Source of the DNA: a plasmid | Reading direction: 5' to 3' (one strand) | DNA: 60,946 bases | Sequence record: NZ_CP048040.1 | Shown: positions 1 to 60,946 of the stretch, piece after piece | How positions within the stretch are numbered: the stretch's first letter is position 1 | Layout of the letters: every line of letters begins with the position of its first letter | Made by a program: the position numbers and the translations under genes | Notes under the pieces: model-generated | Told to the model about the DNA's origin: nothing | Database searches by the model: none | What the model saw: only the letters and a program-made list of their open reading frames with translations

Positions 1-96
1 TGACCTGCCATCTGCCGATTCTCGCCGCCGTGCTGGCAGGACATGCCAGTGCCTTCCTTGGCAGCGACATTGGGGTGTTGCCGCGCTCGCGCTGAC
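1..96 (+). pseudogene. merE: merE 3' portion (frameshifted)
   Basis: Translation TCHLPILAAVLAG... matches MerE core; joins 60870-60946 across the circular junction; frame breaks before the canonical C-terminus. Confidence 0.5.
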
Positions 97-139
97 CGGC
101 TTGTTCGTTCTGGCCGTAACGCGGCTGCTGCGCGCTTCA

Positions 140-600
140 GGGGCGGATCATGACGAGTTCGCAGCCCGCCGGATGGACGCGGCCGAGTTAACGCAGGCGG
201 CGGCGCGGACAGCGATGACCTGCATTACCAGCCGCTGGTCGATCTGCGCGATCACCGGATCGCTGGCGCGGAAGCGTTGATGCGCTGGCGGCATCCGAGG
301 CTTGGCCTGTTGCCGCCCGGCCAGTTCCTGCCGCTGGCCGAGTCGTTCGGCCTGATGCCGGAAATAGGCGCGTGGGTGCTGGGCGAGGCCTGTCGCCAGA
401 TGCACAAGTGGCAAGGACCGGCATGGCAACCGTTCCGTCTTGCCGTCAATGTGTCCGCCAGCCAGGTTGGGCCAACGTTCGACGACGAGGTAAAGCGGGT
501 GCTGGCCGATATGGCCCTGCCCGCCGAGCTTCTGGAGATCGAACTGACCGAATCGGTCGCATTCGGCAATCCGGCCCTCAACGCCGTCGAGCGGGCGAGT
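140..600 (+). pseudogene. urf2-like EAL-domain fragment fused in-frame to tnpA (res/tnpR deleted)
   Basis: YQPLVDL...EALMRWRHP...[13 protein letters not shown] motifs; ORF 277-885 runs directly from EAL sequence into TnpA sequence [21 protein letters not shown]. Confidence 0.55.
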
Positions 601-3033
601 GCCGAGGCGATCACCCGTGCTAACCGGCGCATCTACGACGCCTTGGCCGAACCACTGGCGGACGCGCATCGCCGCCGCCTCGACGATCTGCTCAAGCGCC
701 GGGACAACGGCAAGACGACCTGGTTGGCTTGGTTGCGCCAGTCTCCGGCCAAGCCAAATTCGCGGCATATGCTGGAACACATCGAACGCCTCAAGGCATG
801 GCAGGCACTCGATCTGCCTACCGGCATCGAGCGGCTGGTTCACCAGAACCGCCTGCTCAAGATTGCCCGCGAGGGCGGCAGATGACACCCGCCGACCTGG
901 CCAAATTCGAGCCGCAACGGCGCTACGCCACTCTCGTGGCGCTGGCCACCGAGGGCATGGCCACCGTCACCGACGAAATCATCGACCTGCACGACCGCAT
1001 CCTGGGTAAGCTGTTTAACGCTGCCAAGAGCCATAAGCATCAGCAGCAGTTCCAGGCGTCAGGCAAGGCCATCAACGCCAAGAGCACGTGTACGGGCGCA
1101 TCGGTCAGGCGCTGATCGACGCCAAGCAATCAGGCCGCGATGCGTTTGCCGCATCGAGGCCGTCATCCTGGGATTCCTTTGCCGAGAGCGTCACCAGGCG
1201 CAGAAGCTCGCGCAACCCGTGACTTCGATTTCCTGCATCGCATCGGCGAGAGCTACGCACCCTGCGCCGCTATGCACCGGAATTCCTTGCCGTGCTCAAG
1301 CTGCGGGCCGCGCCCGCCGCCACTTTGTGCTTGATGCCATTGAGGTGCTGCGCAGCATGAACACCGACAACCCGCAAGCTGCCAGCCGATGCCACCGACC
1401 GGCTTCATCAAGCCGCGCTGGCAGAAACTGGTGATGACCGACGCCGGCATCGACCGGCGCTACGAACTGTGCGCTGTCCGAGTTGAAGAACTCCTGCGCT
1501 CAGGCGACATCTGGGTGCAGGGTTCACGCCGGTTCAAGGACTTCGGACTACCTGGTACCGCCGAAGTTCACCAGCCTCAAGCAGTCCAGCGAATTGCCGC
1601 TGGCCGTGGCCTCGACTGCGAACAATATCTGCATGAGCGGCTGACGCTGCTGGAAGCACAACGCCACCGTCAACCGCATGGCGGCAGCCAGCGACCTGCC
1701 GGATGCCATCATCACCGAGTCGGGCTTGAAGATCACGCCGCTGGATGCGGCGGTGCGCGGCCACCGCGCAGGCGCTGATGACCAGACAGCCATGGTCTGC
1801 CGCGTCAAGATCACCGGGCACGCTGCTCGGGGGGTCGTGAGTGGACGGGCTTCACCCGGCACTTCACGCGCGAAATCGGGCGATCTGGCCAGGACAAGAA
1901 CCTGTTGTTGACCACGATCAGCCGACGCGATCAACCTGGGCCTGACCAAGATGGCCAGTCCTGCCCGGCACGACCACACGCGAAGCTCAGCGGCTGCAAG
2001 CCTGGCATACCCGCGACGAAACGTACTCGGCAGCGTTGGCTGAACTGGTCAACGCTCAGTTTCAACATCCTTTGCCGGGCACTGGGGCGATGGCACCACA
2101 TCATCATCGGACGGACAGAATTTCGAACCGCTAGCAAGGCAAAAGAACACGGGCACATCAGCCCAAAATATGGCAGCAGCAGGACGGACTTTCTACACCA
2201 CATCTCCGACCAATACGCTGTTCCACCAAAGTGGTCAATGTCCACACGGCCTGCGCGACTCAACCTACGTGCTCCGACGGCCTACTCTAATGCCACGAAT
2301 CCGACCGCACGGATCAGGGCACTACACCGACACGGCAGAACTACCGATCGCGTCTTCGCCTGATGCACCTCTTGGGCTTCCGCGCGCCGCGCATCCGCGA
2401 CCTGGGCGACACCAAGCTCTACATCCCGAAGGGCGATGCCGCCTATGACGCGCTCAATAGTGATCGGCGGCACGCTCGGCATCAACACGTCCGCGCCCAT
2501 TGGGACGAAATCCACTGCGGCTGGCCACCTCGATCAAGCAGGGCACGGTGACGGCCTCGCTGATGCTCAGGAAACTCGGCAGCTACCCGCGCCAGAACGG
2601 CTTGGCCGTCGCGCTGCGCAGTTGGGCCATCGAGCGCACGCTGTTCCATCCTCGACTGGCTTCCAAAGCGTCGAGCTACGCCACCGCGTGCATGCCGGGC
2701 TGAACAAGGGCGAGGCGCGCAATGCGCTGGCCCGTGCCGTGTTCTTCAACCGCCTTGGTGAAATCCGTGACCGCAGTTTCGAGCAGCAGCGCTGCAGGGG
2801 CCAGCAGCCTCAACCTGATGACGGCGGCCATCGTGCTGTGGAACACGGTCTACCTGGAGCGTGCGGCGCATGCGTTGCGCGGCAATGGTCATGCCGTCGA
2901 TGACTCGCTATTGCAGTACCTGTCGCCACTCGGCTGGGAGCACATCAACCTGACCGGTGATTACCTATGGCGCAGCAGCGCCAAGATCGGCGCGGGGAAG
3001 TTCAGGCCGCTACGGCCTCTGCAACCGGCTTAG
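600..3033 (+). pseudogene. tnpA: Tn3-family (Tn21/Tn501-type) transposase tnpA, 5'-deleted and multiply frameshifted
   Basis: TnpA-homologous segments in three frames (729-1115, 1389-1778, 2436-2903, 2722-3033); C-terminus [18 protein letters not shown]...[24 protein letters not shown]. Confidence 0.75.
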
Positions 3034-3066
3034 CGTGCTTTATTTTCCGTTTTCTGAGACGACCCC
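3029..3066. repeat. Tn21-family 38-bp terminal inverted repeat (IRtnp)
   Basis: CTTAGCGTGCTTTATTTTCCGTTTTCTGAGACGACCCC = reverse complement of GGGGTCGTCTCAGAAAACGGAAAATAAAGCACGCTAAG. Confidence 0.85.
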
Positions 3067-3071
3067 AAACA
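3067..3071. repeat. 5-bp target-site duplication AAACA (right copy; left copy 57230-57234)
   Basis: AAACA immediately outside both IRs. Confidence 0.6.
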
Positions 3072-3464
3072 GGAACTGGAAAATCAAAACTGGTTTCTTC
3101 TGTACACACTGAGCTTGGTACTTTGATCGTTGATCCGTTAATCAATCCAGTAAATAGCTGGAAGGCTCCAGACGCGAAATTTACAAATGCTATTGCTATC
3201 GATCATGCATATTATCTCAATCATGAAATACTTAACGAAATTATTGTGTGGTGTAAATGGAAGAATATTCAACTCTGGATTTCTGAACAGAATATTTCTG
3301 AGCTTAAAGCTAATGGAGTGAGGTTAATCGGAAAAATTTTTGAATTGAATTTAGTTAATGATGAAACAGAGGAAATACTAAATAATATTGCTAAAAATCA
3401 CGTATCTACAACTTTGGATACAGGGATCGTGCTAGCTCGACAGCTGTATAAAAATAATCAATAA
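3067..3464 (+). pseudogene. 3' part of a small P-loop NTPase gene split by the transposon (5' part at 57193-57234)
   Basis: Joining 57193-57234 to 3067 gives MNEAYDIILITGKTGTGKSKLVSSVHTELG... with Walker A GKTGTGKS; ORF track frame 2967-3464 starts inside the IR. Confidence 0.6.
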
Positions 3465-3565
3465 TGAAGGTGCAAATTGAATACAAAATTATTTTATGTA
3501 TACACATTTAGAGCTTGTATTTAGTTTCGAAATTTCTTCCTTTTTTTTTCGCTGTTGAGGAACGT

Positions 3566-3901
3566 ATGAATAAAGAATTTGACTCCATATCCGAAATTCA
3601 AAAAGAGATTATCCGCTTAAAGCGCCACGCTGAAAATATCAAAAAAAAGACAAGAACCAAAGTAATTAACGAAATCATTCGTTCAATGGGTGAAAACGAC
3701 CTGAATCTTGAAGACATCGCACAGGTGTTTCACCGTAAACCTTCACAAAGAAAAATGCCGGCAAAAATTAAATACCAGCATCCCAATGGCGATACTTGGT
3801 CCGGTCGTGGACGACCTCCTGCATGGATAAAGCAGATAGAGTCTGAAGGTCATTCCCGTGAAGACTTTGCGGTCCGCAACGACTATGGGATTGAACCATG
3901 A
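3566..3901 (+). CDS. H-NS family nucleoid-associated protein
   Basis: C-terminal motif YQHPNGDTWSGRGRPPAWIK resembles H-NS DNA-binding core (TWTGRGRxPxW); AT-rich gene; plausible start MNKEFDSI. Confidence 0.6.
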   Translation: MNKEFDSISEIQKEIIRLKRHAENIKKKTRTKVINEIIRSMGENDLNLEDIAQVFHRKPSQRKMPAKIKYQHPNGDTWSGRGRPPAWIKQIESEGHSREDFAVRNDYGIEP

Positions 3902-4143
3902 CTGACGATTTCAAGGCGCCGATGTACGGCCCCACTTTTTTATTCGACTTGTCCAACCATGAGCCGCGAAGCGGCAAGTCCACGATGATGAACCAGCTGC
4001 TATCAGAACTGGCCGGTAAGGTCCAAGTGGCCGAAACGATTATCACCAACTGCACCACAACCATTCCGCGGACGTTCGATTTCGATGCCGTTGACACAAG
4101 GCATACTGTGGTGCTCGGGCCATATCGCAAAGTGAGCAAATGA
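3898..4143 (+). CDS. hypothetical protein (81 aa), ATGA-overlapped with upstream gene
   Basis: ORF with 4-bp overlaps to both neighbours; degenerate P-loop-like SGKST; about 60% GC unlike hns. Confidence 0.4.
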   Translation: MTDDFKAPMYGPTFLFDLSNHEPRSGKSTMMNQLLSELAGKVQVAETIITNCTTTIPRTFDFDAVDTRHTVVLGPYRKVSK

Positions 4144-4640
4144 AGCTATCCATCCATCAGCATATCGCGCTGTCCTGGTTAATCGGCGCTCCGGTGATCT
4201 TCGCACCCGTGATCGAGAACGCCAAGCGGCCCGATGCTGATGCCGTCATGGCGTGGGGTGTCGCCATCGTGGCGGTGATGATCCTCCTTACCCCCTTGCT
4301 GTTGCACTGGCCGACGTTCCGGCGCTGGTATGGCTGGACGGATGCGCTCTCCGAGCGGCAGCGCGAGGCGCTCGCGCAGCACGATCTGCGCCGCTACTAC
4401 CAGACCGCTTTTAATGAAGGCTACGTGTCCCGCGTGCTGCCCTACGTGTGGCGTATCATCTGGACAGTCGGCGGGTTGATGGCCGTAACTACCGTACTGC
4501 CCAACGACACGGGATGGCCAGCCTTCGACGCCTTGGCTGTCTTCTTGGCCTGGTATCCGATAGGTGTGATGCTACTGGTTTTCGCGTCGTGGCCTCTTGG
4601 TCGGTTGATCCACCAATGGGTACAGGATCGGCGAAAATGA
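4140..4640 (+). CDS. hypothetical integral membrane protein (166 aa)
   Basis: Several hydrophobic helices; translationally coupled to previous ORF. Confidence 0.5.
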   Translation: MKLSIHQHIALSWLIGAPVIFAPVIENAKRPDADAVMAWGVAIVAVMILLTPLLLHWPTFRRWYGWTDALSERQREALAQHDLRRYYQTAFNEGYVSRVLPYVWRIIWTVGGLMAVTTVLPNDTGWPAFDALAVFLAWYPIGVMLLVFASWPLGRLIHQWVQDRRK

Positions 4641-4696
4641 GTTCGTTTCATTACCTGAAATATGCAACTTGATTGAGATCCTGGCATATGAGTGAA

Positions 4697-5065
4697 TTAT
4701 GAAACCTCAGTTAAGCTAGTCAAATACTGTGGCCATTTCGCTGATTCGTCATTATCATCAGTATCGCAACCTTTATTGATTCCCAATGCTTCAGCGATGT
4801 CATGTGAAAGTTTTGATGCTGCTGATAAATATGGCTCATTTTCTGTAATGCCGATATCTGCTTCTGGATGAACTGCTTTGAATAGATATCCGAGGGGATT
4901 GCGCACCAAGCCACAGAGCGTGTGTCCGTCGGCATACTCCAATGCTATACATGGCCCTGTACTACATTTCAGAAACTCTTCAGCCAACGCACAAGGCTGC
5001 ACTGTGCAGCAGTAGCCGCATTTATTACATTTTTGGCCGAACTTTGGTTTTGTCGGTAAACCCAT
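4697..5065 (-). CDS. YkgJ-family CxxCxxCC zinc/iron-chelating domain protein
   Basis: CNKCGYCC motif plus further Cys; 122 aa. Confidence 0.55.
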   Translation of the reverse strand: MGLPTKPKFGQKCNKCGYCCTVQPCALAEEFLKCSTGPCIALEYADGHTLCGLVRNPLGYLFKAVHPEADIGITENEPYLSAASKLSHDIAEALGINKGCDTDDNDESAKWPQYLTSLTEVS

Positions 5066-5069
5066 AGTT

Positions 5070-5972
5070 TTACTCAGCCTGCCCCCGTGGTGAAGCTTCG
5101 GCCTTGAGCTTATTCACAAGCTGACGCAAAGCCATGGACATGTTCTGTTCTTCCTCAAGCCTGCGTTGTACCGCCGCTGTTCTTTCTTTCTCTGCCGCCA
5201 ACAATTCTTTCTGCCTTCTAACCTCGACTGTCGCCTCTTCGATCCTCCCGAGGGCGAAGCGATGGGATGCCGCTGTGCGATCATCGGCAACCTTCACGAC
5301 CTGCGACAAATCAGCCAGCTGTTGAGAAAGCTCAGCAGAGACTTTCTGGTACGTATCCCGCTCAGCCTTGGCCGATTCGTATTGCTGCAAAATGTCCGTC
5401 TGAGATCTACGCGCTTCTTCAAGCTGATTGACCAGGTTGTCCGAGTAGGCACGGAGCCGTTGGTTCTCAGCTTCTAAGGCTCTGGCCAGGGCTTCATATT
5501 GGTGTGAATCTGAGGCCACATGTTTTGGCGCTTCCGTATGCTTTAGTGTGCGCTCCAAACCTGCGACCAGCTCTGTCAGTTTGCCAAGATCAATGCCGGG
5601 GGGTTCTGCTGGCAGTGGCTGCGATACCGCGCTGGGTGGTCTTGATAGTGATGATGGAATAGCGGGCTGCGCTAGTTTGATAACGGCTGGTGCCAGTTCG
5701 GGCTTCTGTTCAATCGATACACGGTAGCGTTTGATTTCGTCATGGATGGTGCTGGTGGAGGGGCGGTACTCGGGGGCATACAGCTGTAGGAGCTTACGTA
5801 CGATGTTTGCGCCATAAATCCCACCGGTGGCGGCATGGACAAGACGCAGGAATGCAGAGACGAAGGGCCTTGTGCCACGCTCAACCGGAAACGCAGAACG
5901 TAGCTCATCAATGTTTGCCAAGAGGTGACGTACGGCCGCATCAGGCAAAGGGAGTACTGAGGTTCGTGCCAT
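5070..5972 (-). CDS. KfrA-like DNA-binding coiled-coil protein
   Basis: N-terminal region RHLLANIDELRSAFP...TRPFVSAFLRLV then about 200 aa of A/E/L/Q/R-rich heptad-like sequence; SD GAAGGA before ATG at 5972; 14-bp palindrome 54 bp upstream. Confidence 0.5.
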   Translation of the reverse strand: MARTSVLPLPDAAVRHLLANIDELRSAFPVERGTRPFVSAFLRLVHAATGGIYGANIVRKLLQLYAPEYRPSTSTIHDEIKRYRVSIEQKPELAPAVIKLAQPAIPSSLSRPPSAVSQPLPAEPPGIDLGKLTELVAGLERTLKHTEAPKHVASDSHQYEALARALEAENQRLRAYSDNLVNQLEEARRSQTDILQQYESAKAERDTYQKVSAELSQQLADLSQVVKVADDRTAASHRFALGRIEEATVEVRRQKELLAAEKERTAAVQRRLEEEQNMSMALRQLVNKLKAEASPRGQAE

Positions 5973-6025
5973 GAATAAGTCCTTCTGGTATAGCGGTACT
6001 GACAATGCGAAGCAACACTGGGGGG

Positions 6026-6039
6026 TTTCGCATGCGAAA
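6026..6039. promoter_or_regulatory. 14-bp perfect palindrome TTTCGCATGCGAAA (copy 1 of 5), upstream of kfrA-like gene
   Basis: Identical 14-mer at 21020, 31255, 51626, 53179, all intergenic. Confidence 0.6.
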
Positions 6040-6480
6040 TGTTGAATGTCGCTTGGTTTGCTGCATAGTTGGATGGACATGCAACGTCAATCGTTGAGAC
6101 GAAAACAGCTGAACTTGGCGACCTCCCCGATCTTGCCCCTGTTCTGGGGACGCCAGCGCAGCAGCGGCAGTCACAACACATCACATCGGTCAGATCGAAC
6201 CGGTGTCGGCTTTAAACTCGATCATGCCAAGTAGGCAACCTTCTTCAACGTGCCGTACAAGTAGGGATTGCTCTGGCCACAATGACCTTTTCACCTTCGT
6301 CCAGGCAGACCAAATCAAGCCGGTCGCAGCGGTCAGGGGATGCCCTCCTAAGTGCCACACCTAAACCCGAACTCATCGATACCAAGGCGTGACTGAGCGC
6401 CTATTGGATACCACTGATACGCCAGCAATAAGTAATGAATGAGGTAATTATATAGGTAATAAAATACCTATGCAATATAT

Positions 6481-6512
6481 ATACCGGACATTCCGTCCAG
6501 AATGTCCGGTAT
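6481..6512. other. 13-6-13 perfect inverted repeat ATACCGGACATTC-CGTCCA-GAATGTCCGGTAT, candidate tyrosine-recombinase core site
   Basis: Perfect 13-bp arms with 6-bp spacer in a 1-kb ORF-free region; one arm (AATGTCCGGTATTTC) recurs 40 bp upstream of the integrase gene at 56346. Confidence 0.4.
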
Positions 6513-7082
6513 TTCAATTAAGTTGGTTTTGGAATGAGCGCACACTTTAAGGTCAGTAAACATGCGGCTTTCGGGGGATAGGCGATAGAGGGAGAGCTAG
6601 GATTCGGTGTGTCGAATCTCATCTAATTTGGAATTATTCTCACTCAGTTTGGTATCGGGAAACGCAACTAAAGTGAGTACTGCTGAGGGAAGCGGGCAAA
6701 AGTGGTGTATAGGTTGATTTAGAGAATCAGTGTTCTGTGCGGTTTCCTGACCGAGTAGCTTGTTTCATGACCTGGTTGCAGGGTCCTAGCGCAAGATCAG
6801 GGCTGTAGGGCATACCAGCGGGGACGGCGGAAATCCATGCAGCTGCAGGTTGATCAGTCGAGACAATAGGTCAGCTTTAGAGGCAGAGAGCTGAGCCGTG
6901 GTGGTAAATTTGAACATTAACAGTCTTCCCCCGGAGACTGTTCTATCGTTTGTCGTCATGACTAATCAGTGGCAACGTGTCCAATATAGGAAGCAGCTTC
7001 GCAACTGACCATCAAAGGCTCTTGATTAAAAATGTCTGCTTAGACATAATTGTGTCTTTATAGACATTAAAAAGGAGACCAC

Positions 7083-7709
7083 ATGGCCAGCACCACGATT
7101 AACCGGAAAAATCTTGCCCGTCAGATCCTGGCAGGTCGCGCTATAGCAAAACTGACTAGAGTCGAACTAGCCAAGCTTGCGTCCATGGCGCATCCGACCG
7201 TCAAGCTCGCTGAAGATGGCGATTCGACAGTATCCGAAGAGGCGCTGGCTAAGATCTGCCGAGCTCTGGAAAACCTTGGCTTTGAGTTCCTGGATGGGAC
7301 CAACACACCTAGCATAGCGTTCCACGAACAGAACGAGATTGAAAGTTCCGGCATCACAGCCGATGCTTCCATGCCCGGCTGGGTTCGCCGCATCTATCCG
7401 CGTCGTCTGGACGCGCGTAGCCTCCTCAATGATCTGGAGGCATGCGGCGTCCAGGTCGATAACGTGAATGTCCTACTAGATCTGTGTGCGACGAGCGAAG
7501 GATCCTGGATGGATACGATCGGTGAGCTGGCTTCGAAAGGACGAAAGTATGGCATTCACTTCCAATGGCGTGATGTGGTGAACCCTGAAGGCGTACGTCA
7601 CGCTCTTCGGATCTATAGCTTGCCTCCTGCCACGCTAAACGCCTTGGTACAGAACATCACGAAGCACGGTGACGCGCTGGAGCTCAGTGGCAACGTGGTT
7701 AATCTATAG
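7083..7709 (+). CDS. HTH (Xre-like) DNA-binding protein with C-terminal domain of unknown function
   Basis: N-terminal LTRVELAKLASMAHPTVKLAEDG helix-turn-helix; SD AAGGAGA. Confidence 0.55.
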   Translation: MASTTINRKNLARQILAGRAIAKLTRVELAKLASMAHPTVKLAEDGDSTVSEEALAKICRALENLGFEFLDGTNTPSIAFHEQNEIESSGITADASMPGWVRRIYPRRLDARSLLNDLEACGVQVDNVNVLLDLCATSEGSWMDTIGELASKGRKYGIHFQWRDVVNPEGVRHALRIYSLPPATLNALVQNITKHGDALELSGNVVNL

Positions 7710-8057
7710 AGCAATTGCGCAACTATCACCGACTCTGGATTTCAGCTTGGCCTTCAATGCCCGGCTCACATCTTCGGCCTGCAAGCTGGCATGGACATGG
7801 TAGCCCACGATCTTGCGGGACCAAGCATCGGTGTTCAAGTTCAGATACACGCACTTGCCTCGTGTAGGCAGGTAGGTAATTTCAGCCACCCAGACCTGCT
7901 CGGGCCCGGTAGGCACCACTTGGTCAGGTCCGTTCTTAAGCAGATTGGGAAGGCGCCTGAAGCGATGATGGCTCTGGGTGGTCTTGCGGTAGGCCCGCTG
8001 TGTGGGCACCAGCAAGCGTGCTGCGCGCAGCATATCAAACAGGCGGTTACGTCCCAC
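7704..8057 (-). pseudogene. IS3-family transposase (orfB integrase core) fragment
   Basis: WVAEITYLPTRGKCVYLNLNTDAWSRKIVGYHV resembles IS3 OrfB DDE region; no orfA and no full length. Confidence 0.5.
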
Positions 8058-8209
8058 CTTGACCGGGGCAAAAGCCAGGCGCGTGTGCAGGATGTGGTGC
8101 AGTTTACGTGTACCTAGGCGAGGTTGAATTACCGCCAGTTAAATATAATTTTTTTTAAAAATTTCTGCTTTATTTACTAAAAGTCTGCAAAAAATAGCCA
8201 CGGATGTAG

Positions 8210-8503
8210 CTATGGTTGATTATTCCTTAATCCGGAGTAGAGTTTCGCTACAGCTGTCGCGACTTCACCCAGTATGGCATCCTTATCAATTACCCAAGAT
8301 GCAATATTTACATTACCGCCCACGTGCATCTTCTCTTCAAGCAAAACAGTTGGTAGTGCGGCATCATCGTCGATGATCAACTCATAACCACCTTCAAAAT
8401 GTATGAAGTCACTGTCGGAAGGGTATTTCGATACATCAACTTGAACGATATGTTTATTCACTATTCGAAAGTGAGCAATTAGCTGTTTCGTAGTTTGTTT
8501 CAC
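8210..8503 (-). CDS. hypothetical protein (97 aa) in AT-rich island
   Basis: ORF in about 32% GC segment. Confidence 0.4.
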   Translation of the reverse strand: MKQTTKQLIAHFRIVNKHIVQVDVSKYPSDSDFIHFEGGYELIIDDDAALPTVLLEEKMHVGGNVNIASWVIDKDAILGEVATAVAKLYSGLRNNQP

Positions 8504-8567
8504 TTTTCCTGACGCTTATAAGGTGATCGTTGAAGTTTAGCTGCACGGCATTAGAAAATTTGATGAT

Positions 8568-8870
8568 TTACTGAACTGATGTAGTAATAAAAACCATGCC
8601 AAAAGCAATTAAAAATAAACAAGAGCCCAAGGAAGCCCATAGTAAAGCAAAGAGCCAATACTTTGGCGGCTGCACATTTTTTAGTGCATCCGCAATGATT
8701 GAATCTGAAACTGTGGTATTACGATGACGCCAAAGCCATAAGGCTTTACTGCTTGAGTGCGCCGCAAAGTAGAAACTAATACTAGTCGCTGCCAGGAAAA
8801 AATAAGATAACCACCGAAAATCTTGTGCTATTGATTCTAACGTATCAATCATCATAGTCTCTGTTTTCAA
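8568..8870 (-). CDS. small membrane protein (100 aa)
   Basis: Three predicted TM helices. Confidence 0.4.
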   Translation of the reverse strand: MKTETMMIDTLESIAQDFRWLSYFFLAATSISFYFAAHSSSKALWLWRHRNTTVSDSIIADALKNVQPPKYWLFALLWASLGSCLFLIAFGMVFITTSVQ

Positions 8871-8907
8871 AAAAAATTAATTGTTTTCTTTAATAAATAG
8901 TTAAATT

Positions 8908-9213
8908 TTAAGTTTCTATTTTTGATAATAATGAAAACACAATGACAATCGTGACTCCGATTGCCATGTAAGGCGCAACCTCGAAAAAATCGACTTCAAT
9001 CACCTTCTTTTTCCATTGTCGATATGCCAGGTTAAAAAGCATCATGGCGGCAAGCACTGAGCCAAAGACGGGTATCAACCCAAGTTCACCAGGATTCATC
9101 AATGTAATAGGTACGCCAGCAAGTGCCAACAAGCCGAGTAATCCCCACAAAAACGAATTGACAGTTGGTGTAATTTTCACTTGTTTCTCCTGTAGAACAC
9201 ACCCACACTGCAA
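8908..9213 (-). CDS. small membrane protein (101 aa)
   Basis: Hydrophobic throughout. Confidence 0.4.
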   Translation of the reverse strand: MQCGCVLQEKQVKITPTVNSFLWGLLGLLALAGVPITLMNPGELGLIPVFGSVLAAMMLFNLAYRQWKKKVIEVDFFEVAPYMAIGVTIVIVFSLLSKIET

Positions 9214-9300
9214 TGTAAATTACTATTACCCCAAGGCTAGGGCAGGTTTCGTACATACGAAAAATCGTGAGAAATTCGGGGGCTTGTCAGCAGCTTCCAG

Positions 9301-9597
9301 TCAGTTGTTCAAATTGGATAACTGGCGCTGTCTTATTGCTTCGTTATGTTCCGATGAATGACAATCAGCAATCATTCTATTCAAATCTTGGGCGGTCAGA
9401 ATTTTTCCGGTGTCCAGTTGATCACTGATCATATTTTTAATATTTGGATACCGACTGATTGCTTCCCGTATCTTTTCTTCAGATGCAGGTTTTTTTTCAT
9501 CATCCTCCGATATCAGATTGATGAGATAGAGCGCTGGTATTCCTACAAGAATAATAGCTAATCCAATACCCATTAAAAAAATTGTTTCCGAAGTCAT
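9301..9597 (-). CDS. small protein with N-terminal TM helix (98 aa)
   Basis: MTSETIFLMGIGLAIILVGIPALYLI TM then soluble tail. Confidence 0.4.
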   Translation of the reverse strand: MTSETIFLMGIGLAIILVGIPALYLINLISEDDEKKPASEEKIREAISRYPNIKNMISDQLDTGKILTAQDLNRMIADCHSSEHNEAIRQRQLSNLNN

Positions 9598-10315
9598 TTC
9601 TTTTATTTACTCCTTTTAAACGGCCTCCGTAGCGGCCTAAGTCATCGTTAAAGCTTAGATTCTTCTTTTGAATGTCCGGCTTCTATAGCCGCCTTCACCC
9701 TCAAAGGTTTCGTCCGGTGCTATCGTCTCAAAGATATGACCATTCAACTATATCATTACGGATAATGTTGGAGTTGATGTGAGCGTTTTAATTTTTATTC
9801 CTCATGCTTAACAAAATCATAAATCAACGTTGAACCGATCACTGTAAAGATAGGGGCAGCAATGAATGACGTTATTGAGTCTAATTCAAATAAATAGTGA
9901 AACATAAGAACAGTTAATCCTGAAATCAAAAAAGAAACTATGATGCTGATTAAAATATTTATGATATTTTCCTAGGGTTTCCATCAATCGTTATTCGTCT
10001 TTGTCCCGGTGTATGTGCTTTAAACCAAAATAGATGATGACAACGATCAACGCCACGATCGCCAGTAGTAGTGGCCAAGTAGTTATTACGAAGTTCATAT
10101 CCATCCTTGATTAGGTTTGTGGTGATTTCTGTGCAATTGTGCTCTTGAGCACAGTCGTCTATTGTTGATACGTTCGGTGTTTGGGACGGTGATGGGTGTG
10201 CGAAATATCAATGCCCCTTGGAAGCATAAACCGTGAAATTAATGCTACCTGCCTCTGCATTGGTCAAAAATGGCTCCATTTTGGCTCTGGATAAGTGGTA
10301 ACGCTCGTCACGTGG

Positions 10316-10756
10316 CTAACCTGCGGTTCGATCCGTTTCAACAATTCGCTCTGGCTTGTGTCCCCCGGCCTGGACATGACCCTTGCCGTAGGCTGTCTTG
10401 CCGATCAGATGCGTATCCGTGCTTCCGTCTTCATTGATCTTCGTGTACTCGACGGCAGGGCCACCGCCTTGTTCTTCACGTTTTTTTACGGCTGACATTG
10501 AGCTATACACCATTGTGCTTGCAATCAGGATCAAGAACAGGAGCAGCGCCATGATTCCATTGAAAATATTCCAGTCAATCATGATTGTCGGAATAGCGAG
10601 ACCGCCCAAAAGTAAACCGATCAGCACCAGCCCTTGCCGTTCTTTTGCTGCACCCCACAGCATTACGATTGACCCAACACTACACAGGATTATGAATGCC
10701 AGGCCTGGCCCTGACGTTTCCAGAAATTCTCGCCATTCGCTGAGATTTAAAAACAT
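10316..10756 (-). CDS. hypothetical membrane protein (146 aa)
   Basis: Four hydrophobic segments, G-rich C-terminus. Confidence 0.5.
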   Translation of the reverse strand: MFLNLSEWREFLETSGPGLAFIILCSVGSIVMLWGAAKERQGLVLIGLLLGGLAIPTIMIDWNIFNGIMALLLFLILIASTMVYSSMSAVKKREEQGGGPAVEYTKINEDGSTDTHLIGKTAYGKGHVQAGGHKPERIVETDRTAG

Positions 10757-10815
10757 ATCTTTTCCTTTACGTTACCCGCACTAGCACACTGTCTAAAGCG
10801 CTTGTTGCTGGTGTT

Positions 10816-12000
10816 TTAGAGTCCGAAACATACCCGGCTTCCAAGTACATAATCAGCAATCTTATCCGTGCAGATCCAACGCCGTTTCAGAGTTTCTGCG
10901 GCCATTCCGACTTTGAGTCTTCCAGCCATAGGATCGACAACCAACTCGTCTTTCTCTGTCAAAAAATTTATTAGAAACCTCGGCAGTGCAATTGGCATGC
11001 TAGCTCCATGAAGCGCGTAGCCATGGGTTTCGCAGTAAGCACGATAGGCAGCGTTCATATCGTCCTTTGTCGTGGTGAAGCTTTGAATGTTTCGCGGTAT
11101 GCGTCCCTGGGTTTCCTTGCAGTAAGAACCCGGCAACTTATGATACGCACCATCAGAATGTACAGCCCGTTTCCTTACCCCGCCTGACCGTACAAAAGAA
11201 ATGTGCTTGTCAGTGTGAGGCTGCAAAACTCTACGGTTATCAGAGCGCACCTTGAGCGGGTCATTCGTCAACCAGTAGACAGGCTCGTAACCGACATTCA
11301 GCTGCACACGTTTCTTACTGGCCCATTGAAAGGGCCCTGGTGCCTTGTTCGCCACCCAAATGAGCTCATCCATTTTGTGCAGACCAAATCGCTCATTCAA
11401 AGCGATTAGAAGACGCTCACGATACAAGCTCCGAGCAGGTGTGCCTGACATGAAAATGTCGTTGCCCACGTTCAGGCAGATACTGCCCCCAGGCACTAGG
11501 TTTTTAATGACTGGTTCAAGGGTGCGACAAATCCAATCAACATAATCTTTCTCAGAGGGATTTCCGTACTTTCGTGGTCGGGACAAAGGATATGGAGGGC
11601 TTGTCACAATCAAATGAATCGGCTCATTGATCATTGAAAAAAAACTCTCGCAATGCGCGATGATGGCAATGCCCAAGTCCGTTGAAAATCCTAATACGGC
11701 CTGATTAGGAAGAATCTCTTTGAGTCCAGCTGAGCTGTCCGTGTCAACCAGTTCCCAAACACCGCGTTTGCCATGTACGCGCTCGATGACGCCTGCATGC
11801 TTCAAAGTTTGCTGATACCAACGAATTTTGCGCTTCAGTTGGCTCACAGGTACTGCCGCAGTACCTACTGGTGTTGTGGCAAAGTCTTCCGCGGTAAGTC
11901 CATGCTTATTCGCTACGTAGGCGTACAAGTCGTTGTTGCTTAACTCCTGGCCAGTTTGTATATAAGCGCTCACAACAGAAGAAAAGAGGTCAAGCTGCAT
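10816..12000 (-). CDS. orphan DNA methyltransferase, beta-class (N6-adenine or N4-cytosine)
   Basis: Motif IV IVTSPPYP precedes motif I VVDPMAG (beta order); no adjacent restriction gene. Confidence 0.75.
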   Translation of the reverse strand: MQLDLFSSVVSAYIQTGQELSNNDLYAYVANKHGLTAEDFATTPVGTAAVPVSQLKRKIRWYQQTLKHAGVIERVHGKRGVWELVDTDSSAGLKEILPNQAVLGFSTDLGIAIIAHCESFFSMINEPIHLIVTSPPYPLSRPRKYGNPSEKDYVDWICRTLEPVIKNLVPGGSICLNVGNDIFMSGTPARSLYRERLLIALNERFGLHKMDELIWVANKAPGPFQWASKKRVQLNVGYEPVYWLTNDPLKVRSDNRRVLQPHTDKHISFVRSGGVRKRAVHSDGAYHKLPGSYCKETQGRIPRNIQSFTTTKDDMNAAYRAYCETHGYALHGASMPIALPRFLINFLTEKDELVVDPMAGRLKVGMAAETLKRRWICTDKIADYVLGSRVCFGL

Positions 12001-12255
12001 CGTTAATCCTACTTAAATTGTTTAGCACGTTTGCGATTGCAAACATGGCCTTTAATCGGTAGCGCTCCTTTACGCCTGCTTGGAGAATGCGTCGCTCCAT
12101 GCCTCCCTGGCAATCGCTACGCCGTCACCAATTGGCCCGAGATGCGAGTACTCGCGATTGATCCAAGCGTCGAACCAATCAGCGCCACTTACAGGTTGCT
12201 GGTTCAGCAATTCTCTAGATTTCCGGCCTTTCAGGGCAAGCTCCTGGTGGCTGAT

Positions 12256-12469
12256 TTACTTGTCATATACGCTGTTAAGCCAACCGGTATACTCGGCCAT
12301 ATTCGCCATTAACAAAACCCTACCGTCGTCAGCCGCTCGGACTTGGCTGCCGTCGTCACATTCAAAGCAGGCGATCGCATAATCGTGTACTGCAATCCTC
12401 GCTTTTTCCAGTGCAGCCGCTGCCTTGATGGCGGCTTTCTTTCGGGCCTGCTCTTGTTTAGTGGTAGTC
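12256..12469 (-). CDS. small hypothetical protein (about 70 aa from MTTTKQ)
   Basis: ORF directly follows a 49-aa ORF (12470-12619). Confidence 0.35.
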
Positions 12470-12619
12470 ATGTTATGCGGCCTCGATAACCATGCTGACT
12501 TGCTTCCCACTGTCCAAGTGATCGGTAAAAACCGTCCAAGCGGCTTGGCGGTCGGCCTCCTTAAATGCGGTGCGCACGTCGCCAGCTTGTGTGTGAAGGA
12601 TTACGATAATTTCTTTCTT
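12470..12619 (-). CDS. small hypothetical protein (49 aa, MKKEIIVILHTQAGDV...), below ORF-track cutoff
   Basis: Hand translation of minus strand; SD AAGGTAAG 5 nt before ATG. Confidence 0.3.
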
Positions 12620-12693
12620 CATATTTCTTACCTTGAATGTGGCCCAGAAGGGGCAACGGTGTAAAGACGCCAGCTCTTTTAGTTGGTCACGGG

Positions 12694-12954
12694 TCAGCCC
12701 TCGATGACGGCACCTTTTCGAGTCCCGGCCCGTGCTCGACTGACGGTATCAAAACCTTTCACTCCGCTGTCGTCCCCCGCGAAAGAGAATCCCTCTTTCA
12801 GCGTCACGATGATGGAGCTGCCGGCCTCGCGCTCGTCGTCCACAAAATCGATCCAAGGCAGGGCGCGAATAGCTTCTAGTGTTTTGCTCATGTGAGGGCC
12901 TTTGAAGAGCGTTAATCGAAGTAAATGGCTTTGGTGTGGGTTCGGCTCATTCAT
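12694..12954 (-). CDS. putative toxin partner of the DUF1778 antitoxin (86 aa, unassigned family)
   Basis: Start overlaps antitoxin stop by 8 nt; too short for a GNAT toxin. Confidence 0.35.
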   Translation of the reverse strand: MNEPNPHQSHLLRLTLFKGPHMSKTLEAIRALPWIDFVDDEREAGSSIIVTLKEGFSFAGDDSGVKGFDTVSRARAGTRKGAVIEG

Positions 12955-13243
12955 CCTGTTTTTCGATTTCTGCCAGGCTCAGCTCTTCGGCGTATGTGAG
13001 TAATGAGGGGTCAAACATCTTCATACGCCGCAACCGTTCATTTGGGTCGATATGCCAGAGGTCATTCATCTTTTCCCCAACCGTATGACCTTCGTGGAAC
13101 TGTACGATCTCAGCAGCCAAAGCAGCTGCAGTGGAGATGAAATTTGACATGTTCCTTCTTTGCGTACGAGCTGCAATTTCGATCATAAAAGCTTCACGGG
13201 GGGTCAGGCGAATCGTCTTCGTAATGCTGGCTATCTCGTTCAT
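12947..13243 (-). CDS. DUF1778 (TacA-like) ribbon-helix-helix antitoxin
   Basis: KTIRLTPREAFMIEIAARTQRRNMSNFISTAAALAAE matches DUF1778 pattern. Confidence 0.6.
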   Translation of the reverse strand: MNEIASITKTIRLTPREAFMIEIAARTQRRNMSNFISTAAALAAEIVQFHEGHTVGEKMNDLWHIDPNERLRRMKMFDPSLLTYAEELSLAEIEKQDE

Positions 13244-13314
13244 TTTGTCTATCCTCTCTTGTGGGGAAGTGTGTTTCCAATGCATGAATTCAAATAAATA
13301 AACAGCATCGAAAA

Positions 13315-13332
13315 ACGATATTATAGCATCAT
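13315..13332. promoter_or_regulatory. 18-bp near-palindromic operator ACGATATTATAGCATCAT (family ATGATACTATAGCATCAT; also 14042, 16893, 21064)
   Basis: Four related copies, each just upstream of a gene start. Confidence 0.5.
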
Positions 13333-13405
13333 TAAACGATGTATGAATGAGCGTGTTTTTTTGAGGTTATAAGAACCTCAAACATCACTTAGTTGGATAA
13401 CGACA

Positions 13406-13975
13406 TCAGACAATACGAAGTTGACCGGTAGATTCTGGGTAGGCCCTTAGCTCGAAATTCGTTTCTGCGGCCCATGCAGGAACCTGAATCACATCACGAT
13501 AATCTTCGTCAATCACGCAGCCCTGATTAGTAAGCAAAGCGTCTATTTCAGTACATATCGCTTCACGTAAATTCCAGCCAAAACCACTCACAATGATTGA
13601 GCTATACCCAGTGTTGCTGATGAACAGCGCATAAGGTTGAACCGCTTGAAGGGAGATTTGAAATAAGCAAGTTTGGTTAGGAACATTGGTGCTTGTGACG
13701 AGAGCTGTGATGCCTTGGTGCTGCAAGATGAAGCTGCCCTTTTGCCCCCACATAGGCATTCGCCCTTCTGGTGCCGAAAGCTTGTCACGGATCTGAGAGC
13801 CGGCGCTTTGTGCATGTACGTATGAGCCTTGGTTAGTCCCACCGTTTAAGCGCTCTACGATCTGTTGATACTTTGATGCCGCTGCATAAGCCTCGGCAGG
13901 TCTACTTTTAAGCAACCAGTGATGGTAAGCGGCAAGATGGGAGCGGGCTTCTTGCGTAGATAACCGGTAATCCAT
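13406..13975 (-). CDS. hypothetical protein (189 aa from MDYRLSTQEA)
   Basis: SD GGAGAA 6 nt before ATG at 13975; the longer 14035 start lacks an SD. Confidence 0.5.
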   Translation of the reverse strand: MDYRLSTQEARSHLAAYHHWLLKSRPAEAYAAASKYQQIVERLNGGTNQGSYVHAQSAGSQIRDKLSAPEGRMPMWGQKGSFILQHQGITALVTSTNVPNQTCLFQISLQAVQPYALFISNTGYSSIIVSGFGWNLREAICTEIDALLTNQGCVIDEDYRDVIQVPAWAAETNFELRAYPESTGQLRIV

Positions 13976-14041
13976 TGTGATTCTCCAGCGACGGCCGTAG
14001 TTTTGGGCTAGTGTTAAATCAATATTGATAAGCATTGAATA

Positions 14042-14059
14042 ATGATACTATGGGATCAT
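14042..14059. promoter_or_regulatory. operator-family copy ATGATACTATGGGATCAT
   Basis: Related to 21064 and 16893 copies; about 70 bp upstream of 13975 start. Confidence 0.4.
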
Positions 14060-14155
14060 GTAGTGATGCTTTGAATGGGCTTTAAATTGCCCTTAACAAG
14101 TCGGCGCCCATCAGTCACGGCGCATTACATCAACCGCTTATAAACACTGCGCAAA

Positions 14156-14593
14156 ATGATTATTCAAGATGCCTCTGCAACTTCAGACTGGACTAAAGAA
14201 ATGCTGGACGAACTTCATGTGAATCTGCAACCACTCGAAGACTGCGACTTTGAATGTGATGGCATGACATATGCGATTGCTACCGCGCTTGAGCGAGCGG
14301 GCATCACGCATCGGCGAATGGTCGGCCATGTGTATTGGAACCCTGGGCAAGATGTAATTGATCCGCACTGCTGGATAGAGTTGGCTAACGGCGTTGTTAT
14401 CGACTTTCGCCTTCGGATGTGGGTGGGAGATGATGATGCGGTGCCCCACGGCGTTTTCCGGGTTCAGCCAAACGATCTGCTCTATGTTGGCCAGGAACAG
14501 ACAACCGAACTGCCTTCGTGGGAAGTGCTTGAAATCATGACTGATGAACGTCTATCCCAACTGAGGCTTTACATGCCAGAGGCAATACGATGA
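14156..14593 (+). CDS. hypothetical protein (145 aa); possible Cys-His-Asp papain/transglutaminase-like triad
   Basis: PHCWIEL ... VPHGV ... PNDLL spacing; speculative. Confidence 0.5.
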   Translation: MIIQDASATSDWTKEMLDELHVNLQPLEDCDFECDGMTYAIATALERAGITHRRMVGHVYWNPGQDVIDPHCWIELANGVVIDFRLRMWVGDDDAVPHGVFRVQPNDLLYVGQEQTTELPSWEVLEIMTDERLSQLRLYMPEAIR

Positions 14594-15069
14594 ACCCTGG
14601 TAATACTTCACTGATAGTTCTTGCGACCACTGTGTTGGTCGTTCTTATGATGCCCATTGTGTTGGGCAGGGCGGACCGTTGGCGCCATGAGCGCAACGAA
14701 GGCGTAGGCAAGTGGTTCGTTAATGAAAAAATGCCGGCGGCGCTGCGTAACGCCACGCTTTACATGAACGAACGAACCTTGGCCATGCAAAACCCTGTGC
14801 GCCTGAACGCCAAAGTCGATCAGGTCTACCGCAAGCGTAACGGTTTGTTGGTATTGGTTGAAACAAAGACCCGCAATCAACATCGAGTGTATGACTCAGA
14901 CATTTATCAGCTCTCGCTCTACGCTCTGATTCTTTCGATTGTTCACAAGCAGAGGGTAAGTCATACAGCCTATGTTCGTAGCGTGATTGGAGATTCTGGT
15001 AACCGATCGGTGCGATACCACCTGGTGCGGCTCATTTCGCCAGCGACACTGTTGCGACAACTAGCCTAA
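14590..15069 (+). CDS. membrane-anchored PD-(D/E)xK nuclease, RecB/Cas4-like motifs
   Basis: N-terminal TM helix; VDQVYRKRNGLLVLVETKT (D...ExK) followed by YQLSLYAL (QxxxY); ATGA overlap with upstream ORF. Confidence 0.55.
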   Translation: MNPGNTSLIVLATTVLVVLMMPIVLGRADRWRHERNEGVGKWFVNEKMPAALRNATLYMNERTLAMQNPVRLNAKVDQVYRKRNGLLVLVETKTRNQHRVYDSDIYQLSLYALILSIVHKQRVSHTAYVRSVIGDSGNRSVRYHLVRLISPATLLRQLA

Positions 15070-15287
15070 AAAGGCTAAAGGCAAAAGAAATCCCCCCCAT
15101 GGTTGATTAGTCATGGAGGGATATTTCTTTCTGTGCCGTTCCAAGTTTGCTGGTGGCACCTTCAGTCACATTAGCTTCTCATTGCAGTATGAGTGCGCAT
15201 TTCCCGTTTGCTTTATGGATAGTAGGGCAATCAAACAGGTTGCCACCCTCGGCTTTGAGGCTTACTTTTTCATGCAACGTAGAAGGT

Positions 15288-16862
15288 TCATGTTTTGTTG
15301 GCCACCAGGATCACTACAACAACTGAAGTGCCTGGAAATTCGTTTTCGTAAGGGCCATGAAAAGTACAGTCAAGCTCTGGTAGGACTGCTCTGTTTTTTG
15401 CGCCAGCTGGAAGTATGGCGACGAGTCTGCCACCGGGCTTGAGCTGCTTGACCGCGGCGTCCAAATGATCTTGCCAGCGGCCCTGGTTAAAAGGTGGGTT
15501 CATCACGATGCGCTCAAAGCCACCAGGTTTGCCTTCCCAAGCGAGGAAATCTGCCTTGGACACGTGAAGGCCTTTGCTTTTGAGGATTTCGCAGTGTAGG
15601 CCGCTGATCTCTACGCAGGTCGTGCGATCAAGCGGCATCAACCGGGCTAGCCCGCCATGGCCAGCTTGTGGTTCTAAGCACTGATGCTCGGGGCCAATAT
15701 CAGCCAGTGCTACAGTAATCCGAGCCAGTTTCTCAGGCGTAGGGTAAAACTGGTGAGACTTTTCATCGGGGACGCACCCGGAAATGATGATTTCTTCTAC
15801 CACCTGTTCAATGGCGTAGTCGAACACCATGATGTTGATACCCGGCACCCTAACACCACCGATGCTCTCCAATATCTGTATTGCTTGATCCCGTGCGCCG
15901 GCATACAGGTTTGAGGAGTAAGGGACGTAGTAGCGATACCCTTCATCGTGGTCGTTGTTACGCTTTATGTCATTGAGTATGCCCAGAACAGCGTACGATA
16001 ATGGCCGCTGCATGACCCGTACTTCCTTGTGTTTCTTTTTGGGTGGAGCGCGAAACTCTGATGGAATTGCGGCCGGGTGCAAGTACGCCAGAATACGATT
16101 TAATTGCCAGGCGAGATTAGGATGGATTTCAAGGTGAGCCGTACCTTTCTTGTACAGACGCAGACGTAGCGCACCGCCGTCCACATCAAACCATTCGCCT
16201 GTACGCTTTTGTAAGGCTTGGATGAGGCGGTAGCTTGCATGCCAGTTCGGCTCATCGCGTCCCTGCAGCTTAGCAATAACTGCTCGCAGATCGTTGATGT
16301 ATCCGGTTCGGCTGGTGTCAGTCGATCCGTAGCTATTCACCATGTAATACAGAATCATCCGCTTACTAAAGCCTTGTGGAATGTTGGTGACATGGTTGCG
16401 GGAAAGTGCACGAAATATCCCATCGACACGTTCAGCGAAGAATTTAGAGCGGCTTGCCAGCAGGTCGCACGGGGTGTGGCGTACTGTTTGATCTTCAAAT
16501 TCGGGCACTTCGCGCTTGCGGATCTGTTCAAACCACTCTGAGCGGCGATTCTGAGGCATCAGATCCAGTATGTCGGTCATCTTGAGCAGCTTATTCCAGT
16601 AGTTCGCATTCAGCACGCTAACCGCTTTCTCTGTATCGAAGATGCGATCCAGATTGAAGGATTGTGGACGTTCTTCATGACAGCTGCCTTCCAAGAAATA
16701 CCCCACTGCACTGCGAAGCTTCGAGTCGCCAAAGATCCCACCTACTTGGTTGATCAACAGTCGCTGTTCGCGGTAATTCGCCAAAAGCGCATCGATCGTG
16801 TCTGTGCGCATGGGTGCAAAGAATTCCCCCATATCCATATCGGCACCGACGACAACGCTCAT
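15288..16862 (-). CDS. orphan gamma-class N6-adenine DNA methyltransferase fused to an N-terminal domain of unknown function (524 aa)
   Basis: C-terminal QFYPTP, CLEPQAGHGGLA (motif I), IVMNPPF (motif IV); SD AGGGGTGA; operator copy at 16893. Confidence 0.7.
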   Translation of the reverse strand: MSVVVGADMDMGEFFAPMRTDTIDALLANYREQRLLINQVGGIFGDSKLRSAVGYFLEGSCHEERPQSFNLDRIFDTEKAVSVLNANYWNKLLKMTDILDLMPQNRRSEWFEQIRKREVPEFEDQTVRHTPCDLLASRSKFFAERVDGIFRALSRNHVTNIPQGFSKRMILYYMVNSYGSTDTSRTGYINDLRAVIAKLQGRDEPNWHASYRLIQALQKRTGEWFDVDGGALRLRLYKKGTAHLEIHPNLAWQLNRILAYLHPAAIPSEFRAPPKKKHKEVRVMQRPLSYAVLGILNDIKRNNDHDEGYRYYVPYSSNLYAGARDQAIQILESIGGVRVPGINIMVFDYAIEQVVEEIIISGCVPDEKSHQFYPTPEKLARITVALADIGPEHQCLEPQAGHGGLARLMPLDRTTCVEISGLHCEILKSKGLHVSKADFLAWEGKPGGFERIVMNPPFNQGRWQDHLDAAVKQLKPGGRLVAILPAGAKNRAVLPELDCTFHGPYENEFPGTSVVVVILVANKT

Positions 16863-16892
16863 TTTTCACCCCTATTAAGAATACCAATATTC

Positions 16893-16908
16893 AATACTAT
16901 AGCATCAT
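16893..16908. promoter_or_regulatory. operator-family copy AATACTATAGCATCAT within a larger inverted repeat
   Basis: 30 bp upstream of the 524-aa methyltransferase start. Confidence 0.5.
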
Positions 16909-17108
16909 ATAATGATTCTATAGTTGAATCGGATATCAAAAGGGCAGGGAAAGAGTTTAAGCAGGCGGGGCAAATCCAAAGACTTAAGCGCCCGAAATGG
17001 GCCAATTCAGCAACCGGCTAAGGGGTAGTGCGCTCTTATCCTGTCGTCACTGCCAGGAACCGCCAAACGATTTGGATCACGCCTTGGACAGCTCACTTTT
17101 CTTGCAAT

Positions 17109-18092
17109 ATGGATCGAGCCATCGAAATGTCAGAACAGAACACCGAAAATCAATCGAAGCCGCCCTTAATCGAATTGAATGCTGCCGACATTCTGAAGGA
17201 GCATCGTAAAGAGCGTCGCTGGATATATGGGCTGCGTTTTCTTAGGACAATTGGATTTCTGATGGCAACGTCAGTGGCTTTGATCCTCGCGCTTCGTCCA
17301 AATGTCCTCCCGTGGGAACAACTGCGTTCTAACAGTCCTCATACCGCAGTCATCGATATTACCGGGGTGATCGAGAATAGCGCACAGGCAAGCCTGGATA
17401 CGCTCCAGCGTTCCATACAGTCGGCATTCGAGAACGAACTAAGCGAAGCAGTTGTGTTTCGCATCAATTCACCTGGAGGTAGTGCAGTACAAGCCAGCCT
17501 GCTGTACGAAGAAATCATGCTCAAGCGTAGTGAATACCCGAACAAACCGGTTTATGCCGTGATTGAAGACCTTGGAGTTTCAGGGGGTTACTACGTGGCG
17601 ATGGCTGCGGACAAAATCTATGCCAATCAAGCCAGTCTTGTGGGTTCTATTGGCGTAATCAGTTCAGGCTTTGGATTTACCGGGTTAATGGAAAAGTTGG
17701 GTGTGGAGCGTCGCACCATGACTTCTGGCCACAACAAGGCCCTGATGGATCCATTTGCTCCACTCACGCTTGAGCACCGTGAGTTTTGGCAAACCATCCT
17801 GACCGAAACTCATAATCAATTCATTAGCTTGGTGCAGGAGTCGCGTGGTGAAAGACTCAAGGTAGCCGGCAATACGGATCTGTTCAGTGGATTGGTTTGG
17901 AACGGCGCACGCGCGCTGGAGCTGGGGTTGATTGACGGTCTTCGCAGTGTGTCGTCAGTTGCGCTTGATGTTGTGGGTCATCCCAAGATCGTTGATTACA
18001 CACCCAGGAGAGATATGTTAAGTCGCTTCGCGGGACGAATGTCTGTTGAGATTCTTGAATTGCTCAGTCGCAACACAACTAATTTTTTCTGA
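17109..18092 (+). CDS. S49-family (SppA-like) signal peptide peptidase
   Basis: TM segment then NSPGGS...SGGYYVAMAADKIYA...GSIGV motifs typical of SppA/ClpP-class. Confidence 0.65.
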   Translation: MDRAIEMSEQNTENQSKPPLIELNAADILKEHRKERRWIYGLRFLRTIGFLMATSVALILALRPNVLPWEQLRSNSPHTAVIDITGVIENSAQASLDTLQRSIQSAFENELSEAVVFRINSPGGSAVQASLLYEEIMLKRSEYPNKPVYAVIEDLGVSGGYYVAMAADKIYANQASLVGSIGVISSGFGFTGLMEKLGVERRTMTSGHNKALMDPFAPLTLEHREFWQTILTETHNQFISLVQESRGERLKVAGNTDLFSGLVWNGARALELGLIDGLRSVSSVALDVVGHPKIVDYTPRRDMLSRFAGRMSVEILELLSRNTTNFF

Positions 18093-18133
18093 ACACACAC
18101 CTTGATTATCTTTGACGAACAACAGAGGACACC

Positions 18134-19000
18134 ATGACTGACAAGACACACCAAAGCAACAATCGACAGACCACTCTTCTATCCATTGGCGCGATCTTAA
18201 TTATCGTGACGGTGGTAGGTGGAGTTTTCTTGTGGAAGTCGGTGCAAAGTACCATGCAAGCCGTGCAGAACATTGGCTTACAGGTAAGCAGCTTGCAAAG
18301 TCAGGATAGAACTCCTACATCGGATCAACTCAAAAAGGCAGTTGCTCTGGCCATTACAGACATTGCCGCAGAAGAACAGGCTAAGTTAGTCACGGCTAAG
18401 CTGGATGCTTACAAGAATGCGGCGGAAACCGTACCTGAGGGTAAGCATGTTTATGGCAGCTTGAATGCCCGCTTCACGATGGTCGAATTTTCGGATTTGG
18501 AATGCCCATACTGCAAGCGCTTTCACAACACACCCAAGAGTCTTGTGGATGATAGCAGTGGCAATGTGAACTGGCAGTGGATGCATCTTCCGCTGGGCTT
18601 TCACAATCCAGGCGCACAGTTAGGTGCCGAAGCGGCCGAATGTGCCTCAGACTTGGGCGGCAATCGAAGCTTTTGGGCCTACCTTGAAGAATATTTCGAG
18701 CATACACGCGGCAATGGGCAAGGGGTGAGTGATTTGACGCAACTGGCGGTGAATCTTGGCATAAATGCTACCGAGTTTCGTCAGTGCATGACCGAAGGAC
18801 GTTACCGCGACAAAGTGCAGGAGCAAGCTGCAAAGGCAGCATCGCTGGGCATCAATGGCACTCCCGCAACGTTCCTGGTGGACAACTTGACTGGTAACAG
18901 CCAACTGCTCAGCGGAGCTCAACCGGCAGAGGCCTTCGTCGGTGCTATGCGAAAAATGATAACCGAGGCTCAAGAAGCAGCAACTGCAAAGCAAGGCTAA
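18134..19000 (+). CDS. DsbA-family thiol:disulfide oxidoreductase with N-terminal membrane anchor
   Basis: CPYC active site in thioredoxin context FSDLECPYCKRF; SD AGAGGA. Confidence 0.65.
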   Translation: MTDKTHQSNNRQTTLLSIGAILIIVTVVGGVFLWKSVQSTMQAVQNIGLQVSSLQSQDRTPTSDQLKKAVALAITDIAAEEQAKLVTAKLDAYKNAAETVPEGKHVYGSLNARFTMVEFSDLECPYCKRFHNTPKSLVDDSSGNVNWQWMHLPLGFHNPGAQLGAEAAECASDLGGNRSFWAYLEEYFEHTRGNGQGVSDLTQLAVNLGINATEFRQCMTEGRYRDKVQEQAAKAASLGINGTPATFLVDNLTGNSQLLSGAQPAEAFVGAMRKMITEAQEAATAKQG

Positions 19001-19072
19001 GGCGAACAGGTTGGGTGAAGAGATGGCGGCAACATAATCTGCCGCCATTATCTTGATTGATACAGAGCGCAC

Positions 19073-19717
19073 ATGACACACCAAGAATTGACATTAATCG
19101 CCTTAAAGTGGCTCAAACGTGCACAAAGCGCAGGTGGCCATGGATGCCAAGTGGCATTGAGTGAGTGCAAGACAGGATGGCGTGGGGAAATACCGGATGC
19201 CATAGGGTTCAGAGCAACAGGCCATGCACCCACTGACGGGAGTGTTCTTGTTGAAGTAAAAGTGTCGCGCTCGGACTTTCTTGCCGATGCAAAAAAGACT
19301 CACCGTCAAGGTGGTGGGGTAGGGCGCTGGCGTTACTACCTGGCTCCAGCTGGGCTCATAAGGACTGATGAGCTACCGACTAAATGGGGGCTGCTTGAAG
19401 TCAATAAGCGCGGTCATGTTAAGGCGTTAGCAGGTCCTGCGTTATGTGCATTGGGCAACAACCAGGGGTTTAGAAGACTGCTAGTTGCTTTTGAGCATGA
19501 GCAAGACCTGATTGGAGAAAACTTTCTTCTTGTCAAAGCACTTGCCAATACCGGTGATCCGCAAAAGGTGCTGGATATGCTTAGAGAGGCTAACAATCGG
19601 AATGCGCTTTTAGCTAAGCGTAATGATGATTTAAGGGCGCGCATGGAACGCATGGTGATCAACTATTACCGTGGGGAAACCCAAAATGAAGGCGATGAGG
19701 AATTTTGCAAAAAGTGA
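19073..19717 (+). CDS. MmcB-like PD-(D/E)xK family protein with C-terminal coiled-coil extension
   Basis: IPDAIGF ... VEVKVSRSDF ... YYLAPAGLI pattern; tail LREANNRNALLAKRNDDLRARMERM. Confidence 0.5.
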   Translation: MTHQELTLIALKWLKRAQSAGGHGCQVALSECKTGWRGEIPDAIGFRATGHAPTDGSVLVEVKVSRSDFLADAKKTHRQGGGVGRWRYYLAPAGLIRTDELPTKWGLLEVNKRGHVKALAGPALCALGNNQGFRRLLVAFEHEQDLIGENFLLVKALANTGDPQKVLDMLREANNRNALLAKRNDDLRARMERMVINYYRGETQNEGDEEFCKK

Positions 19718-19721
19718 GCCC

Positions 19722-19937
19722 ATGTGGGAGGTGTATGAGGATGGCTCGATCGTCAATACTGAAACGCACGTACGGTTTGTCCACAGACGAGGTTTATGGA
19801 AAGTGGATTCAGCTTCTGTAACGATGGCACGGATAGCAGGTATTAAATTTGAGCGACGTAAGCTGTACGTGCTTGAGTTGGAATGCAATCTGTGGGCGCA
19901 TGAGCGCAGGTTCATAGCTTTAAAACACGTAGCATAA
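19722..19937 (+). CDS. small hypothetical protein (72 aa from MWEV)
   Basis: ORF immediately after previous stop. Confidence 0.3.
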   Translation: MWEVYEDGSIVNTETHVRFVHRRGLWKVDSASVTMARIAGIKFERRKLYVLELECNLWAHERRFIALKHVA

Positions 19938-20136
19938 AAAAACTAAAGAAACACCAAAATATCCTGTGACCTTGTTTTCAGTTGCTCGGTTTGGAGACCA
20001 ATTAACCCTTGTACAGCACAAGACACCCGGAGTGAAAGGAGTGCGATTAATGAAAGATTGAGGGCGGGATATATTCAAAATATCAAGCCTGTCAGCCCAA
20101 TGACCGACGAGCAATGATGACCGAAGGAAAGAAAAT

Positions 20137-20403
20137 ATGATGGCTACAGATAACCCAACTGAAGAATGCCAAGATTTATTTGACTATTACATTAGTGTTG
20201 CTGTTGACGGCCTGGATAAGCTTCAGATGTGTGATGTTGACCGTGTGCTGGAGCAAGCTCAGAACGTAGATGAATTATGTTTATTGAGTGAGTACATGTT
20301 GGCCAGGCGCAAGGACTTTGATGTTGCTGAGATCATTGAGCTGGAAGCGCAGATCATGGCAGAGCGTGGTTGGATGTCGAAGCCTTGCCGTCGCCAACAA
20401 TAA
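20137..20403 (+). CDS. small acidic hypothetical protein (88 aa)
   Basis: SD AAGGAAAG; 18 bp before next gene. Confidence 0.45.
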   Translation: MMATDNPTEECQDLFDYYISVAVDGLDKLQMCDVDRVLEQAQNVDELCLLSEYMLARRKDFDVAEIIELEAQIMAERGWMSKPCRRQQ

Positions 20404-20421
20404 TGTGGGAACGGGGAAAAT

Positions 20422-20940
20422 ATGGGCAACGTGTACTTTTTGAGTCAGCAGGAAGCAGAGCGTCTAGCGCCTGTGAGCAGTGCAGCTATGATATCCATCA
20501 CTGATCCTGATAAACCACTTGCCCAGCTTGGCCAGTGGGACTATCTTTTGCGCGAATCATTTTACGATGGTGGCTATAGTCGTGAAACGATCCATACTAT
20601 GAAAGAATCCTTTCCGTTTAAATATGCCTCTTACATCGATTCAGAACAGGCGCAAAGGCTTGTTGCCTTTCTCGATTGTTTGATTCAGCAGGGTGTAAGG
20701 GAGATCTATGTTCACTGCTATTACGGCAGATCACGCAGCGGTGCAGTTGCGATGTTCCTACGGGACAAATACGGATTTACCCCGAACAAGGAAATCGATC
20801 GTCCAAACCGTACAGTGTACAAAATGCTTCAAAACCCGCAACGTTATGATGAGTTGATAGCCTGCTACGCCAAGAAAGCAACGATTGTGCCAGGAGCCAC
20901 TTCCTTTATAGGTAAATTGAGGGCATTCCTTGGTTTGTAG
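20422..20940 (+). CDS. CX5R cysteine phosphatase-like protein (dual-specificity/PTP-like P-loop)
   Basis: VHCYYGRSRSGAVAMFL fits VHCxxGxxRSG DSP signature. Confidence 0.5.
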   Translation: MGNVYFLSQQEAERLAPVSSAAMISITDPDKPLAQLGQWDYLLRESFYDGGYSRETIHTMKESFPFKYASYIDSEQAQRLVAFLDCLIQQGVREIYVHCYYGRSRSGAVAMFLRDKYGFTPNKEIDRPNRTVYKMLQNPQRYDELIACYAKKATIVPGATSFIGKLRAFLGL

Positions 20941-21019
20941 TGGCTTAGCAGCAGCGGCTACACGATGTAGATAACCGGCTTCAAAAGGCCGGTTTTTTAC
21001 GTTTGTAAGGAAAAAAAAG

Positions 21020-21033
21020 TTTCGCATGCGAAA
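21020..21033. promoter_or_regulatory. palindrome TTTCGCATGCGAAA (copy 2), upstream of parA
   Basis: Identical 14-mer; 30 bp before the 18-bp operator copy at 21064. Confidence 0.6.
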
Positions 21034-21063
21034 TTTTCCAATAGCACACAGGCGCATCAATAA

Positions 21064-21081
21064 ATGATACTATAGCATCAC
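21064..21081. promoter_or_regulatory. 18-bp operator ATGATACTATAGCATCAC upstream of parA
   Basis: Family member; parA promoter carries both operator types. Confidence 0.5.
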
Positions 21082-21127
21082 ATTTTATTCTTGTAACGAT
21101 GCCATTTTGACTCTCAGAGAGCGTGGA

Positions 21128-21916
21128 ATGCCCGTGAAAGTAATCAGTTTCGCCAACCAAAAGGGCGGGGTGGGTAAAAGCACCCTTTGCCTGCAAATGG
21201 CCTTTTATCTTGTCGAGGCCGGTATGCGTGTCTTGGTAGTTGACATGGATACTCAAGGCAATACGTCGTCACGATTGGCCCCAAAGATTGAACTGGACAA
21301 TGGTTTAGAGCGAAGGGAGTATTATGGCACTCCAGCCTCAGCCTTGTTCTCGGCCAAGCCTATAAATATTAAGCCAATGCAATGTCCTGCAGGTATGGAT
21401 CTAATCCACACGCCGCGCAACGACCCTGATCTTGCCGAAATAGAGCAGCGTGATCTCAATATCGCGACACGACCGAGGCAGCATTTGGAACCTTTCATCC
21501 AAGGCTACGACTATGTGCTGATCGACTGCCCCCCGGCTCTTGGGAGAAAGTTAGCCGCAGCACTAGTAGCCTCAACGCACGTGGTCTGCCCTGTGAAGCT
21601 CTCTGGTTTTGCTGTCGATGGGGTCGAAGACATACTGACAACAATAATTGGGATTCAAGGCACTGAAAACCCACAGCTGCAATTGGTCGGCCTTGTAATA
21701 AATGATATGGACCGATCTGTTAGTACCGAACGAGCCATGCAAGAGTTACATGAAAGCGTGCCTGACATGCTGCTCACGAACAGGATCATGCACAGGCCAC
21801 CTTTGGACTCAGCCACTACGGCGGGTATTCCTGTGTGGAAGCTGCCTTATGCTCATGTGGCAGCAAAGGAAGTCAAAGATGTGTTGTCGGAAATAATTGA
21901 AAGGGTAGACAGATAA
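21128..21916 (+). CDS. parA: ParA-family partition ATPase
   Basis: KVISFANQKGGVGKST deviant Walker A; VVDMDTQGN. Confidence 0.8.
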   Translation: MPVKVISFANQKGGVGKSTLCLQMAFYLVEAGMRVLVVDMDTQGNTSSRLAPKIELDNGLERREYYGTPASALFSAKPINIKPMQCPAGMDLIHTPRNDPDLAEIEQRDLNIATRPRQHLEPFIQGYDYVLIDCPPALGRKLAAALVASTHVVCPVKLSGFAVDGVEDILTTIIGIQGTENPQLQLVGLVINDMDRSVSTERAMQELHESVPDMLLTNRIMHRPPLDSATTAGIPVWKLPYAHVAAKEVKDVLSEIIERVDR

Positions 21917-23070
21917 TGGGCAAGTTCGGTTCACTCCAAACTTTGACGCAACTGACAAAGATGGCTGCGGGCGGGGATAACATGATCCTAACCGTGCAAC
22001 CAGACGAGTTGGTGAGCGAAGAACAGGTACGCAAGATTTTTCGTAACTTGGATGCCCTGGCTGATTCGCTAGAAACCGAAGGCCAGCAGTCCCCTATTAT
22101 TGTCAGCCCCCGTAACAAGGATGGCAAATACGTCATTCAGAAGGGGGAACGTCGCTGGCGAGCAGCAAAGCTGCGCAACTTGGCAGTCAAGATCTATGTG
22201 AACAACACAGATCAGAGTGACATGGATGCGAAGGCTGGCCAATTAATAGAGAATATTCAGCGCGACAATCTGACGGCAATGGAAATTGCGGACGCATTGG
22301 GTGAGATGTCCGATTCAGGTATGACTGGAGTTCAGATTGCAAAGCGCATCAGTATGAGCACAAAATTCGTGTCAGTACATTTATCTTTGCGAAACTTATC
22401 TGAGCCGGTGCGAGCGCTAGTAGCTGATAATGTTACTGGTGACGCAGATTTGCTCTATACACTTGAGCAAATTGCCAAGATAGACGCTAAGCGCTGTATG
22501 GCCATGTGTGAACAGGCACGTGCAAACGGGATAACGCGTAAGCATGCAGTTCAAGTCTACAAAGTTTTGAAGGAACAAAAGGCGGCAGAAAAAGCGAGGG
22601 CTCAAGCCGAAACGCAAGCTCCAAAAATCGCTAGCCAGGATCGGGAATCAATAGTACCTACTACGCTACAAGCTACGGGGGGAGAATCTGCGGCAAGTGA
22701 AGAGACTCAGGTAGCCGCGACCAGAAATGCTGGGCCGGTAGTTGCCACTCCTTTGGAACCGCAGACAGGTTCAAAAACCAATCGGCCGAAAGATAAGAGT
22801 TTGTCTGATAACCCATTCCTGACAGACGAAGAAAAAGCGCAAGCCACTTCTCAATCAAGTAGTACCGAAGCGGTTAATCCTTTCATTCAGTCGGAATCTG
22901 GAGTGGTTGTTACTGTAAGACTATCTGATGACGTTGGCACAACTGGGCGCCTGTTGCTGGATCGGGAGCCTCAAGAAGAAACACTAGCGTGGGTGCGGAC
23001 TGCAGACGGTGATGAACTCGAAGTCGAAGTCTCTGCCCTGTCCATCACCAGTATAAAAATAAACGCATGA
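21916..23070 (+). CDS. parB: ParB/KorB-like DNA-binding protein
   Basis: ParB N-domain GQQSPIIV...QKGERRWRAAKL, HTH LTAMEIADAL; start overlaps parA stop. Confidence 0.75.
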   Translation: MGKFGSLQTLTQLTKMAAGGDNMILTVQPDELVSEEQVRKIFRNLDALADSLETEGQQSPIIVSPRNKDGKYVIQKGERRWRAAKLRNLAVKIYVNNTDQSDMDAKAGQLIENIQRDNLTAMEIADALGEMSDSGMTGVQIAKRISMSTKFVSVHLSLRNLSEPVRALVADNVTGDADLLYTLEQIAKIDAKRCMAMCEQARANGITRKHAVQVYKVLKEQKAAEKARAQAETQAPKIASQDRESIVPTTLQATGGESAASEETQVAATRNAGPVVATPLEPQTGSKTNRPKDKSLSDNPFLTDEEKAQATSQSSSTEAVNPFIQSESGVVVTVRLSDDVGTTGRLLLDREPQEETLAWVRTADGDELEVEVSALSITSIKINA

Positions 23071-23543
23071 AGCAGACACAAGAGCTAACTGATTTTTCCT
23101 CGCAGCTGTCAACCGACTCGGTGCGTAAGCTGTCGATCCTTTGCATGATAGCAAAGCACCCGATGATTTCATCGACCAGCTTGTCGCGTTACACTAAGAT
23201 CCCGGATCCGTCTCTTAAGCGGCATATCCAACAGCTTCGTCGTGGCTATTTTGTTGACATTATTTACGTACGTATGAGCCAAACTGAAGCGGGCATTCAT
23301 GGTGGCTATGAGATCCGTGACTGGGGCATCATCGATAAAGATGAATTGTTGCGTCGTTACGGGCATATGGTTCCAGATAAAATTGAGGATCCACCCGCGA
23401 TTTGGCCATCCGCACCAGCCAAATCCAAGCGAAAATCTGCACTGAAGTCGATCGCCACGGATAAGGTAACGAAGACTGTTCCGGCAGCAAAAAAAGCTGC
23501 AGCCAAACGAGCAGCTGCCAAAAAGGCTATCCCAGTCAAATAG
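23067..23543 (+). CDS. winged-helix DNA-binding protein with lysine/alanine-rich histone-H1-like tail
   Basis: wHTH-like N-terminus; tail PAAKKAAAKRAAAKKAIPVK; ATGA overlap with parB. Confidence 0.55.
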   Translation: MKQTQELTDFSSQLSTDSVRKLSILCMIAKHPMISSTSLSRYTKIPDPSLKRHIQQLRRGYFVDIIYVRMSQTEAGIHGGYEIRDWGIIDKDELLRRYGHMVPDKIEDPPAIWPSAPAKSKRKSALKSIATDKVTKTVPAAKKAAAKRAAAKKAIPVK

Positions 23544-23737
23544 ACCATCTAGATTCGAGTGAGTTTAACAAACGTATGTTGCTGTGTTGGCCTACAACTT
23601 AATCCGGAGACCTGTCCAATAAAGGGATGTGAAGTTGATTTGAAAAAGCGGCTAATCAAGCCGCTTATTCATTTGGGGGACACTAAAGATTAACGATTTC
23701 CAAGGGATGCACCTTAACAAAAGAAGGGGGGCCTTGT

Positions 23738-24553
23738 TCACCGCTCCTCAAAGTTGTCAATGCTAGCCATAGGCTCCCGCAATTCCCTCTGCTTGTTTTC
23801 GGCTTTCTGTGACATGGATCGAAGCTCGGAAAGCATTCTCTGCCGTTTATCCAGCTCCACAACAAAAATGGACCTGGGCATAGAAGGTGAAAACTCAGGA
23901 TGTGCATTAGTTATACACGGTACATTCTGGATGGCCTTATTTTTCAAGCCGTATAGTCCCGCGATGGCCGGCCGTGCATACATTTCAGAACCCTGTACTT
24001 TCTGGCAATGAAGTGCGTCTTCCAGGATGCCTGATAACGTAAAGTGCAGAGACTGGAACCCTTTTTTATGGCAATTATCATGAAGCACTTCGCCATGAAA
24101 TTGAACGATCGTGCAAGGAAGCCCAGCACGTAATCCGTAAACTCGAATGAATGAATTTTGTACACCTTTGGTTTCGCATGGCGTCACCAAGTGTTGTTCC
24201 ATAGGTATGTCGATCTGTTCGAGGTCCTGGCAATGCACTTGATAAATAGCCTCAACTATGTGGAGCAAGCAAGCTTTATCAAGTTGGCAGAAGGCATAGC
24301 GGTCATTAGTATCGAGCTCGTTAAAGTCCCAATGAAAATTCGATACACGCTTCTCCCGCTGTGTAGAACGCAATGGATAAATCCGGTACTGTATTTTCAA
24401 TGGTTCTGACTGAAAGTGATCGATTAGTGTTCCGAGGCCACCCAAACTCCGTTCCTTTATGTGGTTAATGTCTGGAAGGTCACACATGGCACCATCTTTA
24501 AGGATGTAATTATTTCGGTGGGGTGCAGTGTGGAATAAGTGATTCCGGGACAT
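23738..24553 (-). CDS. hypothetical Cys/His-rich protein (about 270 aa)
   Basis: Possible HxD (FHWDF) plus distal His; no family assigned. Confidence 0.45.
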   Translation of the reverse strand: MSRNHLFHTAPHRNNYILKDGAMCDLPDINHIKERSLGGLGTLIDHFQSEPLKIQYRIYPLRSTQREKRVSNFHWDFNELDTNDRYAFCQLDKACLLHIVEAIYQVHCQDLEQIDIPMEQHLVTPCETKGVQNSFIRVYGLRAGLPCTIVQFHGEVLHDNCHKKGFQSLHFTLSGILEDALHCQKVQGSEMYARPAIAGLYGLKNKAIQNVPCITNAHPEFSPSMPRSIFVVELDKRQRMLSELRSMSQKAENKQRELREPMASIDNFEER

Positions 24554-25145
24554 TCTCAACGCCTTCTTTTTTAACAAAAGCCCAGTCTGCCTTGTCCATC
24601 TGCTTGCCTCCTTCGCAGTAGCGTTCCCAGCGGGCCAGCTCGTAGAGCGAATAACCACGTCGAGTTTGAGACCCCGTGAGCTTATCCAGGGACGCTGCGA
24701 TCATATCGGCAGGATTCACTAATGTTCCAAGGGGTGGGGCATCAGTAGTGGTTTCAGTGGAAGCCATCGTGACACTGTGACTATTAGCCAGCACGTGAAT
24801 GTATGCTGGCTGGCGCAAAGCTGCGCCGCCTCGCCCGGTGTTCCCCCAGGCCATTGTTAGTAAGCGGTGCGTTTGGTCGTACCAGTTTCGCTCCTTCGCC
24901 TCTAGCGCATCTCGTTTGTCTAGCTCCCGCACCATGAAGGCAAAAATTTCCACGTTTTCCTTCGTCGGCTCATTCCATGCCTTTTCTCTGAACTCTTGAA
25001 GGTTTTCCCGCAACCATGCTGTTGTTGGAGGATCCTTTAAGAACTGTTCTTCGTAAGCCGTGACATTGGAGTTGTTGCTCGCGCAGCCGGCCAGAATGAC
25101 AAGACTGGCCAGCGAAAAAAGGAATCGCGTGGTTTTGATTTGCAT
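24510..25145 (-). CDS. lipoprotein (211 aa)
   Basis: MQIKTTRFLFSLASLVILAGC lipobox; SD AGGAA. Confidence 0.55.
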   Translation of the reverse strand: MQIKTTRFLFSLASLVILAGCASNNSNVTAYEEQFLKDPPTTAWLRENLQEFREKAWNEPTKENVEIFAFMVRELDKRDALEAKERNWYDQTHRLLTMAWGNTGRGGAALRQPAYIHVLANSHSVTMASTETTTDAPPLGTLVNPADMIAASLDKLTGSQTRRGYSLYELARWERYCEGGKQMDKADWAFVKKEGVENVPESLIPHCTPPK

Positions 25146-25322
25146 GGGGAATATTCCTGTTATCCAGTGACACGATGCACAGAGTATAGGAATGCACAAT
25201 CCACATAGCGCCTGGTGTTGTAGCCCAAATTGGGCCATTAGAGCAGCCGTTGATGCCAGTGTCGGTCGCTAAGATGCAAAACATGATGTATCAAGACCAT
25301 TATTCTCGCGTCGGATGATTCC

Positions 25323-28097
25323 ATGCTGCATTTTCTGAAAATGAAACGATTTCGTCTCGGCGGAACAAACAAGCGAGCTGCAGATTCAACGGACGATTCA
25401 TCGCTATTCGAGGATGTACCACGCTACCCACCTTTCATGAAAGGTTTGCCAGTCGTGGGCGCTCAATCATTGCTGAACTCGCAAAGTGAACTGATTGGAC
25501 GTATTAAAAACGTACTGGGATATCCCAAAGAACAATTTGAGTCTTTGGTTTCTCCAGTGCTAGCGCGTTATGCAGCATTCGTACACTTGCTACCAGCCTC
25601 CGAAACTCACCATCATCGTGGGGCTGGAGGCCTGTTTCGTCATGGCCTGGAAGTGGCTTTTTGGGCAGCGCAGGCGTCTGAGGGGCAGATTTTCCCTATG
25701 GATACCCCCAAAAAATTCAAGGCTGAGCACGAGAACCGTTGGCGTTTCAGCGCCTTTCTAGCCGGCCTGAGTCATGATCTTGGTAAGCCCATCTCAGACA
25801 TGGAAATTTCCGATAAGAATGGCACAACGATATGGGATCCGTTTCAGTGCAGCCTATTGGAGTGGGCCACAACAAACAATGTTGACCGCTACTTTGTCCG
25901 CTGGCGAAATTCACGTATCCACAAGCAGCACGAAAATTTCTCCTTGCTGATCTTCAAGGAGATCGTTGGGCATGAGTCACTGAGCTACGTCTCTGGCGTT
26001 GATAAGCGCACATTGCCGGCACTTTTTGACGCTGTAGGCGGCACTGGTGGGCGGACTCAGCCGCTTACCCGACTTGCCATGAGGGCAGACCAAGAAAGCG
26101 TCAAGCGTGACATGGCTAACAACCGTATTGAGATCGATGAAAACTCTTACGGTGTACCGGTTCATCGCTACGTTTTTGACGCCATGCGCTCTCTCATTAA
26201 CGAACAGACTTGGGCCGTGAACGAGGCCGGTGCCAAAGTCTGGATGATGGACGGTTCTGCTTTCATTGTTTGGAAAGCCGCGGCCAAAGATATCGCTCGC
26301 AAGGTGCAGGAGCTAAATATTCCGGGGGTGCCGCGGGATGCCGACACCTTGGCTGATGTGCTGATAGAGCGCGGGTATGCCCTTCGCAACGAAGTCATAG
26401 CAGATGATGGCGAGGTCTTGCACTACCGCTATTGGAAGATCCAGCCCGTGGATCCACAAAATACCGACGGCATTGCTTTCGAACTGCTGGCTTTGCGGTT
26501 AGATGATGCTGAGCGCATCTTCACTGGGGTGGTTCCAGGTTCAGTCAAGGGGATCATCGGTACAGAGAAAGAGATTGCACAAGACAAGGCGCAACCAAAG
26601 CAAGATGCTGTGTCGCCAAACAGTAACGCGTTTCAAGGCAAATGCCAAATCGAAGTGCCAGAGCCCAAGGTCAATCGCGACACCTCTGAAGAGAATATGA
26701 CTGACACTGCCGGGCATACCGATCCCAGGCTAAATAGTGCAGCTAAAACTCAAAATGAACAGGCAAAAACAAGCTCCGAGTTCATGCCTCCCGATCTGCG
26801 TGGCGTGATCGAGCGTTTGAAGAAAAATGTCACTCCGGTTCCACCACTTGAAGAATCTTCACCAGACGAAGCCGAGACTTTAAGAGTACCTTCGCCCAAA
26901 GTTGCTGTTCCTGACACTGAGCGCTACATGGACGAGAAGGAGCCCGAGTCCGTAGAGCTTGGAACTATCGTTGATGAGCTGCCAAGCAGGGAAAAGGGTG
27001 ATTCAGAAAGTGAAGGAAGAGTACGCAAAGGTGCACTCCAGCTAGCACAAGAACAATTGACATCGCTGCTGGCTAATGCAGGAGAGGCTGGTCTTCTCAT
27101 CGACCAACTCATTCAGCCCATAGTTTGTGGCGAACAATGGTTGGGTCAATGCTTGATGAAGCAAGGTCATGACATGGTGATTCTCTACCCGGAAGGACTA
27201 AGGCCACTTGGTGAACCCTTTGATATCGCGCAGGAGCTAGCTGCGGCTGGACTTGTTGTACCGGATCCAGTCATGCAAGACCGTCTGGTGCAAGTTATCG
27301 ACGGCGTTAAGGTGGTGGTGCTGAAACCGGCAATCGCCCATGCGCTAATGAACATTTTTGAAGCGGTGCGTGAGAGCGAAGTAATTATGGAAAAAAGCTC
27401 CGCTGCACCTGCATCTATTGCAACGCCTCATAAGGGAAAGAACTGCAGAGGCAACGTGCAGCTCGAAGTCCAAGACGAAGAAAGCAAACTATTGGAGCAT
27501 CTTGACACGATCGAGTCGCAGTCAATTGAGACTAGTGCAACTTTTGTTGTGGCAGACCTTGAACCTTGCGGGAGGGTTGAGTTCGTTCGCGAAAGTGCGG
27601 AGTCGACAATCGAAGAAATACCGGCGTGGTTTGACAATCTCCATAAAGAAGGTGCACTTGCGCAAAGACCTATTGTGGCTGAACCCGTTCCGATCCAGCC
27701 ATTGCAGAAGACCGAGGCTGAACATCATTCTCAATCTGTTGAGCTTCAATCTGAGGACATTGGACCAGTTGACTCAACTGTACCCGCCCAGGTCTTGTCC
27801 GGTCCTGCTGACTTAGGTGCAAACCCCGCTGTCGATGAAGACGCATTTGTGCCCAAAACAATTACGGCTAAACAAGCCATGCAACAGTTAATCGAAATGA
27901 TGCATTTGGGGGAAGGGCGATGGATTGCTTCTGGAATTCGTCGTCACGGAGACAACTTGATCATTTCTGACGTCGCTTTCGACCGAATTGTGAACGATTA
28001 TCCAGGAATTATCACGCGCACTCAGCTGCGAACGCAGTTGAGATATTTCGGAGGCGTATGCCGAAGTAATGAGATCCATCTCAAGGTAAGTAAATGA
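25323..28097 (+). CDS. traI: MOBH-family conjugative relaxase (TraI-like, HD-domain)
   Basis: HHHRGAGGLFRHGLEVA and LAGLSHDLGKP motifs; 924 aa; followed by T4CP as in SXT/R391-type systems. Confidence 0.7.
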   Translation: MLHFLKMKRFRLGGTNKRAADSTDDSSLFEDVPRYPPFMKGLPVVGAQSLLNSQSELIGRIKNVLGYPKEQFESLVSPVLARYAAFVHLLPASETHHHRGAGGLFRHGLEVAFWAAQASEGQIFPMDTPKKFKAEHENRWRFSAFLAGLSHDLGKPISDMEISDKNGTTIWDPFQCSLLEWATTNNVDRYFVRWRNSRIHKQHENFSLLIFKEIVGHESLSYVSGVDKRTLPALFDAVGGTGGRTQPLTRLAMRADQESVKRDMANNRIEIDENSYGVPVHRYVFDAMRSLINEQTWAVNEAGAKVWMMDGSAFIVWKAAAKDIARKVQELNIPGVPRDADTLADVLIERGYALRNEVIADDGEVLHYRYWKIQPVDPQNTDGIAFELLALRLDDAERIFTGVVPGSVKGIIGTEKEIAQDKAQPKQDAVSPNSNAFQGKCQIEVPEPKVNRDTSEENMTDTAGHTDPRLNSAAKTQNEQAKTSSEFMPPDLRGVIERLKKNVTPVPPLEESSPDEAETLRVPSPKVAVPDTERYMDEKEPESVELGTIVDELPSREKGDSESEGRVRKGALQLAQEQLTSLLANAGEAGLLIDQLIQPIVCGEQWLGQCLMKQGHDMVILYPEGLRPLGEPFDIAQELAAAGLVVPDPVMQDRLVQVIDGVKVVVLKPAIAHALMNIFEAVRESEVIMEKSSAAPASIATPHKGKNCRGNVQLEVQDEESKLLEHLDTIESQSIETSATFVVADLEPCGRVEFVRESAESTIEEIPAWFDNLHKEGALAQRPIVAEPVPIQPLQKTEAEHHSQSVELQSEDIGPVDSTVPAQVLSGPADLGANPAVDEDAFVPKTITAKQAMQQLIEMMHLGEGRWIASGIRRHGDNLIISDVAFDRIVNDYPGIITRTQLRTQLRYFGGVCRSNEIHLKVSK

Positions 28098-29974
28098 GCA
28101 TAGATTACGATCCACTAGCCTATGAAATGCCCTGGCGCCCTAATTACGAAGGCCGCGCCGTTGCGGTGTGGAGTGCTTCGGCATTCACCGCCATGGGAGT
28201 AAACCTAGTCTCAGGCATGCCTTCTGAACCATTTTATTGGATGAGTGGCATTTGTGGGACGATGGCGATGATGCGTGTGCCTAAAGCCATGCAGTTAAGA
28301 ATGTTGCAAAAGCACTTGCAAGGCCGACCCTTGTCATTCATATCTTTGCAGGAGCTTCGAAAATCCATTGAAAAAAACCCTGACGATTTGTGGCTTGGCT
28401 ATGGGTTTAACTGGGAAAACCGTCATACGCAACGTGCTTTTGAAATACTGAAACGCGACCGTTCGGCCATTATTCGTGAAAAACAGTCCTTTCGAGAAAG
28501 GCTTGAAGCGGTGCAGCGCAAGGTTCTGAAAAAACCTAAAAAGCGCAAAGAGCCACCCATGGGCCAGCCATGGATACACGGCTTGGAGCCTGAAGAGACA
28601 ACAATCTCCATGCCCCTGAAGCATGCCGAAGGGCACAAGATTTACGTTGGTACTACCGGATCTGGTAAGACACGGGCCTTTGACTTGGATATCACCCAAG
28701 CAATTTTGCGTGGCGAAGCGGTCATCATCATTGATCCGAAGGGCGACAAGGAAATGCGTGACAACGCGAAACGAGTGTGTGAAGCGCTGGGACAGCCTGA
28801 ACGCTTTCTGTCCTTTCACCCGGCCTTTCCAGAAGAATCCGTTCGCTTGGATTTGCTTAGAAACTTCGGAAGACCTACTGAACTGGCCTCGCGTATCACA
28901 GCATTGATGCAATCAGAGTCGGGCGACCCGTTTACCAACTTCAGTTGGATGGCATTGAATAGTGTCATTCAAGGCATGCTCATTATTGGGTTGCGCCCGA
29001 CACTGAGGACGATTCGGCGCTATCTGGAAGGCGGAATTGATAGTCTGGTGTGCGAAGCTATTGAGGTGTATGGAAAGCGCGTGCTGTCCAAGGCAGAAGA
29101 ACGTATGAGTCCGTACCATCGCAACACCGACAAAGACACCACCAAACGTGCTAACGGCATGTTGCGTTTCTATTACGCAGAAGTACAACCAGAACATCCG
29201 AATTCGGATTTGGAAGCGCTGCTCACGATCTATAGCCACGACAGAGCACACTTTGGCAAGATGATCGCAACGCTGTTGCCTGTGCTGAACATGCTGACAT
29301 CTGATGAGCTGGGTGATTTGCTCTCGCCGGATCCTCGAGATTTAAGTGACTCCCGCCTAATCGTTGATTCAACAAAGATTATCAACAATGGCCAGGTGCT
29401 CTATCTTGGACTGGACTCGCTCTCTGATGGGATCGTAGGTAGTGCGATTGGCTCCCTGGCGCTGTCGGATGCAACTTCTGTTTCCGGAAACCGATACAAC
29501 TACGGTGTCGATAATACGCCGGTCAACATCTATGTTGATGAGGCCGCAGAAGTGCTGAACGATCCATTTATACAGTTGTTGAACAAAGGCCGGGGTGCTG
29601 GCTTCCGTCTTACTATCGCAACGCAAACATTTGCGGATTTTGCGGCCCGTTTAGGGAGTAAAGAGAAGGCGCTGCAGGTGCTTGGAAACATCAATAATGT
29701 CATCTCACTACGAGTGACCGATACCGAAACCCAGAAATTCATCGCTGAGAAATGGGCAAAGACGCGGGTGATGTACGTCATGCGCACCCAAGGACAAAAT
29801 ACCCATGGGGATGAGCCCATACTGCATGGCGGCAATCAAGGTGAACGCCTGATGGAAGAAGAAGCCGATGTGTTCTCGCCGCCGCTACTTGGTGAACTTC
29901 CCAACTTGGAATATATGGCCACGATTTCTGGTGGACGAATCGTAAAGGGAAGACTGCCGATTTTGACAAATTAA
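28094..29974 (+). CDS. traD: type IV coupling protein (TraD/VirD4 family)
   Basis: Walker A GTTGSGKT, Walker B-like IYVDEAAEV; ATGA overlap with traI. Confidence 0.8.
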   Translation: MSIDYDPLAYEMPWRPNYEGRAVAVWSASAFTAMGVNLVSGMPSEPFYWMSGICGTMAMMRVPKAMQLRMLQKHLQGRPLSFISLQELRKSIEKNPDDLWLGYGFNWENRHTQRAFEILKRDRSAIIREKQSFRERLEAVQRKVLKKPKKRKEPPMGQPWIHGLEPEETTISMPLKHAEGHKIYVGTTGSGKTRAFDLDITQAILRGEAVIIIDPKGDKEMRDNAKRVCEALGQPERFLSFHPAFPEESVRLDLLRNFGRPTELASRITALMQSESGDPFTNFSWMALNSVIQGMLIIGLRPTLRTIRRYLEGGIDSLVCEAIEVYGKRVLSKAEERMSPYHRNTDKDTTKRANGMLRFYYAEVQPEHPNSDLEALLTIYSHDRAHFGKMIATLLPVLNMLTSDELGDLLSPDPRDLSDSRLIVDSTKIINNGQVLYLGLDSLSDGIVGSAIGSLALSDATSVSGNRYNYGVDNTPVNIYVDEAAEVLNDPFIQLLNKGRGAGFRLTIATQTFADFAARLGSKEKALQVLGNINNVISLRVTDTETQKFIAEKWAKTRVMYVMRTQGQNTHGDEPILHGGNQGERLMEEEADVFSPPLLGELPNLEYMATISGGRIVKGRLPILTN

Positions 29975-29980
29975 ATGTAG

Positions 29981-30586
29981 ATGATGACGAAAGGAAGCAA
30001 GGTGCAAAGAAAAAAAGTAAACGCAGCCTCATTTCTACCACGCTTGCGGCTGCGAGGCCGCGATAGCGCTGAAGTGTTATCCGTATTAAAGATCGATTGG
30101 CCTGTAGCCGGCTCGGTGCTGGATAAGCTTATTGCCTTTATCGGCGTGTCGAGTCAGGCCGGTAGTGACATTCATGGTCACGTGCAAGAAGTAGTCGAAC
30201 GAGCCCTGCACGCATACAGCGATGCGCTTTACGTAGAGGACCGGATAAAGCATCCCGATCCTGTACGTATCAGCGTGTTCTTGAATGTCGTAATGACAGA
30301 AACCTGTCGTGCCTTGCAGGTTGAACTGGCTGATGCGGCTGGAAAGATATGGAAGCCGGAAGATGGCACCACACTGGCGCAGTGGGGCGAGGAATCAGAT
30401 ACACCGGTGCAAAGCATGGAAGGCGGTCCAAGGGACCTGGCCGTGCGCCGCGCTCTTTATGAGCTACTGACTTCTGATGAATTGAAAACTGTGCTGAGGA
30501 AAACTAACCATGAAAAAGCAATTCTGGATGGTCGCCTTGCTCTTTGTGATAGAACTGGTAATCGTCCTTCTACTAGTTCCCGGTGA
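29981..30586 (+). CDS. hypothetical transfer-region protein (201 aa)
   Basis: ORF between traD and MPF block. Confidence 0.45.
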   Translation: MMTKGSKVQRKKVNAASFLPRLRLRGRDSAEVLSVLKIDWPVAGSVLDKLIAFIGVSSQAGSDIHGHVQEVVERALHAYSDALYVEDRIKHPDPVRISVFLNVVMTETCRALQVELADAAGKIWKPEDGTTLAQWGEESDTPVQSMEGGPRDLAVRRALYELLTSDELKTVLRKTNHEKAILDGRLALCDRTGNRPSTSSR

Positions 30587-31139
30587 CTTCACATACAAGG
30601 CGATCAATAAAGAGGCTGAATATGTAGAGAGAACATTAGGCACCGAGTCTCGCGCTTGGATTCATGAGACGGCTGCGAACTGGTATCAAAGCAGCATGAT
30701 TGACTCAGGAGCGCTTCAGGCCATGCACAATCATCTGATCCCAACTGAGGAAGAACGGTTGCGTTCTCGCGGTGCTCAGAACATGGGTAGCCAGTTATTT
30801 AAATGGTGGGAAGGGCGCTTGGACGCCTTAGCCAAATCCATCTATCAGGTGTTTGCTCGTGCAGCTTTAGTTGCACTGTGGGCGCCCTACATAGTGGTGC
30901 TGCTTATACCAGCCGCTTTTGACGGCTATATGACATGGCGGATTAAGCGAACCAACTTTGCCTATGCAAGCCCGGTCGTCCATCGATACAGCGTCAGAGT
31001 CGTGACATCACTATGGTTCGTGATGCTGATTGCATTTTTTGTACCTATTGCGCTCGATCCGATTTTCATACCACTAGTGCTTATGGCGGTCTGTATCTTC
31101 ATGGGTCTGGCTCTTGGAAATTTGCAAAAGAGAATTTGA
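30510..31139 (+). CDS. transfer-region membrane protein (209 aa, 4 TM)
   Basis: N- and C-terminal hydrophobic helices. Confidence 0.45.
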   Translation: MKKQFWMVALLFVIELVIVLLLVPGDFTYKAINKEAEYVERTLGTESRAWIHETAANWYQSSMIDSGALQAMHNHLIPTEEERLRSRGAQNMGSQLFKWWEGRLDALAKSIYQVFARAALVALWAPYIVVLLIPAAFDGYMTWRIKRTNFAYASPVVHRYSVRVVTSLWFVMLIAFFVPIALDPIFIPLVLMAVCIFMGLALGNLQKRI

Positions 31140-31231
31140 TGAGTATCAAAGCCAAAGCCTGTGTCGCGCTGGTATGGGCCGTAGTCATAGTTGGATTCTG
31201 CTACGGATTAGGGCGAATTCCAGTGGCATAG
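31139..31231 (+). CDS. small hydrophobic peptide (30 aa, MSIKAKACVALVWAVVIV...)
   Basis: ATGA-coupled to previous ORF. Confidence 0.3.
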   Translation: MSIKAKACVALVWAVVIVGFCYGLGRIPVA

Positions 31232-31249
31232 CAGGAGTGTGTTTAGAAG

Positions 31250-31273
31250 ACAAATTTCGCATGCGAAATTTGT
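31250..31273. promoter_or_regulatory. palindrome copy 3 (extended ACAAATTTCGCATGCGAAATTTGT), upstream of tra operon
   Basis: Perfect 24-bp palindrome containing the 14-mer. Confidence 0.6.
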
Positions 31274-31436
31274 TTGATTAATCCGTGACAACTAAAACCA
31301 GAATGAATGGCGAAAGATGTGGAGCACCATTTGTCCTCTGAGTGCCAGCCTGTTCATCAAGCTCGGCAATTGTCCAGGCTGCTGCGACCCGATTTCGCTG
31401 CAGTGCTAAACAGTTCAACTATCAGGAGATAACCCA

Positions 31437-31817
31437 ATGACTAATGCAGCCGTAGCCGCAATTCAGTACGCACTAGAACCTACTACGGACGAAGGTATGG
31501 CGTTTCTTGACGCATGGAATCAAGGCGACTTTGATGTATGTCGCAGCGCATGGCCTGATGCACCTAAAACTTGCTATATCGGCGCCGATCCTTTATTGCC
31601 AGAAACCATGGAGTTTATGGAAGCTGAACGAAATCACCGAGAGCAAGCGCTCTTGTGGTGCAAATTTTTGAAGGTTGCCGACTTTTCGCCGGCAGAAGAT
31701 TTTAAACGCAACTTCTGGCGTGGGGTGGTCAACCTTCCTGCTGATGGGTACGCAACCTTGGCTGATGCAGTCCAAGATGCTGTTGATAACGATTGGCCAC
31801 TAAGGACAGGTACATGA
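31437..31817 (+). CDS. hypothetical protein, first gene of MPF operon (126 aa)
   Basis: SD AGGAGA; ATGA-coupled to traL. Confidence 0.5.
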   Translation: MTNAAVAAIQYALEPTTDEGMAFLDAWNQGDFDVCRSAWPDAPKTCYIGADPLLPETMEFMEAERNHREQALLWCKFLKVADFSPAEDFKRNFWRGVVNLPADGYATLADAVQDAVDNDWPLRTGT

Positions 31818-32095
31818 AACCCGTAAAGATCGCCAGGCGCGTGGACGAACCGCCTCACTTGCTGCTTTGGAGCGCAGATGAAATTGCACCTATGTTGTTG
31901 GGACTGACAGTGGGTATTGTCATTGGAAAGGCCCTGCTCTGTTTTCTAATCGGCTTGGCAGTAACGAAGCTGTATTCGCGGTTCAGGGACAACCATCCTG
32001 ACGGTGTGATTTTGCACCTGCTTTATTGGTCAGGTCTTTTGACTACACGTGCTCGTTGCATGCGAAATCCCTATATTCGCCGCTTTCTGCCATAA
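31814..32095 (+). CDS. traL: TraL-like small membrane pilus-assembly protein
   Basis: About 93 aa, central TM, position before traE. Confidence 0.5.
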   Translation: MKPVKIARRVDEPPHLLLWSADEIAPMLLGLTVGIVIGKALLCFLIGLAVTKLYSRFRDNHPDGVILHLLYWSGLLTTRARCMRNPYIRRFLP

Positions 32096-32253
32096 GCCAC
32101 GGCGACCTGATCCCCATCATCAAGAGCGCTCCACATCGGAGCGCTTTTTCTTTGGTGCCTATCGTAGACGGCCCAAATTGGGCACTAACAAAGGCCGATA
32201 GCCTAGTTACGCAACCTCACAATGCACGTATCCAAAAAGGATTTAAGGCAACC

Positions 32254-32886
32254 ATGGAACTCAAGAAACTATTACGTACGTGGGAAGGCACTCAGGCAGA
32301 GAATAAATGGAATCGGCTGATCATCGCTGCGCTGATCATTGTTCTGTTCATTGTGGCGATCAAGGCCTTTACCAAAGAAACAGTCGTCATCATGCAACCG
32401 CCCACTCTGGCTGAAGAAGGCTGGCTTGAATCGAACAAGTCTTCTCAATCCTACCAAGAGGCCTGGGGTGTTTTCATGGCTACGCTTGTTGGCAATGTCA
32501 CACCAGCTTCCGTGGTGTTTCTCAAGGAACGCATCGGCCCCTTGCTTTCACCGGCCATCTACAGCGATGTCATGAGTGCATTGGAAAGCCAAGCCAACCA
32601 GATTCGTAATGACCGCATTTCACTACGGTTTGAAATGAACCAGGTTCATTACGAGGCAGAAACCGGCAAGGTTTTTGTGTACGGAAACTCGTACTCCAAA
32701 GGTGTCTCAGGCCTCGAAGACCGCAAGGAACGCACTTATGAGTACATCGTGCGTATTAACCGTTATCAGCCAGTTTTTGAATACATGGCGACCTACGAGG
32801 GCCGTCCGCGATCACAGAAGATCTTGCAACAAATGGAACGTCGTGAACAGGTAAGGAGCGAACGTGAGAAAAAGAATGAAAATTAA
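32254..32886 (+). CDS. traE: TraE-like (VirB8-class) T4SS protein
   Basis: N-terminal TM anchor, about 210 aa, order L-E-K-B. Confidence 0.6.
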   Translation: MELKKLLRTWEGTQAENKWNRLIIAALIIVLFIVAIKAFTKETVVIMQPPTLAEEGWLESNKSSQSYQEAWGVFMATLVGNVTPASVVFLKERIGPLLSPAIYSDVMSALESQANQIRNDRISLRFEMNQVHYEAETGKVFVYGNSYSKGVSGLEDRKERTYEYIVRINRYQPVFEYMATYEGRPRSQKILQQMERREQVRSEREKKNEN

Positions 32887-33796
32887 GTCTCTGCTGGCCG
32901 CTGCTGGTATTGCAATGGCCGGGGTCGCTCATGCCAGTGAACAAGTTGATATTCCGATTGTGCCGTCCAGTGTTATGACGAAGAACGTGCCGCCTCATAT
33001 CGACAGTAAAAAGACATCGAGTCAGCGCAGTCCAGTTAATCAGGCTCTGGCCAAGATTAATGAAAACGCTGTGCTAGTCATGGAACAAGGTGTTAACCAG
33101 ATAGTACCTATAGCTATTGATCACCCGAATCGAATAGTTACGCCATTTAATCGACCAAACATTGAAAGCGTTATCGATTCAAAAGTCACGAAAATCCAGG
33201 CAAAGGGAAATGTGGCTTACGTGTCAACGACTTCTGAGCGTCCGGTAACGCTGTTTATCACCGAGCATGGAGATCAGAGTCGAGCTCTCAGTCTAACGCT
33301 TGTTCCCAGAGAAATTCCACCTCGAGAGTTGTTCTTGCAGCTACCTGATGGAGTTGGGCTTGGCCACATGATTGCGGCTGGAAATGAAAAGGCTGAGAAA
33401 TGGGAAAGCAGCCAGCCATATATTCAAACTATACGAGAGATTTTTAGAAGCATCGCGCTTGGTGAAGTGCCGCAAGGTTATTCCATGACACGTATTCCGG
33501 CGAGTATGCAGCGTCCAAGTTGCAGCGCCGGTGGGCTTTCCTTTGACTTTTCAATCGGTCAGGTGTTGATGGGTCACAACCTATCCGTACTTGTGGGCGT
33601 GGCCACTAATACAACATCGCAGCCTGTGGAGTTCAAAGAAGCAGCATGCGGAGGATGGGATGTTGCAGCGGTTGCCGCTTGGCCACTTAATGTCCTTGAA
33701 CCTGGCCAACGTACCGAAGTCTATGTGGCAAAGAAAGTTGGCCATCACCGCAAGGGCCCAATTTCTAAGCGCCCGTCACTTGTGGGAGCTTACTAA
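32876..33796 (+). CDS. traK: TraK-like (VirB9-class) periplasmic T4SS protein
   Basis: Signal peptide MKIKSLLAAAGIAMAGVAHA. Confidence 0.6.
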   Translation: MKIKSLLAAAGIAMAGVAHASEQVDIPIVPSSVMTKNVPPHIDSKKTSSQRSPVNQALAKINENAVLVMEQGVNQIVPIAIDHPNRIVTPFNRPNIESVIDSKVTKIQAKGNVAYVSTTSERPVTLFITEHGDQSRALSLTLVPREIPPRELFLQLPDGVGLGHMIAAGNEKAEKWESSQPYIQTIREIFRSIALGEVPQGYSMTRIPASMQRPSCSAGGLSFDFSIGQVLMGHNLSVLVGVATNTTSQPVEFKEAACGGWDVAAVAAWPLNVLEPGQRTEVYVAKKVGHHRKGPISKRPSLVGAY

Positions 33797-35136
33797 TGTC
33801 TATTCGGGATAAGTGGGTTTCGCTGGACCCGAAATATAAGCGGTATGCCGTGATCGGTATGGCAGGTTTAGTCGTAGTGGCGGTTATGAGTTTCACAACT
33901 CGCCCACAGGAGGAAAAGCGCCCAGCTTCGCGTCAAGAGTTGATCCGTCACGTACTTACGGATCAGGATACTCGTAATGCCGGTCTTGATGCCTTGGCGG
34001 CAGACCTAAAAAACTTACGTAGTGACTCTACTAAAACAACCAGAGCGCTTGAGCGTATTGAGCGTGAAGTAGAGGTCGCCAAGCGGCAAAGCAATGAAGT
34101 ACCAGCTCCTCTTCGCTCACGCATGGAACGCATGTCTCAGGACATAGAAACCATGATGGAGAAGTTGGGAGAAATGCAGAAAAGCCAACAAGTACAGACC
34201 GTCGCTCCAGATGAAGCACGTGTGGGCGCGGATACTCAAAGCCGTGAGGATGAGAGTAACGACGAGCAGGGTCCATCCCCCTTCGGGGGTCGTCATAGTG
34301 GTATCACTGAGCTTGATCCTTCAAATCCCTTGGCTGTTTTCCAGAAACAACGTTGGAGTACCACAACCTTACCTGAAAAGATTAGAGCTCCAGGCAATGA
34401 TGAAGCTTCCTCCACCATGACCATGATGACTATTGTTGAGGAACTGCCTGAGCCGGAAGATGAAGGAACCGGCGGAGAGGACCACGTATACCTGCCTGCT
34501 GGGGCCATCATTACTGGCACGTTGATCAATGGTATGGATGCACCGACTGGCAATGGCGCCCAGCGTGACCCGTTCCCTAGCCTGCTTCGCATCCAGAAAG
34601 AAGCCATTTTGCCTAATCGATTCAGAGCAGATATTCGTGAATGCTTCTTGATAATTGGAGGGTACGGTGATCTGAGCTCTGAACGGGCGTATCTGCGTGG
34701 TGAAACTTTGTCGTGCGTACGTGACGACAGCGGTGTGATCGAAACGCGTCTCGATTCTTACGCGGTTGGCGAAGACGGTAAAGCTGGAGTGCGTGGTCGC
34801 TTGGTATCCAAGCAAGGCCAGATCATTGCAAAGTCGCTGATGGCTGGGTTTCTGAGCGGTGTATCCAAGGCCTTTGATGTGAAGCCAGTGCCTATCATCG
34901 ACACTTCAGGCAATGCTGGGATGGCTCGCAATAAAGCAAACTCGAATTGGTTGCAGAGCTCTGCTGTAAGTGGTGCCAGTACAGCACTTGATCGAATCGC
35001 TGAGTTCTATCTGGATATGGCTGAGGGCATGTTCCCTGTTATCGAAGTTGATGCCGGCCGACAGATTGATGTGATTGTTAACCGCGGCACACGCCTGGAA
35101 GTGCGTGGGACAGGTGTAGGTAAAGGAGGAAAATGA
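33796..35136 (+). CDS. traB: TraB-like (VirB10-class) T4SS protein
   Basis: N-terminal TM, coiled-coil/Pro-rich middle, C-terminal VirB10-like core. Confidence 0.7.
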   Translation: MSIRDKWVSLDPKYKRYAVIGMAGLVVVAVMSFTTRPQEEKRPASRQELIRHVLTDQDTRNAGLDALAADLKNLRSDSTKTTRALERIEREVEVAKRQSNEVPAPLRSRMERMSQDIETMMEKLGEMQKSQQVQTVAPDEARVGADTQSREDESNDEQGPSPFGGRHSGITELDPSNPLAVFQKQRWSTTTLPEKIRAPGNDEASSTMTMMTIVEELPEPEDEGTGGEDHVYLPAGAIITGTLINGMDAPTGNGAQRDPFPSLLRIQKEAILPNRFRADIRECFLIIGGYGDLSSERAYLRGETLSCVRDDSGVIETRLDSYAVGEDGKAGVRGRLVSKQGQIIAKSLMAGFLSGVSKAFDVKPVPIIDTSGNAGMARNKANSNWLQSSAVSGASTALDRIAEFYLDMAEGMFPVIEVDAGRQIDVIVNRGTRLEVRGTGVGKGGK

Positions 35137-35137
35137 A

Positions 35138-35680
35138 ATGATGAGCGCGCTTAATGCACCAGTTTTGGGTCACTTCACGGGGTGGCGACCCCCAGTGTCA
35201 ACATTACGATTAGGACAACTGATTACTTTGGCCGTAGCTGCTCTATTGACGGGCTGCAGCTCACTAAATATTGGCAATTCTGACTACGCATGCCCCGGTA
35301 TGCCAGATGGGATTCAGTGCATGTCAACCCTCGAAGTCTATGCCATGACAAATGATGGGAACGTGCCTAGGCCAATGAACAAAGATGAAAAGGATTATGA
35401 GCGAAAAAAAAATGAAGAAAGTCTGCAGCACATAGGGTCCACCGATACACAACAGGATTTTATTAACACGTACGTCGCACCCCAACTGCCGGACCGCCCG
35501 GTTCCCATACGGACGCCAGCGCAAGTGATGCGAATTTGGGTTGCACCTTGGGAGGATACGAATGGCGATTTGATTACAACAGGGTATGTTCACACTGAAA
35601 TTGAGCCGCGTCGATGGGTGGTTGCGGAACAAGCACCAAAGTCAGATCCGGTTCTTCGACCGTTACAAGTCACTCGCTAA
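35138..35680 (+). CDS. traV: TraV-like outer-membrane lipoprotein
   Basis: Lipobox LLTGCSS, conserved Cys pair; SD AAGGAGGA. Confidence 0.65.
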   Translation: MMSALNAPVLGHFTGWRPPVSTLRLGQLITLAVAALLTGCSSLNIGNSDYACPGMPDGIQCMSTLEVYAMTNDGNVPRPMNKDEKDYERKKNEESLQHIGSTDTQQDFINTYVAPQLPDRPVPIRTPAQVMRIWVAPWEDTNGDLITTGYVHTEIEPRRWVVAEQAPKSDPVLRPLQVTR

Positions 35681-35715
35681 GGGTCATTTACATCCAACCT
35701 CATAGGAAGAATTCA

Positions 35716-36114
35716 ATGAGTATTGCAAATATCTCGATCAACACTGGCGAAGACCAGTACAAACGCCACAAGCAAATCCTGTTTTTTGTGGTTCTGATGG
35801 TAGCCATGTTTCTGCTGGCTGTGAACACGTCGCACGCAGGGGCAGGGGGGCTTGAATTTGAAGAAATCTGGCAAACCTTAAAAGAGTGGACTCAAGGTAC
35901 GCTGGGCCGGATCATTGCCGGTGCGATGATCCTGATCGGTATTATTGGCGGCATTGCTCGTCAGAGCTTGATCGCGTTTGCCCTGGGCATTGGTGGTGGA
36001 ATCGGTCTCTACAATGCACCAGACATTATCGAGTCGATCCTTTCCGCTACGCTTGAGCATGCAGCTGCCATATCCACGACAGTGCATCACCTTGGCAACG
36101 GTTTGGGGATTTGA
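35716..36114 (+). CDS. candidate conjugative pilin (TraA/TrbC-like)
   Basis: 132 aa, two hydrophobic Gly-rich helices, position after traV. Confidence 0.45.
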   Translation: MSIANISINTGEDQYKRHKQILFFVVLMVAMFLLAVNTSHAGAGGLEFEEIWQTLKEWTQGTLGRIIAGAMILIGIIGGIARQSLIAFALGIGGGIGLYNAPDIIESILSATLEHAAAISTTVHHLGNGLGI

Positions 36115-36165
36115 AAGCCACTCTTAAAGCCCGTGTTTGATGGCAGACAAGGCCAGAAGCAATTA

Positions 36166-36190
36166 CCGCCCTTCGGGGCGGTTTTTTTTT
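36166..36190 (+). terminator. rho-independent terminator CCGCCC-ttcg-GGGCGG + T9
   Basis: Perfect 6-bp GC stem followed by T-run, 50 bp after pilin stop. Confidence 0.55.
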
Positions 36191-36296
36191 CCAAGAAATA
36201 TGTATGCGTTTTGGACCCTTCTATGGGGTGATGGGCTGTTGCCCGTCACATACCATGAACAGTAGTAACAAGCGTATCGGAAATAGGAGACCGTAA

Positions 36297-36401
36297 TGGG
36301 CTACGTAAAGAGGGTGCCTAGAGCAGGGCGTAATCGATGGGCACTAAGTTTGATAAGCATCCTGGGTTGCCTTTCAATGAGTACGGCCGCATTTGCAGAA
36401 G
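36297..36401 (+). pseudogene. 5' fragment of a secreted-protein gene truncated by IS26
   Basis: AGGAGA SD, MGYVKRVPRAGRNRWALSLISILGCLSMSTAAFA signal peptide, reading frame runs into IS26. Confidence 0.45.
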
Positions 36402-37216
36402 GGCACTGTTGCAAATAGTCGGTGGTGATAAACTTATCATCCCCTTTTGCTGATGGAGCTGCACATGAACCCATTCAAAGGCCGGCATTTTCAGCGTGAC
36501 ATCATTCTGTGGGCCGTACGCTGGTACTGCAAATACGGCATCAGTTACCGTGAGCTGCAGGAGATGCTGGCTGAACGCGGAGTGAATGTCGATCACTCCA
36601 CGATTTACCGCTGGGTTCAGCGTTATGCGCCTGAAATGGAAAAACGGCTGCGCTGGTACTGGCGTAACCCTTCCGATCTTTGCCCGTGGCACATGGATGA
36701 AACCTACGTGAAGGTCAATGGCCGCTGGGCGTATCTGCTACCAGGCCGTCGACAGCCGGGGCCGCACTGTCGATTTTATCTCTCCTCCCGTCGTAACAGC
36801 AAAGCTGCATACCGGTTTCTGGTAAAATCCTCAACAACGTGAAAGTGGCAGATCCGCGATTCATCAACACAGCGGGTAAAGCGCCCGCCTGGTCGCGCGC
36901 GCGCTGCTCAAACGCGAAGGCCGGTGCCCGTCTGACGTTGAACACCGGCAGATTAAGTACCGGAACAACGTGATTGAATGCGATCATGGCAAACTGAAAC
37001 GGATAATCGGCGCCACGCTGGGATTTAAATCCATGAAGACGGCTTACGCCACCATCAAAGGTATTGAGGTGATGCGTGCACTACGCAAAGGCCAGGCCTC
37101 AGCATTTTATTATGGTGATCCCCTGGGCGAAATGCGCCTGGTAAGCAGAGTTTTTGAAATGTAAGGCCTTTGAATAAGACAAAAGGCTGCCTCATCGCTA
37201 ACTTTGCAACAGTGCC
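36402..37216 (+). mobile_element. IS26 (IS6 family), copy 1, divergent/frameshifted
   Basis: Termini GGCACTGTTGCAAA ... TTTGCAACAGTGCC; internal Tnp26 homologue broken into ORFs 36447-36842 and 36970-37164. Confidence 0.85.
36465..37164 (+). pseudogene. tnpA: IS26 transposase, frameshifted
   Basis: MNPFKGRHFQRDIILWAVRWYCKYG... then frame breaks after WAYL. Confidence 0.7.
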
Positions 37217-38247
37217 GTGAATTAACCCTGTTTTATTTGTTACGGATAGTCATCTCAAGGATTGAGTAATGGCGTTAATAACCGCTTGGCAGATGCTTCG
37301 TAAGGGCATAGTCAAGGCGCACAGGTGGGCTTTTGAGGTGATCGTGAGGTCACAGGGGAATGAGGTGTTAAACTGGATTTCTCGGCACGTCATGGTGAAT
37401 TGCTGAATTCGTAGAGATACGTTGCAATTTGCTCTGGCGGTCAATGGATAGCTCAAGCCTGTAAGGTCGGCTCTGTCAACACACAACTATAGAATAGTTG
37501 ATGGCAGTCGATATGCGTAGAGTAAGTGCTTTACCTTATTGATTTAACTAGACAATATAACCCCGACAAGACTTGGAACTGCGGTTGGGTGAACATGGAA
37601 TTGAGTTTAGTTAAGTTAGAGATAAGCGTACTACTCATCAAGACAAATAAGACTAACGTGGGCGCACTTCACACCGTTTGAGTTGTAGATATTTAATTTC
37701 TGATTGATTAGTTCACAGAAAAGCGATTCTAGGCAAACAACGAGGTGGTGATCGGTGACGATCTTTAGAAGTGTTAGAGAATCAGACAAGTACAAAACCC
37801 TTAATCTTTAAGGGTTGCAGTCACTCCGAGCGAATAAAAACGTAAGTGGTGATAATTGGGAAAGTCTATGCCGATAAGTTGGTGATGTTTAAGGTGATTG
37901 AAAACAGATTTTTTTCGGTAATATTCGAGTGGTATCAACATGCTTTGGCTAGCATGATTTACCGAAAAAACTGTCTTAAAACGATTCTACAATCGTGAAA
38001 ATTAGTTGTCTTGGCAGACAATGATATTTTCAAACTGTCGTTGCAGTATAAATACGTACAAATTAGCGGTTTTTAAGAACCCAGTCCTCTTTAAGAGGCT
38101 GGGTTTTTCCACTCAACAACTAGAATTCATTTAATTGCCCACCATTTGCGTTTTAAGCGATTTTTAAATGCACAACGTAGGGTAGATTAAAAAAATAATA
38201 AAAACCTCCATAGTGCCGCTTTTTTTGCGTTTAATCGCTATCTTTAA

Positions 38248-38361
38248 CGAGTGTCTACGAGTGACACAAAGAAAATTCGCTTACTCCCCTCTCTGAAAAA
38301 CCGCTTTTGCTTTTTTTAAATTACTGGAGATAGTTTTTAGCGAGTGTCTACGAGCGACACA
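38248..38361. repeat. two copies of 21-bp element CGAGTGTCTACGAG(T/C)GACACA, each an internal inverted repeat
   Basis: 38248-38268 and 38341-38361, in ORF-free AT-rich leader upstream of rep. Confidence 0.45.
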
Positions 38362-38570
38362 TTGAAGCTTTTGCTTTTCAAAAAGTATGAGCATAGCGAA
38401 TACATTATCAGTGCTTTTGACTTTGCTTTTGCTCTTGAAACGACACGAGCGAAGCGAGTGCCATAGCCTTTGATTTTTATTCTTTTGGGCTTTTAATATA
38501 TTTTAAAGCTTTTAAATACTTTTAGACTGGATGAAATCCGCACAGGGCTTGGGATACAGCTAGTATATGA

Positions 38571-38650
38571 CACCAAATTCTATTAGATAAAGCACCAAAT
38601 TCTATTAAATAAAACACCAAATTCTATTGATTTAACACCATAAATAAAAT
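38571..38650 (+). repeat. Rep_3 iterons: about 4 direct 22-bp repeats (core CACCAAATTCTATTA)
   Basis: Copies at 38571, 38593, 38615 and a degenerate one at 38636, just upstream of rep. Confidence 0.75.
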
Positions 38651-38687
38651 ATGGTGCTAAATATAATAATGCAATTGTATTTTTAAT

Positions 38688-39635
38688 ATGAAAAATGAAT
38701 TAATAGTTAAAGATAATGCTCTGATTAATGCTAGCTACAATCTTGAGTTAACCGAACAAAGGCTCATTTTATTAGCGATCATGTCTGCAAGAGAATCTGG
38801 ACTAGGTATTACAGCGGACAGTACAATTGAAATACATGCAAAAGAGTATGCCGACAGATTTAACGTAACAATTGATGCTGCATATAAAGCTCTTAAAGAA
38901 GCAGCTAATACTCTTTTTGAAAGAAAATTTTACTATACAAAACAAGTACATGATTACCCGCAACTAAAAATATATATGTTTAAATCTCGTTGGGTTAGTC
39001 GGATTGCATATGCCGATGATTTTGCAACACTAGCAATTACTTTTGCTCCAGATGTAGTACCACTGATTACTCGACTAGAAGAACGGTTTACATACTACCA
39101 ATTCAAGCAGATAGCTCAGCTCACCAGTAAATATGCAATTCGCTTGTATGAATTACTGATTGCATGGCGTGAGATTGGTAAAATGCCACTTATTGAATTG
39201 TCTGATTTTCGGAAAAAAATAGGTGTTGAACCTGATGAATATCAAAGAATGGAGTTATTTAAAAGGCGTGTATTAGAACCGGCAATTAAACAAATTAACG
39301 GACACACTGATATAACTGTGTCGTATGATCAACATAAAAAAGGACGTACTATTTCAGGCTTTTCATTTAGATTTAAACAGAAGCAACAGCCTAAAATTGA
39401 AAAACTGATTGATCCAAAGCGCGACACTAATACTCCTGATTTTTTTATCCAAATGACCGATGCACAGCGCCATCTATTTGCAAATAAAATGTCTGAAATT
39501 CCCGAAATGTCTAAGTATTCACAAGGAACCGAAAGCTACCAACAGTTTGCTATTCGTATTGCAGATATGCTTTTACAACCTGAAAAATTTAGGGAACTTT
39601 ATCCAATCTTAGAAAAAGCTGGATTTAAGAGATAA
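38688..39635 (+). CDS. rep: Rep_3-family replication initiator (Acinetobacter RepAci type)
   Basis: Typical Rep_3 sequence; iterons upstream; about 30% GC. Confidence 0.8.
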   Translation: MKNELIVKDNALINASYNLELTEQRLILLAIMSARESGLGITADSTIEIHAKEYADRFNVTIDAAYKALKEAANTLFERKFYYTKQVHDYPQLKIYMFKSRWVSRIAYADDFATLAITFAPDVVPLITRLEERFTYYQFKQIAQLTSKYAIRLYELLIAWREIGKMPLIELSDFRKKIGVEPDEYQRMELFKRRVLEPAIKQINGHTDITVSYDQHKKGRTISGFSFRFKQKQQPKIEKLIDPKRDTNTPDFFIQMTDAQRHLFANKMSEIPEMSKYSQGTESYQQFAIRIADMLLQPEKFRELYPILEKAGFKR

Positions 39636-39641
39636 AAAACA

Positions 39642-39977
39642 ATGAATAAAAATACTTTTATCAAAAAATTCTTAGAAACTTATGTAAATACAACCACAAA
39701 TCACCCTGATGAATCATACGACCACATAGATTTTGATGTAATGATTAGTCCCAAATATGAAAATAGAAGCTGTATTGCTGTATTTTCAGGTGATCATGGA
39801 ATATTCCCGATTATTTTAGAAATAACAGATAACCCATACCATATGGAACTTGGATATATTGATGTCTTTCTAATTTCAAATAAGCCAGTCAGAAGAAGTA
39901 AAAAGCAACGTGACTTATTGAAGTTAATTATGAAATATCTACAAGAAAATAGTTTGCTGAAATTTAGTCATGACTAA
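39642..39977 (+). CDS. small protein downstream of rep (111 aa)
   Basis: Conserved position in Rep_3 plasmids. Confidence 0.5.
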   Translation: MNKNTFIKKFLETYVNTTTNHPDESYDHIDFDVMISPKYENRSCIAVFSGDHGIFPIILEITDNPYHMELGYIDVFLISNKPVRRSKKQRDLLKLIMKYLQENSLLKFSHD

Positions 39978-39981
39978 ATTT

Positions 39982-40288
39982 TCAAGAAATTTGTTGTGAT
40001 GTATGTAAAACCCTCAAAATACGCACATTTTCAGTAATGTCATACACCACAACATAGTGAGGATGAACAACTAACTCTCTTGTTCCTTTTTTCTGTCCAG
40101 TTCTCCCCATGAGATTATTATGAGCAAGCAAACTAACTTTTTCCCGAATTAAATCATCCAATTCAATTGCAGCAATTGGATTTCTTTCATCAAGATAATC
40201 ATAAATTCTTTCACGATCTTGTTCTGCATCTACGGTCCAAAGAATCGACGTAAAATGACAATTAAGTATTTTTAGAAAATGCTTGGAA
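39982..40288 (-). pseudogene. RelE/ParE-family toxin gene, 5'-truncated (no start codon), in frame with aphA6 stop
   Basis: Minus-strand translation ...FTSILWTVDAEQDRERIYDYLDERNPIAAIELDDLIREKVSLLAHNNLMGRTGQKKGTRELVVHPHYVVVYDITENVRILRVLHTSQQIS*; upstream in-frame codon is the aphA6 TGA. Confidence 0.55.
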
Positions 40289-41068
40289 TCAATTCAATTC
40301 ATCAAGTTTTAAAAAATAATTCCTTTTGTCAGGTCTATCATTTTTTAAATGCTTTAAAAATATTTTAGCAGTTTCCTCCGATGCATCCTCTCTTAGGCAA
40401 CGTTCAACAAAGGATATATCTACAAACTCATCTGCTAACCCAGCACGGCCAAGATCTAAAAAATAAATTTCATTGAATTTATCTATAAAAATATTACTAT
40501 CCGTGATATCGCCATGAGAAAAAACCAATCTTTCTTCAACACGAGTCTCATTTAACTCATTCCATAGACTTAGGTAAGTTTTATGGTCTCCCCATAATTC
40601 AGCGTCAAAATCATCTTGATCTATATCATCAAGGAGTTGGTTATCAATAAAAAATTTTGACTCTTTTAACCGATGATCAATGTTTGAAATAAATGGACAA
40701 TCAATAATAGCAATTGAATTTAACAGATTGAGTACCTCCTTATAGATAGCAAGCAATTCTTGGTCTGTTAAAAAAAGCGCTGAAATTGGTTTTGCATTGA
40801 TCGCTTTAGTGATCATGAATTCAAACTGCTCATCCTGAAAAGTCATGATGAGTTCAGGCACCTTTAACTTCTCAGAGAGCCAACTCAACATTTTCGCTTC
40901 ACGAGAAACACTGTATGTGGTCGCTGTATATAAAGTGCTAGATCGCTTAAGAAAAAAAGTTTCATTATTTCGATTAAAAGAATAAACATCCGATGGCGAC
41001 TGACCAATTTTATTTGGCTCTAAAACGCTGTTTCCAATAAATTGTTGAATAATATTGGGCAATTCCAT
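40289..41068 (-). CDS. aphA6: aminoglycoside 3'-phosphotransferase APH(3')-VIa
   Basis: Near-identical to APH(3')-VIa along its length (MELPNIIQQFIGNSVLEPNKIGQSPSDVYSF...). Confidence 0.9.
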   Translation of the reverse strand: MELPNIIQQFIGNSVLEPNKIGQSPSDVYSFNRNNETFFLKRSSTLYTATTYSVSREAKMLSWLSEKLKVPELIMTFQDEQFEFMITKAINAKPISALFLTDQELLAIYKEVLNLLNSIAIIDCPFISNIDHRLKESKFFIDNQLLDDIDQDDFDAELWGDHKTYLSLWNELNETRVEERLVFSHGDITDSNIFIDKFNEIYFLDLGRAGLADEFVDISFVERCLREDASEETAKIFLKHLKNDRPDKRNYFLKLDELN

Positions 41069-41216
41069 CAAGCTTTCCTTTTATTCAGTATTAAAAACCC
41101 CGCAAATGCGAGGCCTAGTAAATAGATGATCTTAATTTGGTTCACTGTAGCAAAAATATGGCTTATTCCCTAGAAGAACTTGCAAAATTATTGTCCCAGC
41201 CGACACAGCTGTAGCT

Positions 41217-41241
41217 CCTCTTAAAAAAGAGGCTTTTTTTT
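41217..41241 (+). terminator. hairpin CCTCTT-aaaa-AAGAGG + T-run
   Basis: Stem-loop followed by 8 T. Confidence 0.4.
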
Positions 41242-41421
41242 AATCAAACCCGAGTTGCGCTATGATTTTAGGGATCAATCATCTTGTTTCTCCATATCTT
41301 AAACAAGCTGATGCGTTGACCTGTGTCAAATATTCAATCATTAAGCACTTAATCAATTGCCTTGTCGTCACCTCAAAAGTCGCATCAATTGATCGGCTGT
41401 TTGAGCAATCAAACCAAACAT

Positions 41422-41443
41422 GGGGGCACCTCAGAAAACGGAA
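41422..41443. repeat. left 22 bp of a Tn21-family 38-bp IR, interrupted by an IS
   Basis: GGGGGCACCTCAGAAAACGGAA; remaining 16 bp AATAAAGCACGCTAAG at 42771-42786. Confidence 0.75.
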
Positions 41444-42770
41444 TCTATGGTCACTCCCGTTTTTGCAACACCGATTTTGACGACAAGTTGGCTTGCTTGA
41501 ATCTATCCGGCGTCTGAATGGGATTTTATTCCCGCGCCTTGATGAGTTCCGCGCCTGATGAACCTCCAGAAAATATACGGCTTCAATGAGCCTTTCCGTT
41601 TTACAGGTTCCTCAACAGGCCGGTGGGCCGTTAGTATCATCAATATCAGTATTCGCAAAACCAGATCAGTAATTCTTTAAACCGGTGTATTTCTGCCGTT
41701 ATGCTACATAAGTTTGCTGTCGTGCCGTTAGGGCCCAGGCTATTCTGGCCAGCTTGTTTGCCAGAGCACAAGTGACGACAAAGTTGCTTTTCCGGCACAG
41801 TAAATCCCTGACCCAATCGGCCAATTTGCCAGACTGGTGTTCCAGTTTTTGTATGAATACCCTGGCACATTGAACCAACAAAGTTCGGATCTTTTTATTA
41901 CCTCGCTTACTAATTCCCAGCAATGTCGTCCTACCTCCCGTGCTGTACTGCCGAGGTACAAGCCCTGTTGCCGCCGCAAAGTCACGGCTGCTGGCGTACT
42001 GCTTCCCGTCGCCAATCTCAGTTGAAATAGTACTCGCTGTCAGTGTTCCGACGCAGGGAATGCTCAGCAAGCGCTGTCCAACCTCATCTTCGTCCAACTT
42101 TCGTTTCAACTGGGATTCCAAATCTTTAATCTGCTCAACAAGATAGTGATAATGCTGTTGTAATTTCAGCAATAACTGGCTGAGGTAAAGAGGCAAACTA
42201 TTATCCTCAAGAATGGTACTCAGTCGGCTAATAACGGCAGCTCCTCGGGGAACGCTAATGCCAAATTCCAGCAGAAAAGCATGCATTTGATTGGTTGTTT
42301 TTACCTTATCCTGAACCAGGGATTCACGGACACGATGCAGAGCCCGCATTGCCTGCTGAGATTCCGTTCTGGGCTGCACAAAACGCATAGACGGACGCGA
42401 TGCAGCTTCACAAATAGCTTCGGCGTCGACAAAGTCGTTTTTATTGCTTTTAACGAACGGGCGGACAAATTGTGGTGATATCAGCTTTGGGGAATGCCCC
42501 AACTCTTCCAACTTGCGTGCCATAAAGTGAGAACCGCCACAGGCTTCCATTGCGATGGTTGTAGCGGGGCATGTCGCCAAAAATTCGATCAACTTTGGCC
42601 GGGTAAATTTTTTACGGTAAACAGCCTTCCCGCGACGATCCTGGCAATGAATATGGAAAGAGTTTTTACCCAGATCGATACCAATGAGCGCAATGTTTTC
42701 CATGATAGTTCTCCGAATGAAAGCCTGTCCTCAGCATAGTACCGGGAAGGAGGGAGTGACCATCTCATTA
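41444..42770 (-). mobile_element. IS1111-family element, IS4321/IS5075-like, exactly 1327 bp
   Basis: Splits the 38-bp IR between GGAA and AATAAAG; intact 334-aa IS110/IS1111 transposase MENIALIGIDLGKNSFHIHCQ... Confidence 0.8.
41699..42703 (-). CDS. IS110/IS1111-family transposase (334 aa), intact
   Basis: Uninterrupted ORF with conserved N-terminal DEDD-type region. Confidence 0.8.
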   Translation of the reverse strand: MENIALIGIDLGKNSFHIHCQDRRGKAVYRKKFTRPKLIEFLATCPATTIAMEACGGSHFMARKLEELGHSPKLISPQFVRPFVKSNKNDFVDAEAICEAASRPSMRFVQPRTESQQAMRALHRVRESLVQDKVKTTNQMHAFLLEFGISVPRGAAVISRLSTILEDNSLPLYLSQLLLKLQQHYHYLVEQIKDLESQLKRKLDEDEVGQRLLSIPCVGTLTASTISTEIGDGKQYASSRDFAAATGLVPRQYSTGGRTTLLGISKRGNKKIRTLLVQCARVFIQKLEHQSGKLADWVRDLLCRKSNFVVTCALANKLARIAWALTARQQTYVA

Positions 42771-42786
42771 AATAAAGCACGCTAAG
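42771..42786. repeat. right 16 bp of the interrupted 38-bp IR
   Basis: AATAAAGCACGCTAAG followed by the tnpA C-terminus on minus strand. Confidence 0.75.
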
Positions 42787-45285
42787 CCGGTTGCAGAGGC
42801 CGTAGCGGCCTGAACTTCCCCGCGCCGATCTTGGCGCTGCTGCGCCATAGGTAATCACCGGTCAGGTTGATGTGCTCCCAGCCGAGTGGCGACAGGTACT
42901 GCAATAGCGAGTCATCGACGGCATGACCATTGCCGCGCAACCTGCGCCTCGCCCTTGTTCAACCCGGCGTACACGCGGCGGCGTAGCTCGACGCTTTGCA
43001 GCCGATCGAGGATGAACAGCGTGCGCTCGATGCAGCCCAACTCGCGCAGCGCGACGATAAGCCGTTCTGGCGCGGTAACTGCCGAGTTTCCTGAGCATCA
43101 GCAGGCCGTCACCGTGCCCTGCTTGATCGAGGTGGCCAGCCGCGGATTTCGTCCCAATGGGCGCGGACGTGCTTGATGTTGAGCGTTCGCCGATCATCGG
43201 CAGGCGCGTCATAGAGCGGCATCGCCCTTCCGGGATGTAGAGCTTGGTGTCGCCCGTCGCGGATGCGCGGCGCCCAAGCAGGAAGCCCAAGAGGTGCGCA
43301 TCAGGGCGAAGACGTGATCGAGGTGAAGCCCGCCGTGTCGTGTAGTGCTCCTCGATCCGCAGGTCGGATTCGTGTACAGCAGGCCGTCGAGCACGTAGAG
43401 TTGAGGTCGCGCAAGCCGACATTGACCACTGCTGGTGTGGAATGGCGCGTATTGGTCGGAGATGTGGGTGTAGAAAGTCCGTCCTGGGCTGCTGCCATGA
43501 TTTTGGAGTTGATGTGCCCCGTGCTCTTTGCCTTGCTAGCGGGGTTCCGGAATTCTGTCCGTCCGATGATGATGTGGTGCCATCGCCCCAGTGCCCGGCA
43601 AAGGATGCCGAAACTGAGCGTTGACAGTTCAGCCAACGCTGTCGAGTACGTTTCGTCGCGGGTATGCCGAGGCTTGCAGCCAAGCGAGCTTCGCGCGCAG
43701 GTCGTGCCGGGGCAGGACTCGGCCATCTTGAGGTCAGGCCAGGTTGATCGCGTCGGCCGGGATCGTGGTCAACAATAAGGTTCTTGTCCTTGGCCAGATC
43801 GCCCGATTTCAGAGTGCGTGAAGTGCCGGGTGAAGCCCGTCCTCATCGACTTCGAACAGTTCGGTGATCTTGACGTGCGGCAGGACCATGGCTGTCTGGT
43901 CTATCAGCGCCTGCGCGGTATCGGAGCACCACCGCATCCAGCGGCGTGATCTTCAAGCCCGACTCGGTGATGATGGCATCCGGCAGGTCGTTGGCTGCCG
44001 CCATGCGGTTGACGGTGGCTTAGTTGTGCTTCCAGCAGCGTCAAGCCCGCTCCATACGAGATATTGTTCGCAGTCGGTGGCCCGACCGGCGGCAATTCGC
44101 TGGAACTGCCCAGGCTGGTGAACTTCTCGAGGTACCAGGTAGTCCTCGAAGTCCTTGAACTGGCGTGAACCCTGCGCAGATGTCGCCCGAGCGCAGAGTT
44201 CTTCAACTCCGGACAGCGCGCACGTTCGTAGTAGCGCCGGTCGATGCCGGCGTCGGTCATCACCAGTTTCTGCCAGCGCGGCGGTGAAGCCGGTCGGGGT
44301 GCATCGGCTGGCAGCTTGCGGGCGTTGTCGGTGTTCATGCCGCGCAGCACCTCAATGGCATCAAAGCACGTTTTTTGGCGGCGGGCGCAGCCCGCAGCGA
44401 ACACGGCAAGGAATTCCGGTGCATAGCGGCGCGAGATTGGCGTAGCTCTCGCCGATGCGATGCAGGAAATCGAAGTCATCGGGTTGCGCGAGCTGCGCCT
44501 CGGTGACGCTCTCGGCAAAGAATCAGGACATGACGGCCTCGATGGCGGCAAACGCATCGCAGCCTGATTGCTGGCGTCGATGGCGCGCCTGACCGATGCG
44601 CCCGGCACAGACGATACCTTGGCGTTGATGGCCTTGCCTGACGCCTGGAACTGCTGCTGATGCTTATTCTTGGCAGCGTTAAACAACACAGGATGCGGTC
44701 GTGCAGGTCGATGATTTCGTCATTGACGGTGGCCACATGCCCTCGGTGGCCAGCGCCACGAAGAGTGGCGCGTAGCGCCGTTGCGGCTCGGGTGGCCAGG
44801 TCGGCGGGTGTCATCTGGCCGCCCTCGCGAACAATCTTGAGCAGGCGGTTCTGGTGAACCAGCCGCTCGATGCCAGTAGGCAGATCAGTGCCTACCATGC
44901 CTTGAGGCGTTCGATGTGTTCCAGCATATGCCACGAATTTGGCTTGGCCGGAGGCGGCGCAACCAAGCCAACCAGGTCGTCTTGCCGTTGTCCCGGCGCC
45001 CCGAGCAGATCGTCGAGGCGGCGGCGATGCGCGTCCGCCAGTGGTTCGGCCAAGGCGTCGTAGATGCGCCGGTTAGCACGGGTGATCGCCTCGGCACTCG
45101 CCCGCTCGACGGCGTTGAGGGCGGGCAGAATGACCGACTGCCGCCGCAGGTGCCCGATCAAGGCGCTGGCCAGCACGATGCCTTTGTCGGTTTGCATCGC
45201 CAGCTCGGTCAGCATCTGGACGGCCTGCCGGTAATGGCTCATGGTGAAGGGCCGGAAACCGAACACGGTTTGCAGCTCGCTCAGG
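42784..45285 (-). pseudogene. tnpA: second, inverted Tn21/Tn501-type tnpA remnant, truncated by IS26 at about codon 107 and heavily frameshifted
   Basis: Minus-strand TnpA homology from SELQTVFGFRPFTMSHYRQAVQMLTELAMQTDKGIVLASAL down to ...YLWRS; about 190-bp deletion relative to the 600-3033 copy. Confidence 0.7.
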
Positions 45286-46103
45286 GGCACTGTTGCAAAT
45301 AGTCGGTGGTGATAAACTTATCATCCCCTTTTGCTGATGGAGCTGCACATGAACCCATTCAAAGGCCGGCATTTTCAGCGTGACATCATTCTGTGGGCCG
45401 TACGCTGGTACTGCAAATACGGCATCAGTTACCGTGAGCTGCAGGAGATGCTGGCTGAACGCGGAGTGAATGTCGATCACTCCACGATTTACCGCTGGGT
45501 TCAGCGTTATGCGCCTGAAATGGAAAAACGGCTGCGCTGGTACTGGCGTAACCCTTCCGATCTTTGCCCGTGGCACATGGATGAAACCTACGTGAAGGTC
45601 AATGGCCGCTGGGCGTATCTGTACCAGGCCGTCGACAGCCGGGGCCGCACTGTCGATTACATCTCTCCTCCCGTCGTAACAGCAAAGCTGCGCGCACGGT
45701 TTCTGGGTAAAATCCTCAACAACGTGAAGAAGTGGCAGATCCGCGATTCATCAGCACGGATAAAGCGCCCGCCTATGGTGCGCGCTTGCTCTGCTCAAAC
45801 GCGAGGCCGGTGCCCGTCCTGACGTTGAACACCGACAGATTAAGTACCGGAACAACGTGATTGAATGCGATCATGGCAAACTGAAACGGATAATCGGCGC
45901 CACGCTGGGATTTAAATCCATGAAGACGGCTTACGCCACCATCAAAGGTATTGAGGTGATGCGTGCACTACGCAAAGGCCAGGCCTCAGCATTTTATTAT
46001 GGTGATCCCCTGGGCGAAATGCGCCTGGTAAGCAGAGTTTTTGAAATGTAAGGCCTTTGAATAAGACAAAAGGCTGCCTCATCGCTAACTTTGCAACAGT
46101 GCC
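45286..46103 (+). mobile_element. IS26, copy 2, same orientation as copy 1, divergent/frameshifted
   Basis: Termini GGCACTGTTGCAAA ... TTTGCAACAGTGCC; Tnp26 homologue in ORFs 45331-45822 and 45857-46051. Confidence 0.85.
45348..46051 (+). pseudogene. tnpA: IS26 transposase, frameshifted at positions different from copy 1
   Basis: MNPFKGRHFQRD...WAYLYQAVDSRGRTVD then frame break. Confidence 0.7.
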
Positions 46104-46357
46104 CTGTCAGGATGAGTGCGGTTTACGTGTAAAGACCTACAGCTTAGGAGTAGTCTTATGGAGTTGCGCCCTCTGGAATGACCCAAAACTGGCACTTTAA
46201 ACGCGGGTTACGTGTCATGTTGCTGATTGATTTATACCTTCTGTTGATAATCAGAAGGAACAAACCGTTTTCAGCTTTGTTTTTCTCAGGGCCCGAAACA
46301 GAAAATAGGAAGAAAGTGGAGTTTCATTTTAGAAAATCAACCAAATCCAATTTTTCA

Positions 46358-46500
46358 ATGTACCAAATATGTGGAATATTAATCACATATAAAAATTTCC
46401 GGTTTCATTTCTATAACAACATTCCACATATTTGGTACATAATAGGTAACATGGCTCATTTGGTACATTGGATTGTTATCACCACCTTTGGTACATTGAT
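46358..46500. promoter_or_regulatory. operator-like array: 20-bp inverted pair TGTACCAAATATGTGGAATA / TATTCCACATATTTGGTACA plus two more TTTGGTACATTG copies
   Basis: 46358-46377 and 46420-46439 perfect inverted copies; 46460 and 46490 direct; 50 bp upstream of gene at 46552. Confidence 0.45.
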
Positions 46501-46551
46501 TCTATGTTCCAGATAGATAGTAATTTGGAAAGGTACTGGATAGGAGTAATA

Positions 46552-47100
46552 ATGATGGGCGACGTCCAAAATCTTGACGTTATACGAGACTGGGAACACC
46601 TTAGCAGGACAAACGAAACGTCAGAACGCGACGATGTGACATCGGATGAACTTGATTCTGTAGGACGTACTTTCGTCCAGAATGTACGTGACCTTGTTGA
46701 ACAGGAACTTTATGTTGTTGCGACAGATGCACGGAAGGCGGCAGACATTTTTTGGGAGATCAACCAAGAGGTCAGGGAATCGGGCGTTGCCGGTGAACAA
46801 GGCTACTTCGGTACAAGAGTACGCGTGCTGAACAAAAGCATTGCAGCGACGTGGCACAAAAATCGCTTTGTGCCAGGACCAGGTGATAAGAAGAAAGTAT
46901 TCTCGACACATCTCGAGAAAGGTTTGGGCCCTCGTTATCCGACAAAGACATTTAAGGGCGCACGTGACTGGGAGCTTGAGGCGATACAGGTCACTGAAGA
47001 CAGGTATTCATTGCTTCGACAACGATCGAATGCTTTGTCAAAAATCCGCAGAGCCCTTTCAGAATATGAGCGTCTTTTAGACAAGTGCTATCAGGAGTAG
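46552..47100 (+). CDS. hypothetical protein (182 aa)
   Basis: ORF from MMGDVQNLDV. Confidence 0.5.
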   Translation: MMGDVQNLDVIRDWEHLSRTNETSERDDVTSDELDSVGRTFVQNVRDLVEQELYVVATDARKAADIFWEINQEVRESGVAGEQGYFGTRVRVLNKSIAATWHKNRFVPGPGDKKKVFSTHLEKGLGPRYPTKTFKGARDWELEAIQVTEDRYSLLRQRSNALSKIRRALSEYERLLDKCYQE

Positions 47101-47103
47101 GAA

Positions 47104-47391
47104 ATGACTACGCGAAATGCTTCTGCGGTTTCAAACGTTGCTTGGCGTCTTTCTGGTGCCCAACAGCGTTTAGGCACGACATACGAAGGGAAGCCAGCCC
47201 TTTCATCCATTAAAGCTTCTCAGGCTCGTTTACGTGGTGATATGGAACATATCTCTCATGAGTCAGCAGTGAACCGATATATGCAAGCTGATGCTCGCCG
47301 TACACATCGCCATACAAACGCAATCTTTGGATTTTTAGCTGCCACGGTTTTCGGTGTGATCGGCGCAGTCTACTTGTTTGTTCTTTCGTAA
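47104..47391 (+). CDS. tail-anchored small protein (95 aa, C-terminal TM)
   Basis: C-terminal AIFGFLAATVFGVIGAVYLFVLS. Confidence 0.45.
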   Translation: MTTRNASAVSNVAWRLSGAQQRLGTTYEGKPALSSIKASQARLRGDMEHISHESAVNRYMQADARRTHRHTNAIFGFLAATVFGVIGAVYLFVLS

Positions 47392-47414
47392 CACCGGGGG
47401 GAGACTTGAGAAAC

Positions 47415-48506
47415 ATGAGCAAGAGCAAGGGAGTAGCGGTAGTCGAAGTTGTTGACCACGTCGACGGCGAGAATATCGAGCTGCGAGAGCAGCTTAATTT
47501 GTTCGAGTACGTTGACTCAGATCTACGACGACGCAAAGAGTATTCAAACTCTGTAGACCTGTATGACAGCCTACCTAAGTACAGCTGGGACCAGCGTGAG
47601 ATTGAAGACGTCCAAGAAGCCAGCCGCATCCGTTGCATCAAGCTCGGAGGCCAGGAGTACCAGATTGAGGTTACACCTGCGGTGATCACGCGGGACAAGC
47701 GCAAGGTTTTCGTTTTTCCAAGTGCTCGTGAAGAGCTTGTTGAGGAGGCCTTGCGTAAGTTTGTTGTAGACGGACAAGGGACTGCTCACGGCGGTGAAGT
47801 CGGCGTATTCTTCACAATGTACCAACTGCAAAAAGAACTTGCAGAAAACGGCCGTACCTACAGCTTAACTGAGCTATCCGAAGCGTTAGAAGTGCTGAAT
47901 AAGGCAAACATCGAAATCTCAACGACGTCTGGTGATGCGGTCTTGAGCTCACCGCTGTTTCCAACGGTAGTGACAAGAAGCCGAAGTGAATATCTTAAGG
48001 CTCCCACGCAGTCAAAGTGTTACGCCCGCTTCAATGTGATGGTGACAGATTCCATCCTTAAACTTAAATACCGTCGCTACGACTACAAGCTTGGCATGTC
48101 GATCAAAAGCCACCTCGCTCGTTGGATTCACCGTCGGATGAGTCAAAACTGGACTCAAGCCAGCATAGACAAACCTTACACCTTCACCCAGACGTCTTAC
48201 CTTGCGGCCAGCCCTCGGGGGTTGTCCGAAACTATGAGCGAAAATACACGGGCGGTTAAGTCTGCGCTTGATACATTAAAGAAGCACGGTATTGTTGATC
48301 GCTACGATGCGGAGCCGGAAAAGGACGGACGCAAGATCATTGATGTCCGCTATCGTGTGTATGCAACCCAGGAGTTCGTATCGCAGACGATCTCCCACAA
48401 CCGTCACCGCAACGAATTAAGTGCCCATCAGTTCCAGGTGATGAAAAAGGGGCTGCAGAGAAGCAAGGGCAGACTTAGCCGCTCGAAGAAGGGTGAAGAA
48501 AGCTAG
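47415..48506 (+). CDS. candidate replication initiator (363 aa) of a second replicon
   Basis: Basic C-terminus; immediately followed by DnaA boxes and a large direct-repeat iteron array; no confident family assignment. Confidence 0.5.
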   Translation: MSKSKGVAVVEVVDHVDGENIELREQLNLFEYVDSDLRRRKEYSNSVDLYDSLPKYSWDQREIEDVQEASRIRCIKLGGQEYQIEVTPAVITRDKRKVFVFPSAREELVEEALRKFVVDGQGTAHGGEVGVFFTMYQLQKELAENGRTYSLTELSEALEVLNKANIEISTTSGDAVLSSPLFPTVVTRSRSEYLKAPTQSKCYARFNVMVTDSILKLKYRRYDYKLGMSIKSHLARWIHRRMSQNWTQASIDKPYTFTQTSYLAASPRGLSETMSENTRAVKSALDTLKKHGIVDRYDAEPEKDGRKIIDVRYRVYATQEFVSQTISHNRHRNELSAHQFQVMKKGLQRSKGRLSRSKKGEES

Positions 48507-48598
48507 CATCTGACTCACTCGCATTGATGCCCAATTGAATGACAGATCTGTAGCTGTTGTGGTTTACCTAGCGTTATCTCAGCACCATATACAACTTC

Positions 48599-48607
48599 TG
48601 TGGATAA
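48599..48607 (-). promoter_or_regulatory. DnaA box (TGTGGATAA = TTATCCACA on minus strand)
   Basis: Perfect 9-mer consensus. Confidence 0.5.
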
Positions 48608-48616
48608 CACCTCAAA

Positions 48617-48930
48617 ATACATATAGGTCTACTGCAGAGTTACCCTTACTCACACGCTAAACATATAGGTTTGATGCAGACAAACATATAGGTATGGTGC
48701 AGACTTCATTTTTCGACCAGTTATCCACAAGTAGAACATATAGGTTTATTGCAGAGTTAATATCCCCGTCCGTTTAAACCATATAGGTTTGCAGCAGAGT
48801 TCAAGTTGCCAGCCGCTAAACATATAGGTTTGTTGCAGAGATAAACTCAAAATTGTGGACAACCTGTGGCAACAGTACAACAACATATAGGTTTAATGCA
48901 GAGAAACATATAGGTATTTTGCAGACTTCA
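48617..48930 (+). repeat. iteron cluster 1: 8 direct copies of about 22 bp ACATATAGGTNTNNTGCAGAGTT at irregular 22-63 bp spacing
   Basis: Copies at about 48620, 48661, 48683, 48736, 48779, 48820, 48884, 48906. Confidence 0.7.
48721..48729 (+). promoter_or_regulatory. DnaA box TTATCCACA
   Basis: Perfect consensus inside the iteron cluster. Confidence 0.5.
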
Positions 48931-49265
48931 TGCCGAATATTTACTTCAATATCAACAAGTTATCTGCACTTTCCGTCAACCTATCCTGTTCTTATCCTTT
49001 TTTCCTTTTATATATCCAAATAAAGAATATCTGTCACTGACTTAGGAAGTACAGCCAAGGGGCATAGCCGAAGGAGCTTCAGCCTCTTTGCAAAATACAA
49101 TCTGCTTCGAGAACTGTCGAATCACTGTAAAGGCCCCACATGCGTTAAAAATGCATAAGCTAGGGGATGGTATTAACACTACCCTAAAAATCGAACACAG
49201 CACCGGAAAACAGGTTTCAAGCGCTATAGAGGTAGAGACCTCCCTCTCTTTGAATTTCAAAGCAA

Positions 49266-49290
49266 CCTCAGCACCCAAAACATGTAGGTT
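49266..49290 (+). repeat. isolated iteron copy AACATGTAGGTTTCATGCAGAGTT
   Basis: Same consensus. Confidence 0.5.
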
Positions 49291-50057
49291 TCATGCAGAG
49301 TTTGACCTAAGCCCTGGAGCATTCATCACGTAACCTGCCGTTAACACCATGTAAATTCCTAAGCAGATCTACCAAAGCAGATAAACGACAGCTTCATACC
49401 AGCCTGACAAAACCAATCATCAGGCCCCCGATCAACGCTCCACAAAATTTTTCAACACTAAATAATCCTGGCAAACGGATTCAGCTCCTACACAACAGAT
49501 ACCCAGGCAATTTCAATAACCATGCACTTCTCATGTTGGTATCGATCAATGCCATTTCAGTGCAATAAGTGCCACGCGAACAACACACTTAAAAAAATAG
49601 AAGCTAGCTTTTTGCATACTCCCAGCTACACCGGAAGAGAAAAATGAAAACAGCAACCACTGGTCAATAAACAAGGATGACTACTCCTAGCATCCAATCA
49701 AAAGACAAGTCACTACGGCAGCTCACATCTCCATCCACAAGGCATGCAAACCGCAAGAGCACGCATCACTGCAAACACGTCTACTGCATTAATGAATTAG
49801 CACATGAACGCTTCCCACATCGAACTTGGGTAAATACCTGGGCTCGGCTCTCGGATAAAACGGAAATCCTCTACGCCTCCAAAGGCACACCTTCACCAGA
49901 CCCACATCGGAGCAGTAAAACCATTCAGGAGCACATCGACCGGTCACAAATATGTCGCGTTGATCTGTTGACCTGTTGACGGAGATATCTATGATCCCCG
50001 GTTACTTCCCCGATTTAAGGGCTAATCATGCTTAATGAAGGTGGGTAATCCAGCCAA

Positions 50058-50870
50058 GTAACGACCTAAACATATAGGTTCATTGCAGAGTTCAAGCAAA
50101 GCTGCCAGGAAAAAAATCGAACGGAAACCTCAAAACATAGAGGTTTACTGCAGAGTTCCTGTGGTCGATCAAACATGCAGTGTTTTTGCTTTCAGAAAGC
50201 ATTCATACATATAGGTTCATTGCAGAGTTCGTCAAAAACATTCGTTCAGAACATATAGGTTTGATGCAGAGTTCATCTTGAACTCCAGACATCTTTAATT
50301 GTCAGAAGACATTGAACATATAGGTTTGGTGCAGACTTCAGTAGTACAAACAGCAACAAACTAACATATAGGTTTGTTGCAGAGTTCGCGTAAATCATTG
50401 ATTTTATTTAAAAAATCTATTAAAAAACGGTCGTAATTTTGCATTAAGTACGCTTGTCGTTGAACAGTCGGGTTAAAAGCGGGTTTCATGACCAATCCTC
50501 TCCCTAACTCAGTCGCCCAAAGATGCAATGACATATAGGTTTGTTGCAGAGTTCATAGGAGAACAAAGAACATCAACATGTAGGTTTACTGCAGAGTTCA
50601 TCTAACCTATTGAATAGAAAAGGTTTTTTTACTATTGCCTACCAGATCAACATATAGGTCTATTGCAGAGTTGACGCCTGAGTGTCGGGTTTGAAGCGGG
50701 TTAGCTGATATTTTTTCAGACTAACCATATAGGTTTACTGCAGAGTTAGACGCTTAACTGTCAGGTTTGACGCGCTTAAGCTGCTTTGTATGGCTAAACA
50801 GCAAACAAGAAACCCGCACGAAACCGTACAGTTTTGTGAGAGTCAAACATATAGGTCTCTTGCAGACTTG
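50058..50870 (+). repeat. iteron cluster 2: about 11 further direct copies of the same 22-bp unit
   Basis: Copies at about 50061, 50135, 50207, 50251, 50317, 50364, 50530, 50571, 50650, 50727, 50848. Confidence 0.7.
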
Positions 50871-51025
50871 ACGCCAAAACCGTGTTCACAAGTGGTTTTA
50901 ACGCAGTTGCGGGATAATGGTCTAAAAGGTTACAGTGTTACAGAAGAGCACGCGGGTGCGATACGCACATTCTTGCTGGATAGTGATGTGCACCAGGGAT
51001 AGAATTTATAGGCTCAACAACACAA

Positions 51026-51418
51026 ATGAAAAGAACAGCACCATGCGTGTTGGGACTGCATTCATTGGTCCAACCAATGAAGTGCTTCGCTGTGCGCATG
51101 AAAGAATTTGACGATCAGAACTTTCAGGAAGACGGCACGATGCTCTGGCCTGAAGTAGTGATCTGCTCAACTGCGGAGCAAGCTTATAGACTCTGTGAAT
51201 TCTTCAATTCTGAAAGTTTCAAAGTAGATTGGGAAACTTGGCAAGAGGAAGAACCAGACCTTACGGTAGATGTAGCTCAACAACGTTGGCTTGAACAAGA
51301 CTTTGCTATCTATGTTGTTGAGGAAGTGCCAGCGTTGCATAAGTACGAACATCTGTACCGAATTTCGCAAAGCCTCAGTGCTTGCTCTGATTTATTTGAA
51401 GATCTACTGTACGTATGA
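51026..51418 (+). CDS. acidic hypothetical protein (130 aa)
   Basis: ORF rich in D/E. Confidence 0.35.
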   Translation: MKRTAPCVLGLHSLVQPMKCFAVRMKEFDDQNFQEDGTMLWPEVVICSTAEQAYRLCEFFNSESFKVDWETWQEEEPDLTVDVAQQRWLEQDFAIYVVEEVPALHKYEHLYRISQSLSACSDLFEDLLYV

Positions 51419-51625
51419 CCCTGATGCATTTCCAGGGAGGCAGGTGATTACATTAGGCACCAGCGCATACCTTCCTTTATTGATGTTCCACCTTATCTTA
51501 AGTGATTCGCACATGGCCACAGCGAGATATTGTTGTGCCCTGGCTTTGCTGTTGCCATGGAACATTGGGATGAAAACGCAGAGAAGGGAATTAGAACGGG
51601 CTCCGCAATTTTGCGTGCCAATTTA

Positions 51626-51639
51626 TTTCGCATGCGAAA
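51626..51639. promoter_or_regulatory. palindrome copy 4, upstream of RES-Xre operon
   Basis: Identical 14-mer about 80 bp before antitoxin start. Confidence 0.6.
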
Positions 51640-51719
51640 TCTGCTCCGGAGTCTTTCACTTGTTTGCTTCAAATGATAGAATTAAAACCATCAATTGAAT
51701 GGTTTTAAGGAGAGCTATC

Positions 51720-52187
51720 ATGGAAATTATTGATGCTACAGTTGCGCCGACAAAACTCGGCGGTAAGACAGCGGTCAAAGACTTTTGGGGGATGGCTCAC
51801 CGTTTGGGAGGCATGAGTGAATTAGAGCGTATTCGGTCGATCAAAGCAGGGTTTCCCATCTACATGGCTGATGCCACCAAAAACACGTTCCGGATGACAA
51901 GTCAGAGCGTTAGCGAACTATTGAATCTGTCTGTGACCACGTACGAACGTCGTCGCCGCGATTCTAAGCCATTGGATGTTGCCGCATCTGAACGCCTAGA
52001 TCGTGTTGCGGCAGTTGCGCTCTTGGCCGAAGATGTTTTTGAGGACAAGACCGATGCGGCGGTCTGGCTTTCTTCACCAAACAAGGCTTTAGGTGGAAAC
52101 ACTCCCGTAATGCACTGCGAGACTGCGATTGGTGCTCAGCAGGTTAGGCGGATCCTCAATGCGCTTGAGTGGGGTGGTGCGGCCTGA
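51720..52187 (+). CDS. Xre-like/DUF2384 antitoxin of a RES-Xre module
   Basis: C-terminal VWLSSPNKALGGNTPVMHCETAIGAQQVRRILNALEWG typical of DUF2384. Confidence 0.65.
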   Translation: MEIIDATVAPTKLGGKTAVKDFWGMAHRLGGMSELERIRSIKAGFPIYMADATKNTFRMTSQSVSELLNLSVTTYERRRRDSKPLDVAASERLDRVAAVALLAEDVFEDKTDAAVWLSSPNKALGGNTPVMHCETAIGAQQVRRILNALEWGGAA

Positions 52188-52651
52188 TGATTGCGTGGAG
52201 AATTAGTAAGGCCAAGCGGGCAGGAGATTTGTCCGGGATCGGTGCTGCGCTCGAGGGTGGTCGTTGGAACGATGTTGATGTGCCAGCAGTGTATATGGGC
52301 ATGACACCAGCTATTTGTTGTCTTGAGACATTTGTACATGCAACAGGTGTGCCGCAGTTTCCGCTGAAAATTACGCGCTTCATCCTTCCCGAAGATGAGG
52401 CGCTTTTCTTTGAGCCGGAGCCTAATACTTTGCCAAATGGTTGGGCCTCAGTTCCGTCAGATCGCCCTAGTATGAATTTTGGTACCCGCTGGCTTAAAAG
52501 TCAGAGTCATCTTGGTCTGATTGTGCCTTCGGCTGTACTACCGCTTGAGCGCAACGTTGTGTTGAACCCTGCTCATCCAGCCATTGCAGATGTCAAAATC
52601 GACGCTCACTTTGAGTTCATGTACGACAAGCGCATGTTTGCGGGCCAGTAG
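52187..52651 (+). CDS. RES-domain toxin (NAD+-targeting family)
   Basis: GGRWN (Arg), CLETFVH (Glu), LIVPSAVLPLERNVVLNPAHP (Ser) RES signature; ATGA overlap with antitoxin. Confidence 0.7.
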   Translation: MIAWRISKAKRAGDLSGIGAALEGGRWNDVDVPAVYMGMTPAICCLETFVHATGVPQFPLKITRFILPEDEALFFEPEPNTLPNGWASVPSDRPSMNFGTRWLKSQSHLGLIVPSAVLPLERNVVLNPAHPAIADVKIDAHFEFMYDKRMFAGQ

Positions 52652-52665
52652 CCGTTTAGGGCCGC

Positions 52666-53073
52666 TCATAAACCAGGCTGCGAGTTGTTGCGTGAGGCTT
52701 CTAAAAGGCTGTGGGTCAATACTTCTGTTGACTCCAAAGCAATCGAACGTTCTTTGTTAAGTTTCATCAGCCGTGGCAAAAGGGAATCACATTCTTCTGC
52801 ACCTAGCTCTTTAATTTCAGGGCGGGCAGCGTGGTCGGTGATGAGGACTTCGACTAGCTCGACAGGAATGATGACATCTTCGCCCTGCAGACTGAAAGCT
52901 ACCTGAGCTTTGGAGCCTTCTGTAAAAACCTTTGCGGTGGCTTCGTCAGCGCAGTGGGCGACGATTCCACGGAACGTACCTTCAATAGCGGCAGCTTCCT
53001 CAAAGTTAAAGGCCTGAGCTGGCGTTATATATATTGCGCCTGTAATTACAAGAGCTGTCTGAATGCGCTTCAT
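52666..53073 (-). CDS. secreted hypothetical protein (135 aa)
   Basis: Signal peptide MKRIQTALVITGAIYITPAQA. Confidence 0.5.
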   Translation of the reverse strand: MKRIQTALVITGAIYITPAQAFNFEEAAAIEGTFRGIVAHCADEATAKVFTEGSKAQVAFSLQGEDVIIPVELVEVLITDHAARPEIKELGAEECDSLLPRLMKLNKERSIALESTEVLTHSLLEASRNNSQPGL

Positions 53074-53178
53074 AGCAGTGGACGTTGAAGATGGAACACA
53101 GAGGTGATTGTGGCCTACTGGATTGTGTGTTGCGGCTTATGGAGTAACCCTATTCAGCCCTTTCTAGTGGACGTACGA

Positions 53179-53192
53179 TTTCGCATGCGAAA
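53179..53192. promoter_or_regulatory. palindrome copy 5 (extended ACGATTTCGCATGCGAAATCGT)
   Basis: Perfect 22-bp palindrome between umuC stop and secreted-protein gene start. Confidence 0.6.
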
Positions 53193-53266
53193 TCGTTTTC
53201 ACAGTAGAGGCTCAATGACTGGTGCCATATTCAGTGTGCGCGAACGCACTGAACCTGGCCAGAGCA

Positions 53267-54577
53267 TCAACGCCAGATTTCCACGATGTCATCCCAATTT
53301 GTGGTGTAGGCCGGCGTCATTCGCTCCTGGCGCATCTGCCACGGGGCTTCTTTGTCAGCCAATGCTGCTGCAGTCAACACCGTAGCTTTGCCGTATCGCT
53401 TATTAAGATTGTCCAATACGGACATCAAGCCTTCACGGTGAGCATCCCTCAATGTCGCAGTCGGACAATCAAATAGAGACTGTTGAGCTGCGGCATCTGC
53501 TTGAGCCTTAATGTCGAGTAAACACACTCCTGCCTTGGCGTAATGAAAGTTCGGTCGGTAAATCCTGTGAAGTCCTTGGACGACAACGGAGAGCAATGCG
53601 GTTGTGCTGTTTGTGCGTTCGAGTCGAATGACCGTGCTGCCGTTGTGTTGCGGAGTATCTCTAAAGGGGCTTGTTCGGATGAATACCTGCACTGCGCCGG
53701 TCGTAGAATATTGAGCGCGTAGCTTTTCAGCTGCCCGAGTGACAAACACCGCAAGGGCTTGTTGCAAGTCGGACAGCTGAGTCACTGGCGCACCAAAACT
53801 CCTTGAGCACATAATCTGCTGCTTATCTGGTGGCGAATCCTCCCACGGGATACAGGCATGTCCTACAAGCTCACTGACTGTTCTGGCCAGTACAACGGAA
53901 AACCGCTTCTGGATCCATGCTGGCTCGGCTTGGGCAAGATCAGCGGCGGTATTGATGCCCAGCTCGCGCAACTGTGGTGCAAGACGTCGACCGACCCCCC
54001 ATACATCTTCGACCGCTACATGGCGAATTGCTCGCAACAGGGCCGGGTGATCGAGGGTGGACAGGTCGCAGACGCCTTCCAATCGAGCAACTTTCTTGGC
54101 CAAATGATTGGCAAGTTTGGCAAGTGTCTTTGTTGAACCGATACCGACACACGTAGGGATACCCACCCACTGTTTGACTCGCGCTTTTATAGCGGCGCCC
54201 AGCTCCCGGCCAGAGCCGTTTATCCCAGTGAGATTTAGGAACGACTCATCAATACTGTAGATTTCCTGCTCAGGTGAAAACTCTCCTATGACATTCATCA
54301 TCCGTGCCGATAAATCACCATAGAGGGCGAAGTTTGCAGATAAGGCCAGTAGGCCGTGAGAGTGCTCAAGGTGTTTGATCTTGAACCATGGGTCGCCCAT
54401 TGCGATGCCCAGATCTTTGGCTTCTTGCGTCCGGGCAATGGCGCAGCCGTCATTGTTGGACAGCACAACAAGGGGCCGGCTTTCAAATGCCGGTCGCATT
54501 AGTCGCTCACATGAACAATAGAAACAGTTGCCGTCGATCAGCGCTATGCGCCGATGGTGTGGCGCTTGAGCGTCCAT
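53267..54577 (-). CDS. umuC: Y-family translesion DNA polymerase subunit UmuC
   Basis: IALIDGNCFYCSCERL N-terminus and polymerase core; SD GGGAG before ATG at 54577. Confidence 0.8.
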   Translation of the reverse strand: MDAQAPHHRRIALIDGNCFYCSCERLMRPAFESRPLVVLSNNDGCAIARTQEAKDLGIAMGDPWFKIKHLEHSHGLLALSANFALYGDLSARMMNVIGEFSPEQEIYSIDESFLNLTGINGSGRELGAAIKARVKQWVGIPTCVGIGSTKTLAKLANHLAKKVARLEGVCDLSTLDHPALLRAIRHVAVEDVWGVGRRLAPQLRELGINTAADLAQAEPAWIQKRFSVVLARTVSELVGHACIPWEDSPPDKQQIMCSRSFGAPVTQLSDLQQALAVFVTRAAEKLRAQYSTTGAVQVFIRTSPFRDTPQHNGSTVIRLERTNSTTALLSVVVQGLHRIYRPNFHYAKAGVCLLDIKAQADAAAQQSLFDCPTATLRDAHREGLMSVLDNLNKRYGKATVLTAAALADKEAPWQMRQERMTPAYTTNWDDIVEIWR

Positions 54578-54993
54578 GTGACTACTCCCCAAACCGTCAG
54601 CTCCTGTGCAGGCTTCAGTTCAATGTTGGGAAACGTTGGATTGGCGGCGATAAGCCGCACAGTATGCCCCTTCCGATACAGTTGCTTTACCGTAAACTCG
54701 CCGTCAACGACTGCAACGATGATCGATCCATGCTTTGCTTCCAATGAACGATCAACGACAACATAATCCCCATCATCAATGCCAGCATCACGCATCGAGG
54801 GGCCGCGCACACGCATAAAGAATGTCGCATCCACTTGGTTGATAAGAAGCTGGTTCAAGTCAAGACGTTCTTGAGCGTGATCTTCTGCCGGACTTGGAAA
54901 GCCGCATTGCACGGTTGCAGCAGTCGACCAGGCCTGCCCCAGAGCATTGCTCAATGGCACAGGTTCATCAAGAGAGGTGTAGATTATATTCAT
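54544..54993 (-). CDS. umuD: UmuD-like S24 peptidase (LexA family) subunit
   Basis: S24 catalytic region GPSMRDAGIDDGDYVVVDR and cleavage-site region. Confidence 0.75.
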   Translation of the reverse strand: MNIIYTSLDEPVPLSNALGQAWSTAATVQCGFPSPAEDHAQERLDLNQLLINQVDATFFMRVRGPSMRDAGIDDGDYVVVDRSLEAKHGSIIVAVVDGEFTVKQLYRKGHTVRLIAANPTFPNIELKPAQELTVWGVVTWTLKRHTIGA

Positions 54994-55000
54994 GACGAAA

Positions 55001-55020
55001 TACTGTATGTAAATACAGTA
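55001..55020. promoter_or_regulatory. LexA/SOS-box-like palindrome TACTGTATGTAAATACAGTA (CTGT-N8-ACAG)
   Basis: Abuts the umuD start codon. Confidence 0.5.
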
Positions 55021-55103
55021 TTTTAGACTAGCTTGATCGTTATTTGTATTAGCAATACAGCAAATAAGACCTATCCAGCCATGAAAGGTGGGGCTTAATG
55101 CTG

Positions 55104-56306
55104 TTAATTTGGATTTGGTGCGGTCGCAGCATGCATTGCACGGGCGATATCCAGGAACTCCTGTTGGGTGTAAATCATAGTGTTGCGGATGTTTTCGTGT
55201 CGCATCAATTGAGCAACAAGTCTCAAGTCATGGCCTTCTTGCACCAGTCGTGTTCCAAAAGTATGGCGCAGCCAGTGTGTTGATGCTTGCAAGAGCTGAT
55301 CAGCTTGCTCCTGATAGCCTTTTTCCCGCATAGATAAGGCTGTTGAGTCAAACTCGCGCTTCACAATATCCCACAGTGTCTGTCGTCGGCGAATCGGCCT
55401 CCAAGATTTGAAGTGTCGCATCGCTGGGGTGCTGTAGCGGTATGTTGTACCGTTAGAACGAACAAGCGGTTGTGTGCGAACAGAAAGTATAAGCGCAACA
55501 TTTTTCTCATTACCGGTAGGCATGTCAGAAAAACCGAATGCCTGTCTATACACCCTCAGATGTTCTAGTACGACATCATCAAGCAGCACACTCGACTGTT
55601 TGCCGCCTTTGGCAAACCGCACATTCAGCCGCCAATAAGTGTGGCCGGTTTGTGGGTCAGTCACGGGCTCGATGTCATCCATATCAGCGCTAATCGTCTC
55701 GTTAGCGCGAAGGCCCGTGCGCTCAAGCAAAACCAGGACAAAACGATTACGTATCATCTGCAGGAAATCAATCGGACGCGTAGTGACCGTTGATTCCATA
55801 TGCCGAATAACTGCTTCCATAAACTGTGGGGCTAGCGATTTGACCTTGCGCATTTGTCGTCTAGTGGCTTCTCGGCCGATCCCCATAAGCGGGTTGCGAG
55901 GCACATAGCCAGCAGAAACCCAAAAGTTGTACAAGGCGTTGATCACTTTGAGCGTAGTTGCGATGGATGTCTTGCTTGGGATTGACTTGAAAGGTGTCCA
56001 TAACGGGTCGTCTTGAGCGATTCCCCGCGCACTAATGTGATGTTGGACTTCTTCCTGTAGCCAGGTGACAAACTGCACCGCATCTTGCACATTCCAGGAT
56101 CTGGGGGTGGGGCGGCGTAAGTGTTCACAGTACCAGCGAAACTTCGCTAATTCCGATTCATATGAGCGTAGCGTTGTTTCGGCTAATGGTCGCAAGCGCA
56201 AATGACTAATCCAGACATCAATGGCAATCCAGTCATCAGTCACCGGACCAAGGGCATGAGATGGGTGAAGGTTCGGTGATAAGGCGATTGCATTTTCCAT
56301 AGTCAA
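55104..56306 (-). CDS. tyrosine recombinase/integrase
   Basis: C-terminal HWLRHTFGTRLVQEGHDLRLVAQLMRHENIRNTMIYTQ (R..H..R..Y); N-terminal SAM-like region. Confidence 0.8.
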   Translation of the reverse strand: MTMENAIALSPNLHPSHALGPVTDDWIAIDVWISHLRLRPLAETTLRSYESELAKFRWYCEHLRRPTPRSWNVQDAVQFVTWLQEEVQHHISARGIAQDDPLWTPFKSIPSKTSIATTLKVINALYNFWVSAGYVPRNPLMGIGREATRRQMRKVKSLAPQFMEAVIRHMESTVTTRPIDFLQMIRNRFVLVLLERTGLRANETISADMDDIEPVTDPQTGHTYWRLNVRFAKGGKQSSVLLDDVVLEHLRVYRQAFGFSDMPTGNEKNVALILSVRTQPLVRSNGTTYRYSTPAMRHFKSWRPIRRRQTLWDIVKREFDSTALSMREKGYQEQADQLLQASTHWLRHTFGTRLVQEGHDLRLVAQLMRHENIRNTMIYTQQEFLDIARAMHAATAPNPN

Positions 56307-56345
56307 GGTCTCAGAGGCAATAAATGTAGACCTATTCTACCGTGG

Positions 56346-56358
56346 AAATGTCCGGTAT
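56346..56358. other. half-site AAATGTCCGGTAT matching one arm of the 6481-6512 inverted repeat
   Basis: 15-mer AATGTCCGGTATTTC shared between 6500-6515 and 56347-56361; 40 bp upstream of integrase start. Confidence 0.35.
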
Positions 56359-56547
56359 TTCTCTCGTTATAGTGCCCATTCTGGGCCGTTGTAGAGGGCG
56401 GCAAATTGAACTGTGCGAACTATGCTTTCAAGGTGCATTGATAATGCGCACAACAACCAAAGTTCAGAAAAAAGAAAGTAGCGGCTTTTTTAGCAAGGAC
56501 CAAGAGAAGACTCGAACGTTTGACTATCACGAAACTAAAGGTGAAAA

Positions 56548-56745
56548 ATGACTTCACATAGTCTCAAATTAGCTCTTTGTTTTGCCCTACTTAGCAGTTT
56601 CCTTCTGGTTTCTTTTTATCTTTATTCGAGATTAGACTGCTGGCCGCAGGGCATGAGTGAATATATTCAAATAGTTTTTGGTATGTTATTCGGATTATTG
56701 TCTCTAGCCTTAATATATACACTATGGTTAGTAAAAGCGGGTTAA
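56548..56745 (+). CDS. small membrane protein (65 aa)
   Basis: Two TM helices; AT-rich. Confidence 0.4.
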   Translation: MTSHSLKLALCFALLSSFLLVSFYLYSRLDCWPQGMSEYIQIVFGMLFGLLSLALIYTLWLVKAG

Positions 56746-56769
56746 GCACTCCCGATTAATTGCTTAAAA

Positions 56770-57033
56770 ATGGATTTAAGAATGATTCCTTGGATTGAAT
56801 TTATGAGTGCAGTCGCAACACTATTTCTGGTATTAGCGGCTATTTTGAAGCACAAAGCGAAATCTCAGCCCATCGGCGCTTTGGTAGTGATTGTATTAGG
56901 TATGGCTAGAGGAATCGCCGTATTAGCTGGCTATGAAATGATTGCTGATATTTCATTTTATATGATGACGGGAGTGGCGATTCTTCTACTTATTATTGAT
57001 TTACGGTGGAAGGAAGGACGACAAAGTAATTAA
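56770..57033 (+). CDS. small membrane protein (87 aa)
   Basis: Three hydrophobic segments. Confidence 0.4.
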   Translation: MDLRMIPWIEFMSAVATLFLVLAAILKHKAKSQPIGALVVIVLGMARGIAVLAGYEMIADISFYMMTGVAILLLIIDLRWKEGRQSN

Positions 57034-57192
57034 AAAAGAATTTCTATTATTGTTAAAAATGAAATCGCAAACTATGAATAATACTGTCAGAGGATAAGTG
57101 TCTGATTGTGGTATTTGTGCCAGCAGCATGTGATTTTTTAAATTTTTGGCTGCTTACGAGAGTCTTGTCCAGGTTTTTAATGGAGAGTAATA

Positions 57193-57234
57193 ATGAATGA
57201 AGCTTACGATATAATTTTAATTACTGGTAAAACA
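57193..57234 (+). pseudogene. 5' 14 codons of the P-loop NTPase gene interrupted by the transposon
   Basis: GGAGAG SD then MNEAYDIILITGKT, cut by IRmer; continues at 3067. Confidence 0.55.
57230..57234. repeat. 5-bp target-site duplication AAACA (left copy)
   Basis: Matches 3067-3071. Confidence 0.6.
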
Positions 57235-57272
57235 GGGGGCACCTCAGAAAACGGAAAATAAAGCACGCTAAG
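57235..57272. repeat. Tn21-family 38-bp IR (IRmer)
   Basis: GGGGGCACCTCAGAAAACGGAAAATAAAGCACGCTAAG. Confidence 0.85.
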
Positions 57273-57696
57273 GCATAGCTGACCTTGCCAGGCCTGCTTC
57301 GCCCTGTAGTGACGCGATCAACGGGCAGGAAACATTCCCCTTTCGTGCATGGCAGGCGCACACGAGTTCAGACAGCACGGTTTCCATGCGCGCCAAGTCG
57401 GCCATCTTCTCGCGCACGTCCTTGAGCTTGTGTTCGGCCAGGCTGCTGGCCTCCTCGCAGTGGGTGCCATCGTCGAGCCGCAACAGCCAGCAATCTCGTC
57501 CAGACTGAACCCCAGCCGCTGTGCCGATTTCACGAATTTCACCCGAACCACGTCCGCCTCCCATAGCGGCGGATGCTGCCGTAAAACTTGTCCGGTTCCA
57601 CAACAGGCCCTTGCGCTGATAAACGGATTGTCTCCACGACCCCGGCCGCCTTGGCAAAAACGCCAATGGTCAGGTTTTCCAAATTATTTTCCATAT
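57268..57696 (-). pseudogene. merR: merR, frameshifted
   Basis: [19 protein letters not shown]... N-terminus and ...[30 protein letters not shown]...[10 protein letters not shown]-terminus in different frames. Confidence 0.7.
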
Positions 57697-57762
57697 CGCT
57701 TGACTCCGTACATGAGTACGGAAGGTAGATTACGCTATCAATCAAATTCAAAGGGCCAACGT

Positions 57763-58126
57763 ATGTCTGAACCACAAAACGGGCGCGGTGCGCTCTTCGC
57801 CAGCAGGCTGGCCGCCATTCTTGCATCGACCTGCTGCCTGGGGCGCTGGTACTGGTCGCCCTGGGCTTCTCCGGGTGCTTGGATCGGCAACCTGACAGTG
57901 CTGGAACTATCGACCGTTGTTCATCGGCGCGGCGCTAGTGGCGCTGTTCTTCGCCTGGAAGCGGATTTACCGGCCCGTGCGAGCATGCAAGCCAGGTGAG
58001 GTCTGCGCGATTCCGCAGGTGCGCGCACCACCTACAACTGATTTTCTGGATCGTGGCGTGCTGGTCCTGGTCGCGCTTGGATTTCCTATGTCGTTCCATT
58101 TTCTATTAACCGGGAGTTCATCATGA
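57763..58126 (+). pseudogene. merT: merT, frameshifted
   Basis: [13 protein letters not shown]... and [33 protein letters not shown] in different frames. Confidence 0.7.
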
Positions 58127-58394
58127 AGAAACTGTTTGCACTCCCTTGCCCTCGCCGCCGCTGTTGCCCGGTGTGGGCCGCTACCCAGACCGTCACGCTA
58201 GCGGTTCCGGCATGACTTGCGCCGCCTGCCCGATCACAGTCAAAGAAAGCGCTCTCCAAGGTCGAAGGCGTGAGCAAGGTCGATGTGAGCTTCGAGAAGC
58301 GCAGGCCGTCGTCGCACGGCGACACCAAGGCCAACGTACAGAAGCTGACCAAGGCCACCGCAGACGCCGGCTATCCGTCAGCGTCAAGCAGTGA
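58123..58394 (+). pseudogene. merP: merP, frameshifted
   Basis: MKKLFA...ATQTVTLAVPGMTCAACPITVK then frame break. Confidence 0.7.
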
Positions 58395-58427
58395 GCCAAC
58401 AAGCCAACGACAACAGCGAGCCGCTGC

Positions 58428-58884
58428 ATGGGACTGATGACGCATTGCCGATAAACCGGCGCGCTCGGCGGCGTCGTTTCCGCGATGGGCTGCGCCGCCG
58501 CCGCTCCAGCCCTCGCCAGCCGGCGCGGCCATCGGGCTGGGCTGAGCCAGTACGAGGGACTGTTCATCAAACCGCCTGCCGCTGTTTGCCGCGCTGGCCT
58601 TCGGCGAACGCGCTGGGTTAGTTCAGTCATCGGCAATGGCTGCGCAGTCGCCCCGCCGGCATGTCGGCCCGGCCATCGTGTTTGCGGCCGCGGTCTGGCT
58701 GCTCGGCAACTGGTGGACGGCGAACCTGATGGCCGTCGGCCTGGCCTTGACCAGTTGGGGTGTCGTCTGGGACTTCGTGTCGCCGGCGCATCGCCGTTGT
58801 TGCGGACCGGACGGCTGCAGGCTTTCCCGCCAAGCGCTTGTGAAAGACGGCTGGCCATTGCGACACGGCAGCCCACACGAATAA
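58428..58884 (+). pseudogene. merC: merC, frameshifted
   Basis: MGLMTRIADK start; GPAIVFAAAVWLLGNWWTANLM...WDFVSPAHRRC in other frames. Confidence 0.65.
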
Positions 58885-58895
58885 GGAACGATGGT

Positions 58896-60946
<2,051 letters not shown>

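Follow-up and report, generated by a model that had tools for sequence, protein, structure and literature searches.

Among plasmid partition systems, the closest to the locus described here is parAB053 of the IncA/C family. EMSA showed that the IncC ParB protein, in which ParB and KorB domains are combined, recognises 22-bp inverted repeats built around the core TTTCACATGTGAAA (Nagy et al. 2024, Nucleic Acids Res 52:2498, PMC10954446). It bound the full 22-bp sites specifically by itself, but did not bind the 14-bp core stripped of its AAAC/GTTT flanks (PMC10954446). Plasmid R55 carries 14 scattered copies of this parS, one of them at PparA and four within coding sequence, and the documented roles of the IncC sites are partition, incompatibility and parA autoregulation; a global regulatory role of ParB is only a hypothesis of the same authors (PMC10954446). 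The third protein of the system, the winged-HTH protein 053, is required for IncC stability yet is dispensable for parS-dependent stabilisation (PMC10954446). The parS mimics DR1/DR2 of SGI1 show that such palindromes alone give ParB-dependent stabilisation and incompatibility (PMC10954446). In the IncU plasmid RA3, KorB acts on a parS plus three OB operators (PMC7414963).

We analysed a 60,946-nt stretch of plasmid DNA (NZ_CP048040.1), hereafter the window. It is an IS26-rearranged relative of the Alcaligenes faecalis plasmid pGZAF1_VIM, a MOBH plasmid resembling IncA/C, pAQU1 and SXT, and its backbone genes are of this type (mobI, mobH, traD, traLEKBVA and an FlhC-family activator). The backbone belongs to the same MOBH/MPF-F family as that of IncA/C plasmids, although the host of the window is a betaproteobacterium. 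Several DNA methyltransferase genes are also present on the plasmid.

The window carries an operon homologous to parAB053, with the same gene order (Table 1). Its ParA is 61% identical to IncC ParA and has no N-terminal DNA-binding extension, while its ParB shares 48% identity with IncC ParB over amino acids 24-214. The 053-like protein differs from IncC 053 in bearing an additional Lys/Ala-rich C-terminal tail; Pfam HTH_43 matches IncC 053 with 39 bits, but its match to the window homolog is sub-threshold.

Table 1. Features of the partition operon and the predicted parS/operator sites in the window.
Feature	Position	Strand	Description
parA	21128..21916	+	Short Walker-type partition ATPase; Pfam AAA_31, CbiA and ParA matches
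parB	21916..23070	+	KorB-family ParB, 384 aa, predicted palindrome binder; Pfam KorB, ParB_N and HTH_ParB
Third operon gene, IncC orf053 homolog	23067..23543	+	blastp 35% identity, E = 1e-18 to IncC 053
parS/operator copy 1 (predicted)	6026..6039		21 nt 5' of TTG (6005), the annotated start of a minus-strand gene for a 311-aa coiled-coil protein
Terminator-like hairpin and T-run	20973..20994	+	End of upstream gene; insulates parA control region
parS/operator copy 2 (predicted)	21020..21033		94 nt 5' of parA start (21128)
parS/operator copy 3 (predicted)	31250..31273 (core 31255-31268)		24-bp perfect palindrome
parS/operator copy 4 (predicted)	51625..51640 (core 51626-51639)		16-bp perfect palindrome, 5' of Xre-antitoxin/RES-toxin pair
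parS/operator copy 5 (predicted)	53175..53196 (core 53179-53192)		22-bp perfect palindrome

A search of the whole window found exactly five exact copies of the 14-bp palindrome TTTCGCATGCGAAA, as an earlier note on this DNA had listed, and no further copies at up to two mismatches. That note held a chance origin to be essentially impossible, and the numbers bear this out: we calculate that about 2e-4 exact copies of a given 14-mer palindrome are expected per 61 kb, and none of 100 dinucleotide-preserving shuffles reached five matches even with two mismatches allowed (mean 0.57). Isolated half-sites are not enriched in the window (9 observed vs ~7 expected). Perfect symmetry extends beyond the core at copies 3 and 5, the two longer palindromes that had been noted, and also at copy 4. 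More than 5 bp either side of the cores, pairwise identity is just 19-30%; because these outer flanks are unrelated, the five copies are independent sites rather than fragments of a longer repeat.

Their placement is non-random. By the annotation of the 99%-identical pGZAF1_VIM, all five lie outside coding sequences, as had been claimed, with a binomial P of 3e-5 given that 12.5% of the pGZAF1_VIM backbone is non-coding; copy 1 falls within the longest ORF (5070-6080), yet outside the CDS annotated there. The complete pGZAF1_VIM retains the full set of five and carries another three, with seven of its eight copies outside CDSs. All five window sites, and 7/8 in pGZAF1, are 21-280 nt from a downstream start codon.

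The earlier note did not recognise the sequence. On sequence comparison, the sites are a "G-variant" of the published IncA/C-type parS TTTCACATGTGAAA, and thus appear to be part of a known system rather than a new kind of element. Both are 14-bp, CATG-centred palindromes with TTTC...GAAA arms, with 12 of the 14 bases in common; the window has G/C at core position 5 and its symmetric partner, where IncC has A/T, and it contains no A-type core. The flanks also differ, being A...T in the window as opposed to AAC...GTT in IncC. The A...T flank, usual for the G-variant, makes a 16-bp palindrome, although three of the five sites in the window have no symmetric flank. In both systems the copies are dispersed, single and mostly intergenic, with one 5' of parA and one 5' of the traL operon, although they number 12-14 in IncC plasmids compared with five in the window and eight in the full plasmid. 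By our comparison, the IncA/C core also corresponds to the half-sites TTTCAC and GTGAAA of canonical chromosomal parS (TGTTNCACGTGAAACA) with an extra AT between them. The half-sites of chromosomal parS are thus 2 bp closer together, and position 5 differs in the window, where no canonical chromosomal parS was found at up to two mismatches; with A-type cores absent as well, its ParB has no competing site there. G-type sites in Halomonas bear TG...CA flanks, a further likeness to chromosomal parS, and the ParB proteins share the CTPase fold and HTH.

A palindrome could instead act as a nucleic-acid structure (an RNA hairpin, terminator, attenuator, cruciform or single-strand DNA signal) or as a target of restriction-modification or methyltransferases. 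The core does contain GCATGC and CATG, which might be targets of the plasmid's own methyltransferases, and base pairing survives the symmetric A-to-G and T-to-C change seen in relatives, which would suit a hairpin as well. Folding energies reach -8.8 and -9.7 kcal/mol for the two longest palindromes; however, the stems are A/U-rich and those of the other three weak (-3 to -5 kcal/mol), none of the five was called as a terminator, and they lie 5' of genes rather than at 3' ends. Conservation at base level over 14-16 bp goes far beyond what a restriction-modification target or a structure needs, and the homologous IncC sites are proven to be protein-bound (PMC10954446). We consider an explanation of this kind very improbable.

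Rather, the palindromes are in all likelihood the cognate parS/KorB-type operators of the plasmid's own ParB, with partition as their central function. The earlier note had named this protein as the candidate binder by analogy with KorB of IncP-1 plasmids, and both ideas gain support because the orthologous IncC ParB binds a near-identical core (PMC10954446), the operon is the same, and the palindrome upstream of parA is conserved. We infer that this ParB binds the G-variant and regard it as the most probable binder by a wide measure. The core by itself might nevertheless be insufficient, as the bare IncC core went unbound (PMC10954446) and the window's flanks are different. Amino acids 25-199 match IncP-1 KorB with an hhalign probability of 99.5%, and the C-terminus matches Pfam KorB_C with 23.3 bits, just under the 25-bit threshold. 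The CTP-pocket motifs are kept (Q37-x-R39, G77-E-R-R-W-R-A83 and E112-N-I-Q-R116), and D178 and R208 align with T211 and R240, residues that set specificity in KorB. Across the ParB family, the pocket motifs and the R240 equivalent are invariant, whereas the T211 equivalent is Asp or Glu.

The analogy with IncP-1 (RK2/RP4) KorB goes further, to dispersed palindromes with TTT...AAA arms, many of them near promoters, and to a ParA partner encoded just upstream. It is nevertheless incomplete, and the IncA/C system is closer than korAB: the RK2 operator is the 13-bp TTTAGCSGCTAAA rather than a 14-mer, the KorA and TrbA partners and the korA-incC-korB order are absent from the window, and repression in the window is putative. 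RA3 similarly combines partition and regulation through a KorB-type ParB and a few scattered sites of identical sequence (PMC7414963), but belongs to another plasmid family (MOBP) and has korA in its operon.

Another plasmid protein might bind the palindromes, such as the 053-like winged-HTH protein or the HTH protein encoded at 7083-7709. Palindrome binding is common among HTH proteins, the 053-like gene shares a transcript with parAB, 053 is needed for IncC stability, and the bare IncC core was not bound by ParB. The specific binding of full sites by IncC ParB alone, and the dispensability of 053 for parS-dependent stabilisation, argue the other way (PMC10954446). So does our survey of related loci, in which 18 loci have palindromes 5' of parA but no 053-like gene in the retrieved sequence (2-20 kb 3' of parB), indicating that the motif tracks ParB and not 053. 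A binder other than ParB is thus quite unlikely.

The survey covered ~60 related loci, with a CATG-centred palindrome 5' of parA in most of the 56 genomic ones; it is found at this location in IncC, pAQU1, pAsa4, Pseudoalteromonas, Thiothrix and Halomonas plasmids, and a site orthologous to copy 2 is present in about 40 loci besides IncC, pAQU1, pAsa4 and Halomonas. In relatives it lies ~850 bp 5' of parB, equivalent to 33-100 bp 5' of parA. The site variants (TTTCACATGTGAAA, TTTCGCATGCGAAA, TTACGCATGCGTAA, TTTTGCATGCAAAA, TTGCACATGTGCAA and TTTGTCATGACAAA) follow the ParB clades across the family, and that of the window is also present in Halomonadaceae plasmids and Vibrio diabolicus. Together with its retention in pGZAF1_VIM, this speaks against a loss of the motif in relatives, which the earlier note had named as a ground for refuting its reading. 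The co-variation between residues and bases is imperfect; loci L034 and L044 pair A-type residues with G-type sites.

The earlier note saw in the five sites a KorB-like global regulon acting at promoters. In its strongest form, this would make the sites primarily operators for partition, transfer, toxin-antitoxin and accessory promoters, with partition secondary or confined to a single site. Their intergenic positions shortly before start codons fit such a role, and relative to IncC (pEC2-NDM-3 for the traL operon) the sites 5' of parA and of the traL operon hold their positions despite ~50% protein divergence. Copies 2 and 4 share a common geometry, centred at ~-53 and ~-56, respectively, relative to extended -10 promoters that resemble each other: copy 2 is flanked by the terminator-like hairpin and a candidate promoter (TGATACTAT), and immediately 3' of copy 4 is the candidate TTCACT-16-TGATAGAAT. 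The KorB proteins of RK2 and RA3 (PMC7414963) provide precedents, and the IncC authors suspect global regulation by ParB (PMC10954446).

However, a convincing sigma-70-like promoter adjoins only these two sites; promoter scans found none at copies 1, 3 and 5. Copy 1 neighbours a gene labelled "kfrA-like" in the earlier note, but the protein has coiled-coil matches alone and no KfrA_N domain. Copy 3 is 169 nt 5' of orf126, the leading gene of the traL-E-K-B-V-A transfer operon. Copy 5 does lie at the predicted umuC/secreted-protein boundary, 3' of umuC (stop at 53267) and 106 nt 5' of a minus-strand 135-aa ORF (start at 53073), although the N-terminus of this ORF is just signal-peptide-like. 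Only two of the eight site positions in pGZAF1 are strictly orthologous with IncC, indicating turnover between relatives; there is no KorA homolog, and the third operon gene comes from a different winged-HTH family. The intergenic bias itself may only reflect the difficulty of encoding a 14-16-bp palindrome in genes. Relatives also keep sites inside genes, both in R55 and in a xerC-like recombinase gene, where an A-type site in IncC and a G-type site in a Halomonas plasmid cover the same codons, and an Edwardsiella locus has a centromere-like array of seven cores with 48-bp spacing. Such intragenic sites and tandem arrays suggest that the sites serve chiefly in ParB loading and partition.

We therefore think it very likely that the sites serve in partition or as ParB loading sites. 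A global regulon is plausible, but we doubt that regulation is their primary purpose, and material repression of at least three of the five nearby promoters seems unlikely. Autoregulation of parA through copy 2 is somewhat more probable than its absence. In IncC, pAQU1, pAsa4 and Halomonas the parA-proximal site overlaps the transcription start (directly 3' of the -10 box in IncC), whereas in the window it lies 5' of the best parA promoter candidate, so autoregulation by simple occlusion cannot be assumed.

Mechanistically, a ParB dimer would read each palindrome through its HTH/KorB domain, with R208 on the invariant CATG centre and residues ~178-182 and 208-211 determining the variable base at position 5. 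Site binding may then trigger CTP-dependent closure of the N-terminal gate, the resulting clamps sliding off and accumulating nearby. ParB at or around the parA-proximal site could feed back on parAB-053 expression, and ParB at the remaining intergenic sites may, in the manner of KorB, damp the promoters of the coiled-coil gene, the traL operon, Xre-RES and orf135, the step we hold least firmly. By moving the ParB complexes, ParA would bring about partition of this low-copy plasmid. Since SGI1 has the same site architecture but an A-type core, the window's G-type sites are predicted to operate without cross-talk to those of SGI1.

The palindrome TTTCGCATGCGAAA occurs exactly five times in the window (see the table below), with no further copies at up to two mismatches. 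Among 100 dinucleotide-preserving shuffles (two mismatches allowed), not one gave five matches, and this copy count excludes a chance origin. All five copies lie outside coding sequences (binomial P = 3e-5 for a backbone that is 12.5% non-coding). An earlier note on this DNA had described five identical, dispersed and intergenic 14-mers, and this description stands. Three of the five copies extend into longer perfect palindromes. Beyond about 5 bp, the flanks of the copies are 19-30% identical, which is the random level. The five copies are hence independent sites and not fragments of a larger repeat, and we rejected a longer repeat or mobile element as their source. Isolated half-sites are not enriched in the window. 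We also rejected a role of the palindromes as hairpins or terminators, as their folds are weak (-3 to -10 kcal/mol), none of the sites was called as a terminator, and they lie upstream of genes. The gene beside copy 1 had been labelled kfrA-like in the earlier note; we dropped this label since there is no match to KfrA_N, and the gene also has no homology to the IncC gene adjoining an IncC site.

Palindromes and other features of the window
Feature	Coordinates	Remark
Coiled-coil gene	5070-6005	adjoins copy 1
Copy 1	6026	by the coiled-coil gene
Region without ORFs of at least 80 aa	6006-7082	unusually long (about 1.1 kb); begins at copy 1, ends at an HTH-protein gene
Terminator-like hairpin	20973-20994	followed by an A-tract
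Copy 2	21020	94 nt upstream of parA
Candidate promoter, parA	21060-21075	
parA	21128-21916	
parB	21916-23070	KorB-family ParB
053-like gene	23067-23543	158 aa; homolog of IncC orf053
Copy 3	31255	traL operon; 24-bp perfect palindrome 31250-31273
IS26, first copy	36401-37216	flanks the module
Region without ORFs of at least 80 aa	36987-38688	unusually long
IS26-bracketed module	37217-45283	
repM	38688-39635	Acinetobacter-type RepM replication initiator; inside the module
aph(3')-VI	40289-41071	inside the module
IS26, second copy	45284-46103	flanks the module
Copy 4	51626	Xre-RES; 16-bp perfect palindrome 51625-51640
Candidate promoter, Xre-RES	51668-51683	
Copy 5	53179	umuC/135-aa ORF; 22-bp perfect palindrome 53175-53196

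The exact 14-mer had no match in the literature searched; a variant of it (A-type, as opposed to the G-type core of the window) was described by Nagy et al. 2024 (PMC10954446). In that study, purified IncC ParB gave a specific shift with 22-bp inverted repeats that have the invariant 14-bp core TTTCACATGTGAAA and AAAC/GTTT flanks, and did not bind the 14-bp core alone (PMC10954446). The plasmid R55 carries 14 of these parS sites over its backbone (10 intergenic and 4 within ORFs), and the IncC PparA site abuts the -10 box (PMC10954446). Besides binding of ParB to the sites, parS-dependent stabilisation and incompatibility have been demonstrated for IncC, and SGI1 carries two copies of the site, by which it exploits the plasmid partition system and destabilises the plasmid (PMC10954446). 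Nagy et al. also draw an analogy to KorB, but only hypothesise a global regulatory role of ParB (PMC10954446).

The A-type and G-type cores match at 12 of 14 positions and differ by one symmetric substitution, and the window sites have A...T instead of AAAC/GTTT flanks. The window site is therefore a sequence variant, and not the same site as in IncA/C; no A-type core was found in the window within one mismatch. As in IncA/C plasmids, the sites are scattered single copies, mostly intergenic, with one at the parA promoter (five sites in the window and eight in the near-identical, fuller-length Alcaligenes faecalis plasmid pGZAF1_VIM). The operator that the earlier note did not recognise is thus of a known kind. 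In all likelihood, the five palindromes are real and functional, and represent predicted parS/operator sites of the plasmid's KorB-family ParB, in a G-variant of the dispersed IncA/C parS.

This ParB matches the Pfam ParB_N, HTH_ParB and KorB domains above threshold (42.4 bits against a cutoff of 22.3 for the KorB domain, PF08535), as well as PDB entries 8qa8 and 1r71, and aligns to an IncP-1 KorB with an hhalign probability of 99.5%. KorB_C (PF06613, SH3-like dimerisation) scored 23.3 bits against a cutoff of 25, and the C-terminus is not covered by the hhalign alignment. Among widely distributed relatives, the window ParB comes closest to the "KorB domain-containing" ParBs from IncC plasmids (48% identity, aa 24-214) and from the pAQU1 family (35%, full length); ParA is 61% identical to IncC ParA. 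The start of the third ORF overlaps the parB stop, and its product is 35% identical to IncC 053 (E = 1e-18); it also has a Lys/Ala/Pro-rich, histone-H1-like C-terminal tail of about 55 residues, absent from the 90-aa homologs of IncC, pAQU1 and Halomonas. A short parA, a KorB-domain parB and an orf053 homolog together give the parAB053 layout of IncA/C plasmids, whose ParB likewise combines ParB_N and KorB domains. The CTP-pocket motifs Q37, R39, GERRWRA (77-83) and ENIQR (112-116) are invariant in the family alignment and agree with the box I arginine, GERRxRA and ENxQR motifs by which ParB-CTPase clamps bind and hydrolyse CTP; their assignment is established for ParB and KorB, the latter being a CTP-dependent sliding clamp (PMC11790492).

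The earlier note had proposed the ParB-like protein as the binder and a KorB-like logic, and this proposal gains support from the KorB domain, the hhalign match and the binding by the IncC ortholog. The DNA-binding domain of IncP-1 KorB (PF08535, homologous to the KorB-O domain) is shared with the window ParB. However, the KorB operator OB (TTTAGCSGCTAAA) differs from the window core in both sequence and half-site spacing, and the operon is not arranged as the IncP-1 korA-incC-korB operon with its KorA/TrbA co-repressor. Instead of KorA, the third gene encodes an HTH_43-type winged-helix homolog of IncC 053, and no KorA-family match was found among the scanned neighbours. The 16-bp chromosomal parS (TGTTNCACGTGAAACA) has no match in the window within two mismatches; as the A-type core is also missing, the window contains no competing site for ParB. 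Comparing the sites of the IncC plasmid pEC2-NDM-3 (L005) and another locus (L040), we observed that the IncA/C core TTTCAC-AT-GTGAAA corresponds to the chromosomal parS half-sites (TGTTTCAC and GTGAAACA) with a further 2 bp between them. In Halomonas, the G-type sites also carry parS-like TG...CA outer bases (TGTTTCGCATGCGAAACA).

We searched with a profile of seven ParBs, keeping one genome per species (56 loci), and searched relatives of the window ParB de novo for multi-copy palindromes. Dispersed copies of TTTCACATGTGAAA were found in IncC pEC2-NDM-3, pAQU1, pAsa4, a Pseudoalteromonas plasmid and a Thiothrix plasmid. In four of these five relatives one copy lies upstream of parA; the Pseudoalteromonas locus has none there in the searched interval. 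A Halomonas plasmid carries the window variant TTTCGCATGCGAAA, likewise upstream of parA. Most of the 56 loci have a CATG-centred 14-bp palindrome 33-100 bp ahead of parA, with about 850 bp separating it from the start of parB downstream. The core occurs in at least six variants, which go with the ParB clade: TTTCACATGTGAAA in many Gammaproteobacteria, TTTCGCATGCGAAA and degenerate forms in Halomonas/Vreelandella and Vibrio diabolicus (six copies), TTACGCATGCGTAA in Pseudohongiella-like MAGs, TTTTGCATGCAAAA in several Vibrio plasmids, TTGCACATGTGCAA in Kistimonas and TTTGTCATGACAAA in Endozoicomonas. The window ParB sits alone on a long branch of a rough NJ tree, being no more than 53% identical to any other ParB, and the G-variant is found in three or more separate clades of this tree.

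This co-variation of site variant and ParB clade supports ParB as the binder of the window sites. The 053-like protein is a less likely binder in view of the IncC EMSA data and of 18 loci that keep the palindromes with no 053-like gene within the retrieved flank; the palindromes thus go with ParB rather than with the third gene. Some loci hold denser arrangements, with seven tandem A-type cores at exactly 48-bp spacing in Edwardsiella anguillarum (L038:5079-5380) and a cluster of 12 copies in 21 kb in Marinobacterium (L015). These arrays look centromere-like, unlike the sites of the window and of IncC, which are single and dispersed. In Thiothrix plasmids, a second palindrome family (TTTTACATGTAAAA) is found beside the A-type sites (L010 at 1892, 2012, 3949, 7580 and 8809; L043 at 13726 and 18742). 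On L043 there is, in addition, a gene (4769-5278, minus strand) for a second ParB-like protein, which is distant (26% identity). These may represent two orthogonal ParB-parS pairs on one replicon.

Between 10106 and 36401, the window is 99.3% identical to pGZAF1_VIM (NZ_KY623659.1, 124 kb). The backbone of the latter is that of the IncA/C, pAQU1, pAsa4 and SXT group, with mobI, a MobH relaxase, traD, traLEKBVA, traC/N/F/H/G, an FlhC-family activator, ssb and exo. The window is a rearranged derivative. Missing from it, compared with pGZAF1_VIM, are the FlhC-family activator, the ssb/exo region and a large part of the transfer region (from traC to traG, with traN, traF and traH). Besides repM and aph(3')-VI, its IS26-bracketed module contains a Tn3 remnant and an IS110-family transposase. 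The plasmid probably has a second replicon and is probably non-conjugative. The window ends (57235-60946 and 4-578) map to pGZAF1_VIM 85504-89338 and 89348-89926, adjacent in one mer operon, so the window is probably a complete circle of about 60.9 kb, opened inside mer.

All five sites of the window are present in pGZAF1_VIM together with three more, and seven of these eight are outside annotated coding sequences (binomial P = 3e-6, again for 12.5% non-coding backbone). Comparing them with the 13 sites of IncC pEC2-NDM-3, we found that the sites ahead of parA and of the traL operon keep their positions, that two more sites share gene neighbourhoods with IncC sites, and that four have no IncC counterpart. 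A gene for an xerC-like tyrosine recombinase contains an internal site at the same aligned codons in IncC and a Halomonas plasmid. In IncC (L005, L067 and L068; record position 143662), L-F-F-T-C-E-S is encoded by ...TTTCACATGTGAAA... (A-type), and in Halomonas (L009:3272-3285), I-C-F-A-C-E-T by ...TTTCGCATGCGAAA... (G-type). Since the same codons hold A-type and G-type cores, both types are versions of one element. The pGZAF1_VIM homolog lacks the internal site and instead has one 276 bp upstream. Some of the sites persist at positions for which promoter control is no obvious reason.

Scanning all five sites for sigma-70 promoters and terminators, including a relaxed scan, gave credible promoters beside only two, parA and Xre-RES, and no recognisable sigma-70 promoter at the other three. 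We therefore do not build the case on promoter overlap. The lack of a sigma-70 promoter at the traL operon agrees with activator-dependent transcription, as in IncC. In IncC, pAQU1, pAsa4 and a G-type Halomonas plasmid, a good TTGCnG-17-TA(C/G)AAT promoter stops one base short of the site, and ParB would there sit on the transcription start. The parA region of the window is ordered differently: a terminator-like hairpin is followed by an A-tract, then by the site and, some 35 bp beyond it, by a candidate extended -10 promoter (TGATACTAT), so that the centre of the site falls near -53. The Xre-RES site is arranged almost identically, its centre lying at about -56 from the candidate promoter TTCACT-16-TGATAGAAT. 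Both candidate promoters contain the string AAATGATA(C/G)(T/A)AT at a nearly equal distance from the palindrome, which suggests a common design.

Where ParA is short and lacks an N-terminal DNA-binding extension, autoregulation is generally carried out by ParB. The window ParA is of this short type, so autoregulation would fall to ParB, and parA is likely regulated via its site. IncP-1 KorB represses several backbone promoters from both near and distant operators. For the remaining four units, KorB-style control is possible, although the "regulon" named in the earlier note exceeds the evidence.

In KorB, the operator is read mainly by T211 and R240, two residues outside the HTH whose base contacts are adjacent to the centre (PMC3597684). 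The HMMER alignment to the KorB-DNA crystal chain 1r71 ends at aa 167, before these specificity residues, and we bridged the gap using a real IncP-1 KorB sequence and hhalign. In this alignment, T211 corresponds to D178 and R240 to R208 of the window ParB; R208 is invariant in the family, as is the CATG centre in every site variant. No alignment column perfectly separates A-type from G-type sites. Co-variation with the A/G base at core position 5 is strongest for columns 182 (Asn in 25/25 A-type proteins; Ser, Thr, Ile or Glu in G-type) and 211 (Ser in every A-type protein; Cys or Ala in G-type), each three or four residues after a KorB-equivalent position. Two Halomonas-group proteins are exceptions, making these columns a lead and not a rule.

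One could combine these observations into a single, rather unlikely, scenario. The CATG palindromes would form a specificity code of a large KorB-type ParB family, with at least six lineage-following variants, and with residues 182 and 211 lying beside the T211/R240 equivalents. The G-variant of the Alcaligenes plasmid would then be an orthogonal ParB-parS pair, free of par-mediated IncA/C incompatibility and SGI1-type parS mimicry. ParB-CTP clamps at five promoter-proximal sites would, with the 053-like protein, silence partition, transfer, toxin-antitoxin and accessory promoters in a KorA/KorB-like manner.

Our results locate the predicted centromere/operator of a poorly studied, carbapenemase-carrying (VIM) Alcaligenes plasmid lineage, and show the dispersed parS of IncA/C type to be a family-wide feature with several sequence variants. 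The parA, traL operon and Xre-RES sites are ready-made reporters for asking whether IncA/C-type ParBs act as global regulators, and the site variants with their co-varying residues 182 and 211 offer a tractable system for specificity switching in ParB/KorB proteins. For the plasmids themselves, a G-type plasmid should be compatible with IncA/C at the level of partition, and should be blind to the A-type parS decoys of SGI1.

What the first reader, a model, noticed from the sequence alone, without database searches (positions are those of the whole stretch)
13315..21081. Second operator family: 18-bp near-palindrome ATGATACTATAGCATCAT at four promoters, including parA alongside the 14-bp palindrome
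Related copies lie at 13315 (DUF1778 TA), 14042 (unknown 189-aa gene), 16893 (524-aa methyltransferase fusion) and 21064 (parA). Each is 30-90 bp upstream of a start codon. The parA promoter carries both this element and the TTTCGCATGCGAAA palindrome, like IncP korA-type promoters that have both OA and OB sites. Candidate binders are the wHTH/H1-tail protein that is the third gene of the par operon (23067-23543) and the Xre-HTH protein (7083-7709).
Basis: seen in the sequence. Interest (0 to 1): 0.6.

Follow-up and report, generated by a model that had tools for sequence, protein, structure and literature searches.

The report
Repressor operators on IncC-like plasmid promoters
The repeated 18-base motif is real, but it is the junction between neighbouring 17-base palindromes that sit inside the core promoters of several backbone operons; these look like operators for a plasmid repressor, and the same sites occur in the clinically important IncC resistance plasmids.

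Summary
Four loci (13315, 14042, 16891, 21064) match the 18-mer with 1-3 mismatches, against 0.01 expected by chance.

The unit is mis-parsed. The conserved element is a 17-bp palindrome, GCATCR-N5(AT-rich)-YGATGC ("type A"), at 13305, 13326, 14032, 14053, 16902 and 21054.

Type A sites are kept at orthologous promoters in a relative with 92% ParA identity. They occur as single sites between -35 and -10 in distant relatives and in true IncC plasmids: 8 hits against 0.4 expected, including the parA promoter.

The best reading is an operator set for a dimeric plasmid repressor that blocks RNA polymerase at the establishment, maintenance and par operons. It works beside the separate ParB/parS palindrome TTTCGCATGCGAAA.

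The binder is unproven. The winged-HTH third par gene (IncC "053" family) is the best candidate, about 45%. The Xre protein is unsupported, and the "DUF1778 TA" label is weak.

This is a new member of the kor-type plasmid regulon class. Interest is moderate: it offers a testable site for the unidentified extra regulator of the IncC parA promoter.

The parts
13305..13342 (.). S1: two tandem type A operators, GCATCGAAAAACGATAT (13305-13321) and GCATCATTAAACGATGT (13326-13342), 21 bp centre to centre. On the minus strand TGcTATAAT (-10 at 13325-13320) lies between them, with -35 TTCATA at 13347-13342.
   Evidence: orthologous tandem pair in L003 at 1638/1659
14032..14069 (.). S2: two tandem type A operators, GCATTGAATAATGATAC (14032-14048) and GGATCATGTAGTGATGC (14053-14069), 21-bp period. 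They lie in the divergent region between the 189-aa KlcB_N-like gene (-) and the 145-aa/PD-(D/E)XK operon (+). -10-like CATAGT (-) and TGaTACTAT (+) sit at the junction.
   Evidence: L003 site at 2369
16891..16929 (.). S3: one full type A operator, GCATCATATAATGATTC (16902-16918), flanked on both sides by TATAG plus degenerate outer arms, which gives a ~40-bp palindrome. Back-to-back -10 boxes: TATAGT on the minus strand (16901-16896) for the DUF4942-methyltransferase gene, and TATAGT on the plus strand (16919-16924) towards the S49/DsbA operon.
   Evidence: the site is the conserved island in a five-lineage alignment of this intergenic region
21054..21081 (.). S4 (parA promoter): type A operator GCATCAATAAATGATAC (21054-21070) plus an extra half-site GCATCA (21075-21080). 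Extended -10 TGaTACTAT (-10 at 21068-21073) reads towards parA.
   Evidence: identical arrangement in L003
21020..21033 (.). TTTCGCATGCGAAA palindrome at the parA promoter. It is the counterpart of the IncC parS core TTTCACATGTGAAA that ParB binds, and it is not part of the type A family.
12947..13243 (-). 98-aa protein downstream of S1. The N-terminus looks like a ribbon-helix-helix (weak TacA1/NikA-like hits). There is no toxin partner. It is a secondary candidate binder specific to this lineage.
13406..13975 (-). 189-aa gene downstream of S2 on the minus strand. Its L003 orthologue carries a KlcB_N Pfam hit.
14156..15069 (+). 145-aa gene and PD-(D/E)XK nuclease gene downstream of S2 on the plus strand. 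Both are conserved in all related lineages and in IncC, where a type A site at 3749 precedes the homologous operon.
15288..16862 (-). 524-aa DUF4942 plus SAM-methyltransferase gene downstream of S3 on the minus strand.
17109..19000 (+). S49 peptidase and DsbA genes, on the plus-strand side of S3.
21128..23070 (+). parA (type Ib ATPase) and parB (KorB-domain ParB), transcribed from the S4 promoter.
23067..23543 (+). Third par gene: 158-aa winged-HTH protein of the IncC '053' / HTH_43 (DUF2131) family, with a Lys/Ala-rich C-terminal tail. It is the best candidate for the type A binder and would be autoregulated through S4.

Best explanation
The motif copies belong to a family of operators for a plasmid-encoded dimeric repressor, built into the core promoters of backbone operons of an IncA/C-like (MOBH) plasmid.

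The binding unit is the 17-bp palindrome GCATCR-N5(AT-rich)-YGATGC, often extended to TAYAG...CTRTA. It fills the 17-bp spacer between -35 and -10, and its right arm supplies the TG of an extended -10 (TGcTATAAT).

In this lineage a second copy follows 21 bp (two helical turns) downstream and covers the transcription start. A bound repressor would exclude RNA polymerase.

The controlled genes are an RHH-like gene, a KlcB-like gene, a nuclease operon, a DUF4942 methyltransferase, the S49/DsbA operon and parA-parB-053. A burst of expression would follow entry into a repressor-free cell, then be shut down.

At the parA promoter the element acts next to a separate ParB/parS site.

Shown: the sites, their symmetry, their overlap with promoter-like hexamers, and their conservation. 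Inferred: repression itself, cooperativity, and the binder. The most likely binder (about 45%) is the winged-HTH product of the third par gene (053/HTH_43 family), which would then autoregulate.
For: The sites are real and non-random. With the type A matrix the window has 7 hits at >=11 bits against 1.4 in shuffles, and 6 of the 7 are the intergenic sites.

Type A, not the 18-mer, is the unit.
- Type A sites with no neighbouring copy occur in the parent plasmid pGZAF1_VIM at 58924 and 119299 and in every distant lineage.
- No 18-mer occurs without flanking arms that complete type A sites.
- Information content peaks on ATCA/TGAT (1.3-2.0 bits). The N5 centre is fixed in length, AT-rich and variable in sequence.

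Conservation.
- The relative with 92% ParA identity (L003-L010) keeps sites at all four orthologous promoters and has a fifth before a DUF2786 gene.
- Relatives with 61-66% ParA identity (L013, L016, L026, L027, L038, L040) keep single sites at the parA, DUF4942/S49 and DUF2786 promoters.
- In a five-lineage alignment of the DUF4942/S49 intergenic region, the site is the conserved island.
- A matrix built only from the window lineage finds 8 sites at >=14 bits in IncC pCRE7-NDM, against 0.4 in shuffles. Seven of them, including the parA promoter, are intergenic with the form TTTACA-G[TC]ATCA-N5-TGATGC-TATAAA.

Promoter overlap: TTCATA-16-TATAAT with an upstream TG at S1, and TGnTATAGT elements at S3 and S4. 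In IncC the site lies exactly between the -35 and -10 that Kiss and co-workers predicted for PparA. They showed PparA is strong on its own and is repressed 8-11-fold by the plasmid (PMC10954446).

Binder.
- ParB and the 053 homologue are the only predicted DNA-binding proteins shared between the window and IncC.
- 053 is encoded in an operon that carries the operator in almost every lineage.
- Its recognition helix [ST]-[IL]-[KR]-R is conserved, like the ATCA core.
- The model is a confident winged HTH (pLDDT 87.8) resembling the Rrf2, MarR and ArsR dimeric repressors.
- The one lineage with a K-to-H change in that helix (P0124, L024/L011) has degenerate arms.
Against: There is no experimental evidence of binding or repression for this plasmid.

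Against 053 as the binder:
- In IncC, ParA, ParB and 053 supplied in trans do not give full repression of PparA. The authors infer an additional factor encoded outside the par operon.
- Comamonas and Diaphorobacter plasmids carry parA-parB-053 homologues with a similar recognition helix. They have no type A site at the parA promoter, nor in the 50 kb and 12.8 kb examined respectively.
- All lineages examined have 053, so co-occurrence cannot discriminate between candidates.

The promoter hexamers are consensus matches only, and transcription starts are not mapped. At S2 and S3 it is not settled which of the divergent genes is controlled.
Confidence: 0.7

Rival explanations
1. The type A operator is bound by a plasmid regulator encoded outside the par operon: the unidentified extra PparA repressor inferred in IncC. 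The 053-family protein does something else.
For: In IncC, a mini-replicon or pBAD supply of ParA-ParB-053 represses PparA less than the whole plasmid does. The reporter fragment (173 bp) includes the type A site. Comamonas and Diaphorobacter plasmids keep 053 but lack type A sites.
Against: No other predicted DNA-binding protein is shared between the 61-kb window and IncC. Such a factor would have to be an unrecognised fold, or be missing from this deletion derivative. The extra IncC repression could instead come from the H-NS-like Acr2 protein acting on an AT-rich promoter; that is my inference.
Confidence: 0.3
2. One reading: the 18-bp near-palindrome ATGATAC-TATA-GCATCAT is itself the dimer binding site.
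For: It is nearly symmetric. Its TATA centre is almost invariant in the window lineage, and it is found at all four loci.
Against: It never occurs without the outer arms that complete type A sites. It is absent from the single-site lineages and from IncC. The same plasmid family has type A sites with no 18-mer (pGZAF1 58924). The invariant TATA is explained by the -10 box.
Confidence: 0.12
3. In this lineage the RHH-like 98-aa protein downstream of S1 is the repressor or a co-repressor. It would autoregulate at S1, the best tandem site, perhaps recognising arrays of half-sites spaced about 10.5 bp apart, as omega or Arc-type proteins do.
For: The N-terminus resembles TacA/NikA RHH domains. The protein is found only in the lineages with clear tandem arrays: window, L003 and L011. 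S1 is the strongest site.
Against: There is no homologue in any PLSDB plasmid other than its own, including IncC, which has the same operator. Pfam hits are below threshold. The structure prediction was uninformative. A 21-bp tandem pair also exists in a Marinomonas contig.
Confidence: 0.1
4. There is no dedicated regulator. The repeats are copies of one strong promoter module (-35, spacer, extended -10) that has spread among backbone operons.
For: Every site overlaps promoter-like hexamers. In IncC the flanks are -35 TTTACA and -10 TATAAA.
Against: The most conserved positions are the symmetric ATCA/TGAT inside the spacer, which sigma-70 does not read. They are more conserved than the hexamers. 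The site is used in either orientation relative to the gene (S4 against S1 and S3). IncC PparA is repressed by its plasmid.
Confidence: 0.07
5. The Xre-type HTH protein (7083-7709) is the binder.
For: It has a predicted HTH (HTH_31, E=2.6e-4, below the Pfam cutoff).
Against: There is no homologue in IncC. There is no type A or 18-mer site near its own promoter. It lies in a mosaic segment that is only 94% identical to pGZAF1_VIM, against 99.3% for the backbone.
Confidence: 0.03

Closest known systems
IncP-1 (RK2) KorA-OA / KorB-OB global regulon
   Same: A small palindromic operator overlaps the core promoter of several backbone operons, including the operon that encodes ParA, ParB and a small HTH protein. 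At the par promoter a second palindrome for the KorB-type ParB sits next to it. The ParB here has a KorB domain.
   Different: The operator sequence (GCATCA-N5-TGATGC) is unrelated to OA (GTTTAGCTAAAC, from my own knowledge). The candidate repressor is an HTH_43/DUF2131 winged HTH, not a KorA homologue. It is the third gene of the operon, not the first. Only one of the four promoters in the window has both site types. No cooperation with ParB has been shown.
IncC/IncA ParB-parS system (Kiss lab, NAR 2024, PMC10954446)
   Same: The plasmid backbone is of the same family: ParA 62%, ParB 49% and 053 35% identical. The window's TTTCGCATGCGAAA corresponds to the IncC parS core TTTCACATGTGAAA, which has 13 copies in pCRE7-NDM. 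PparA carries parS in both.
   Different: The type A element is a different palindrome and is not mentioned in that paper. In IncC it lies between -35 and -10, upstream of parS. In the window parS lies upstream of it.
AcaCD (FlhDC-like) boxes of IncA/C plasmids
   Same: Repeated regulatory sites on the same backbone family, upstream of many operons.
   Different: The AcaCD box is TGCCCAAAWAGGGCA-like and is an activator site upstream of -35 (PMC4207636 Table 1). Type A differs in sequence and sits in the spacer. Two weak IncC hits (GCATCAAAAAATGCAAC at 76193 and 123590) look like AcaCD boxes, and I excluded them.
Rrf2 / MarR / ArsR winged-HTH repressors
   Same: The model of the third par protein has this fold class. 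These proteins bind 17-29-bp palindromes that overlap promoters, as dimers.
   Different: This is only a fold-level resemblance (Foldseek E about 1e-3 to 1e-2, TM 0.5-0.6). No ligand or metal-binding features are evident. The nearest solved relative (3ke2) has no known function.

Membership tests
IncP-1 KorA/OA operator system | Operator matches the OA consensus GTTTAGCTAAAC | tested here: not met
   The site consensus is TAYAGCATCA-N5-TGATGCTRTA. The OA sequence is from my own knowledge.
IncP-1 KorA/OA operator system | Repressor is a KorA homologue | tested here: not met
   Pfam gives only a weak HTH_43 hit for the third par gene. Family members carry PF09904. The best PDB hit by sequence is 3ke2, DUF2131.
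IncP-1 KorA/OA operator system | Operator overlaps the -10/core promoter of several backbone operons, including the par/central control operon | tested here: met
   (promoter hexamers are consensus matches only)
IncP-1 KorA/OA operator system | Cooperation with KorB bound at a nearby OB site | not testable with these tools
   The two site types are adjacent only at PparA in the window (35 bp centre to centre). In IncC they are within about 50 bp of each other at three promoters.
ParB-parS centromere/operator (IncC type) | 14-bp core TTTCRCATGYGAAA with AAAC/GTTT flanks, bound by the KorB-like ParB | tested here: not met
   Type A has different arms and an N5 spacer. The parS-type palindrome is a separate family with 5 copies in the window.
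Type II toxin-antitoxin autoregulatory operator (DUF1778/TacA-GNAT) | Antitoxin passes the DUF1778/TacA model and is paired with a GNAT toxin | tested here: not met
   TacA1 scores 19.3-19.5 bits against a cutoff of 21. The downstream 86-aa ORF has no Pfam hit.
Type II toxin-antitoxin autoregulatory operator (DUF1778/TacA-GNAT) | Operator confined to the TA promoter | tested here: not met
   The same operator occurs at four unrelated promoters and in plasmids that lack the gene.
AcaCD/SetCD (FlhDC-type) activator box | TGCCCAAAWAGGGCA-like box upstream of -35 | tested here: not met
   One search compared
MerR-type spacer operator | Palindrome inside an over-long (19-20 bp) -35/-10 spacer | tested here: not met
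   The spacer is 16-17 bp at S1 and in the IncC promoters. The MerR rule is from my own knowledge.
HTH_43 / DUF2131 winged-HTH family (candidate binder) | Sequence and fold match to PF09904 / PDB 3ke2 | tested here: met
   A profile of 36 homologues hits 3ke2 at E=2.8e-5. The model's best Foldseek hit is 3ke2. Most homologues carry PF09904. The window protein alone is below the Pfam cutoff.
Sigma-70 extended -10 promoter | TGnTATAAT-like element at a suitable distance from the start codon | tested here: met
   TGcTATAAT (S1), TGcTATAGT (S3) and TGaTACTAT (S2, S4). Transcription starts are not mapped.

The most novel reading that the evidence does not exclude
The 17-bp palindrome is the operator of the uncharacterised 053/HTH_43 (DUF2131) protein family. 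That protein would be the KorA-like partner of the KorB-type ParB across IncA/C-type multidrug-resistance plasmids and their relatives, holding a set of establishment and maintenance promoters shut. This would explain why 053 is indispensable yet not needed for partition. It would also give the cis-site through which the unidentified extra regulation of IncC PparA, the process disturbed by the SGI1 Sci protein, operates.
Probability: 0.3. Interest if true: 0.65.

Novelty: new member of a known kind. Interest (0 to 1): 0.5.

Why it matters
IncC/IncA plasmids and their relatives carry NDM, VIM and CMY genes, and their maintenance control is only partly understood. The published work identifies parS/ParB and states that PparA needs another, unknown regulator and that the role of 053 is unknown (PMC10954446).

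A conserved palindrome sits exactly between -35 and -10 of PparA and of six other IncC backbone promoters. In this Alcaligenes VIM-plasmid lineage it is present in a tandem form. This gives a concrete cis-element to test, a defined candidate protein, and a predicted regulon: methyltransferase, KlcB-like protein, nuclease, S49/DsbA and par. That regulon is likely to matter for plasmid establishment after transfer and for plasmid stability.

Tried and rejected
- A ParA-based scan of genome contigs found no relative.
- The tandem-signature pattern GCATCRN5YGATRYTATAGCATCR gave only chance hits in genome contigs (2). In metagenome contigs it gave 5 hits, of which only MTEV01012188 is a near-identical relative.
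- Full-text searches for motif strings and for 053 literature found nothing relevant beyond PMC10954446. Lang 2012 is not held.
- JQ010984 (R55) is not in the plasmid collection, so pCRE7-NDM was used as the IncC reference.
- The RHH-like 98-aa protein has no PLSDB homologue outside its own plasmid. Its single-sequence structure model was useless (pLDDT 45), and its PDB sequence hits are not significant.
- NCBIfam and PHROGs gave nothing for the small conserved ORFs.
- Rfam shows no known RNA family in 12800-21300.
- I considered and rejected the AcaCD box, a MerR-type activator site (spacer length), a second centromere for ParMR (parMR is deleted from the window, and the sites are scattered at promoters), and single-strand (Frpo-like) promoters (a 12-bp stem cannot rebuild -35/-10).
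- An apparent link between tandem operators and the Lys/Ala tail of the 053 homologue is weakened by a 21-bp tandem pair in a Marinomonas contig whose homologue lacks the tail.
- Phylogenetic profiling cannot separate candidates, because every lineage examined has 053.


Full report
**1. Observation.**
The pattern ATGATACTATAGCATCAT with up to 3 mismatches hits four loci: 13315, 14042, 16891 and 21064. Dinucleotide-preserving shuffles give 0.01 expected hits. No copy is identical to the quoted consensus; the copies have 2, 2, 3 and 1 mismatches. The third copy aligns best at 16891, not 16893.

A matrix built from the four copies scores them 23-24 bits. Nothing outside these loci scores above 12.8. 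That scan also shows a degenerate inverted copy at 16912-16929.

All copies are intergenic and lie 29-72 bp upstream of start codons. TTTCGCATGCGAAA occurs five times exactly, once at 21020-21033 in front of parA. The observation therefore stands.

**2. Where the window comes from.**
The backbone part is 99.3-99.6% identical to Alcaligenes faecalis plasmid pGZAF1_VIM. The window looks like a circular ~61-kb derivative bounded by IS26 that has lost most transfer genes.

The backbone is of the IncA/C type, with RepA, MobI(A/C), a MobH relaxase, AcaC/FlhC and ParM in the parent. ParA is 62% identical to IncC ParA, ParB 49%, and the third par gene 35% identical to IncC "053".

**3. Anatomy: the unit is a different palindrome.**
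With flanks aligned, every copy has further arms at a spacing of about 10.5 bp. Re-parsing gives a 17-bp palindrome, GCATCR-N5-YGATGC, which I call type A. The copies are:
- 13305-13321 and 13326-13342 (site S1)
- 14032-14048 and 14053-14069 (S2)
- 16902-16918 (S3)
- 21054-21070, plus a lone half-site at 21075-21080 (S4)

.

At S1 and S2 two copies lie exactly 21 bp apart.

Three facts show that type A is the unit:
- Type A sites occur with no neighbouring copy. Examples are pGZAF1_VIM 58924 (TATAGCATCATTAAACGATGCTATA) and 119299, and every distant lineage.
- The 18-mer never occurs without outer arms that complete type A sites.
- In a symmetrised alignment of 29 sites from six lineages, information peaks on ATCA/TGAT (1.3-2.0 bits). 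The N5 is fixed in length, AT-rich and variable in sequence.

**4. Relation to promoters.**
On the strand of the downstream gene, the right arm plus the junction reads TGcTATAAT at S1 and TGcTATAGT at S3. These are extended -10 elements. At S1 the scan finds TTCATA-16-TATAAT with an upstream TG.

The upstream type A copy therefore fills the -35/-10 spacer, and the downstream copy covers the start site.

At S4 the gene lies in the other direction, and the other strand offers TGaTACTAT. S3 has back-to-back -10 boxes on either side of a single operator, one towards the DUF4942 methyltransferase and one towards S49/DsbA.

These are consensus matches. No transcription starts are known. No Rfam family matches the region.

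**5. Conservation.**
Contigs with 92% ParA identity (L003-L010) are syntenic. They keep the element at all four orthologous promoters, in more symmetric form, and have a fifth before a DUF2786 gene. The window has replaced that gene and lacks the site.

The lineage with 80% ParA identity (L011/L024) has a degenerate tandem pair before the orthologue of the 98-aa gene.

Lineages with 61-66% ParA identity (L013, L016, L026, L027, L038, L040) have single type A sites directly followed by TATAAT-like boxes. These sites are at the parA, DUF4942/S49 and DUF2786 promoters. In a five-lineage alignment of the DUF4942/S49 intergenic region, the site is the conserved island.

A matrix made only from window-lineage sites finds 8 hits at >=14 bits in the IncC plasmid pCRE7-NDM, against 0.4 in shuffles. 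Seven hits are intergenic and have the form TTTACA-G[TC]ATCA-N5-TGATGC-TATAAA. One of these is the parA promoter (TTGCAG-TATCATTTTATGATCGC-TACAAT) and another is the promoter of the operon homologous to the window's 145-aa/nuclease/S49/DsbA genes. The eighth hit (93161) appears to lie inside a gene and is probably chance.

Comamonas and Diaphorobacter plasmids of the same clade lack the element in the stretches examined. pAQU2-type plasmids keep one good site and a half-site at PparA.

**6. What it is not.**
*Not parS.* The IncC 14-bp core TTTCACATGTGAAA has 13 copies with AAAC/GTTT flanks. It is the ParB-bound parS of Kiss and co-workers. The window's TTTCGCATGCGAAA is its counterpart.

*Not an AcaCD box.* That box is TGCCCAAAWAGGGCA (PMC4207636 Table 1). 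Two weak IncC hits (GCATCAAAAAATGCAAC) look like AcaCD boxes, and I dropped them.

*Not MerR-like.* The spacer is 16-17 bp, not 19-20.

*Not a toxin-antitoxin operator.* The 98-aa protein is below the TacA1 threshold and has no GNAT partner. The same operator serves unrelated promoters.

**7. Who binds.**
ParB and the 053 homologue are the only predicted DNA-binding proteins shared by the window and IncC.

*For the 053 homologue:*
- The family (36 sequences) has a conserved recognition helix, [ST]-[IL]-[KR]-R-x-[IL].
- The AlphaFold model is a confident winged HTH (pLDDT 87.8). Its best structural match is 3ke2 (DUF2131, function unknown), followed by Rrf2, MarR, ArsR and AspA proteins. These bind palindromes as dimers.
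- The gene sits in an operon that carries the operator, which fits autoregulation.
- The one lineage with a Lys-to-His change in the recognition helix has degenerate arms.
- 053 is reported as indispensable for IncC maintenance yet dispensable for partition. That would fit a kor-like repressor; this last step is my inference.

*Against the 053 homologue:*
- In IncC, ParA-ParB-053 supplied in trans repress PparA less than the whole plasmid does. The authors postulate a further factor encoded elsewhere.
- The Comamonas and Diaphorobacter plasmids keep 053 without type A sites.

*Other candidates:*
- The 98-aa RHH-like protein is restricted to the window, L003 and L011 lineages and is absent from all other PLSDB plasmids. 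It cannot be the family-wide binder, but it could be a co-factor in this lineage.
- The Xre protein has no IncC homologue, no site at its own promoter, and lies in a mosaic segment.

My estimates are: 053 family about 45%, an unidentified plasmid factor about 30%, the RHH-like protein about 10%, the Xre protein about 3%, and no dedicated regulator about 7%.

**8. Mechanism.**
Steps not cited are inferred. A dimer binds each 17-bp palindrome with its recognition helices on the ATCA/TGAT arms, 11 bp apart. In the spacer position it clashes with RNA polymerase. In this lineage a second dimer 21 bp away, on the same face of the helix, covers the start site and probably binds cooperatively. The -10 box at the junction explains the invariant TATA.

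The regulon covers the RHH-like gene, a KlcB-like gene, a PD-(D/E)XK nuclease operon, a DUF4942 methyltransferase, S49/DsbA, and parA-parB-053. These functions are outside the AcaCD transfer regulon. Expression should peak just after entry into a new cell and then be shut down, with the par operon under negative feedback. At PparA the adjacent parS allows joint control with ParB, as shown for ParB in IncC.

**9. Comparison and novelty.**
The system works like the IncP-1 KorA/OA plus KorB/OB arrangement. It is not a member of that family, because both the operator and the candidate repressor are unrelated to KorA/OA.

I found no description of this palindrome in the accessible literature. The IncC paper describes only parS and explicitly leaves an extra PparA regulator and the role of 053 open.

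I therefore rate it a new member of a known kind, a plasmid global-repressor regulon. Interest is moderate: the biology is conventional, but the element extends to IncC plasmids and makes a stated open question directly testable.

Noticed in passing
window 1-60946 (joins at 36401-37216 and 45284-46103): The window looks like a complete circular ~61-kb derivative of a pGZAF1_VIM-like plasmid. Its two ends are contiguous in the mer region of the parent. Two IS26 copies bound a segment that replaces most tra genes. The parMR region is deleted up to mobI.
   Followed up: partly
window 6026, 21020, 31255, 51626, 53179: Five exact copies of TTTCGCATGCGAAA; pGZAF1_VIM has eight. This is the counterpart of the IncC parS core TTTCACATGTGAAA (13 copies in pCRE7-NDM), and it is identical to the palindrome in Comamonas plasmids of the same clade.
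   Followed up: partly
L018-L020 (IncC pCRE7-NDM) 3749, 15022, 17836, 19285, 25223, 29333, 32722, 32929: True IncC plasmids carry the same operator as a 29-bp palindrome, TTTACAGYATCA-N5-TGATGCTGTAAA, spanning -35 to -10. Three of the sites are within about 50 bp of a parS copy (14978/15022, 29333/29358, 32722/32773).
   Followed up: partly
L021-L023 (pGZAF1_VIM) 58924, 119299, 106428: The parent plasmid has further type A sites that the window has lost. One is downstream of traN, before a conserved 286-aa gene. One is next to the SLT-acaDC region. There is a weaker one before a 247-aa gene.
   Followed up: no
window 23382-23543: The 053 homologue here carries a C-terminal Lys/Ala-rich tail (AAKKAAAKRAAAKKA) like a histone H1 tail. 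The tail is absent from the 85-108-aa homologues in IncC and most relatives, and is shared only with the L003 and L024 lineages.
   Followed up: partly
window 19073-19717 and 19717-20137: Relatives have a DUF2786/DUF7168 gene here, preceded by a type A site. The window instead has an unrelated 214-aa gene (phrog_631) and no site. Homology to L003 breaks just after the upstream 82-aa gene remnant.
   Followed up: partly
window 8831-8848: An 18-bp palindrome, TTGATTCTAACGTATCAA, has arms resembling the operator arms. It lies inside or at the start of a small minus-strand ORF, has a different spacing, and is not conserved as a site. It is probably unrelated.
   Followed up: no
window 20554-20570: A type A-like match, GAATCATTTTACGATGG (15.4 bits), lies inside the 172-aa phosphatase-like ORF. 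It is likely chance.
   Followed up: no
L037 (Comamonas plasmid NZ_CP129673) 38570-38640: An intergenic region has GGTATCA and TGATACC half-sites 46 bp apart, enclosing two AATCGAT palindromes. Promoters in this plasmid share CTTGCATTTTT but lack the full type A palindrome, even though a 053 homologue is present.
   Followed up: no

Follow-up and report, generated by a model that had tools for sequence, protein, structure and literature searches.

Two copies of IS26 in direct orientation, both with a broken transposase frame as written, bracket a segment of plasmid record NZ_CP048040.1. Does this locus preserve an old module whose IS26 copies decayed in place, or is it a more ordinary resistance region, and how was it formed? 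We analyzed the whole stretch of 60,946 nucleotides (hereafter the window) and conclude with good confidence that the IS26-bounded resistance region is real but ordinary, that the plasmid carrying it arose by deletion from a pGZAF1_VIM-like plasmid and now measures 61 kb, and that imperfect sequencing made consensus errors appear as IS26 frameshifts.

Layout of the IS26-bounded region

Two direct IS26 copies around an imported Acinetobacter plasmid fragment with an amikacin-resistance gene are an ordinary resistance-island layout (Table 1). The 14-bp terminal repeat of IS26 (GGCACTGTTGCAAA) has four exact matches, at 36402, 37203 (minus strand), 45286, and 46090 (minus strand), confirming the exact coordinates and direct orientation given in an earlier note on this DNA. 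The 8,069-bp segment between the copies contains a RepM/Rep_3 replicon with 22-bp iterons, aph(3')-VI, an IS1182-family remnant, IS4321, and a truncated tnpA. Each element of the cargo first listed (Rep_3 initiator, 22-bp iterons, aphA6, and an IS4321-like/tnpA remnant) was located by profile or nucleotide matches or, for the iterons, by Tandem Repeats Finder. The segment had also been described as low in GC, which holds for 37217-41400 only (~33-44%), but not for 42800-45285 (~62%).

Table 1. Features of the IS26-bounded region and its borders (positions in the window)
Feature	Position	Strand	Basis or remark
traA (pilin-like), last intact tra gene before left IS26	35716..36114	+	pGZAF1_VIM traA, record 41604-42002
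Terminator-like hairpin with T8 tail, downstream of traA	36165..36190	+	hairpin itself 36165-36182
Ig-like-domain gene, first 25 nt	36377..36401	+	pGZAF1_VIM 42265-47859, cut by left IS26; blastn map ends at record 42289
Left IS26	36402..37216	+	815 bp; no mismatch in either 14-bp end; tnp26 reading frame disrupted in the record
Acinetobacter RepM small-plasmid fragment (origin region, repM, orf111, partial ParE/RelE toxin gene)	37217..40246	+	98-99% identity to free-plasmid assemblies L011-L013 and L015
Iterons	38570..38640	+	3.3 copies of 22-bp unit, ending 48 bp upstream of repM (Tandem Repeats Finder)
repM (Rep_3 initiator, 315 aa, intact)	38688..39635	+	Pfam Rep3_N and Rep3_C; NCBIfam repM_Acin
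orf111 (conserved repM partner, no family match)	39642..39977	+	conservation, Pfam search
Truncated ParE/RelE toxin gene	39982..40245	-	small-plasmid homology ends at 40246
aph(3')-VI (aphA6-type amikacin/kanamycin phosphotransferase, intact)	40289..41071	-	NCBIfam APH_3p_VI
IS1182-family terminal remnant, Acinetobacter, 249 bp	41173..41421		matches each of the two IS ends in L008 at 100%
Tn21-family 38-bp inverted repeat, outer 22 nt (GGGGGCACCTCAGAAAACGGAA)	41422..41443	+	split by IS4321
IS4321 (IS110 family)	41444..42769	-	element boundaries inferred from split inverted repeat
Inverted-repeat inner part and Tn21-family (TnAs3-type) tnpA remnant	42770..45285	-	aligns to L005 4353-4521 and 4667-7011
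Right IS26	45286..46103	+	818 bp; no mismatch in either 14-bp end; tnp26 reading frame disrupted in the record
Backbone resumes, mobI region, pGZAF1_VIM position 123104	46104..47414	+	blastn 99.2%

A direct IS26 pair around a passenger segment characterizes a pseudo-compound transposon, and the layout is supported as an IS26-bounded region of this type with cargo of Acinetobacter origin. In the model of Harmer and Hall for the IS6 family, IS26 reportedly gives rise to pseudo-compound transposons and translocatable units. The region shares with these structures the direct IS26 pair, the perfect terminal repeats, and the resistance segment between them, and one IS26 with the segment (~8.9 kb) would make a translocatable unit. 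In contrast to known examples, the flanking 8-bp duplication is absent, and the cargo and junctions present here were not found in PLSDB, among the matches listed in the case of the right inner junction, or in JGI metagenomes.

Plasmid backbone

The window is evidently a circular 61-kb deletion derivative of a plasmid like pGZAF1_VIM (NZ_KY623659.1) of Alcaligenes faecalis, which is 124,415 bp long and has an A/C-like MobH/MobI backbone. Blastn aligned window positions 10106-36401 with positions 15996-42289 of that record, and 46104-57229 with 123104-124415 followed by 1-9819. The shared 52 kb of backbone kept its order at 93-99.3% identity, and IS26 and a Tn21-family mer transposon are present in both plasmids. 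However, the window lacks record positions 42290-123103 (where traC to traG and the VIM-4 integron lie, among other genes), carries its mer transposon at another site (record 9819/9822, with the 5-bp duplication AAACA), and has gained the RepM-aphA6 module.

The left IS26 was thought to truncate an F-type tra operon just after the pilin gene and its terminator. Although traA and the hairpin do lie upstream, the element sits 25 nt inside an Ig-like-domain gene, and the backbone is not that of the F plasmid but of the A/C-like MobH/MobI type with F-type mating-pair genes. The Pfam TrbC/VirB2 match of traA was weak (26.4 bits, below the cut-off of 27.9). To the right of the region, Pfam MobI matched at 46468-47100. 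The 61-kb circle retains a complete replication, partition, and relaxase set, and its gene content indicates that the ability of self-transfer is lost.

Copy-in should leave an 8-bp duplication around the whole structure, whereas conservative insertion or deletion should not. The absence of this duplication, already pointed out in the earlier note, is borne out by the outer IS26 flanks, TGCAGAAG and CTGTCAGG, which differ. No reverse-complement relation, the sign of an inversion, was found among the four 8-bp flanks, including the inner ones (GTGAATTA and CGCTCAGG). Blastn placed the outer flanks 81 kb apart in pGZAF1_VIM, and the IS26 pair and its cargo replace ~81 kb of that backbone, most tra genes included, which explains the missing duplication. 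Under the Harmer and Hall model, this absence fits conservative insertion beside an existing IS26 or IS26-mediated adjacent deletion.

Sequence noise within repeats

Canonical IS26 is 820 bp long with a single 234-aa Tnp26 reading frame, and neither copy as written contains this frame intact. The copies fall short of that length, at 815 and 818 bp, which we attribute to consensus errors. Aligning both copies with the reference and with each other, as had been proposed, placed every difference within IS26 positions 336-552, with 12 events in the left copy (336-552) and ~9 in the right copy (341-535). Positions 1-335 and 553-820 (the outer 335 bp and 268 bp) were 100% identical to the reference in both. 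If events fell at random over 820 bp, the chance that all lie within a 217-bp interval would be ~1e-7 for 12 events (0.2646^12) and ~6e-6 for nine (0.2646^9). The private indels and substitutions quoted in the earlier note are present, but they are confined rather than scattered. The copies differ from each other at ~30 alignment columns and have three differences from the canonical sequence in common, two of which are one-base homopolymer deletions. The G341A change, which both copies carry, was seen in 16 PLSDB records out of at least 5000 and may be a genuine rare variant rather than an error.

The Tn21-type mer and tnpA sequences contained dense indels of 1-3 bp, mostly deletion-biased, at ~25-35 events per kb (tnpA had 63 over 2.5 kb, the tnpA remnant 69 over 2.4 kb, and the two mer segments 53 and 61). 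Only four indels occurred in 26.3 kb of unique backbone, and the single-copy IS4321, aphA6, and RepM regions were clean. Errors per 100 bp rose with distance to the nearest unique junction, from 0.1 within 100 bp through 0.5, 2.0, and 4.8 (100-bp bins to 400 bp) to 6.6-8.3 beyond 400 bp. It has been reported that residual errors after short-read polishing sit mostly in repeats (PMC8812927). Since the error rate climbs with distance from unique sequence, as is left by polishing unable to reach repeat interiors, the IS26 frameshifts and 'private' differences are very probably residual long-read-type consensus errors inside repeats and not biology. Short-read polishing anchored in the unique flanks would have failed to reach the middle of each repeat, leaving long-read errors there. 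Both transposase frames are broken as written, but the noise pattern matches residual sequencing errors in repeats rather than independent pseudogenization, and the molecule itself most probably carries two canonical or near-canonical IS26 copies.

This interpretation makes demands on the host genome. The mer operon is noisy yet single-copy within the plasmid, so a second mer copy is needed elsewhere in the genome, whereas IS4321, which is often multi-copy, is clean and would have to be single-copy in that host. GC-dependent sequencing error was ruled out as the cause of the noise, as stretches of 59-70% GC by unique junctions were clean (301-1000, 45000-45285, 57300-57500, and 2801-3066); the island at 301-1000 spans a plasmid-specific urf2/tnpA deletion junction, which argues against GC content. 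A chimeric consensus of diverged transposon copies was also ruled out, as the noise consists of 1-3-bp indels and not of substitution mosaics.

Given that the assembly is demonstrably poor within repeats, the IS26-bounded arrangement could itself be an artefact, in which the 8-kb module and/or the 81-kb 'deletion' resulted from wrong joins through IS26 and the module lies elsewhere in the host genome. The 145-bp gap in tnpA at the edge of the noisy zone agrees with such an origin, as do the junction searches: the left inner IS26 junction was found in no PLSDB record, the right one gave only two-piece, non-contiguous matches among the matches listed, and exact 30-mers across both were absent from JGI metagenomes. 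By these inner junctions, the same IS26-bounded unit was not seen at another location in these PLSDB and JGI searches. Nevertheless, ~300 bp on either side of all four IS26 junctions is clean, which implies that every one of them is bridged by short reads and read pairs. Moreover, the IS26 interiors carry different errors, as expected from separate long-read pile-ups, and the circle keeps its full replication, partition, and relaxase set. We consider misassembly improbable.

True decay, in which each IS26 copy acquired its own frameshifts and substitutions after insertion and the module became fossilized in place, would account for the two broken frames and the ~30 differing columns, but is very hard to sustain. 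Neutral changes would scatter, yet none of the ~21 events lies in the outer 603 bp, and no biological mechanism would produce ~10% divergence mid-element while leaving the ends at 0%. In addition, mer and both tnpA copies show equal noise with equal distance dependence, and the cargo is 100% identical in substitutions to its relatives over 4.2 kb, which leaves no time for IS26 decay.

Origin of the cargo

The left part of the cargo represents 3,030 bp of a 6,142-bp Acinetobacter small plasmid, whose free form was found in metagenome assemblies with a period of 6,142 bp (L011-L013 and L015; 98-99% identity). A search for the segment as a free small plasmid, suggested earlier, thus succeeded for the Rep_3 part, but just half of that plasmid is present here. 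RepM scored 121.9 and 73.5 bits for Pfam Rep3_N (WH1) and Rep3_C (WH2) and 470 bits for NCBIfam repM_Acin (cut-off 250). This exact protein occurs in 2070 blocks of a public collection, and a search with one genome per species returned two relatives only, at ~75% identity. No PLSDB record carried the rep region, the best matches covering repM at 73% and 893 bp at 93%. Compared with Acinetobacter RepM small plasmids, the window has one fewer 22-bp iteron unit and lacks five other genes, which were cut away by IS26. At the position of the truncated toxin gene, an 87-aa ParE_toxin gene is called in L008-L010, L014, and L016.

The aph(3')-VI gene gave a full-length match of 589 bits (NCBIfam cut-off 525) and 99.9% nucleotide identity to annotated genes. 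The full-length IS matching the adjacent remnant is annotated as IS1182 family in Acinetobacter plasmids. For aphA6, Yoon et al. 2014 named contexts with ISAba125, ISAba14, and ISPa14 (PMC4212838); here, in contrast, the remnant derives from a ~1.4-kb IS1182-family element and the outer boundaries are IS26. The IS4321 transposase is an intact 334-aa ORF (41699-42703, minus strand; 341 bits in NCBIfam, IS110 family by Pfam and NCBIfam), and the element is 99.7% identical to the reference L005. It splits the Tn21-family 38-bp inverted repeat after nucleotide 22 (41443/42770), as is characteristic of the IS4321/IS5075 group. The tnpA remnant lacks 145 internal bp, its interior is full of small indels, and the right IS26 does cut the gene as the earlier note held, removing the first ~103 codons.

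The cargo, including the RepM fragment, is 99.5% identical to four loci (L008, L010, L016, and L017), in which a widespread rep-aphA6-IS4321 unit occurs without IS26; the similarity to L017 continues through the IS4321 junction. In units bounded by IS1182-family elements, such as L008, which is inserted in chromosomal mscL, no substitution over 4.2 kb separates repM, orf111, the iterons, the truncated ParE gene, and aph(3')-VI from those of the window, whereas the window keeps only 249 bp of one IS1182-family copy. Contiguity of the segment elsewhere without IS26, which would have counted against an IS26-made module, was thus found in part, for the RepM-aphA6-IS1182-IS4321/Tn21 joins.

Formation of the region

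The pseudo-compound transposon first suggested describes the layout, but the cointegrated small plasmid offered beside it does not: although IS26 copy-in cointegration classically yields a replicon between two direct IS26 copies, it is highly unlikely that an entire small Acinetobacter plasmid fused directly with the large one, as only 3,030 of 6,142 bp are present, their fusion to aphA6, the IS1182-family remnant, IS4321, and Tn21-type tnpA matches loci free of these IS26 junctions, and the 8-bp duplication is absent.

Comparison with these loci shows a cargo built up in stages before the arrival of IS26. A 6.1-kb Acinetobacter RepM plasmid gained aph(3')-VI and an IS1182-family element, and the RepM-aph(3')-VI unit was then brought beside a Tn21-family transposon end with IS4321 in its inverted repeat. 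Finally, IS26 cut this mosaic at 37217 and 45285.

For the route into the plasmid and the order of IS26 events, we infer either of two histories. A translocatable unit of one IS26 and the 8.07-kb segment may have entered by conservative insertion beside a resident backbone IS26; alternatively, a cointegrate may have formed. IS26-mediated adjacent deletions would have taken out ~81 kb, starting in the region of the second codon of the Ig-like gene and stopping just short of mobI. With such deletions, both routes would yield two direct IS26 copies and no 8-bp duplication.

Biological meaning

The region is predicted to give amikacin/kanamycin resistance and to add an intact-looking second replicon (repM and iterons). 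The intact rep, orf111, and iterons, without substitutions relative to the copies in the 2070 collection blocks, raise the rather doubtful idea that the captured RepM replicon is functional, so that this Alcaligenes-type plasmid would be a shuttle with two replicons, one of which works in Acinetobacter, and that the half-plasmid and aph(3')-VI travel together as a resistance cassette with its own replicon. If true, this cassette would widen the host range of whatever receives it.

The main meaning is a caution: when a plasmid sequence that looks finished contains frameshifted, 'divergent' copies of an IS that is normally clonal, the first check should be whether the differences track distance from unique sequence, and this plasmid record is unsuited for inferring IS26, mer, or tnpA pseudogenes. 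Additionally, the region documents a further way for an amikacin-resistance unit from Acinetobacter to reach an Alcaligenes-type A/C-like plasmid, and it shows IS26 stripping transfer genes from such a plasmid.

Organization of the IS26-bounded region

Two IS26 copies in direct orientation bracket the cargo segment, as the earlier note had described, and the 14-bp terminal repeats were exact at all four IS26 ends. The flanks of the left copy were TGCAGAAG and GTGAATTA, and those of the right copy were CGCTCAGG and CTGTCAGG. Their comparison agreed with the note in revealing no 8-bp duplication around either copy or around the whole IS26-bounded structure. The layout resembles that of an IS26 pseudo-compound transposon or translocatable unit, as had been proposed, with direct copies and perfect ends; however, the flanking duplication was absent, recurrence of the IS26-bounded unit elsewhere was not found, and the inner IS26/cargo junctions were not found in PLSDB or JGI metagenomes. 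In the strict sense, membership of the region in this class is incomplete.

Features of the IS26-bounded region and the resident mercury-resistance transposon
Feature	Coordinates	Strand or orientation	Size or evidence
Left IS26	36402-37216	direct, with right copy	815 bp
Acinetobacter RepM small-plasmid fragment	37217-40246		
Iterons	38570-38640		3.3 copies of 22 bp
repM	38688-39635		Pfam Rep3_N and Rep3_C; NCBIfam repM_Acin 470 bits, cut-off 250
orf111, then truncated ParE/RelE toxin gene	after repM, inside 37217-40246		
aph(3')-VI	40289-41071	minus	589 bits, cut-off 525; 99.9% nucleotide identity to annotated genes
Acinetobacter IS1182-family remnant	41173-41421		249 bp
Tn21-family 38-bp inverted repeat, outer 22 nt	41422-41443		
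IS4321	about 41444-42769		intact 334-aa transposase
Inverted repeat inner part and tnpA remnant	42770-45285		cut by right IS26 ~103 codons from tnpA start
Right IS26	45286-46103	direct, with left copy	818 bp
Resident Tn21-family mer transposon	57235-60946 and 1-3066		
Its 38-bp inverted repeats	57235-57272 and 3029-3066		perfect
Its 5-bp target duplication	57230-57234 and 3067-3071		AAACA

The RepM replicon, APH(3')-VI, and IS4321 in a Tn21-type inverted repeat were each identified by their own family tests, and the Rep_3 initiator with 22-bp iterons, aphA6, and the truncation of tnpA by the right IS26 were all borne out. The description of the segment as low in GC holds for its Acinetobacter part (~33-44%) but not for the tnpA part (~62%). 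In the module copy of tnpA, 145 bp (4522-4666 of L005, the reference locus for the IS4321 and tnpA alignments) were absent at 42944-42948, with a 5-bp overlap, at the place where clean sequence changes to noisy; this gap may reflect either a true deletion at microhomology or a join made during assembly.

The outer half of the module inverted repeat beside IS4321 reads GGGGGCACC..., the IRmer spelling, whereas the tnpA-side repeat of the resident transposon (3045-3066) reads GGGGTCGTC..., indicating that the module tnpA end came from a different Tn21-family transposon. The resident transposon is inserted at the position corresponding to 9819/9822 of the related plasmid pGZAF1_VIM, whose own mer transposon lies at a different site. 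An internal deletion at about 571-578 fuses urf2 to tnpA, and thus the integron, tnpR, and the 5' part of tnpA are missing.

Distribution of indels in IS26 and other repeated elements

As written, the Tnp26 frame is not intact in either IS26 copy, and the earlier note regarded the copies as divergent and independently frameshifted. The two copies do differ, but their first ~340 bp and last ~265 bp are mutually identical. Alignment against the canonical IS26 of pGZAF1_VIM, whose product is the standard 234-aa Tnp26, gave 12 events for the left copy and about 9 for the right. All of these (100%) fell at IS26 positions 336-552, and positions 1-335 and 553-820 were perfect in both copies. For events placed at random along the 820 bp, the chance of all falling in this 217-bp interval is ~1e-7 for the left copy (0.2646^12) and ~6e-6 for the right (0.2646^9). 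Three events were common to both copies, namely G341A, the loss of one T from T5, and the loss of one C from CCC.

Similar damage was found wherever the plasmid has typically multi-copy elements, including the resident tnpA (63 indel events in 2.5 kb), the module tnpA remnant (69 in 2.4 kb), and the first and second mer segments (53 in 2.1 kb and 61 in 1.7 kb). The unique backbone had 4 indel events in 26.3 kb, and single-copy IS4321, aphA6, and RepM were clean. The indels were 1-3 bp long and mostly deletion-biased, with approximately half of the single-base deletions in homopolymers. In four stretches (57500-60946, 1-300, 1000-2800, and 42950-45000), they reached ~25-35 events per kb against every reference; these dense indels break all mer and tnpA reading frames as written, and the record is unsuitable for gene-level inference there. 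None of the PLSDB plasmids gave a full-length match to the mer operon at >~93% identity, although this mer type is normally near-clonal. GC content was ruled out as the cause of the noise by a clean island at 301-1000, which has a GC content of 59-70% and spans the plasmid-specific urf2/tnpA deletion junction.

The error density increased with distance from the nearest unique junction, from 0.1 errors per 100 bp at <100 bp to 0.5 at 100-200 bp, 2.0 at 200-300 bp, 4.8 at 300-400 bp, and 6.6-8.3 at >400 bp. This is the deciding result for an artefact, because a biological mutation process is blind to the distance from unique sequence, whereas short-read polishing with paired reads, which span a few hundred bp, depends on it. 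Residual errors in repeats after short-read polishing are well documented (PMC8812927). These results strongly suggest that the frameshifts described as independent are errors of the consensus, and that both IS26 elements have a canonical or near-canonical sequence in the actual DNA. It is improbable that the joins through IS26 were misassembled: each of the four junctions has ~300 bp of clean sequence on both sides, implying short-read support, and the IS26 interiors carry different errors, as expected of separate long-read pile-ups. True decay of both copies is very hard to credit, being contradicted by the positional pattern of events and by the substitution-free cargo.

An exact 71-mer containing the shared change G341A (window positions 36743 and 45626; R93Q in Tnp26 as translated) was found in only 16 of the PLSDB records that scored best (at least 5000), and in several of these 16 the matched stretch has no annotated gene. 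Either a genuine rare variant or a base-calling error that recurs could account for it.

Backbone and loss of transfer genes

The sequence is a circle whose ends meet inside the mer operon; the circle is complete at ~61 kb. Its sole PLSDB relative was pGZAF1_VIM of Alcaligenes faecalis (NZ_KY623659.1, 124,415 bp), whose backbone is of the MobH/MobI(A/C) type and carries F-type mating-pair genes. Window positions 10106-36401 correspond to 15996-42289 of that record (99.3% identity, four indels), and 46104-57229 to 123104-124415 followed by 1-9819. Therefore, the IS26 pair and cargo replace ~81 kb (record 42290-123103), including traC, trbC, traU, traN, traF, traH, traG, and the VIM-4 integron region. 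Since the outer flanks lie 81 kb apart in pGZAF1_VIM, a target duplication is not expected. Backbone stretches at 3069-4000, 7738-10105, and 56000-57229, which lie next to the mer transposon and around 8-10 kb, have diverged far more from pGZAF1_VIM than other parts of the backbone, with mismatches of 14% or worse or no counterpart, compared with ~99.3% identity at 10106-36401; they are AT-rich variable backbone.

The left IS26 had been placed just after the pilin gene and its terminator; a pilin-like traA and a terminator-like hairpin do precede it, but the insertion itself lies 25 nt inside an Ig-like-domain gene. The right IS26 adjoins DNA immediately upstream of mobI. This arrangement might have arisen by one or more IS26-mediated adjacent deletions together with conservative insertion of a translocatable unit beside a resident IS26, or through a cointegrate followed by deletion. 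The former route is plausible, since pGZAF1_VIM carries an IS26 in the same orientation at 83506-84325, within the missing interval.

The plasmid retains a RepB-like initiator, parAB, mobH, mobI, traD, and traL-E-K-B-V-A. Without the seven missing tra and trb genes, self-transfer should be lost, and a related helper might mobilise the plasmid.

Origin of the cargo

A public gene-position collection lists the exact RepM protein in 2070 blocks, and its settings are several. First, it occurs on a free small plasmid, whose gene set repeats with a 6,142-bp period in locus L015 and similarly in L011-L013. The L015 sequence (ENA ERZ15232921, 540-12981) is assembled as a tandem and contains rep, orf111, a full-length 89-aa ParE toxin gene, and five further small genes; this free form of the RepM plasmid has no aphA6. 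Second, rep, orf111, truncated ParE, and aphA6 are flanked by two IS1182-family copies, as in a chromosomal mscL insertion in locus L008 (GCA_013418355.1, VPCG01000018.1). There, at 4000-13800, the whole RepM plasmid and aphA6 lie between direct IS1182-family copies (transposase genes at 4195-5313 and 12681-13799), with mscL halves called on either side; this unit is a composite transposon bearing a plasmid replicon. Third, the protein is found beside IS4321/IS5075 and Tn21-family sequences (L016 and L017).

Window positions 37217-41421 showed 0 substitutions over 4.2 kb against L008, L010, and L016, the sole difference being one 22-bp gap. One more iteron is present in these loci, L009, L017, and the free plasmids (compared at window 38570-38640 and about 9860-9950 of L008), and the missing iteron may reflect either true variation or collapse of the repeat. 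In addition, L017 matches up to 42786, spanning the junctions of aphA6, IS remnant, inverted repeat, and IS4321. On the basis of these matches, the cargo mosaic predates the IS26 cutting and occurs elsewhere without these IS26 junctions; only 3,030 of the 6,142 bp of the small plasmid are present. The cointegrated small plasmid suggested in the earlier note is therefore unsupported, and it is most improbable that a small plasmid was cointegrated directly and in its entirety, which the partial, pre-assembled cargo contradicts.

Taken together, the one surprising feature of the region, its frameshifted IS26 copies, is very probably a sequencing artefact, and the region combines well-known parts in a new arrangement.

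Follow-up and report, generated by a model that had tools for sequence, protein, structure and literature searches.

Organization of the locus

The window, i.e., the whole stretch of DNA that was analysed, comprises 60,946 nucleotides of a plasmid (NZ_CP048040.1), and the locus studied here spans positions 47415-50870. It starts with the following gene:

47415-48506, plus strand: repA, an ORF from ATG encoding a 363-aa initiator of the IncA/C RepA family

DnaA boxes and iterons follow the gene, which supports the proposal of a preceding sequence-only reading that the locus is an iteron-type replication module; the 363-aa ORF named there was borne out with its ATG start. The iteron pattern ACATATAGGTTTNNTGCAGAGTT, allowing up to three mismatches, matched exactly 20 times, always on the plus strand, and was found 0 times in 100 shuffles. 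The conserved unit is aAACATATAGGTTTnnTGCAGAGTTc and the consensus of the window reads aAACATATAGGTTTnnTGCAGAGTT. A position-weight-matrix scan of the whole 61 kb yielded no further copy above 12 bits, the 20 members scoring 34-42 bits. Eight iterons lie at 48619-48928, one at 49280-49302 and 11 at 50070-50869. The earlier estimate of about 20 iterons in the same orientation, forming a large, bipartite array, thus agrees with our count; the lone copy, reported at 49266, has to be moved to 49280-49302.

RepA is related to the initiator of IncC plasmids

The sequence-only reading could place the Rep in no known family, which no longer holds. By tblastn, the protein matches IncC RepA in hundreds of IncC records (43% identity, 89% of its length, E 6e-85), and Rep proteins of Pseudomonas megaplasmids share ~33% identity. 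Altogether 1304 plasmid records match, mostly conjugative ones. The closest relative considered here, pGZAF1_VIM of Alcaligenes faecalis (NZ_KY623659.1; pGZAF1 in the following), encodes a RepA that is 99.7% identical. We collected 99 homologues, and the protein is alignable within a 40-sequence family alignment. A single-protein scan of genome contigs gave no close relatives and a profile scan only relatives at 42% identity or less; closer ones were obtained through protein-cluster look-ups. The comparison set comprised six relatives, and the labels used include pGZAF1, L004, L005, L007, L009, L010, L092 and L093.

Profile searches of the ORF matched no model: scans of Pfam and NCBIfam returned noise-level matches only, with no Rep family at E up to 1, and profile HMMs place the protein outside Pfam Rep_3 (PF01051/PF21205). 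The family placement came instead from tblastn and from the predicted fold. A profile of the RepA family did not match any sequence of a solved structure. The AlphaFold2 model (pLDDT 82.3, pTM 0.81) was compared with solved structures by Foldseek, and domains 2-3 of RctB, the initiator of Vibrio cholerae chromosome 2, were the best match (E 5e-7), besides RepE54 (E 4e-5) and pi (E 6e-5); each has a probability of 1.00 and a TM-score of ~0.55-0.63 on the target. The model thereby predicts two tandem winged-helix domains, as in the WH1-WH2 class of iteron initiators (RepE, pi, TrfA, RctB).

The likeness to RctB is structural, as the two proteins (658 aa vs 363 aa) show no detectable sequence homology. 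The V. cholerae origin ori2 consists of a minimal origin and an adjacent large control region, incII, with extra initiator sites. The region in the window is not known to have 39-mer-type sites, Dam-methylation-dependent sites or crtS-type control.

A position-weight-matrix scan revealed no inverted half-iteron operator near repA, so that autoregulation of the gene is not accounted for.

repA is embedded in an IncA/C-type backbone

Directly upstream of the 95-aa ORF that precedes repA lies mobI (PF19456, E 1e-23). The order mobI, 95-aa ORF, repA is that of the IncA/C backbone, and it is found here near MOBH/MPF-F transfer genes, the window carrying TraI_2, TraD, TraE, TraK and TraB. In L005, L009 and L010, the order is traG, SLT, FlhDC-like, ParM, mobI, 95-aa ORF and repA, followed by 2.2-2.5 kb of non-coding DNA and an ORF of ~125 aa. 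Genes of the FlhC/FlhD-like (AcaCD) type were seen in these three relatives and in pGZAF1. The IncA/C synteny is present with this qualification, that its AcaCD-type part is known from the genes of the relatives.

A second replication unit was recognised correctly by the sequence-only reading. It encodes a Rep at 38688-39635, which matches Rep3_N and Rep3_C, and has three tandem 22-bp iterons at 38571-38636. This Rep_3 unit is Acinetobacter RepM-like and sits inside an IS26/IS4321/Tn3 resistance mosaic. With IncA/C backbone order around repA and the Rep_3 unit in the mosaic, the earlier label of the repA module as the "second replicon" has to be reversed. The Rep_3 unit is the acquired replicon and the plasmid a co-integrate, in which repA-oriV is the native replicon.

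The core origin aligns with the IncC oriV

The region next to repA contains the following elements:

48599-48607, minus strand: DnaA box 1, TGTGGATAA on the top strand
48619-48928, plus strand: core iterons 1-8, with start-to-start spacing of 42, 23, 52, 43, 41, 63 and 23 bp
48721-48729, plus strand: DnaA box 2, TTATCCACA, between iterons 3 and 4
48854-48862, minus strand: DnaA box 3, TGTGGACAA, with one mismatch, between iterons 6 and 7
48929-49040, no strand assigned: AT-rich tract, the presumed DNA-unwinding element, 65% A+T and G-poor

The two perfect DnaA boxes noticed earlier are indeed the only two occurrences of TTATCCACA in the window, at 48599-48607 (minus) and 48721-48729 (plus), a count that is not significant by itself, given at least two matches in 11 of 100 shuffles. 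The relatives and IncC have an inverted pair of DnaA boxes here, of which box 1 is the right member; the left one is degenerate in the window. Box 2 reads TTGTCCACA, TTTTCCACA or TTCTCCACA in closer relatives and is missing in those at 52-54% identity. Of the seven aligned sequences, six carry box 3 at the same site, with TGTGAATAA and its two mismatches in L010, and the IncC counterpart of the box is TGTGGATAA.

The spacing of the core iterons is the same in pGZAF1, L004, L005 and L092 and deviates by 1 bp (42 for 43) in L007 and L093; L010 is nearly as the window and L009 is more different. The iteron sequence co-varies with the Rep, as seen from CATCWAGGTTTnnTGCATA in L010 and CATATAGGnnnnnTGCATA in L009. 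The AT-rich tract is 100% identical to pGZAF1 and contains a conserved block, CCTATCCTGTTCTTATCCTTTTTTCCTTTTATATATCC (48980-49017), which is kept even in relatives with only 52% Rep identity and can still be recognised in IncC. Over 48597-49040, relatives whose Reps are 66-91% identical share 72-77% identity, and the spacer that follows has no match in them.

For IncC, we relied on the published description of the origin (PMC7433901) and on direct reading of the IncC sequence. IncC and IncA plasmids (pVCR94, RA1, pB557-NDM) have a homologous RepA, annotated with 366 aa in IncC vs 363 aa here, and share the order mobI, small ORF, repA. Their iterons, with the consensus yaTRTGGGNNcgcTGCACG in IncC and yaTRTGGGDNHgcTGCACG in IncA (PMC7433901), are 19-bp units of like internal layout (CATRT.GG.....TGCA..), and the IncC iteron aligns position by position with CATATAGGTTTnnTGCAGA of the window. 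The IncC oriV consists of a DnaA-box pair, iterons, a DnaA box, iterons 23 bp apart and an AT-rich tract with CCTAWCCTGTTYTTAWCC. The core in the window is built alike, carries the same CCTAWCCTGTT.TTA.CC block in its AT-rich tract and aligns with positions 1620-2115 of pB557-NDM. We conclude from this alignment that 48575-49040, with its DnaA boxes, eight iterons of fixed spacing and AT-rich tract, constitutes the predicted, conserved core oriV. Taking RepA homology, oriV layout and synteny together, the replicon is assigned to the RepA/C family, and the module is very probably the backbone replicon of the plasmid.

The replicon nevertheless lies outside the IncC/IncA group proper, as judged from its iteron and from a RepA with no more than the 43% identity given above. 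The iteron pattern of IncC has no match in the window, and that of the window has none in IncC. The two differ at likely specificity positions (TRTGGG and TGCACG in IncC vs TATAGG and TGCAGA in the window), and a different incompatibility group is therefore expected. The number and placement of iterons differ as well: IncC has 14 within ~760 bp, five of them extra copies between repA and the core, whereas the window has 20 over 2.25 kb, the 12 extra copies coming after both the AT-rich tract and a spacer that varies. We therefore regard the locus, on comparative grounds, as an ordinary kind of element from an uncharacterised lineage, a presumed distant relative of the IncA/C (IncC) repA-oriV.

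In 80 distant loci of the family, the usual array consists of 8-9 phased iterons within ~250-300 bp just after rep. The comparison shows the phased eight-iteron core as the ancestral module of a Rep family found across many phyla, to which A/C-like plasmids add auxiliary clusters at positions that differ among them.

Twelve distal iterons are conserved beyond the core

Beyond the core lie the remaining iterons and a second type of repeat:

49280-49302, plus strand: lone iteron, equivalent to the first distal iteron of the relatives
50070-50869, plus strand: distal array of 11 iterons with spacing of 65, 72, 44, 65, 48, 167, 45, 74, 75 and 122
50456-50490, 50673-50707 and 50749-50783 (direct) and 50806-50833 (inverted): secondary repeats of the GTCGGGTTWRAAGCGGGTT type, among the distal iterons

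Every relative has distal iterons, in 5-14 copies and unchanged orientation. Between the window and pGZAF1, they are 97.6% identical vs 91.6% for the intervening sequence (Fisher p = 0.001). In the comparison of four lineages, invariant columns make up 61% in the iterons vs 16% between them (p = 6e-22), in an alignment anchored by the iterons themselves, which inflates this contrast. Together, these comparisons show the signature of purifying selection on the distal iterons.

Auxiliary iteron clusters that control copy number by handcuffing or titration are known from P1 (incA) and mini-F (incC). As there, the window has a second cluster outside the minimal origin of a large low-copy plasmid, with the same sequence (12 copies of the core iteron) and the same orientation. 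P1 and F have the auxiliary cluster across the rep gene from the origin, whereas both clusters of the window are downstream of repA; with the distal array past the AT-rich tract, the analogy is functional and not positional. The array is also larger, its copies are spread out (44-167 bp apart), and repeats of a second type lie among them. By analogy with P1 incA, control of copy number and incompatibility through handcuffing or titration is the probable role of the distal array, and handcuffing has also been cited for R6K (PMC7433901).

Instead, the distal array might act positively, as part of an extended or second origin comparable to R6K alpha and beta looping to gamma, or as a replication enhancer, with the spacer forming the loop. 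Such a role would fit the constant orientation of the array, the position of its first copy 374-568 bp past the core in every relative, the spacing of its right half (167, 45, 74, 75 and 122), which L004 shares and L005 shares in part, and a gap that is never shorter than 0.4 kb, despite a sequence that changes from lineage to lineage. However, the array has neither a DnaA box nor a conserved AT-rich block, most of the Rep family replicates from a core of 8-9 iterons and nothing more, and the variation from 5 to 14 copies among close relatives fits dosage-type control better than an origin. We consider this role unlikely.

The secondary repeats are confined to 50456-50833 and occur nowhere else in the window; 0.02 matches to their 19-nt core motif are expected by chance. 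They are conserved in L004 and L005. Together with the distal iterons, these GTCGGGTT..GCGGGTT repeats could form a composite site for a second protein, be it centromere-like, silencing or the operator of the conserved downstream 130-aa ORF, with RepA binding being secondary. An ORF of ~125 aa always follows the array, and a promoter-like site is found at 50977-51005. On the other hand, the window encodes a separate ParA/ParB (21107-23070), and the ParM/ParR-like pair of the relatives has its own upstream regions. Being confined to this site, the motif defines no regulon, and L007 has distal iterons with only weak traces of it. A composite site of this kind appears improbable to us, and copy control through RepA is preferred. 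We also considered the repeats as AcaCD boxes and dropped this assignment, as they are found nowhere else in the window. The conserved spacing and the second repeat type in the right half hint at a structured role, or a second binding protein, beyond simple titration.

More speculatively, and with rather low probability, the control iterons may have been relocated and expanded in the pGZAF1-like clade of IncA/C relatives, forming a structured distal locus (5-14 iterons past the unwinding element, partly fixed spacing, interleaved second repeat). This locus would work by long-range RepA looping across a spacer constrained in length and free in sequence, possibly with a second DNA-binding partner. 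If true, this would be a geometry of copy control undescribed for IncA/C or other iteron plasmids.

The tract between the clusters is lineage-specific

Two segments separate the core from the bulk of the distal array:

49041-49279, no strand assigned: spacer A, separating core origin and first distal iteron, non-coding and non-conserved
49303-50069, no strand assigned: G-poor, A+C-rich tract within the distal array, non-coding and lineage-specific

Spacer A has no homology in L004, L005 or L007 and no intact ORF. As to the second segment, the sequence-only reading had described a 1.1-kb G-depleted tract flanked by the two clusters. The gap does measure 1141 bp, but it is strongly G-poor for only ~600 bp: over ~49300-49900 the GC skew is -0.37/-0.38 and the AT skew +0.26/+0.35, which confirms the strand bias suspected there. 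No ORF above 100 aa is present. When the spacer was searched against all PLSDB plasmids by sensitive blastn, the tract turned up only in pGZAF1; it is also present in the metagenome contig L092.

The tract might act on nearby replication or transcription as a non-coding RNA or a strand-biased element. This would accord with the extreme bias (GC skew -0.38, AT skew up to +0.35), with the retention of the tract in three independent sequences and with the best promoter-like match of the region (10/12; 49968-49995), which is directed into the distal array. The tract is missing, however, from L004, L005, L007, L009 and L010, all of which keep both clusters. Against pGZAF1, it has 92.5% identity and indels of 4, 1 and 8 bp, the lowest conservation among the segments compared; repA reaches 99.6%. 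The -35 element of the promoter-like site is due solely to an 8-bp duplication in the window, pGZAF1 having TTCACG, and promoter-like sites are not in excess (7 vs 7.1 in shuffles). The only Rfam match at E up to 1 in 46-52 kb was a spurious miRNA outside the region. The bias could also be explained by decay of a gene like the minus-strand membrane-protein gene of similar composition that IncC carries at the equivalent place, although tblastn found no similarity and the six-frame translation contained short ORFs only, so that a remnant of this very gene was rejected. A function of the tract is thus very unlikely; rather than a designed part of the origin, it is a fast-evolving, non-coding filler of one lineage.

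The same 8-bp duplication accounts for the tandem TGTTGAC noted before. It is real (49964-49981) and private to the window, pGZAF1 having a single CTGTTCAC, and was rejected as a functional element.

A model for the native replicon

The alignments establish that Rep, iterons and the layout of the origin are homologous to those of IncC, and they establish the pattern of conservation and the selection acting on the distal iterons. In the model that we propose, the locus would serve an IncA/C-related conjugative plasmid, equipped with a MOBH relaxase, an F-type pilus, mobI and acaCD-type regulators, as its native replicon, of theta type and controlled by iterons. RepA monomers would bind the eight helically phased core iterons (48619-48928) and host DnaA the two or three interspersed DnaA boxes. 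Both could then open the adjacent AT-rich tract (48929-49040), the putative unwinding site, where the replisome would be loaded. The twelve distal iterons would provide extra RepA sites outside the core, most likely for negative control of copy number and incompatibility, by titrating RepA and by pairing with the origin iterons via RepA bridges, as in P1 incA and F incC. The G-poor tract between the clusters would be non-functional filler of the plasmid lineage. We assign a probability of roughly 75% to this explanation as a whole, i.e., a native IncA/C-related iteron replicon with a core origin, distal copy-control iterons and a G-poor filler.

Lineage and typing

IncA/C-type plasmids rank among the major vehicles of multidrug resistance. 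The present lineage, which a VIM-carbapenemase plasmid of A. faecalis represents, goes unrecognised by replicon-typing schemes: in PLSDB (MOB-suite typing), pGZAF1 has no replicon assigned and is called non-mobilizable. Its record annotates RepA as "RepB family plasmid replication initiator protein", and the feature table is without origin features. Placing repA-oriV in the RepA/C family yields a typing marker, a predicted new incompatibility group and a clear minimal-origin fragment that could be used for vectors or curing tools.

pGZAF1 shares with the window the 20 iterons, their spacing and the G-poor tract, with 96% identity over 47415-50998, as well as the downstream order of an Xre/RES toxin-antitoxin pair, umuDC and an integrase. 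On the other side, mobI adjoins the IS-bounded resistance mosaic with the Rep_3 replicon in the window and a ParM/acaCD segment in pGZAF1. Divergence is below 1.5% in repA and the core vs 5-7% to the right of ~49300, and this step suggests recombination.

The Rep is a relative of IncC RepA

The 363-aa Rep encoded by repA (47415-48506, + strand) could not be assigned to a known family in a sequence-only reading. It looked unplaceable because Pfam and NCBIfam contain no matching model, and an HMM check against both indeed returned no Rep-family hit at E up to 1. Placement came from a translated search of PLSDB, in which the Rep was 99.7% identical to the first gene product of the Alcaligenes faecalis plasmid pGZAF1_VIM (NZ_KY623659.1) and aligned to IncC RepA with 43% identity over 89% of its length (E 6e-85), so that the protein does belong to a known family. 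The Rep proteins of large Pseudomonas plasmids showed ~33% identity. An AlphaFold2 model from 39 homologues (pLDDT 82, pTM 0.81) found its best solved-structure matches in RctB domains 2-3, RepE54 and the R6K pi protein; the model has the two winged helices typical of iteron initiators. We conclude that the feature is the backbone replicon of an IncA/C-related lineage, a RepA/C-family element of an ordinary kind, and that this lineage is already in GenBank as pGZAF1_VIM.

A conserved core oriV follows repA

The iteron pattern gave exactly 20 matches in the window, all on the + strand, and none in shuffled sequence. A weight matrix from the 20 copies (consensus aAACATATAGGTTTnnTGCAGAGTTc) revealed no extra iterons above 12 bits across the whole 61 kb.

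48599-48607, - strand: perfect DnaA box, one of only two in the window
48619-48928, + strand: core iterons 1-8, start-to-start spacing 42, 23, 52, 43, 41, 63 and 23 bp
48721-48729, + strand: the other perfect DnaA box
49280-49302, + strand: single iteron, the "lone" copy (pattern match)
50070-50869, + strand: 11 further iterons (pattern match)

The earlier description of about 20 same-orientation iterons in two clusters with one lone copy, and of two DnaA boxes, was thus accurate except for small coordinate offsets, the lone copy having been put at 49266. The compositional bias it noted was also borne out: the top strand at ~49300-49900 is A-rich and strongly G-poor, with a GC skew as low as -0.38.

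Iteron mapping covered six related loci and two metagenome contigs besides the window and pGZAF1_VIM. All have a proximal set of eight, spaced in essentially the same way (42, 23, 52, 42/43, 41, 63, 23 bp); in the relative whose Rep is 52% identical, the sixth interval is 72 instead of 63. By blastn and alignment, relatives whose Rep is only 66-91% identical still match 48597-49040 at 72-77%. In relatives, the DnaA box at the left edge of the core belongs to an inverted pair. Another box separates iterons 6 and 7 in all aligned sequences, and a third, between iterons 3 and 4, is confined to the closer relatives. The AT-rich tract after iteron 8 holds a strongly conserved block, CCTATCCTGTTCTTATCC...TATATCC (48980-49017). 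The IncC oriV follows the same grammar: a TTATCCACA/TGTGCATAA pair precedes iterons, and TGTGGATAA is followed by three iterons at 23-bp intervals and an AT-rich tract with CCTAACCTGTTTTTAACC. The published IncC iteron, yaTRTGGGNNcgcTGCACG (PMC7433901), aligns base for base with CATATAGGTTTnnTGCAGA of the window. In the wider family, sampled at 80 distant loci from many phyla, rep is usually followed at once by 250-300 bp with 8-9 helically phased iterons. Judging from this conservation among relatives, the IncC layout and the family norm, we assign the functional core oriV to 48575-49040.

The spacer is hypervariable

Past 49040, similarity was found to no relative apart from pGZAF1_VIM (93.5%) and the metagenome contig L092, which is 95.9% identical to the window over the whole region compared. 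Spacers of different lineages have only iterons in common. In every relative, 374-568 bp separate the last core iteron from the first distal one, and the "lone" copy at 49280 is this first distal iteron. The following 767 bp (49303-50069) are extra DNA between distal iterons 1 and 2, present in this lineage only.

The G-poor tract is the least conserved segment in the comparison with pGZAF1_VIM (92.5%, repA 99.6%), with indels of 4, 1 and 8 bp, and contains no ORF >100 aa. A functional RNA within it is a less likely reading, and the tract has no Rfam match. The tandem TGTTGAC reported at its end is present but is an 8-bp duplication found in the window only, which also created the region's best promoter-like match. 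Because of the low conservation, the indels, the lack of a long ORF or an Rfam match and the window-only tandem, we conclude that the tract is non-coding filler. At the equivalent place, IncC encodes a membrane protein on the minus strand, and its top strand there is likewise A+C-rich. A decayed gene of this type as the source of the tract would account for the bias, but sequence evidence for it was not found.

The distal iterons are under selection

The number of distal iterons in relatives is 5-14, and their orientation never differs; the intervals between the last copies (167, 45, 74, 75, 122) recur in the related locus L004 and partly in L005. Compared with pGZAF1_VIM, the distal iterons are 97.6% identical and the DNA between them 91.6% (p = 0.001). 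Across four lineages, 61% of iteron columns are invariant versus 16% between iterons (p = 6e-22), in an alignment anchored by the iterons themselves. These comparisons show a sequence signature of selection on the distal iterons.

Among the last distal iterons lie copies of a second repeat type, which is kept in L004 and L005 and occurs nowhere else in the window.

50456, 50673 and 50749 (direct), 50806-50833 (inverted): GTCGGGTTWRAAGCGGGTT in 35-nt units

The array might be read as a composite site for another protein, or as an extended or second origin; we consider both less likely than a role in copy control. Established knowledge of iteron plasmids suggests that RepA monomers would load onto the eight phased core iterons, DnaA would bind the interspersed boxes and the AT-rich tract would melt. 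The twelve distal sites would cut initiation frequency through RepA sequestration and RepA-bridged pairing with origin iterons, a control paralleled by P1 incA and F incC; handcuffing has been cited for R6K (PMC7433901).

Comparison reveals an initiator, iterons and origin layout homologous to those of IncC, and a core that is conserved next to a spacer that is hypervariable. In IncC, the five iterons outside the core lie between it and repA, whereas in the window's clade the non-core iterons lie past the unwinding element; this large, displaced auxiliary array is a noteworthy variation. Iteron sequence co-varies with Rep (CATCWAGGTTTnnTGCATA in the related locus L010). Since Rep and iteron sequences differ, we predict a separate incompatibility group.

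The module is the native replicon and the Rep_3 unit a passenger

Upstream of repA lie mobI, encoding MobI (PF19456, E 1e-23), and, between it and repA, a 95-aa ORF. This arrangement is common to pGZAF1_VIM and metagenomic relatives with Reps 91%, 81%, 66%, 54% and 52% identical; in the metagenomic relatives it is preceded by genes for traG, a lytic transglycosylase, FlhDC-like activators and ParM. In pVCR94, repA is vcrx003, with the conserved transfer factor Vcrx001, which we take to be MobI, upstream. Transfer genes are present in the window too, encoding a MOBH relaxase (TraI_2), a coupling protein and an F-type pilus.

38571-38636: three tandem 22-bp Rep_3 iterons (CACCAAATTCTATTAGATAAAG), just upstream of the Rep_3 gene
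38688-39635: Rep_3 initiator gene (Rep3_N + Rep3_C)

The Rep_3 gene and repM of small Acinetobacter plasmids are ~73% identical in DNA sequence. The unit is surrounded by a mosaic (36.4-46.1 kb) that combines IS26 and IS4321 with a Tn3-family remnant and a resistance gene. Two replication modules are therefore present, as had been proposed, but their ranking is reversed: by mosaic setting versus mobI-repA backbone context, the 363-aa Rep module is the native replicon and the Rep_3 unit the passenger. The latter looks like a captured small plasmid, which would make the window a co-integrate.

The 95-aa ORF (47104-47391) has a hydrophobic C-terminus and ends 23 bp before the repA start. As an ORF of 95-98 aa keeps this position in every relative with the upstream region recovered, repA is probably co-transcribed with it.

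Flanking features and the wider family

Over 46400-52650, mobI, repA and the core oriV are 98.5-100% identical to pGZAF1_VIM, and the G-poor tract, distal array and Xre/RES pair 92.5-94.6%, with the 130-aa ORF region between at ~98%. This fall past the core points to a recombination breakpoint within the origin region, or else to a recent swap of the repA-core segment.

Directly after the last iteron lies a conserved palindrome, AAAACCGYGTTCACAAGYGGTTTT (50873-50896), with paired C/T changes between its arms in the closest relatives; its hairpin might act like a bidirectional terminator and insulate the origin region from the downstream ORF. That acidic ORF of ~130 aa (51026-51418) has no Pfam or NCBIfam match, has 122-132-aa counterparts after the iteron region in every relative examined, and may belong to the replicon or to leading-region functions. 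Directly downstream of the replicon follows a toxin-antitoxin pair (51699-52651), an Xre-like antitoxin (PF20432, PF09722) and a RES-domain toxin (PF08808), also present in pGZAF1_VIM.

GTDB loci (L016-L091) place RepA/C-type initiators far beyond Gammaproteobacteria, e.g. in Pyrinomonadaceae (Acidobacteriota), Methylococcales and Myxococcota MAGs, nearly always with 8-9 helically phased iterons directly downstream of rep (spacings 22, 32, 43, 53, 63, 74 bp). One contig of GCA_040959255.1 (L011; Rep 53% identical) has a differing gene context and no downstream iteron array; it carries two inverted iteron-like sites ~2.7 kb upstream, alongside palindromic CCCACATATGTGG repeats.
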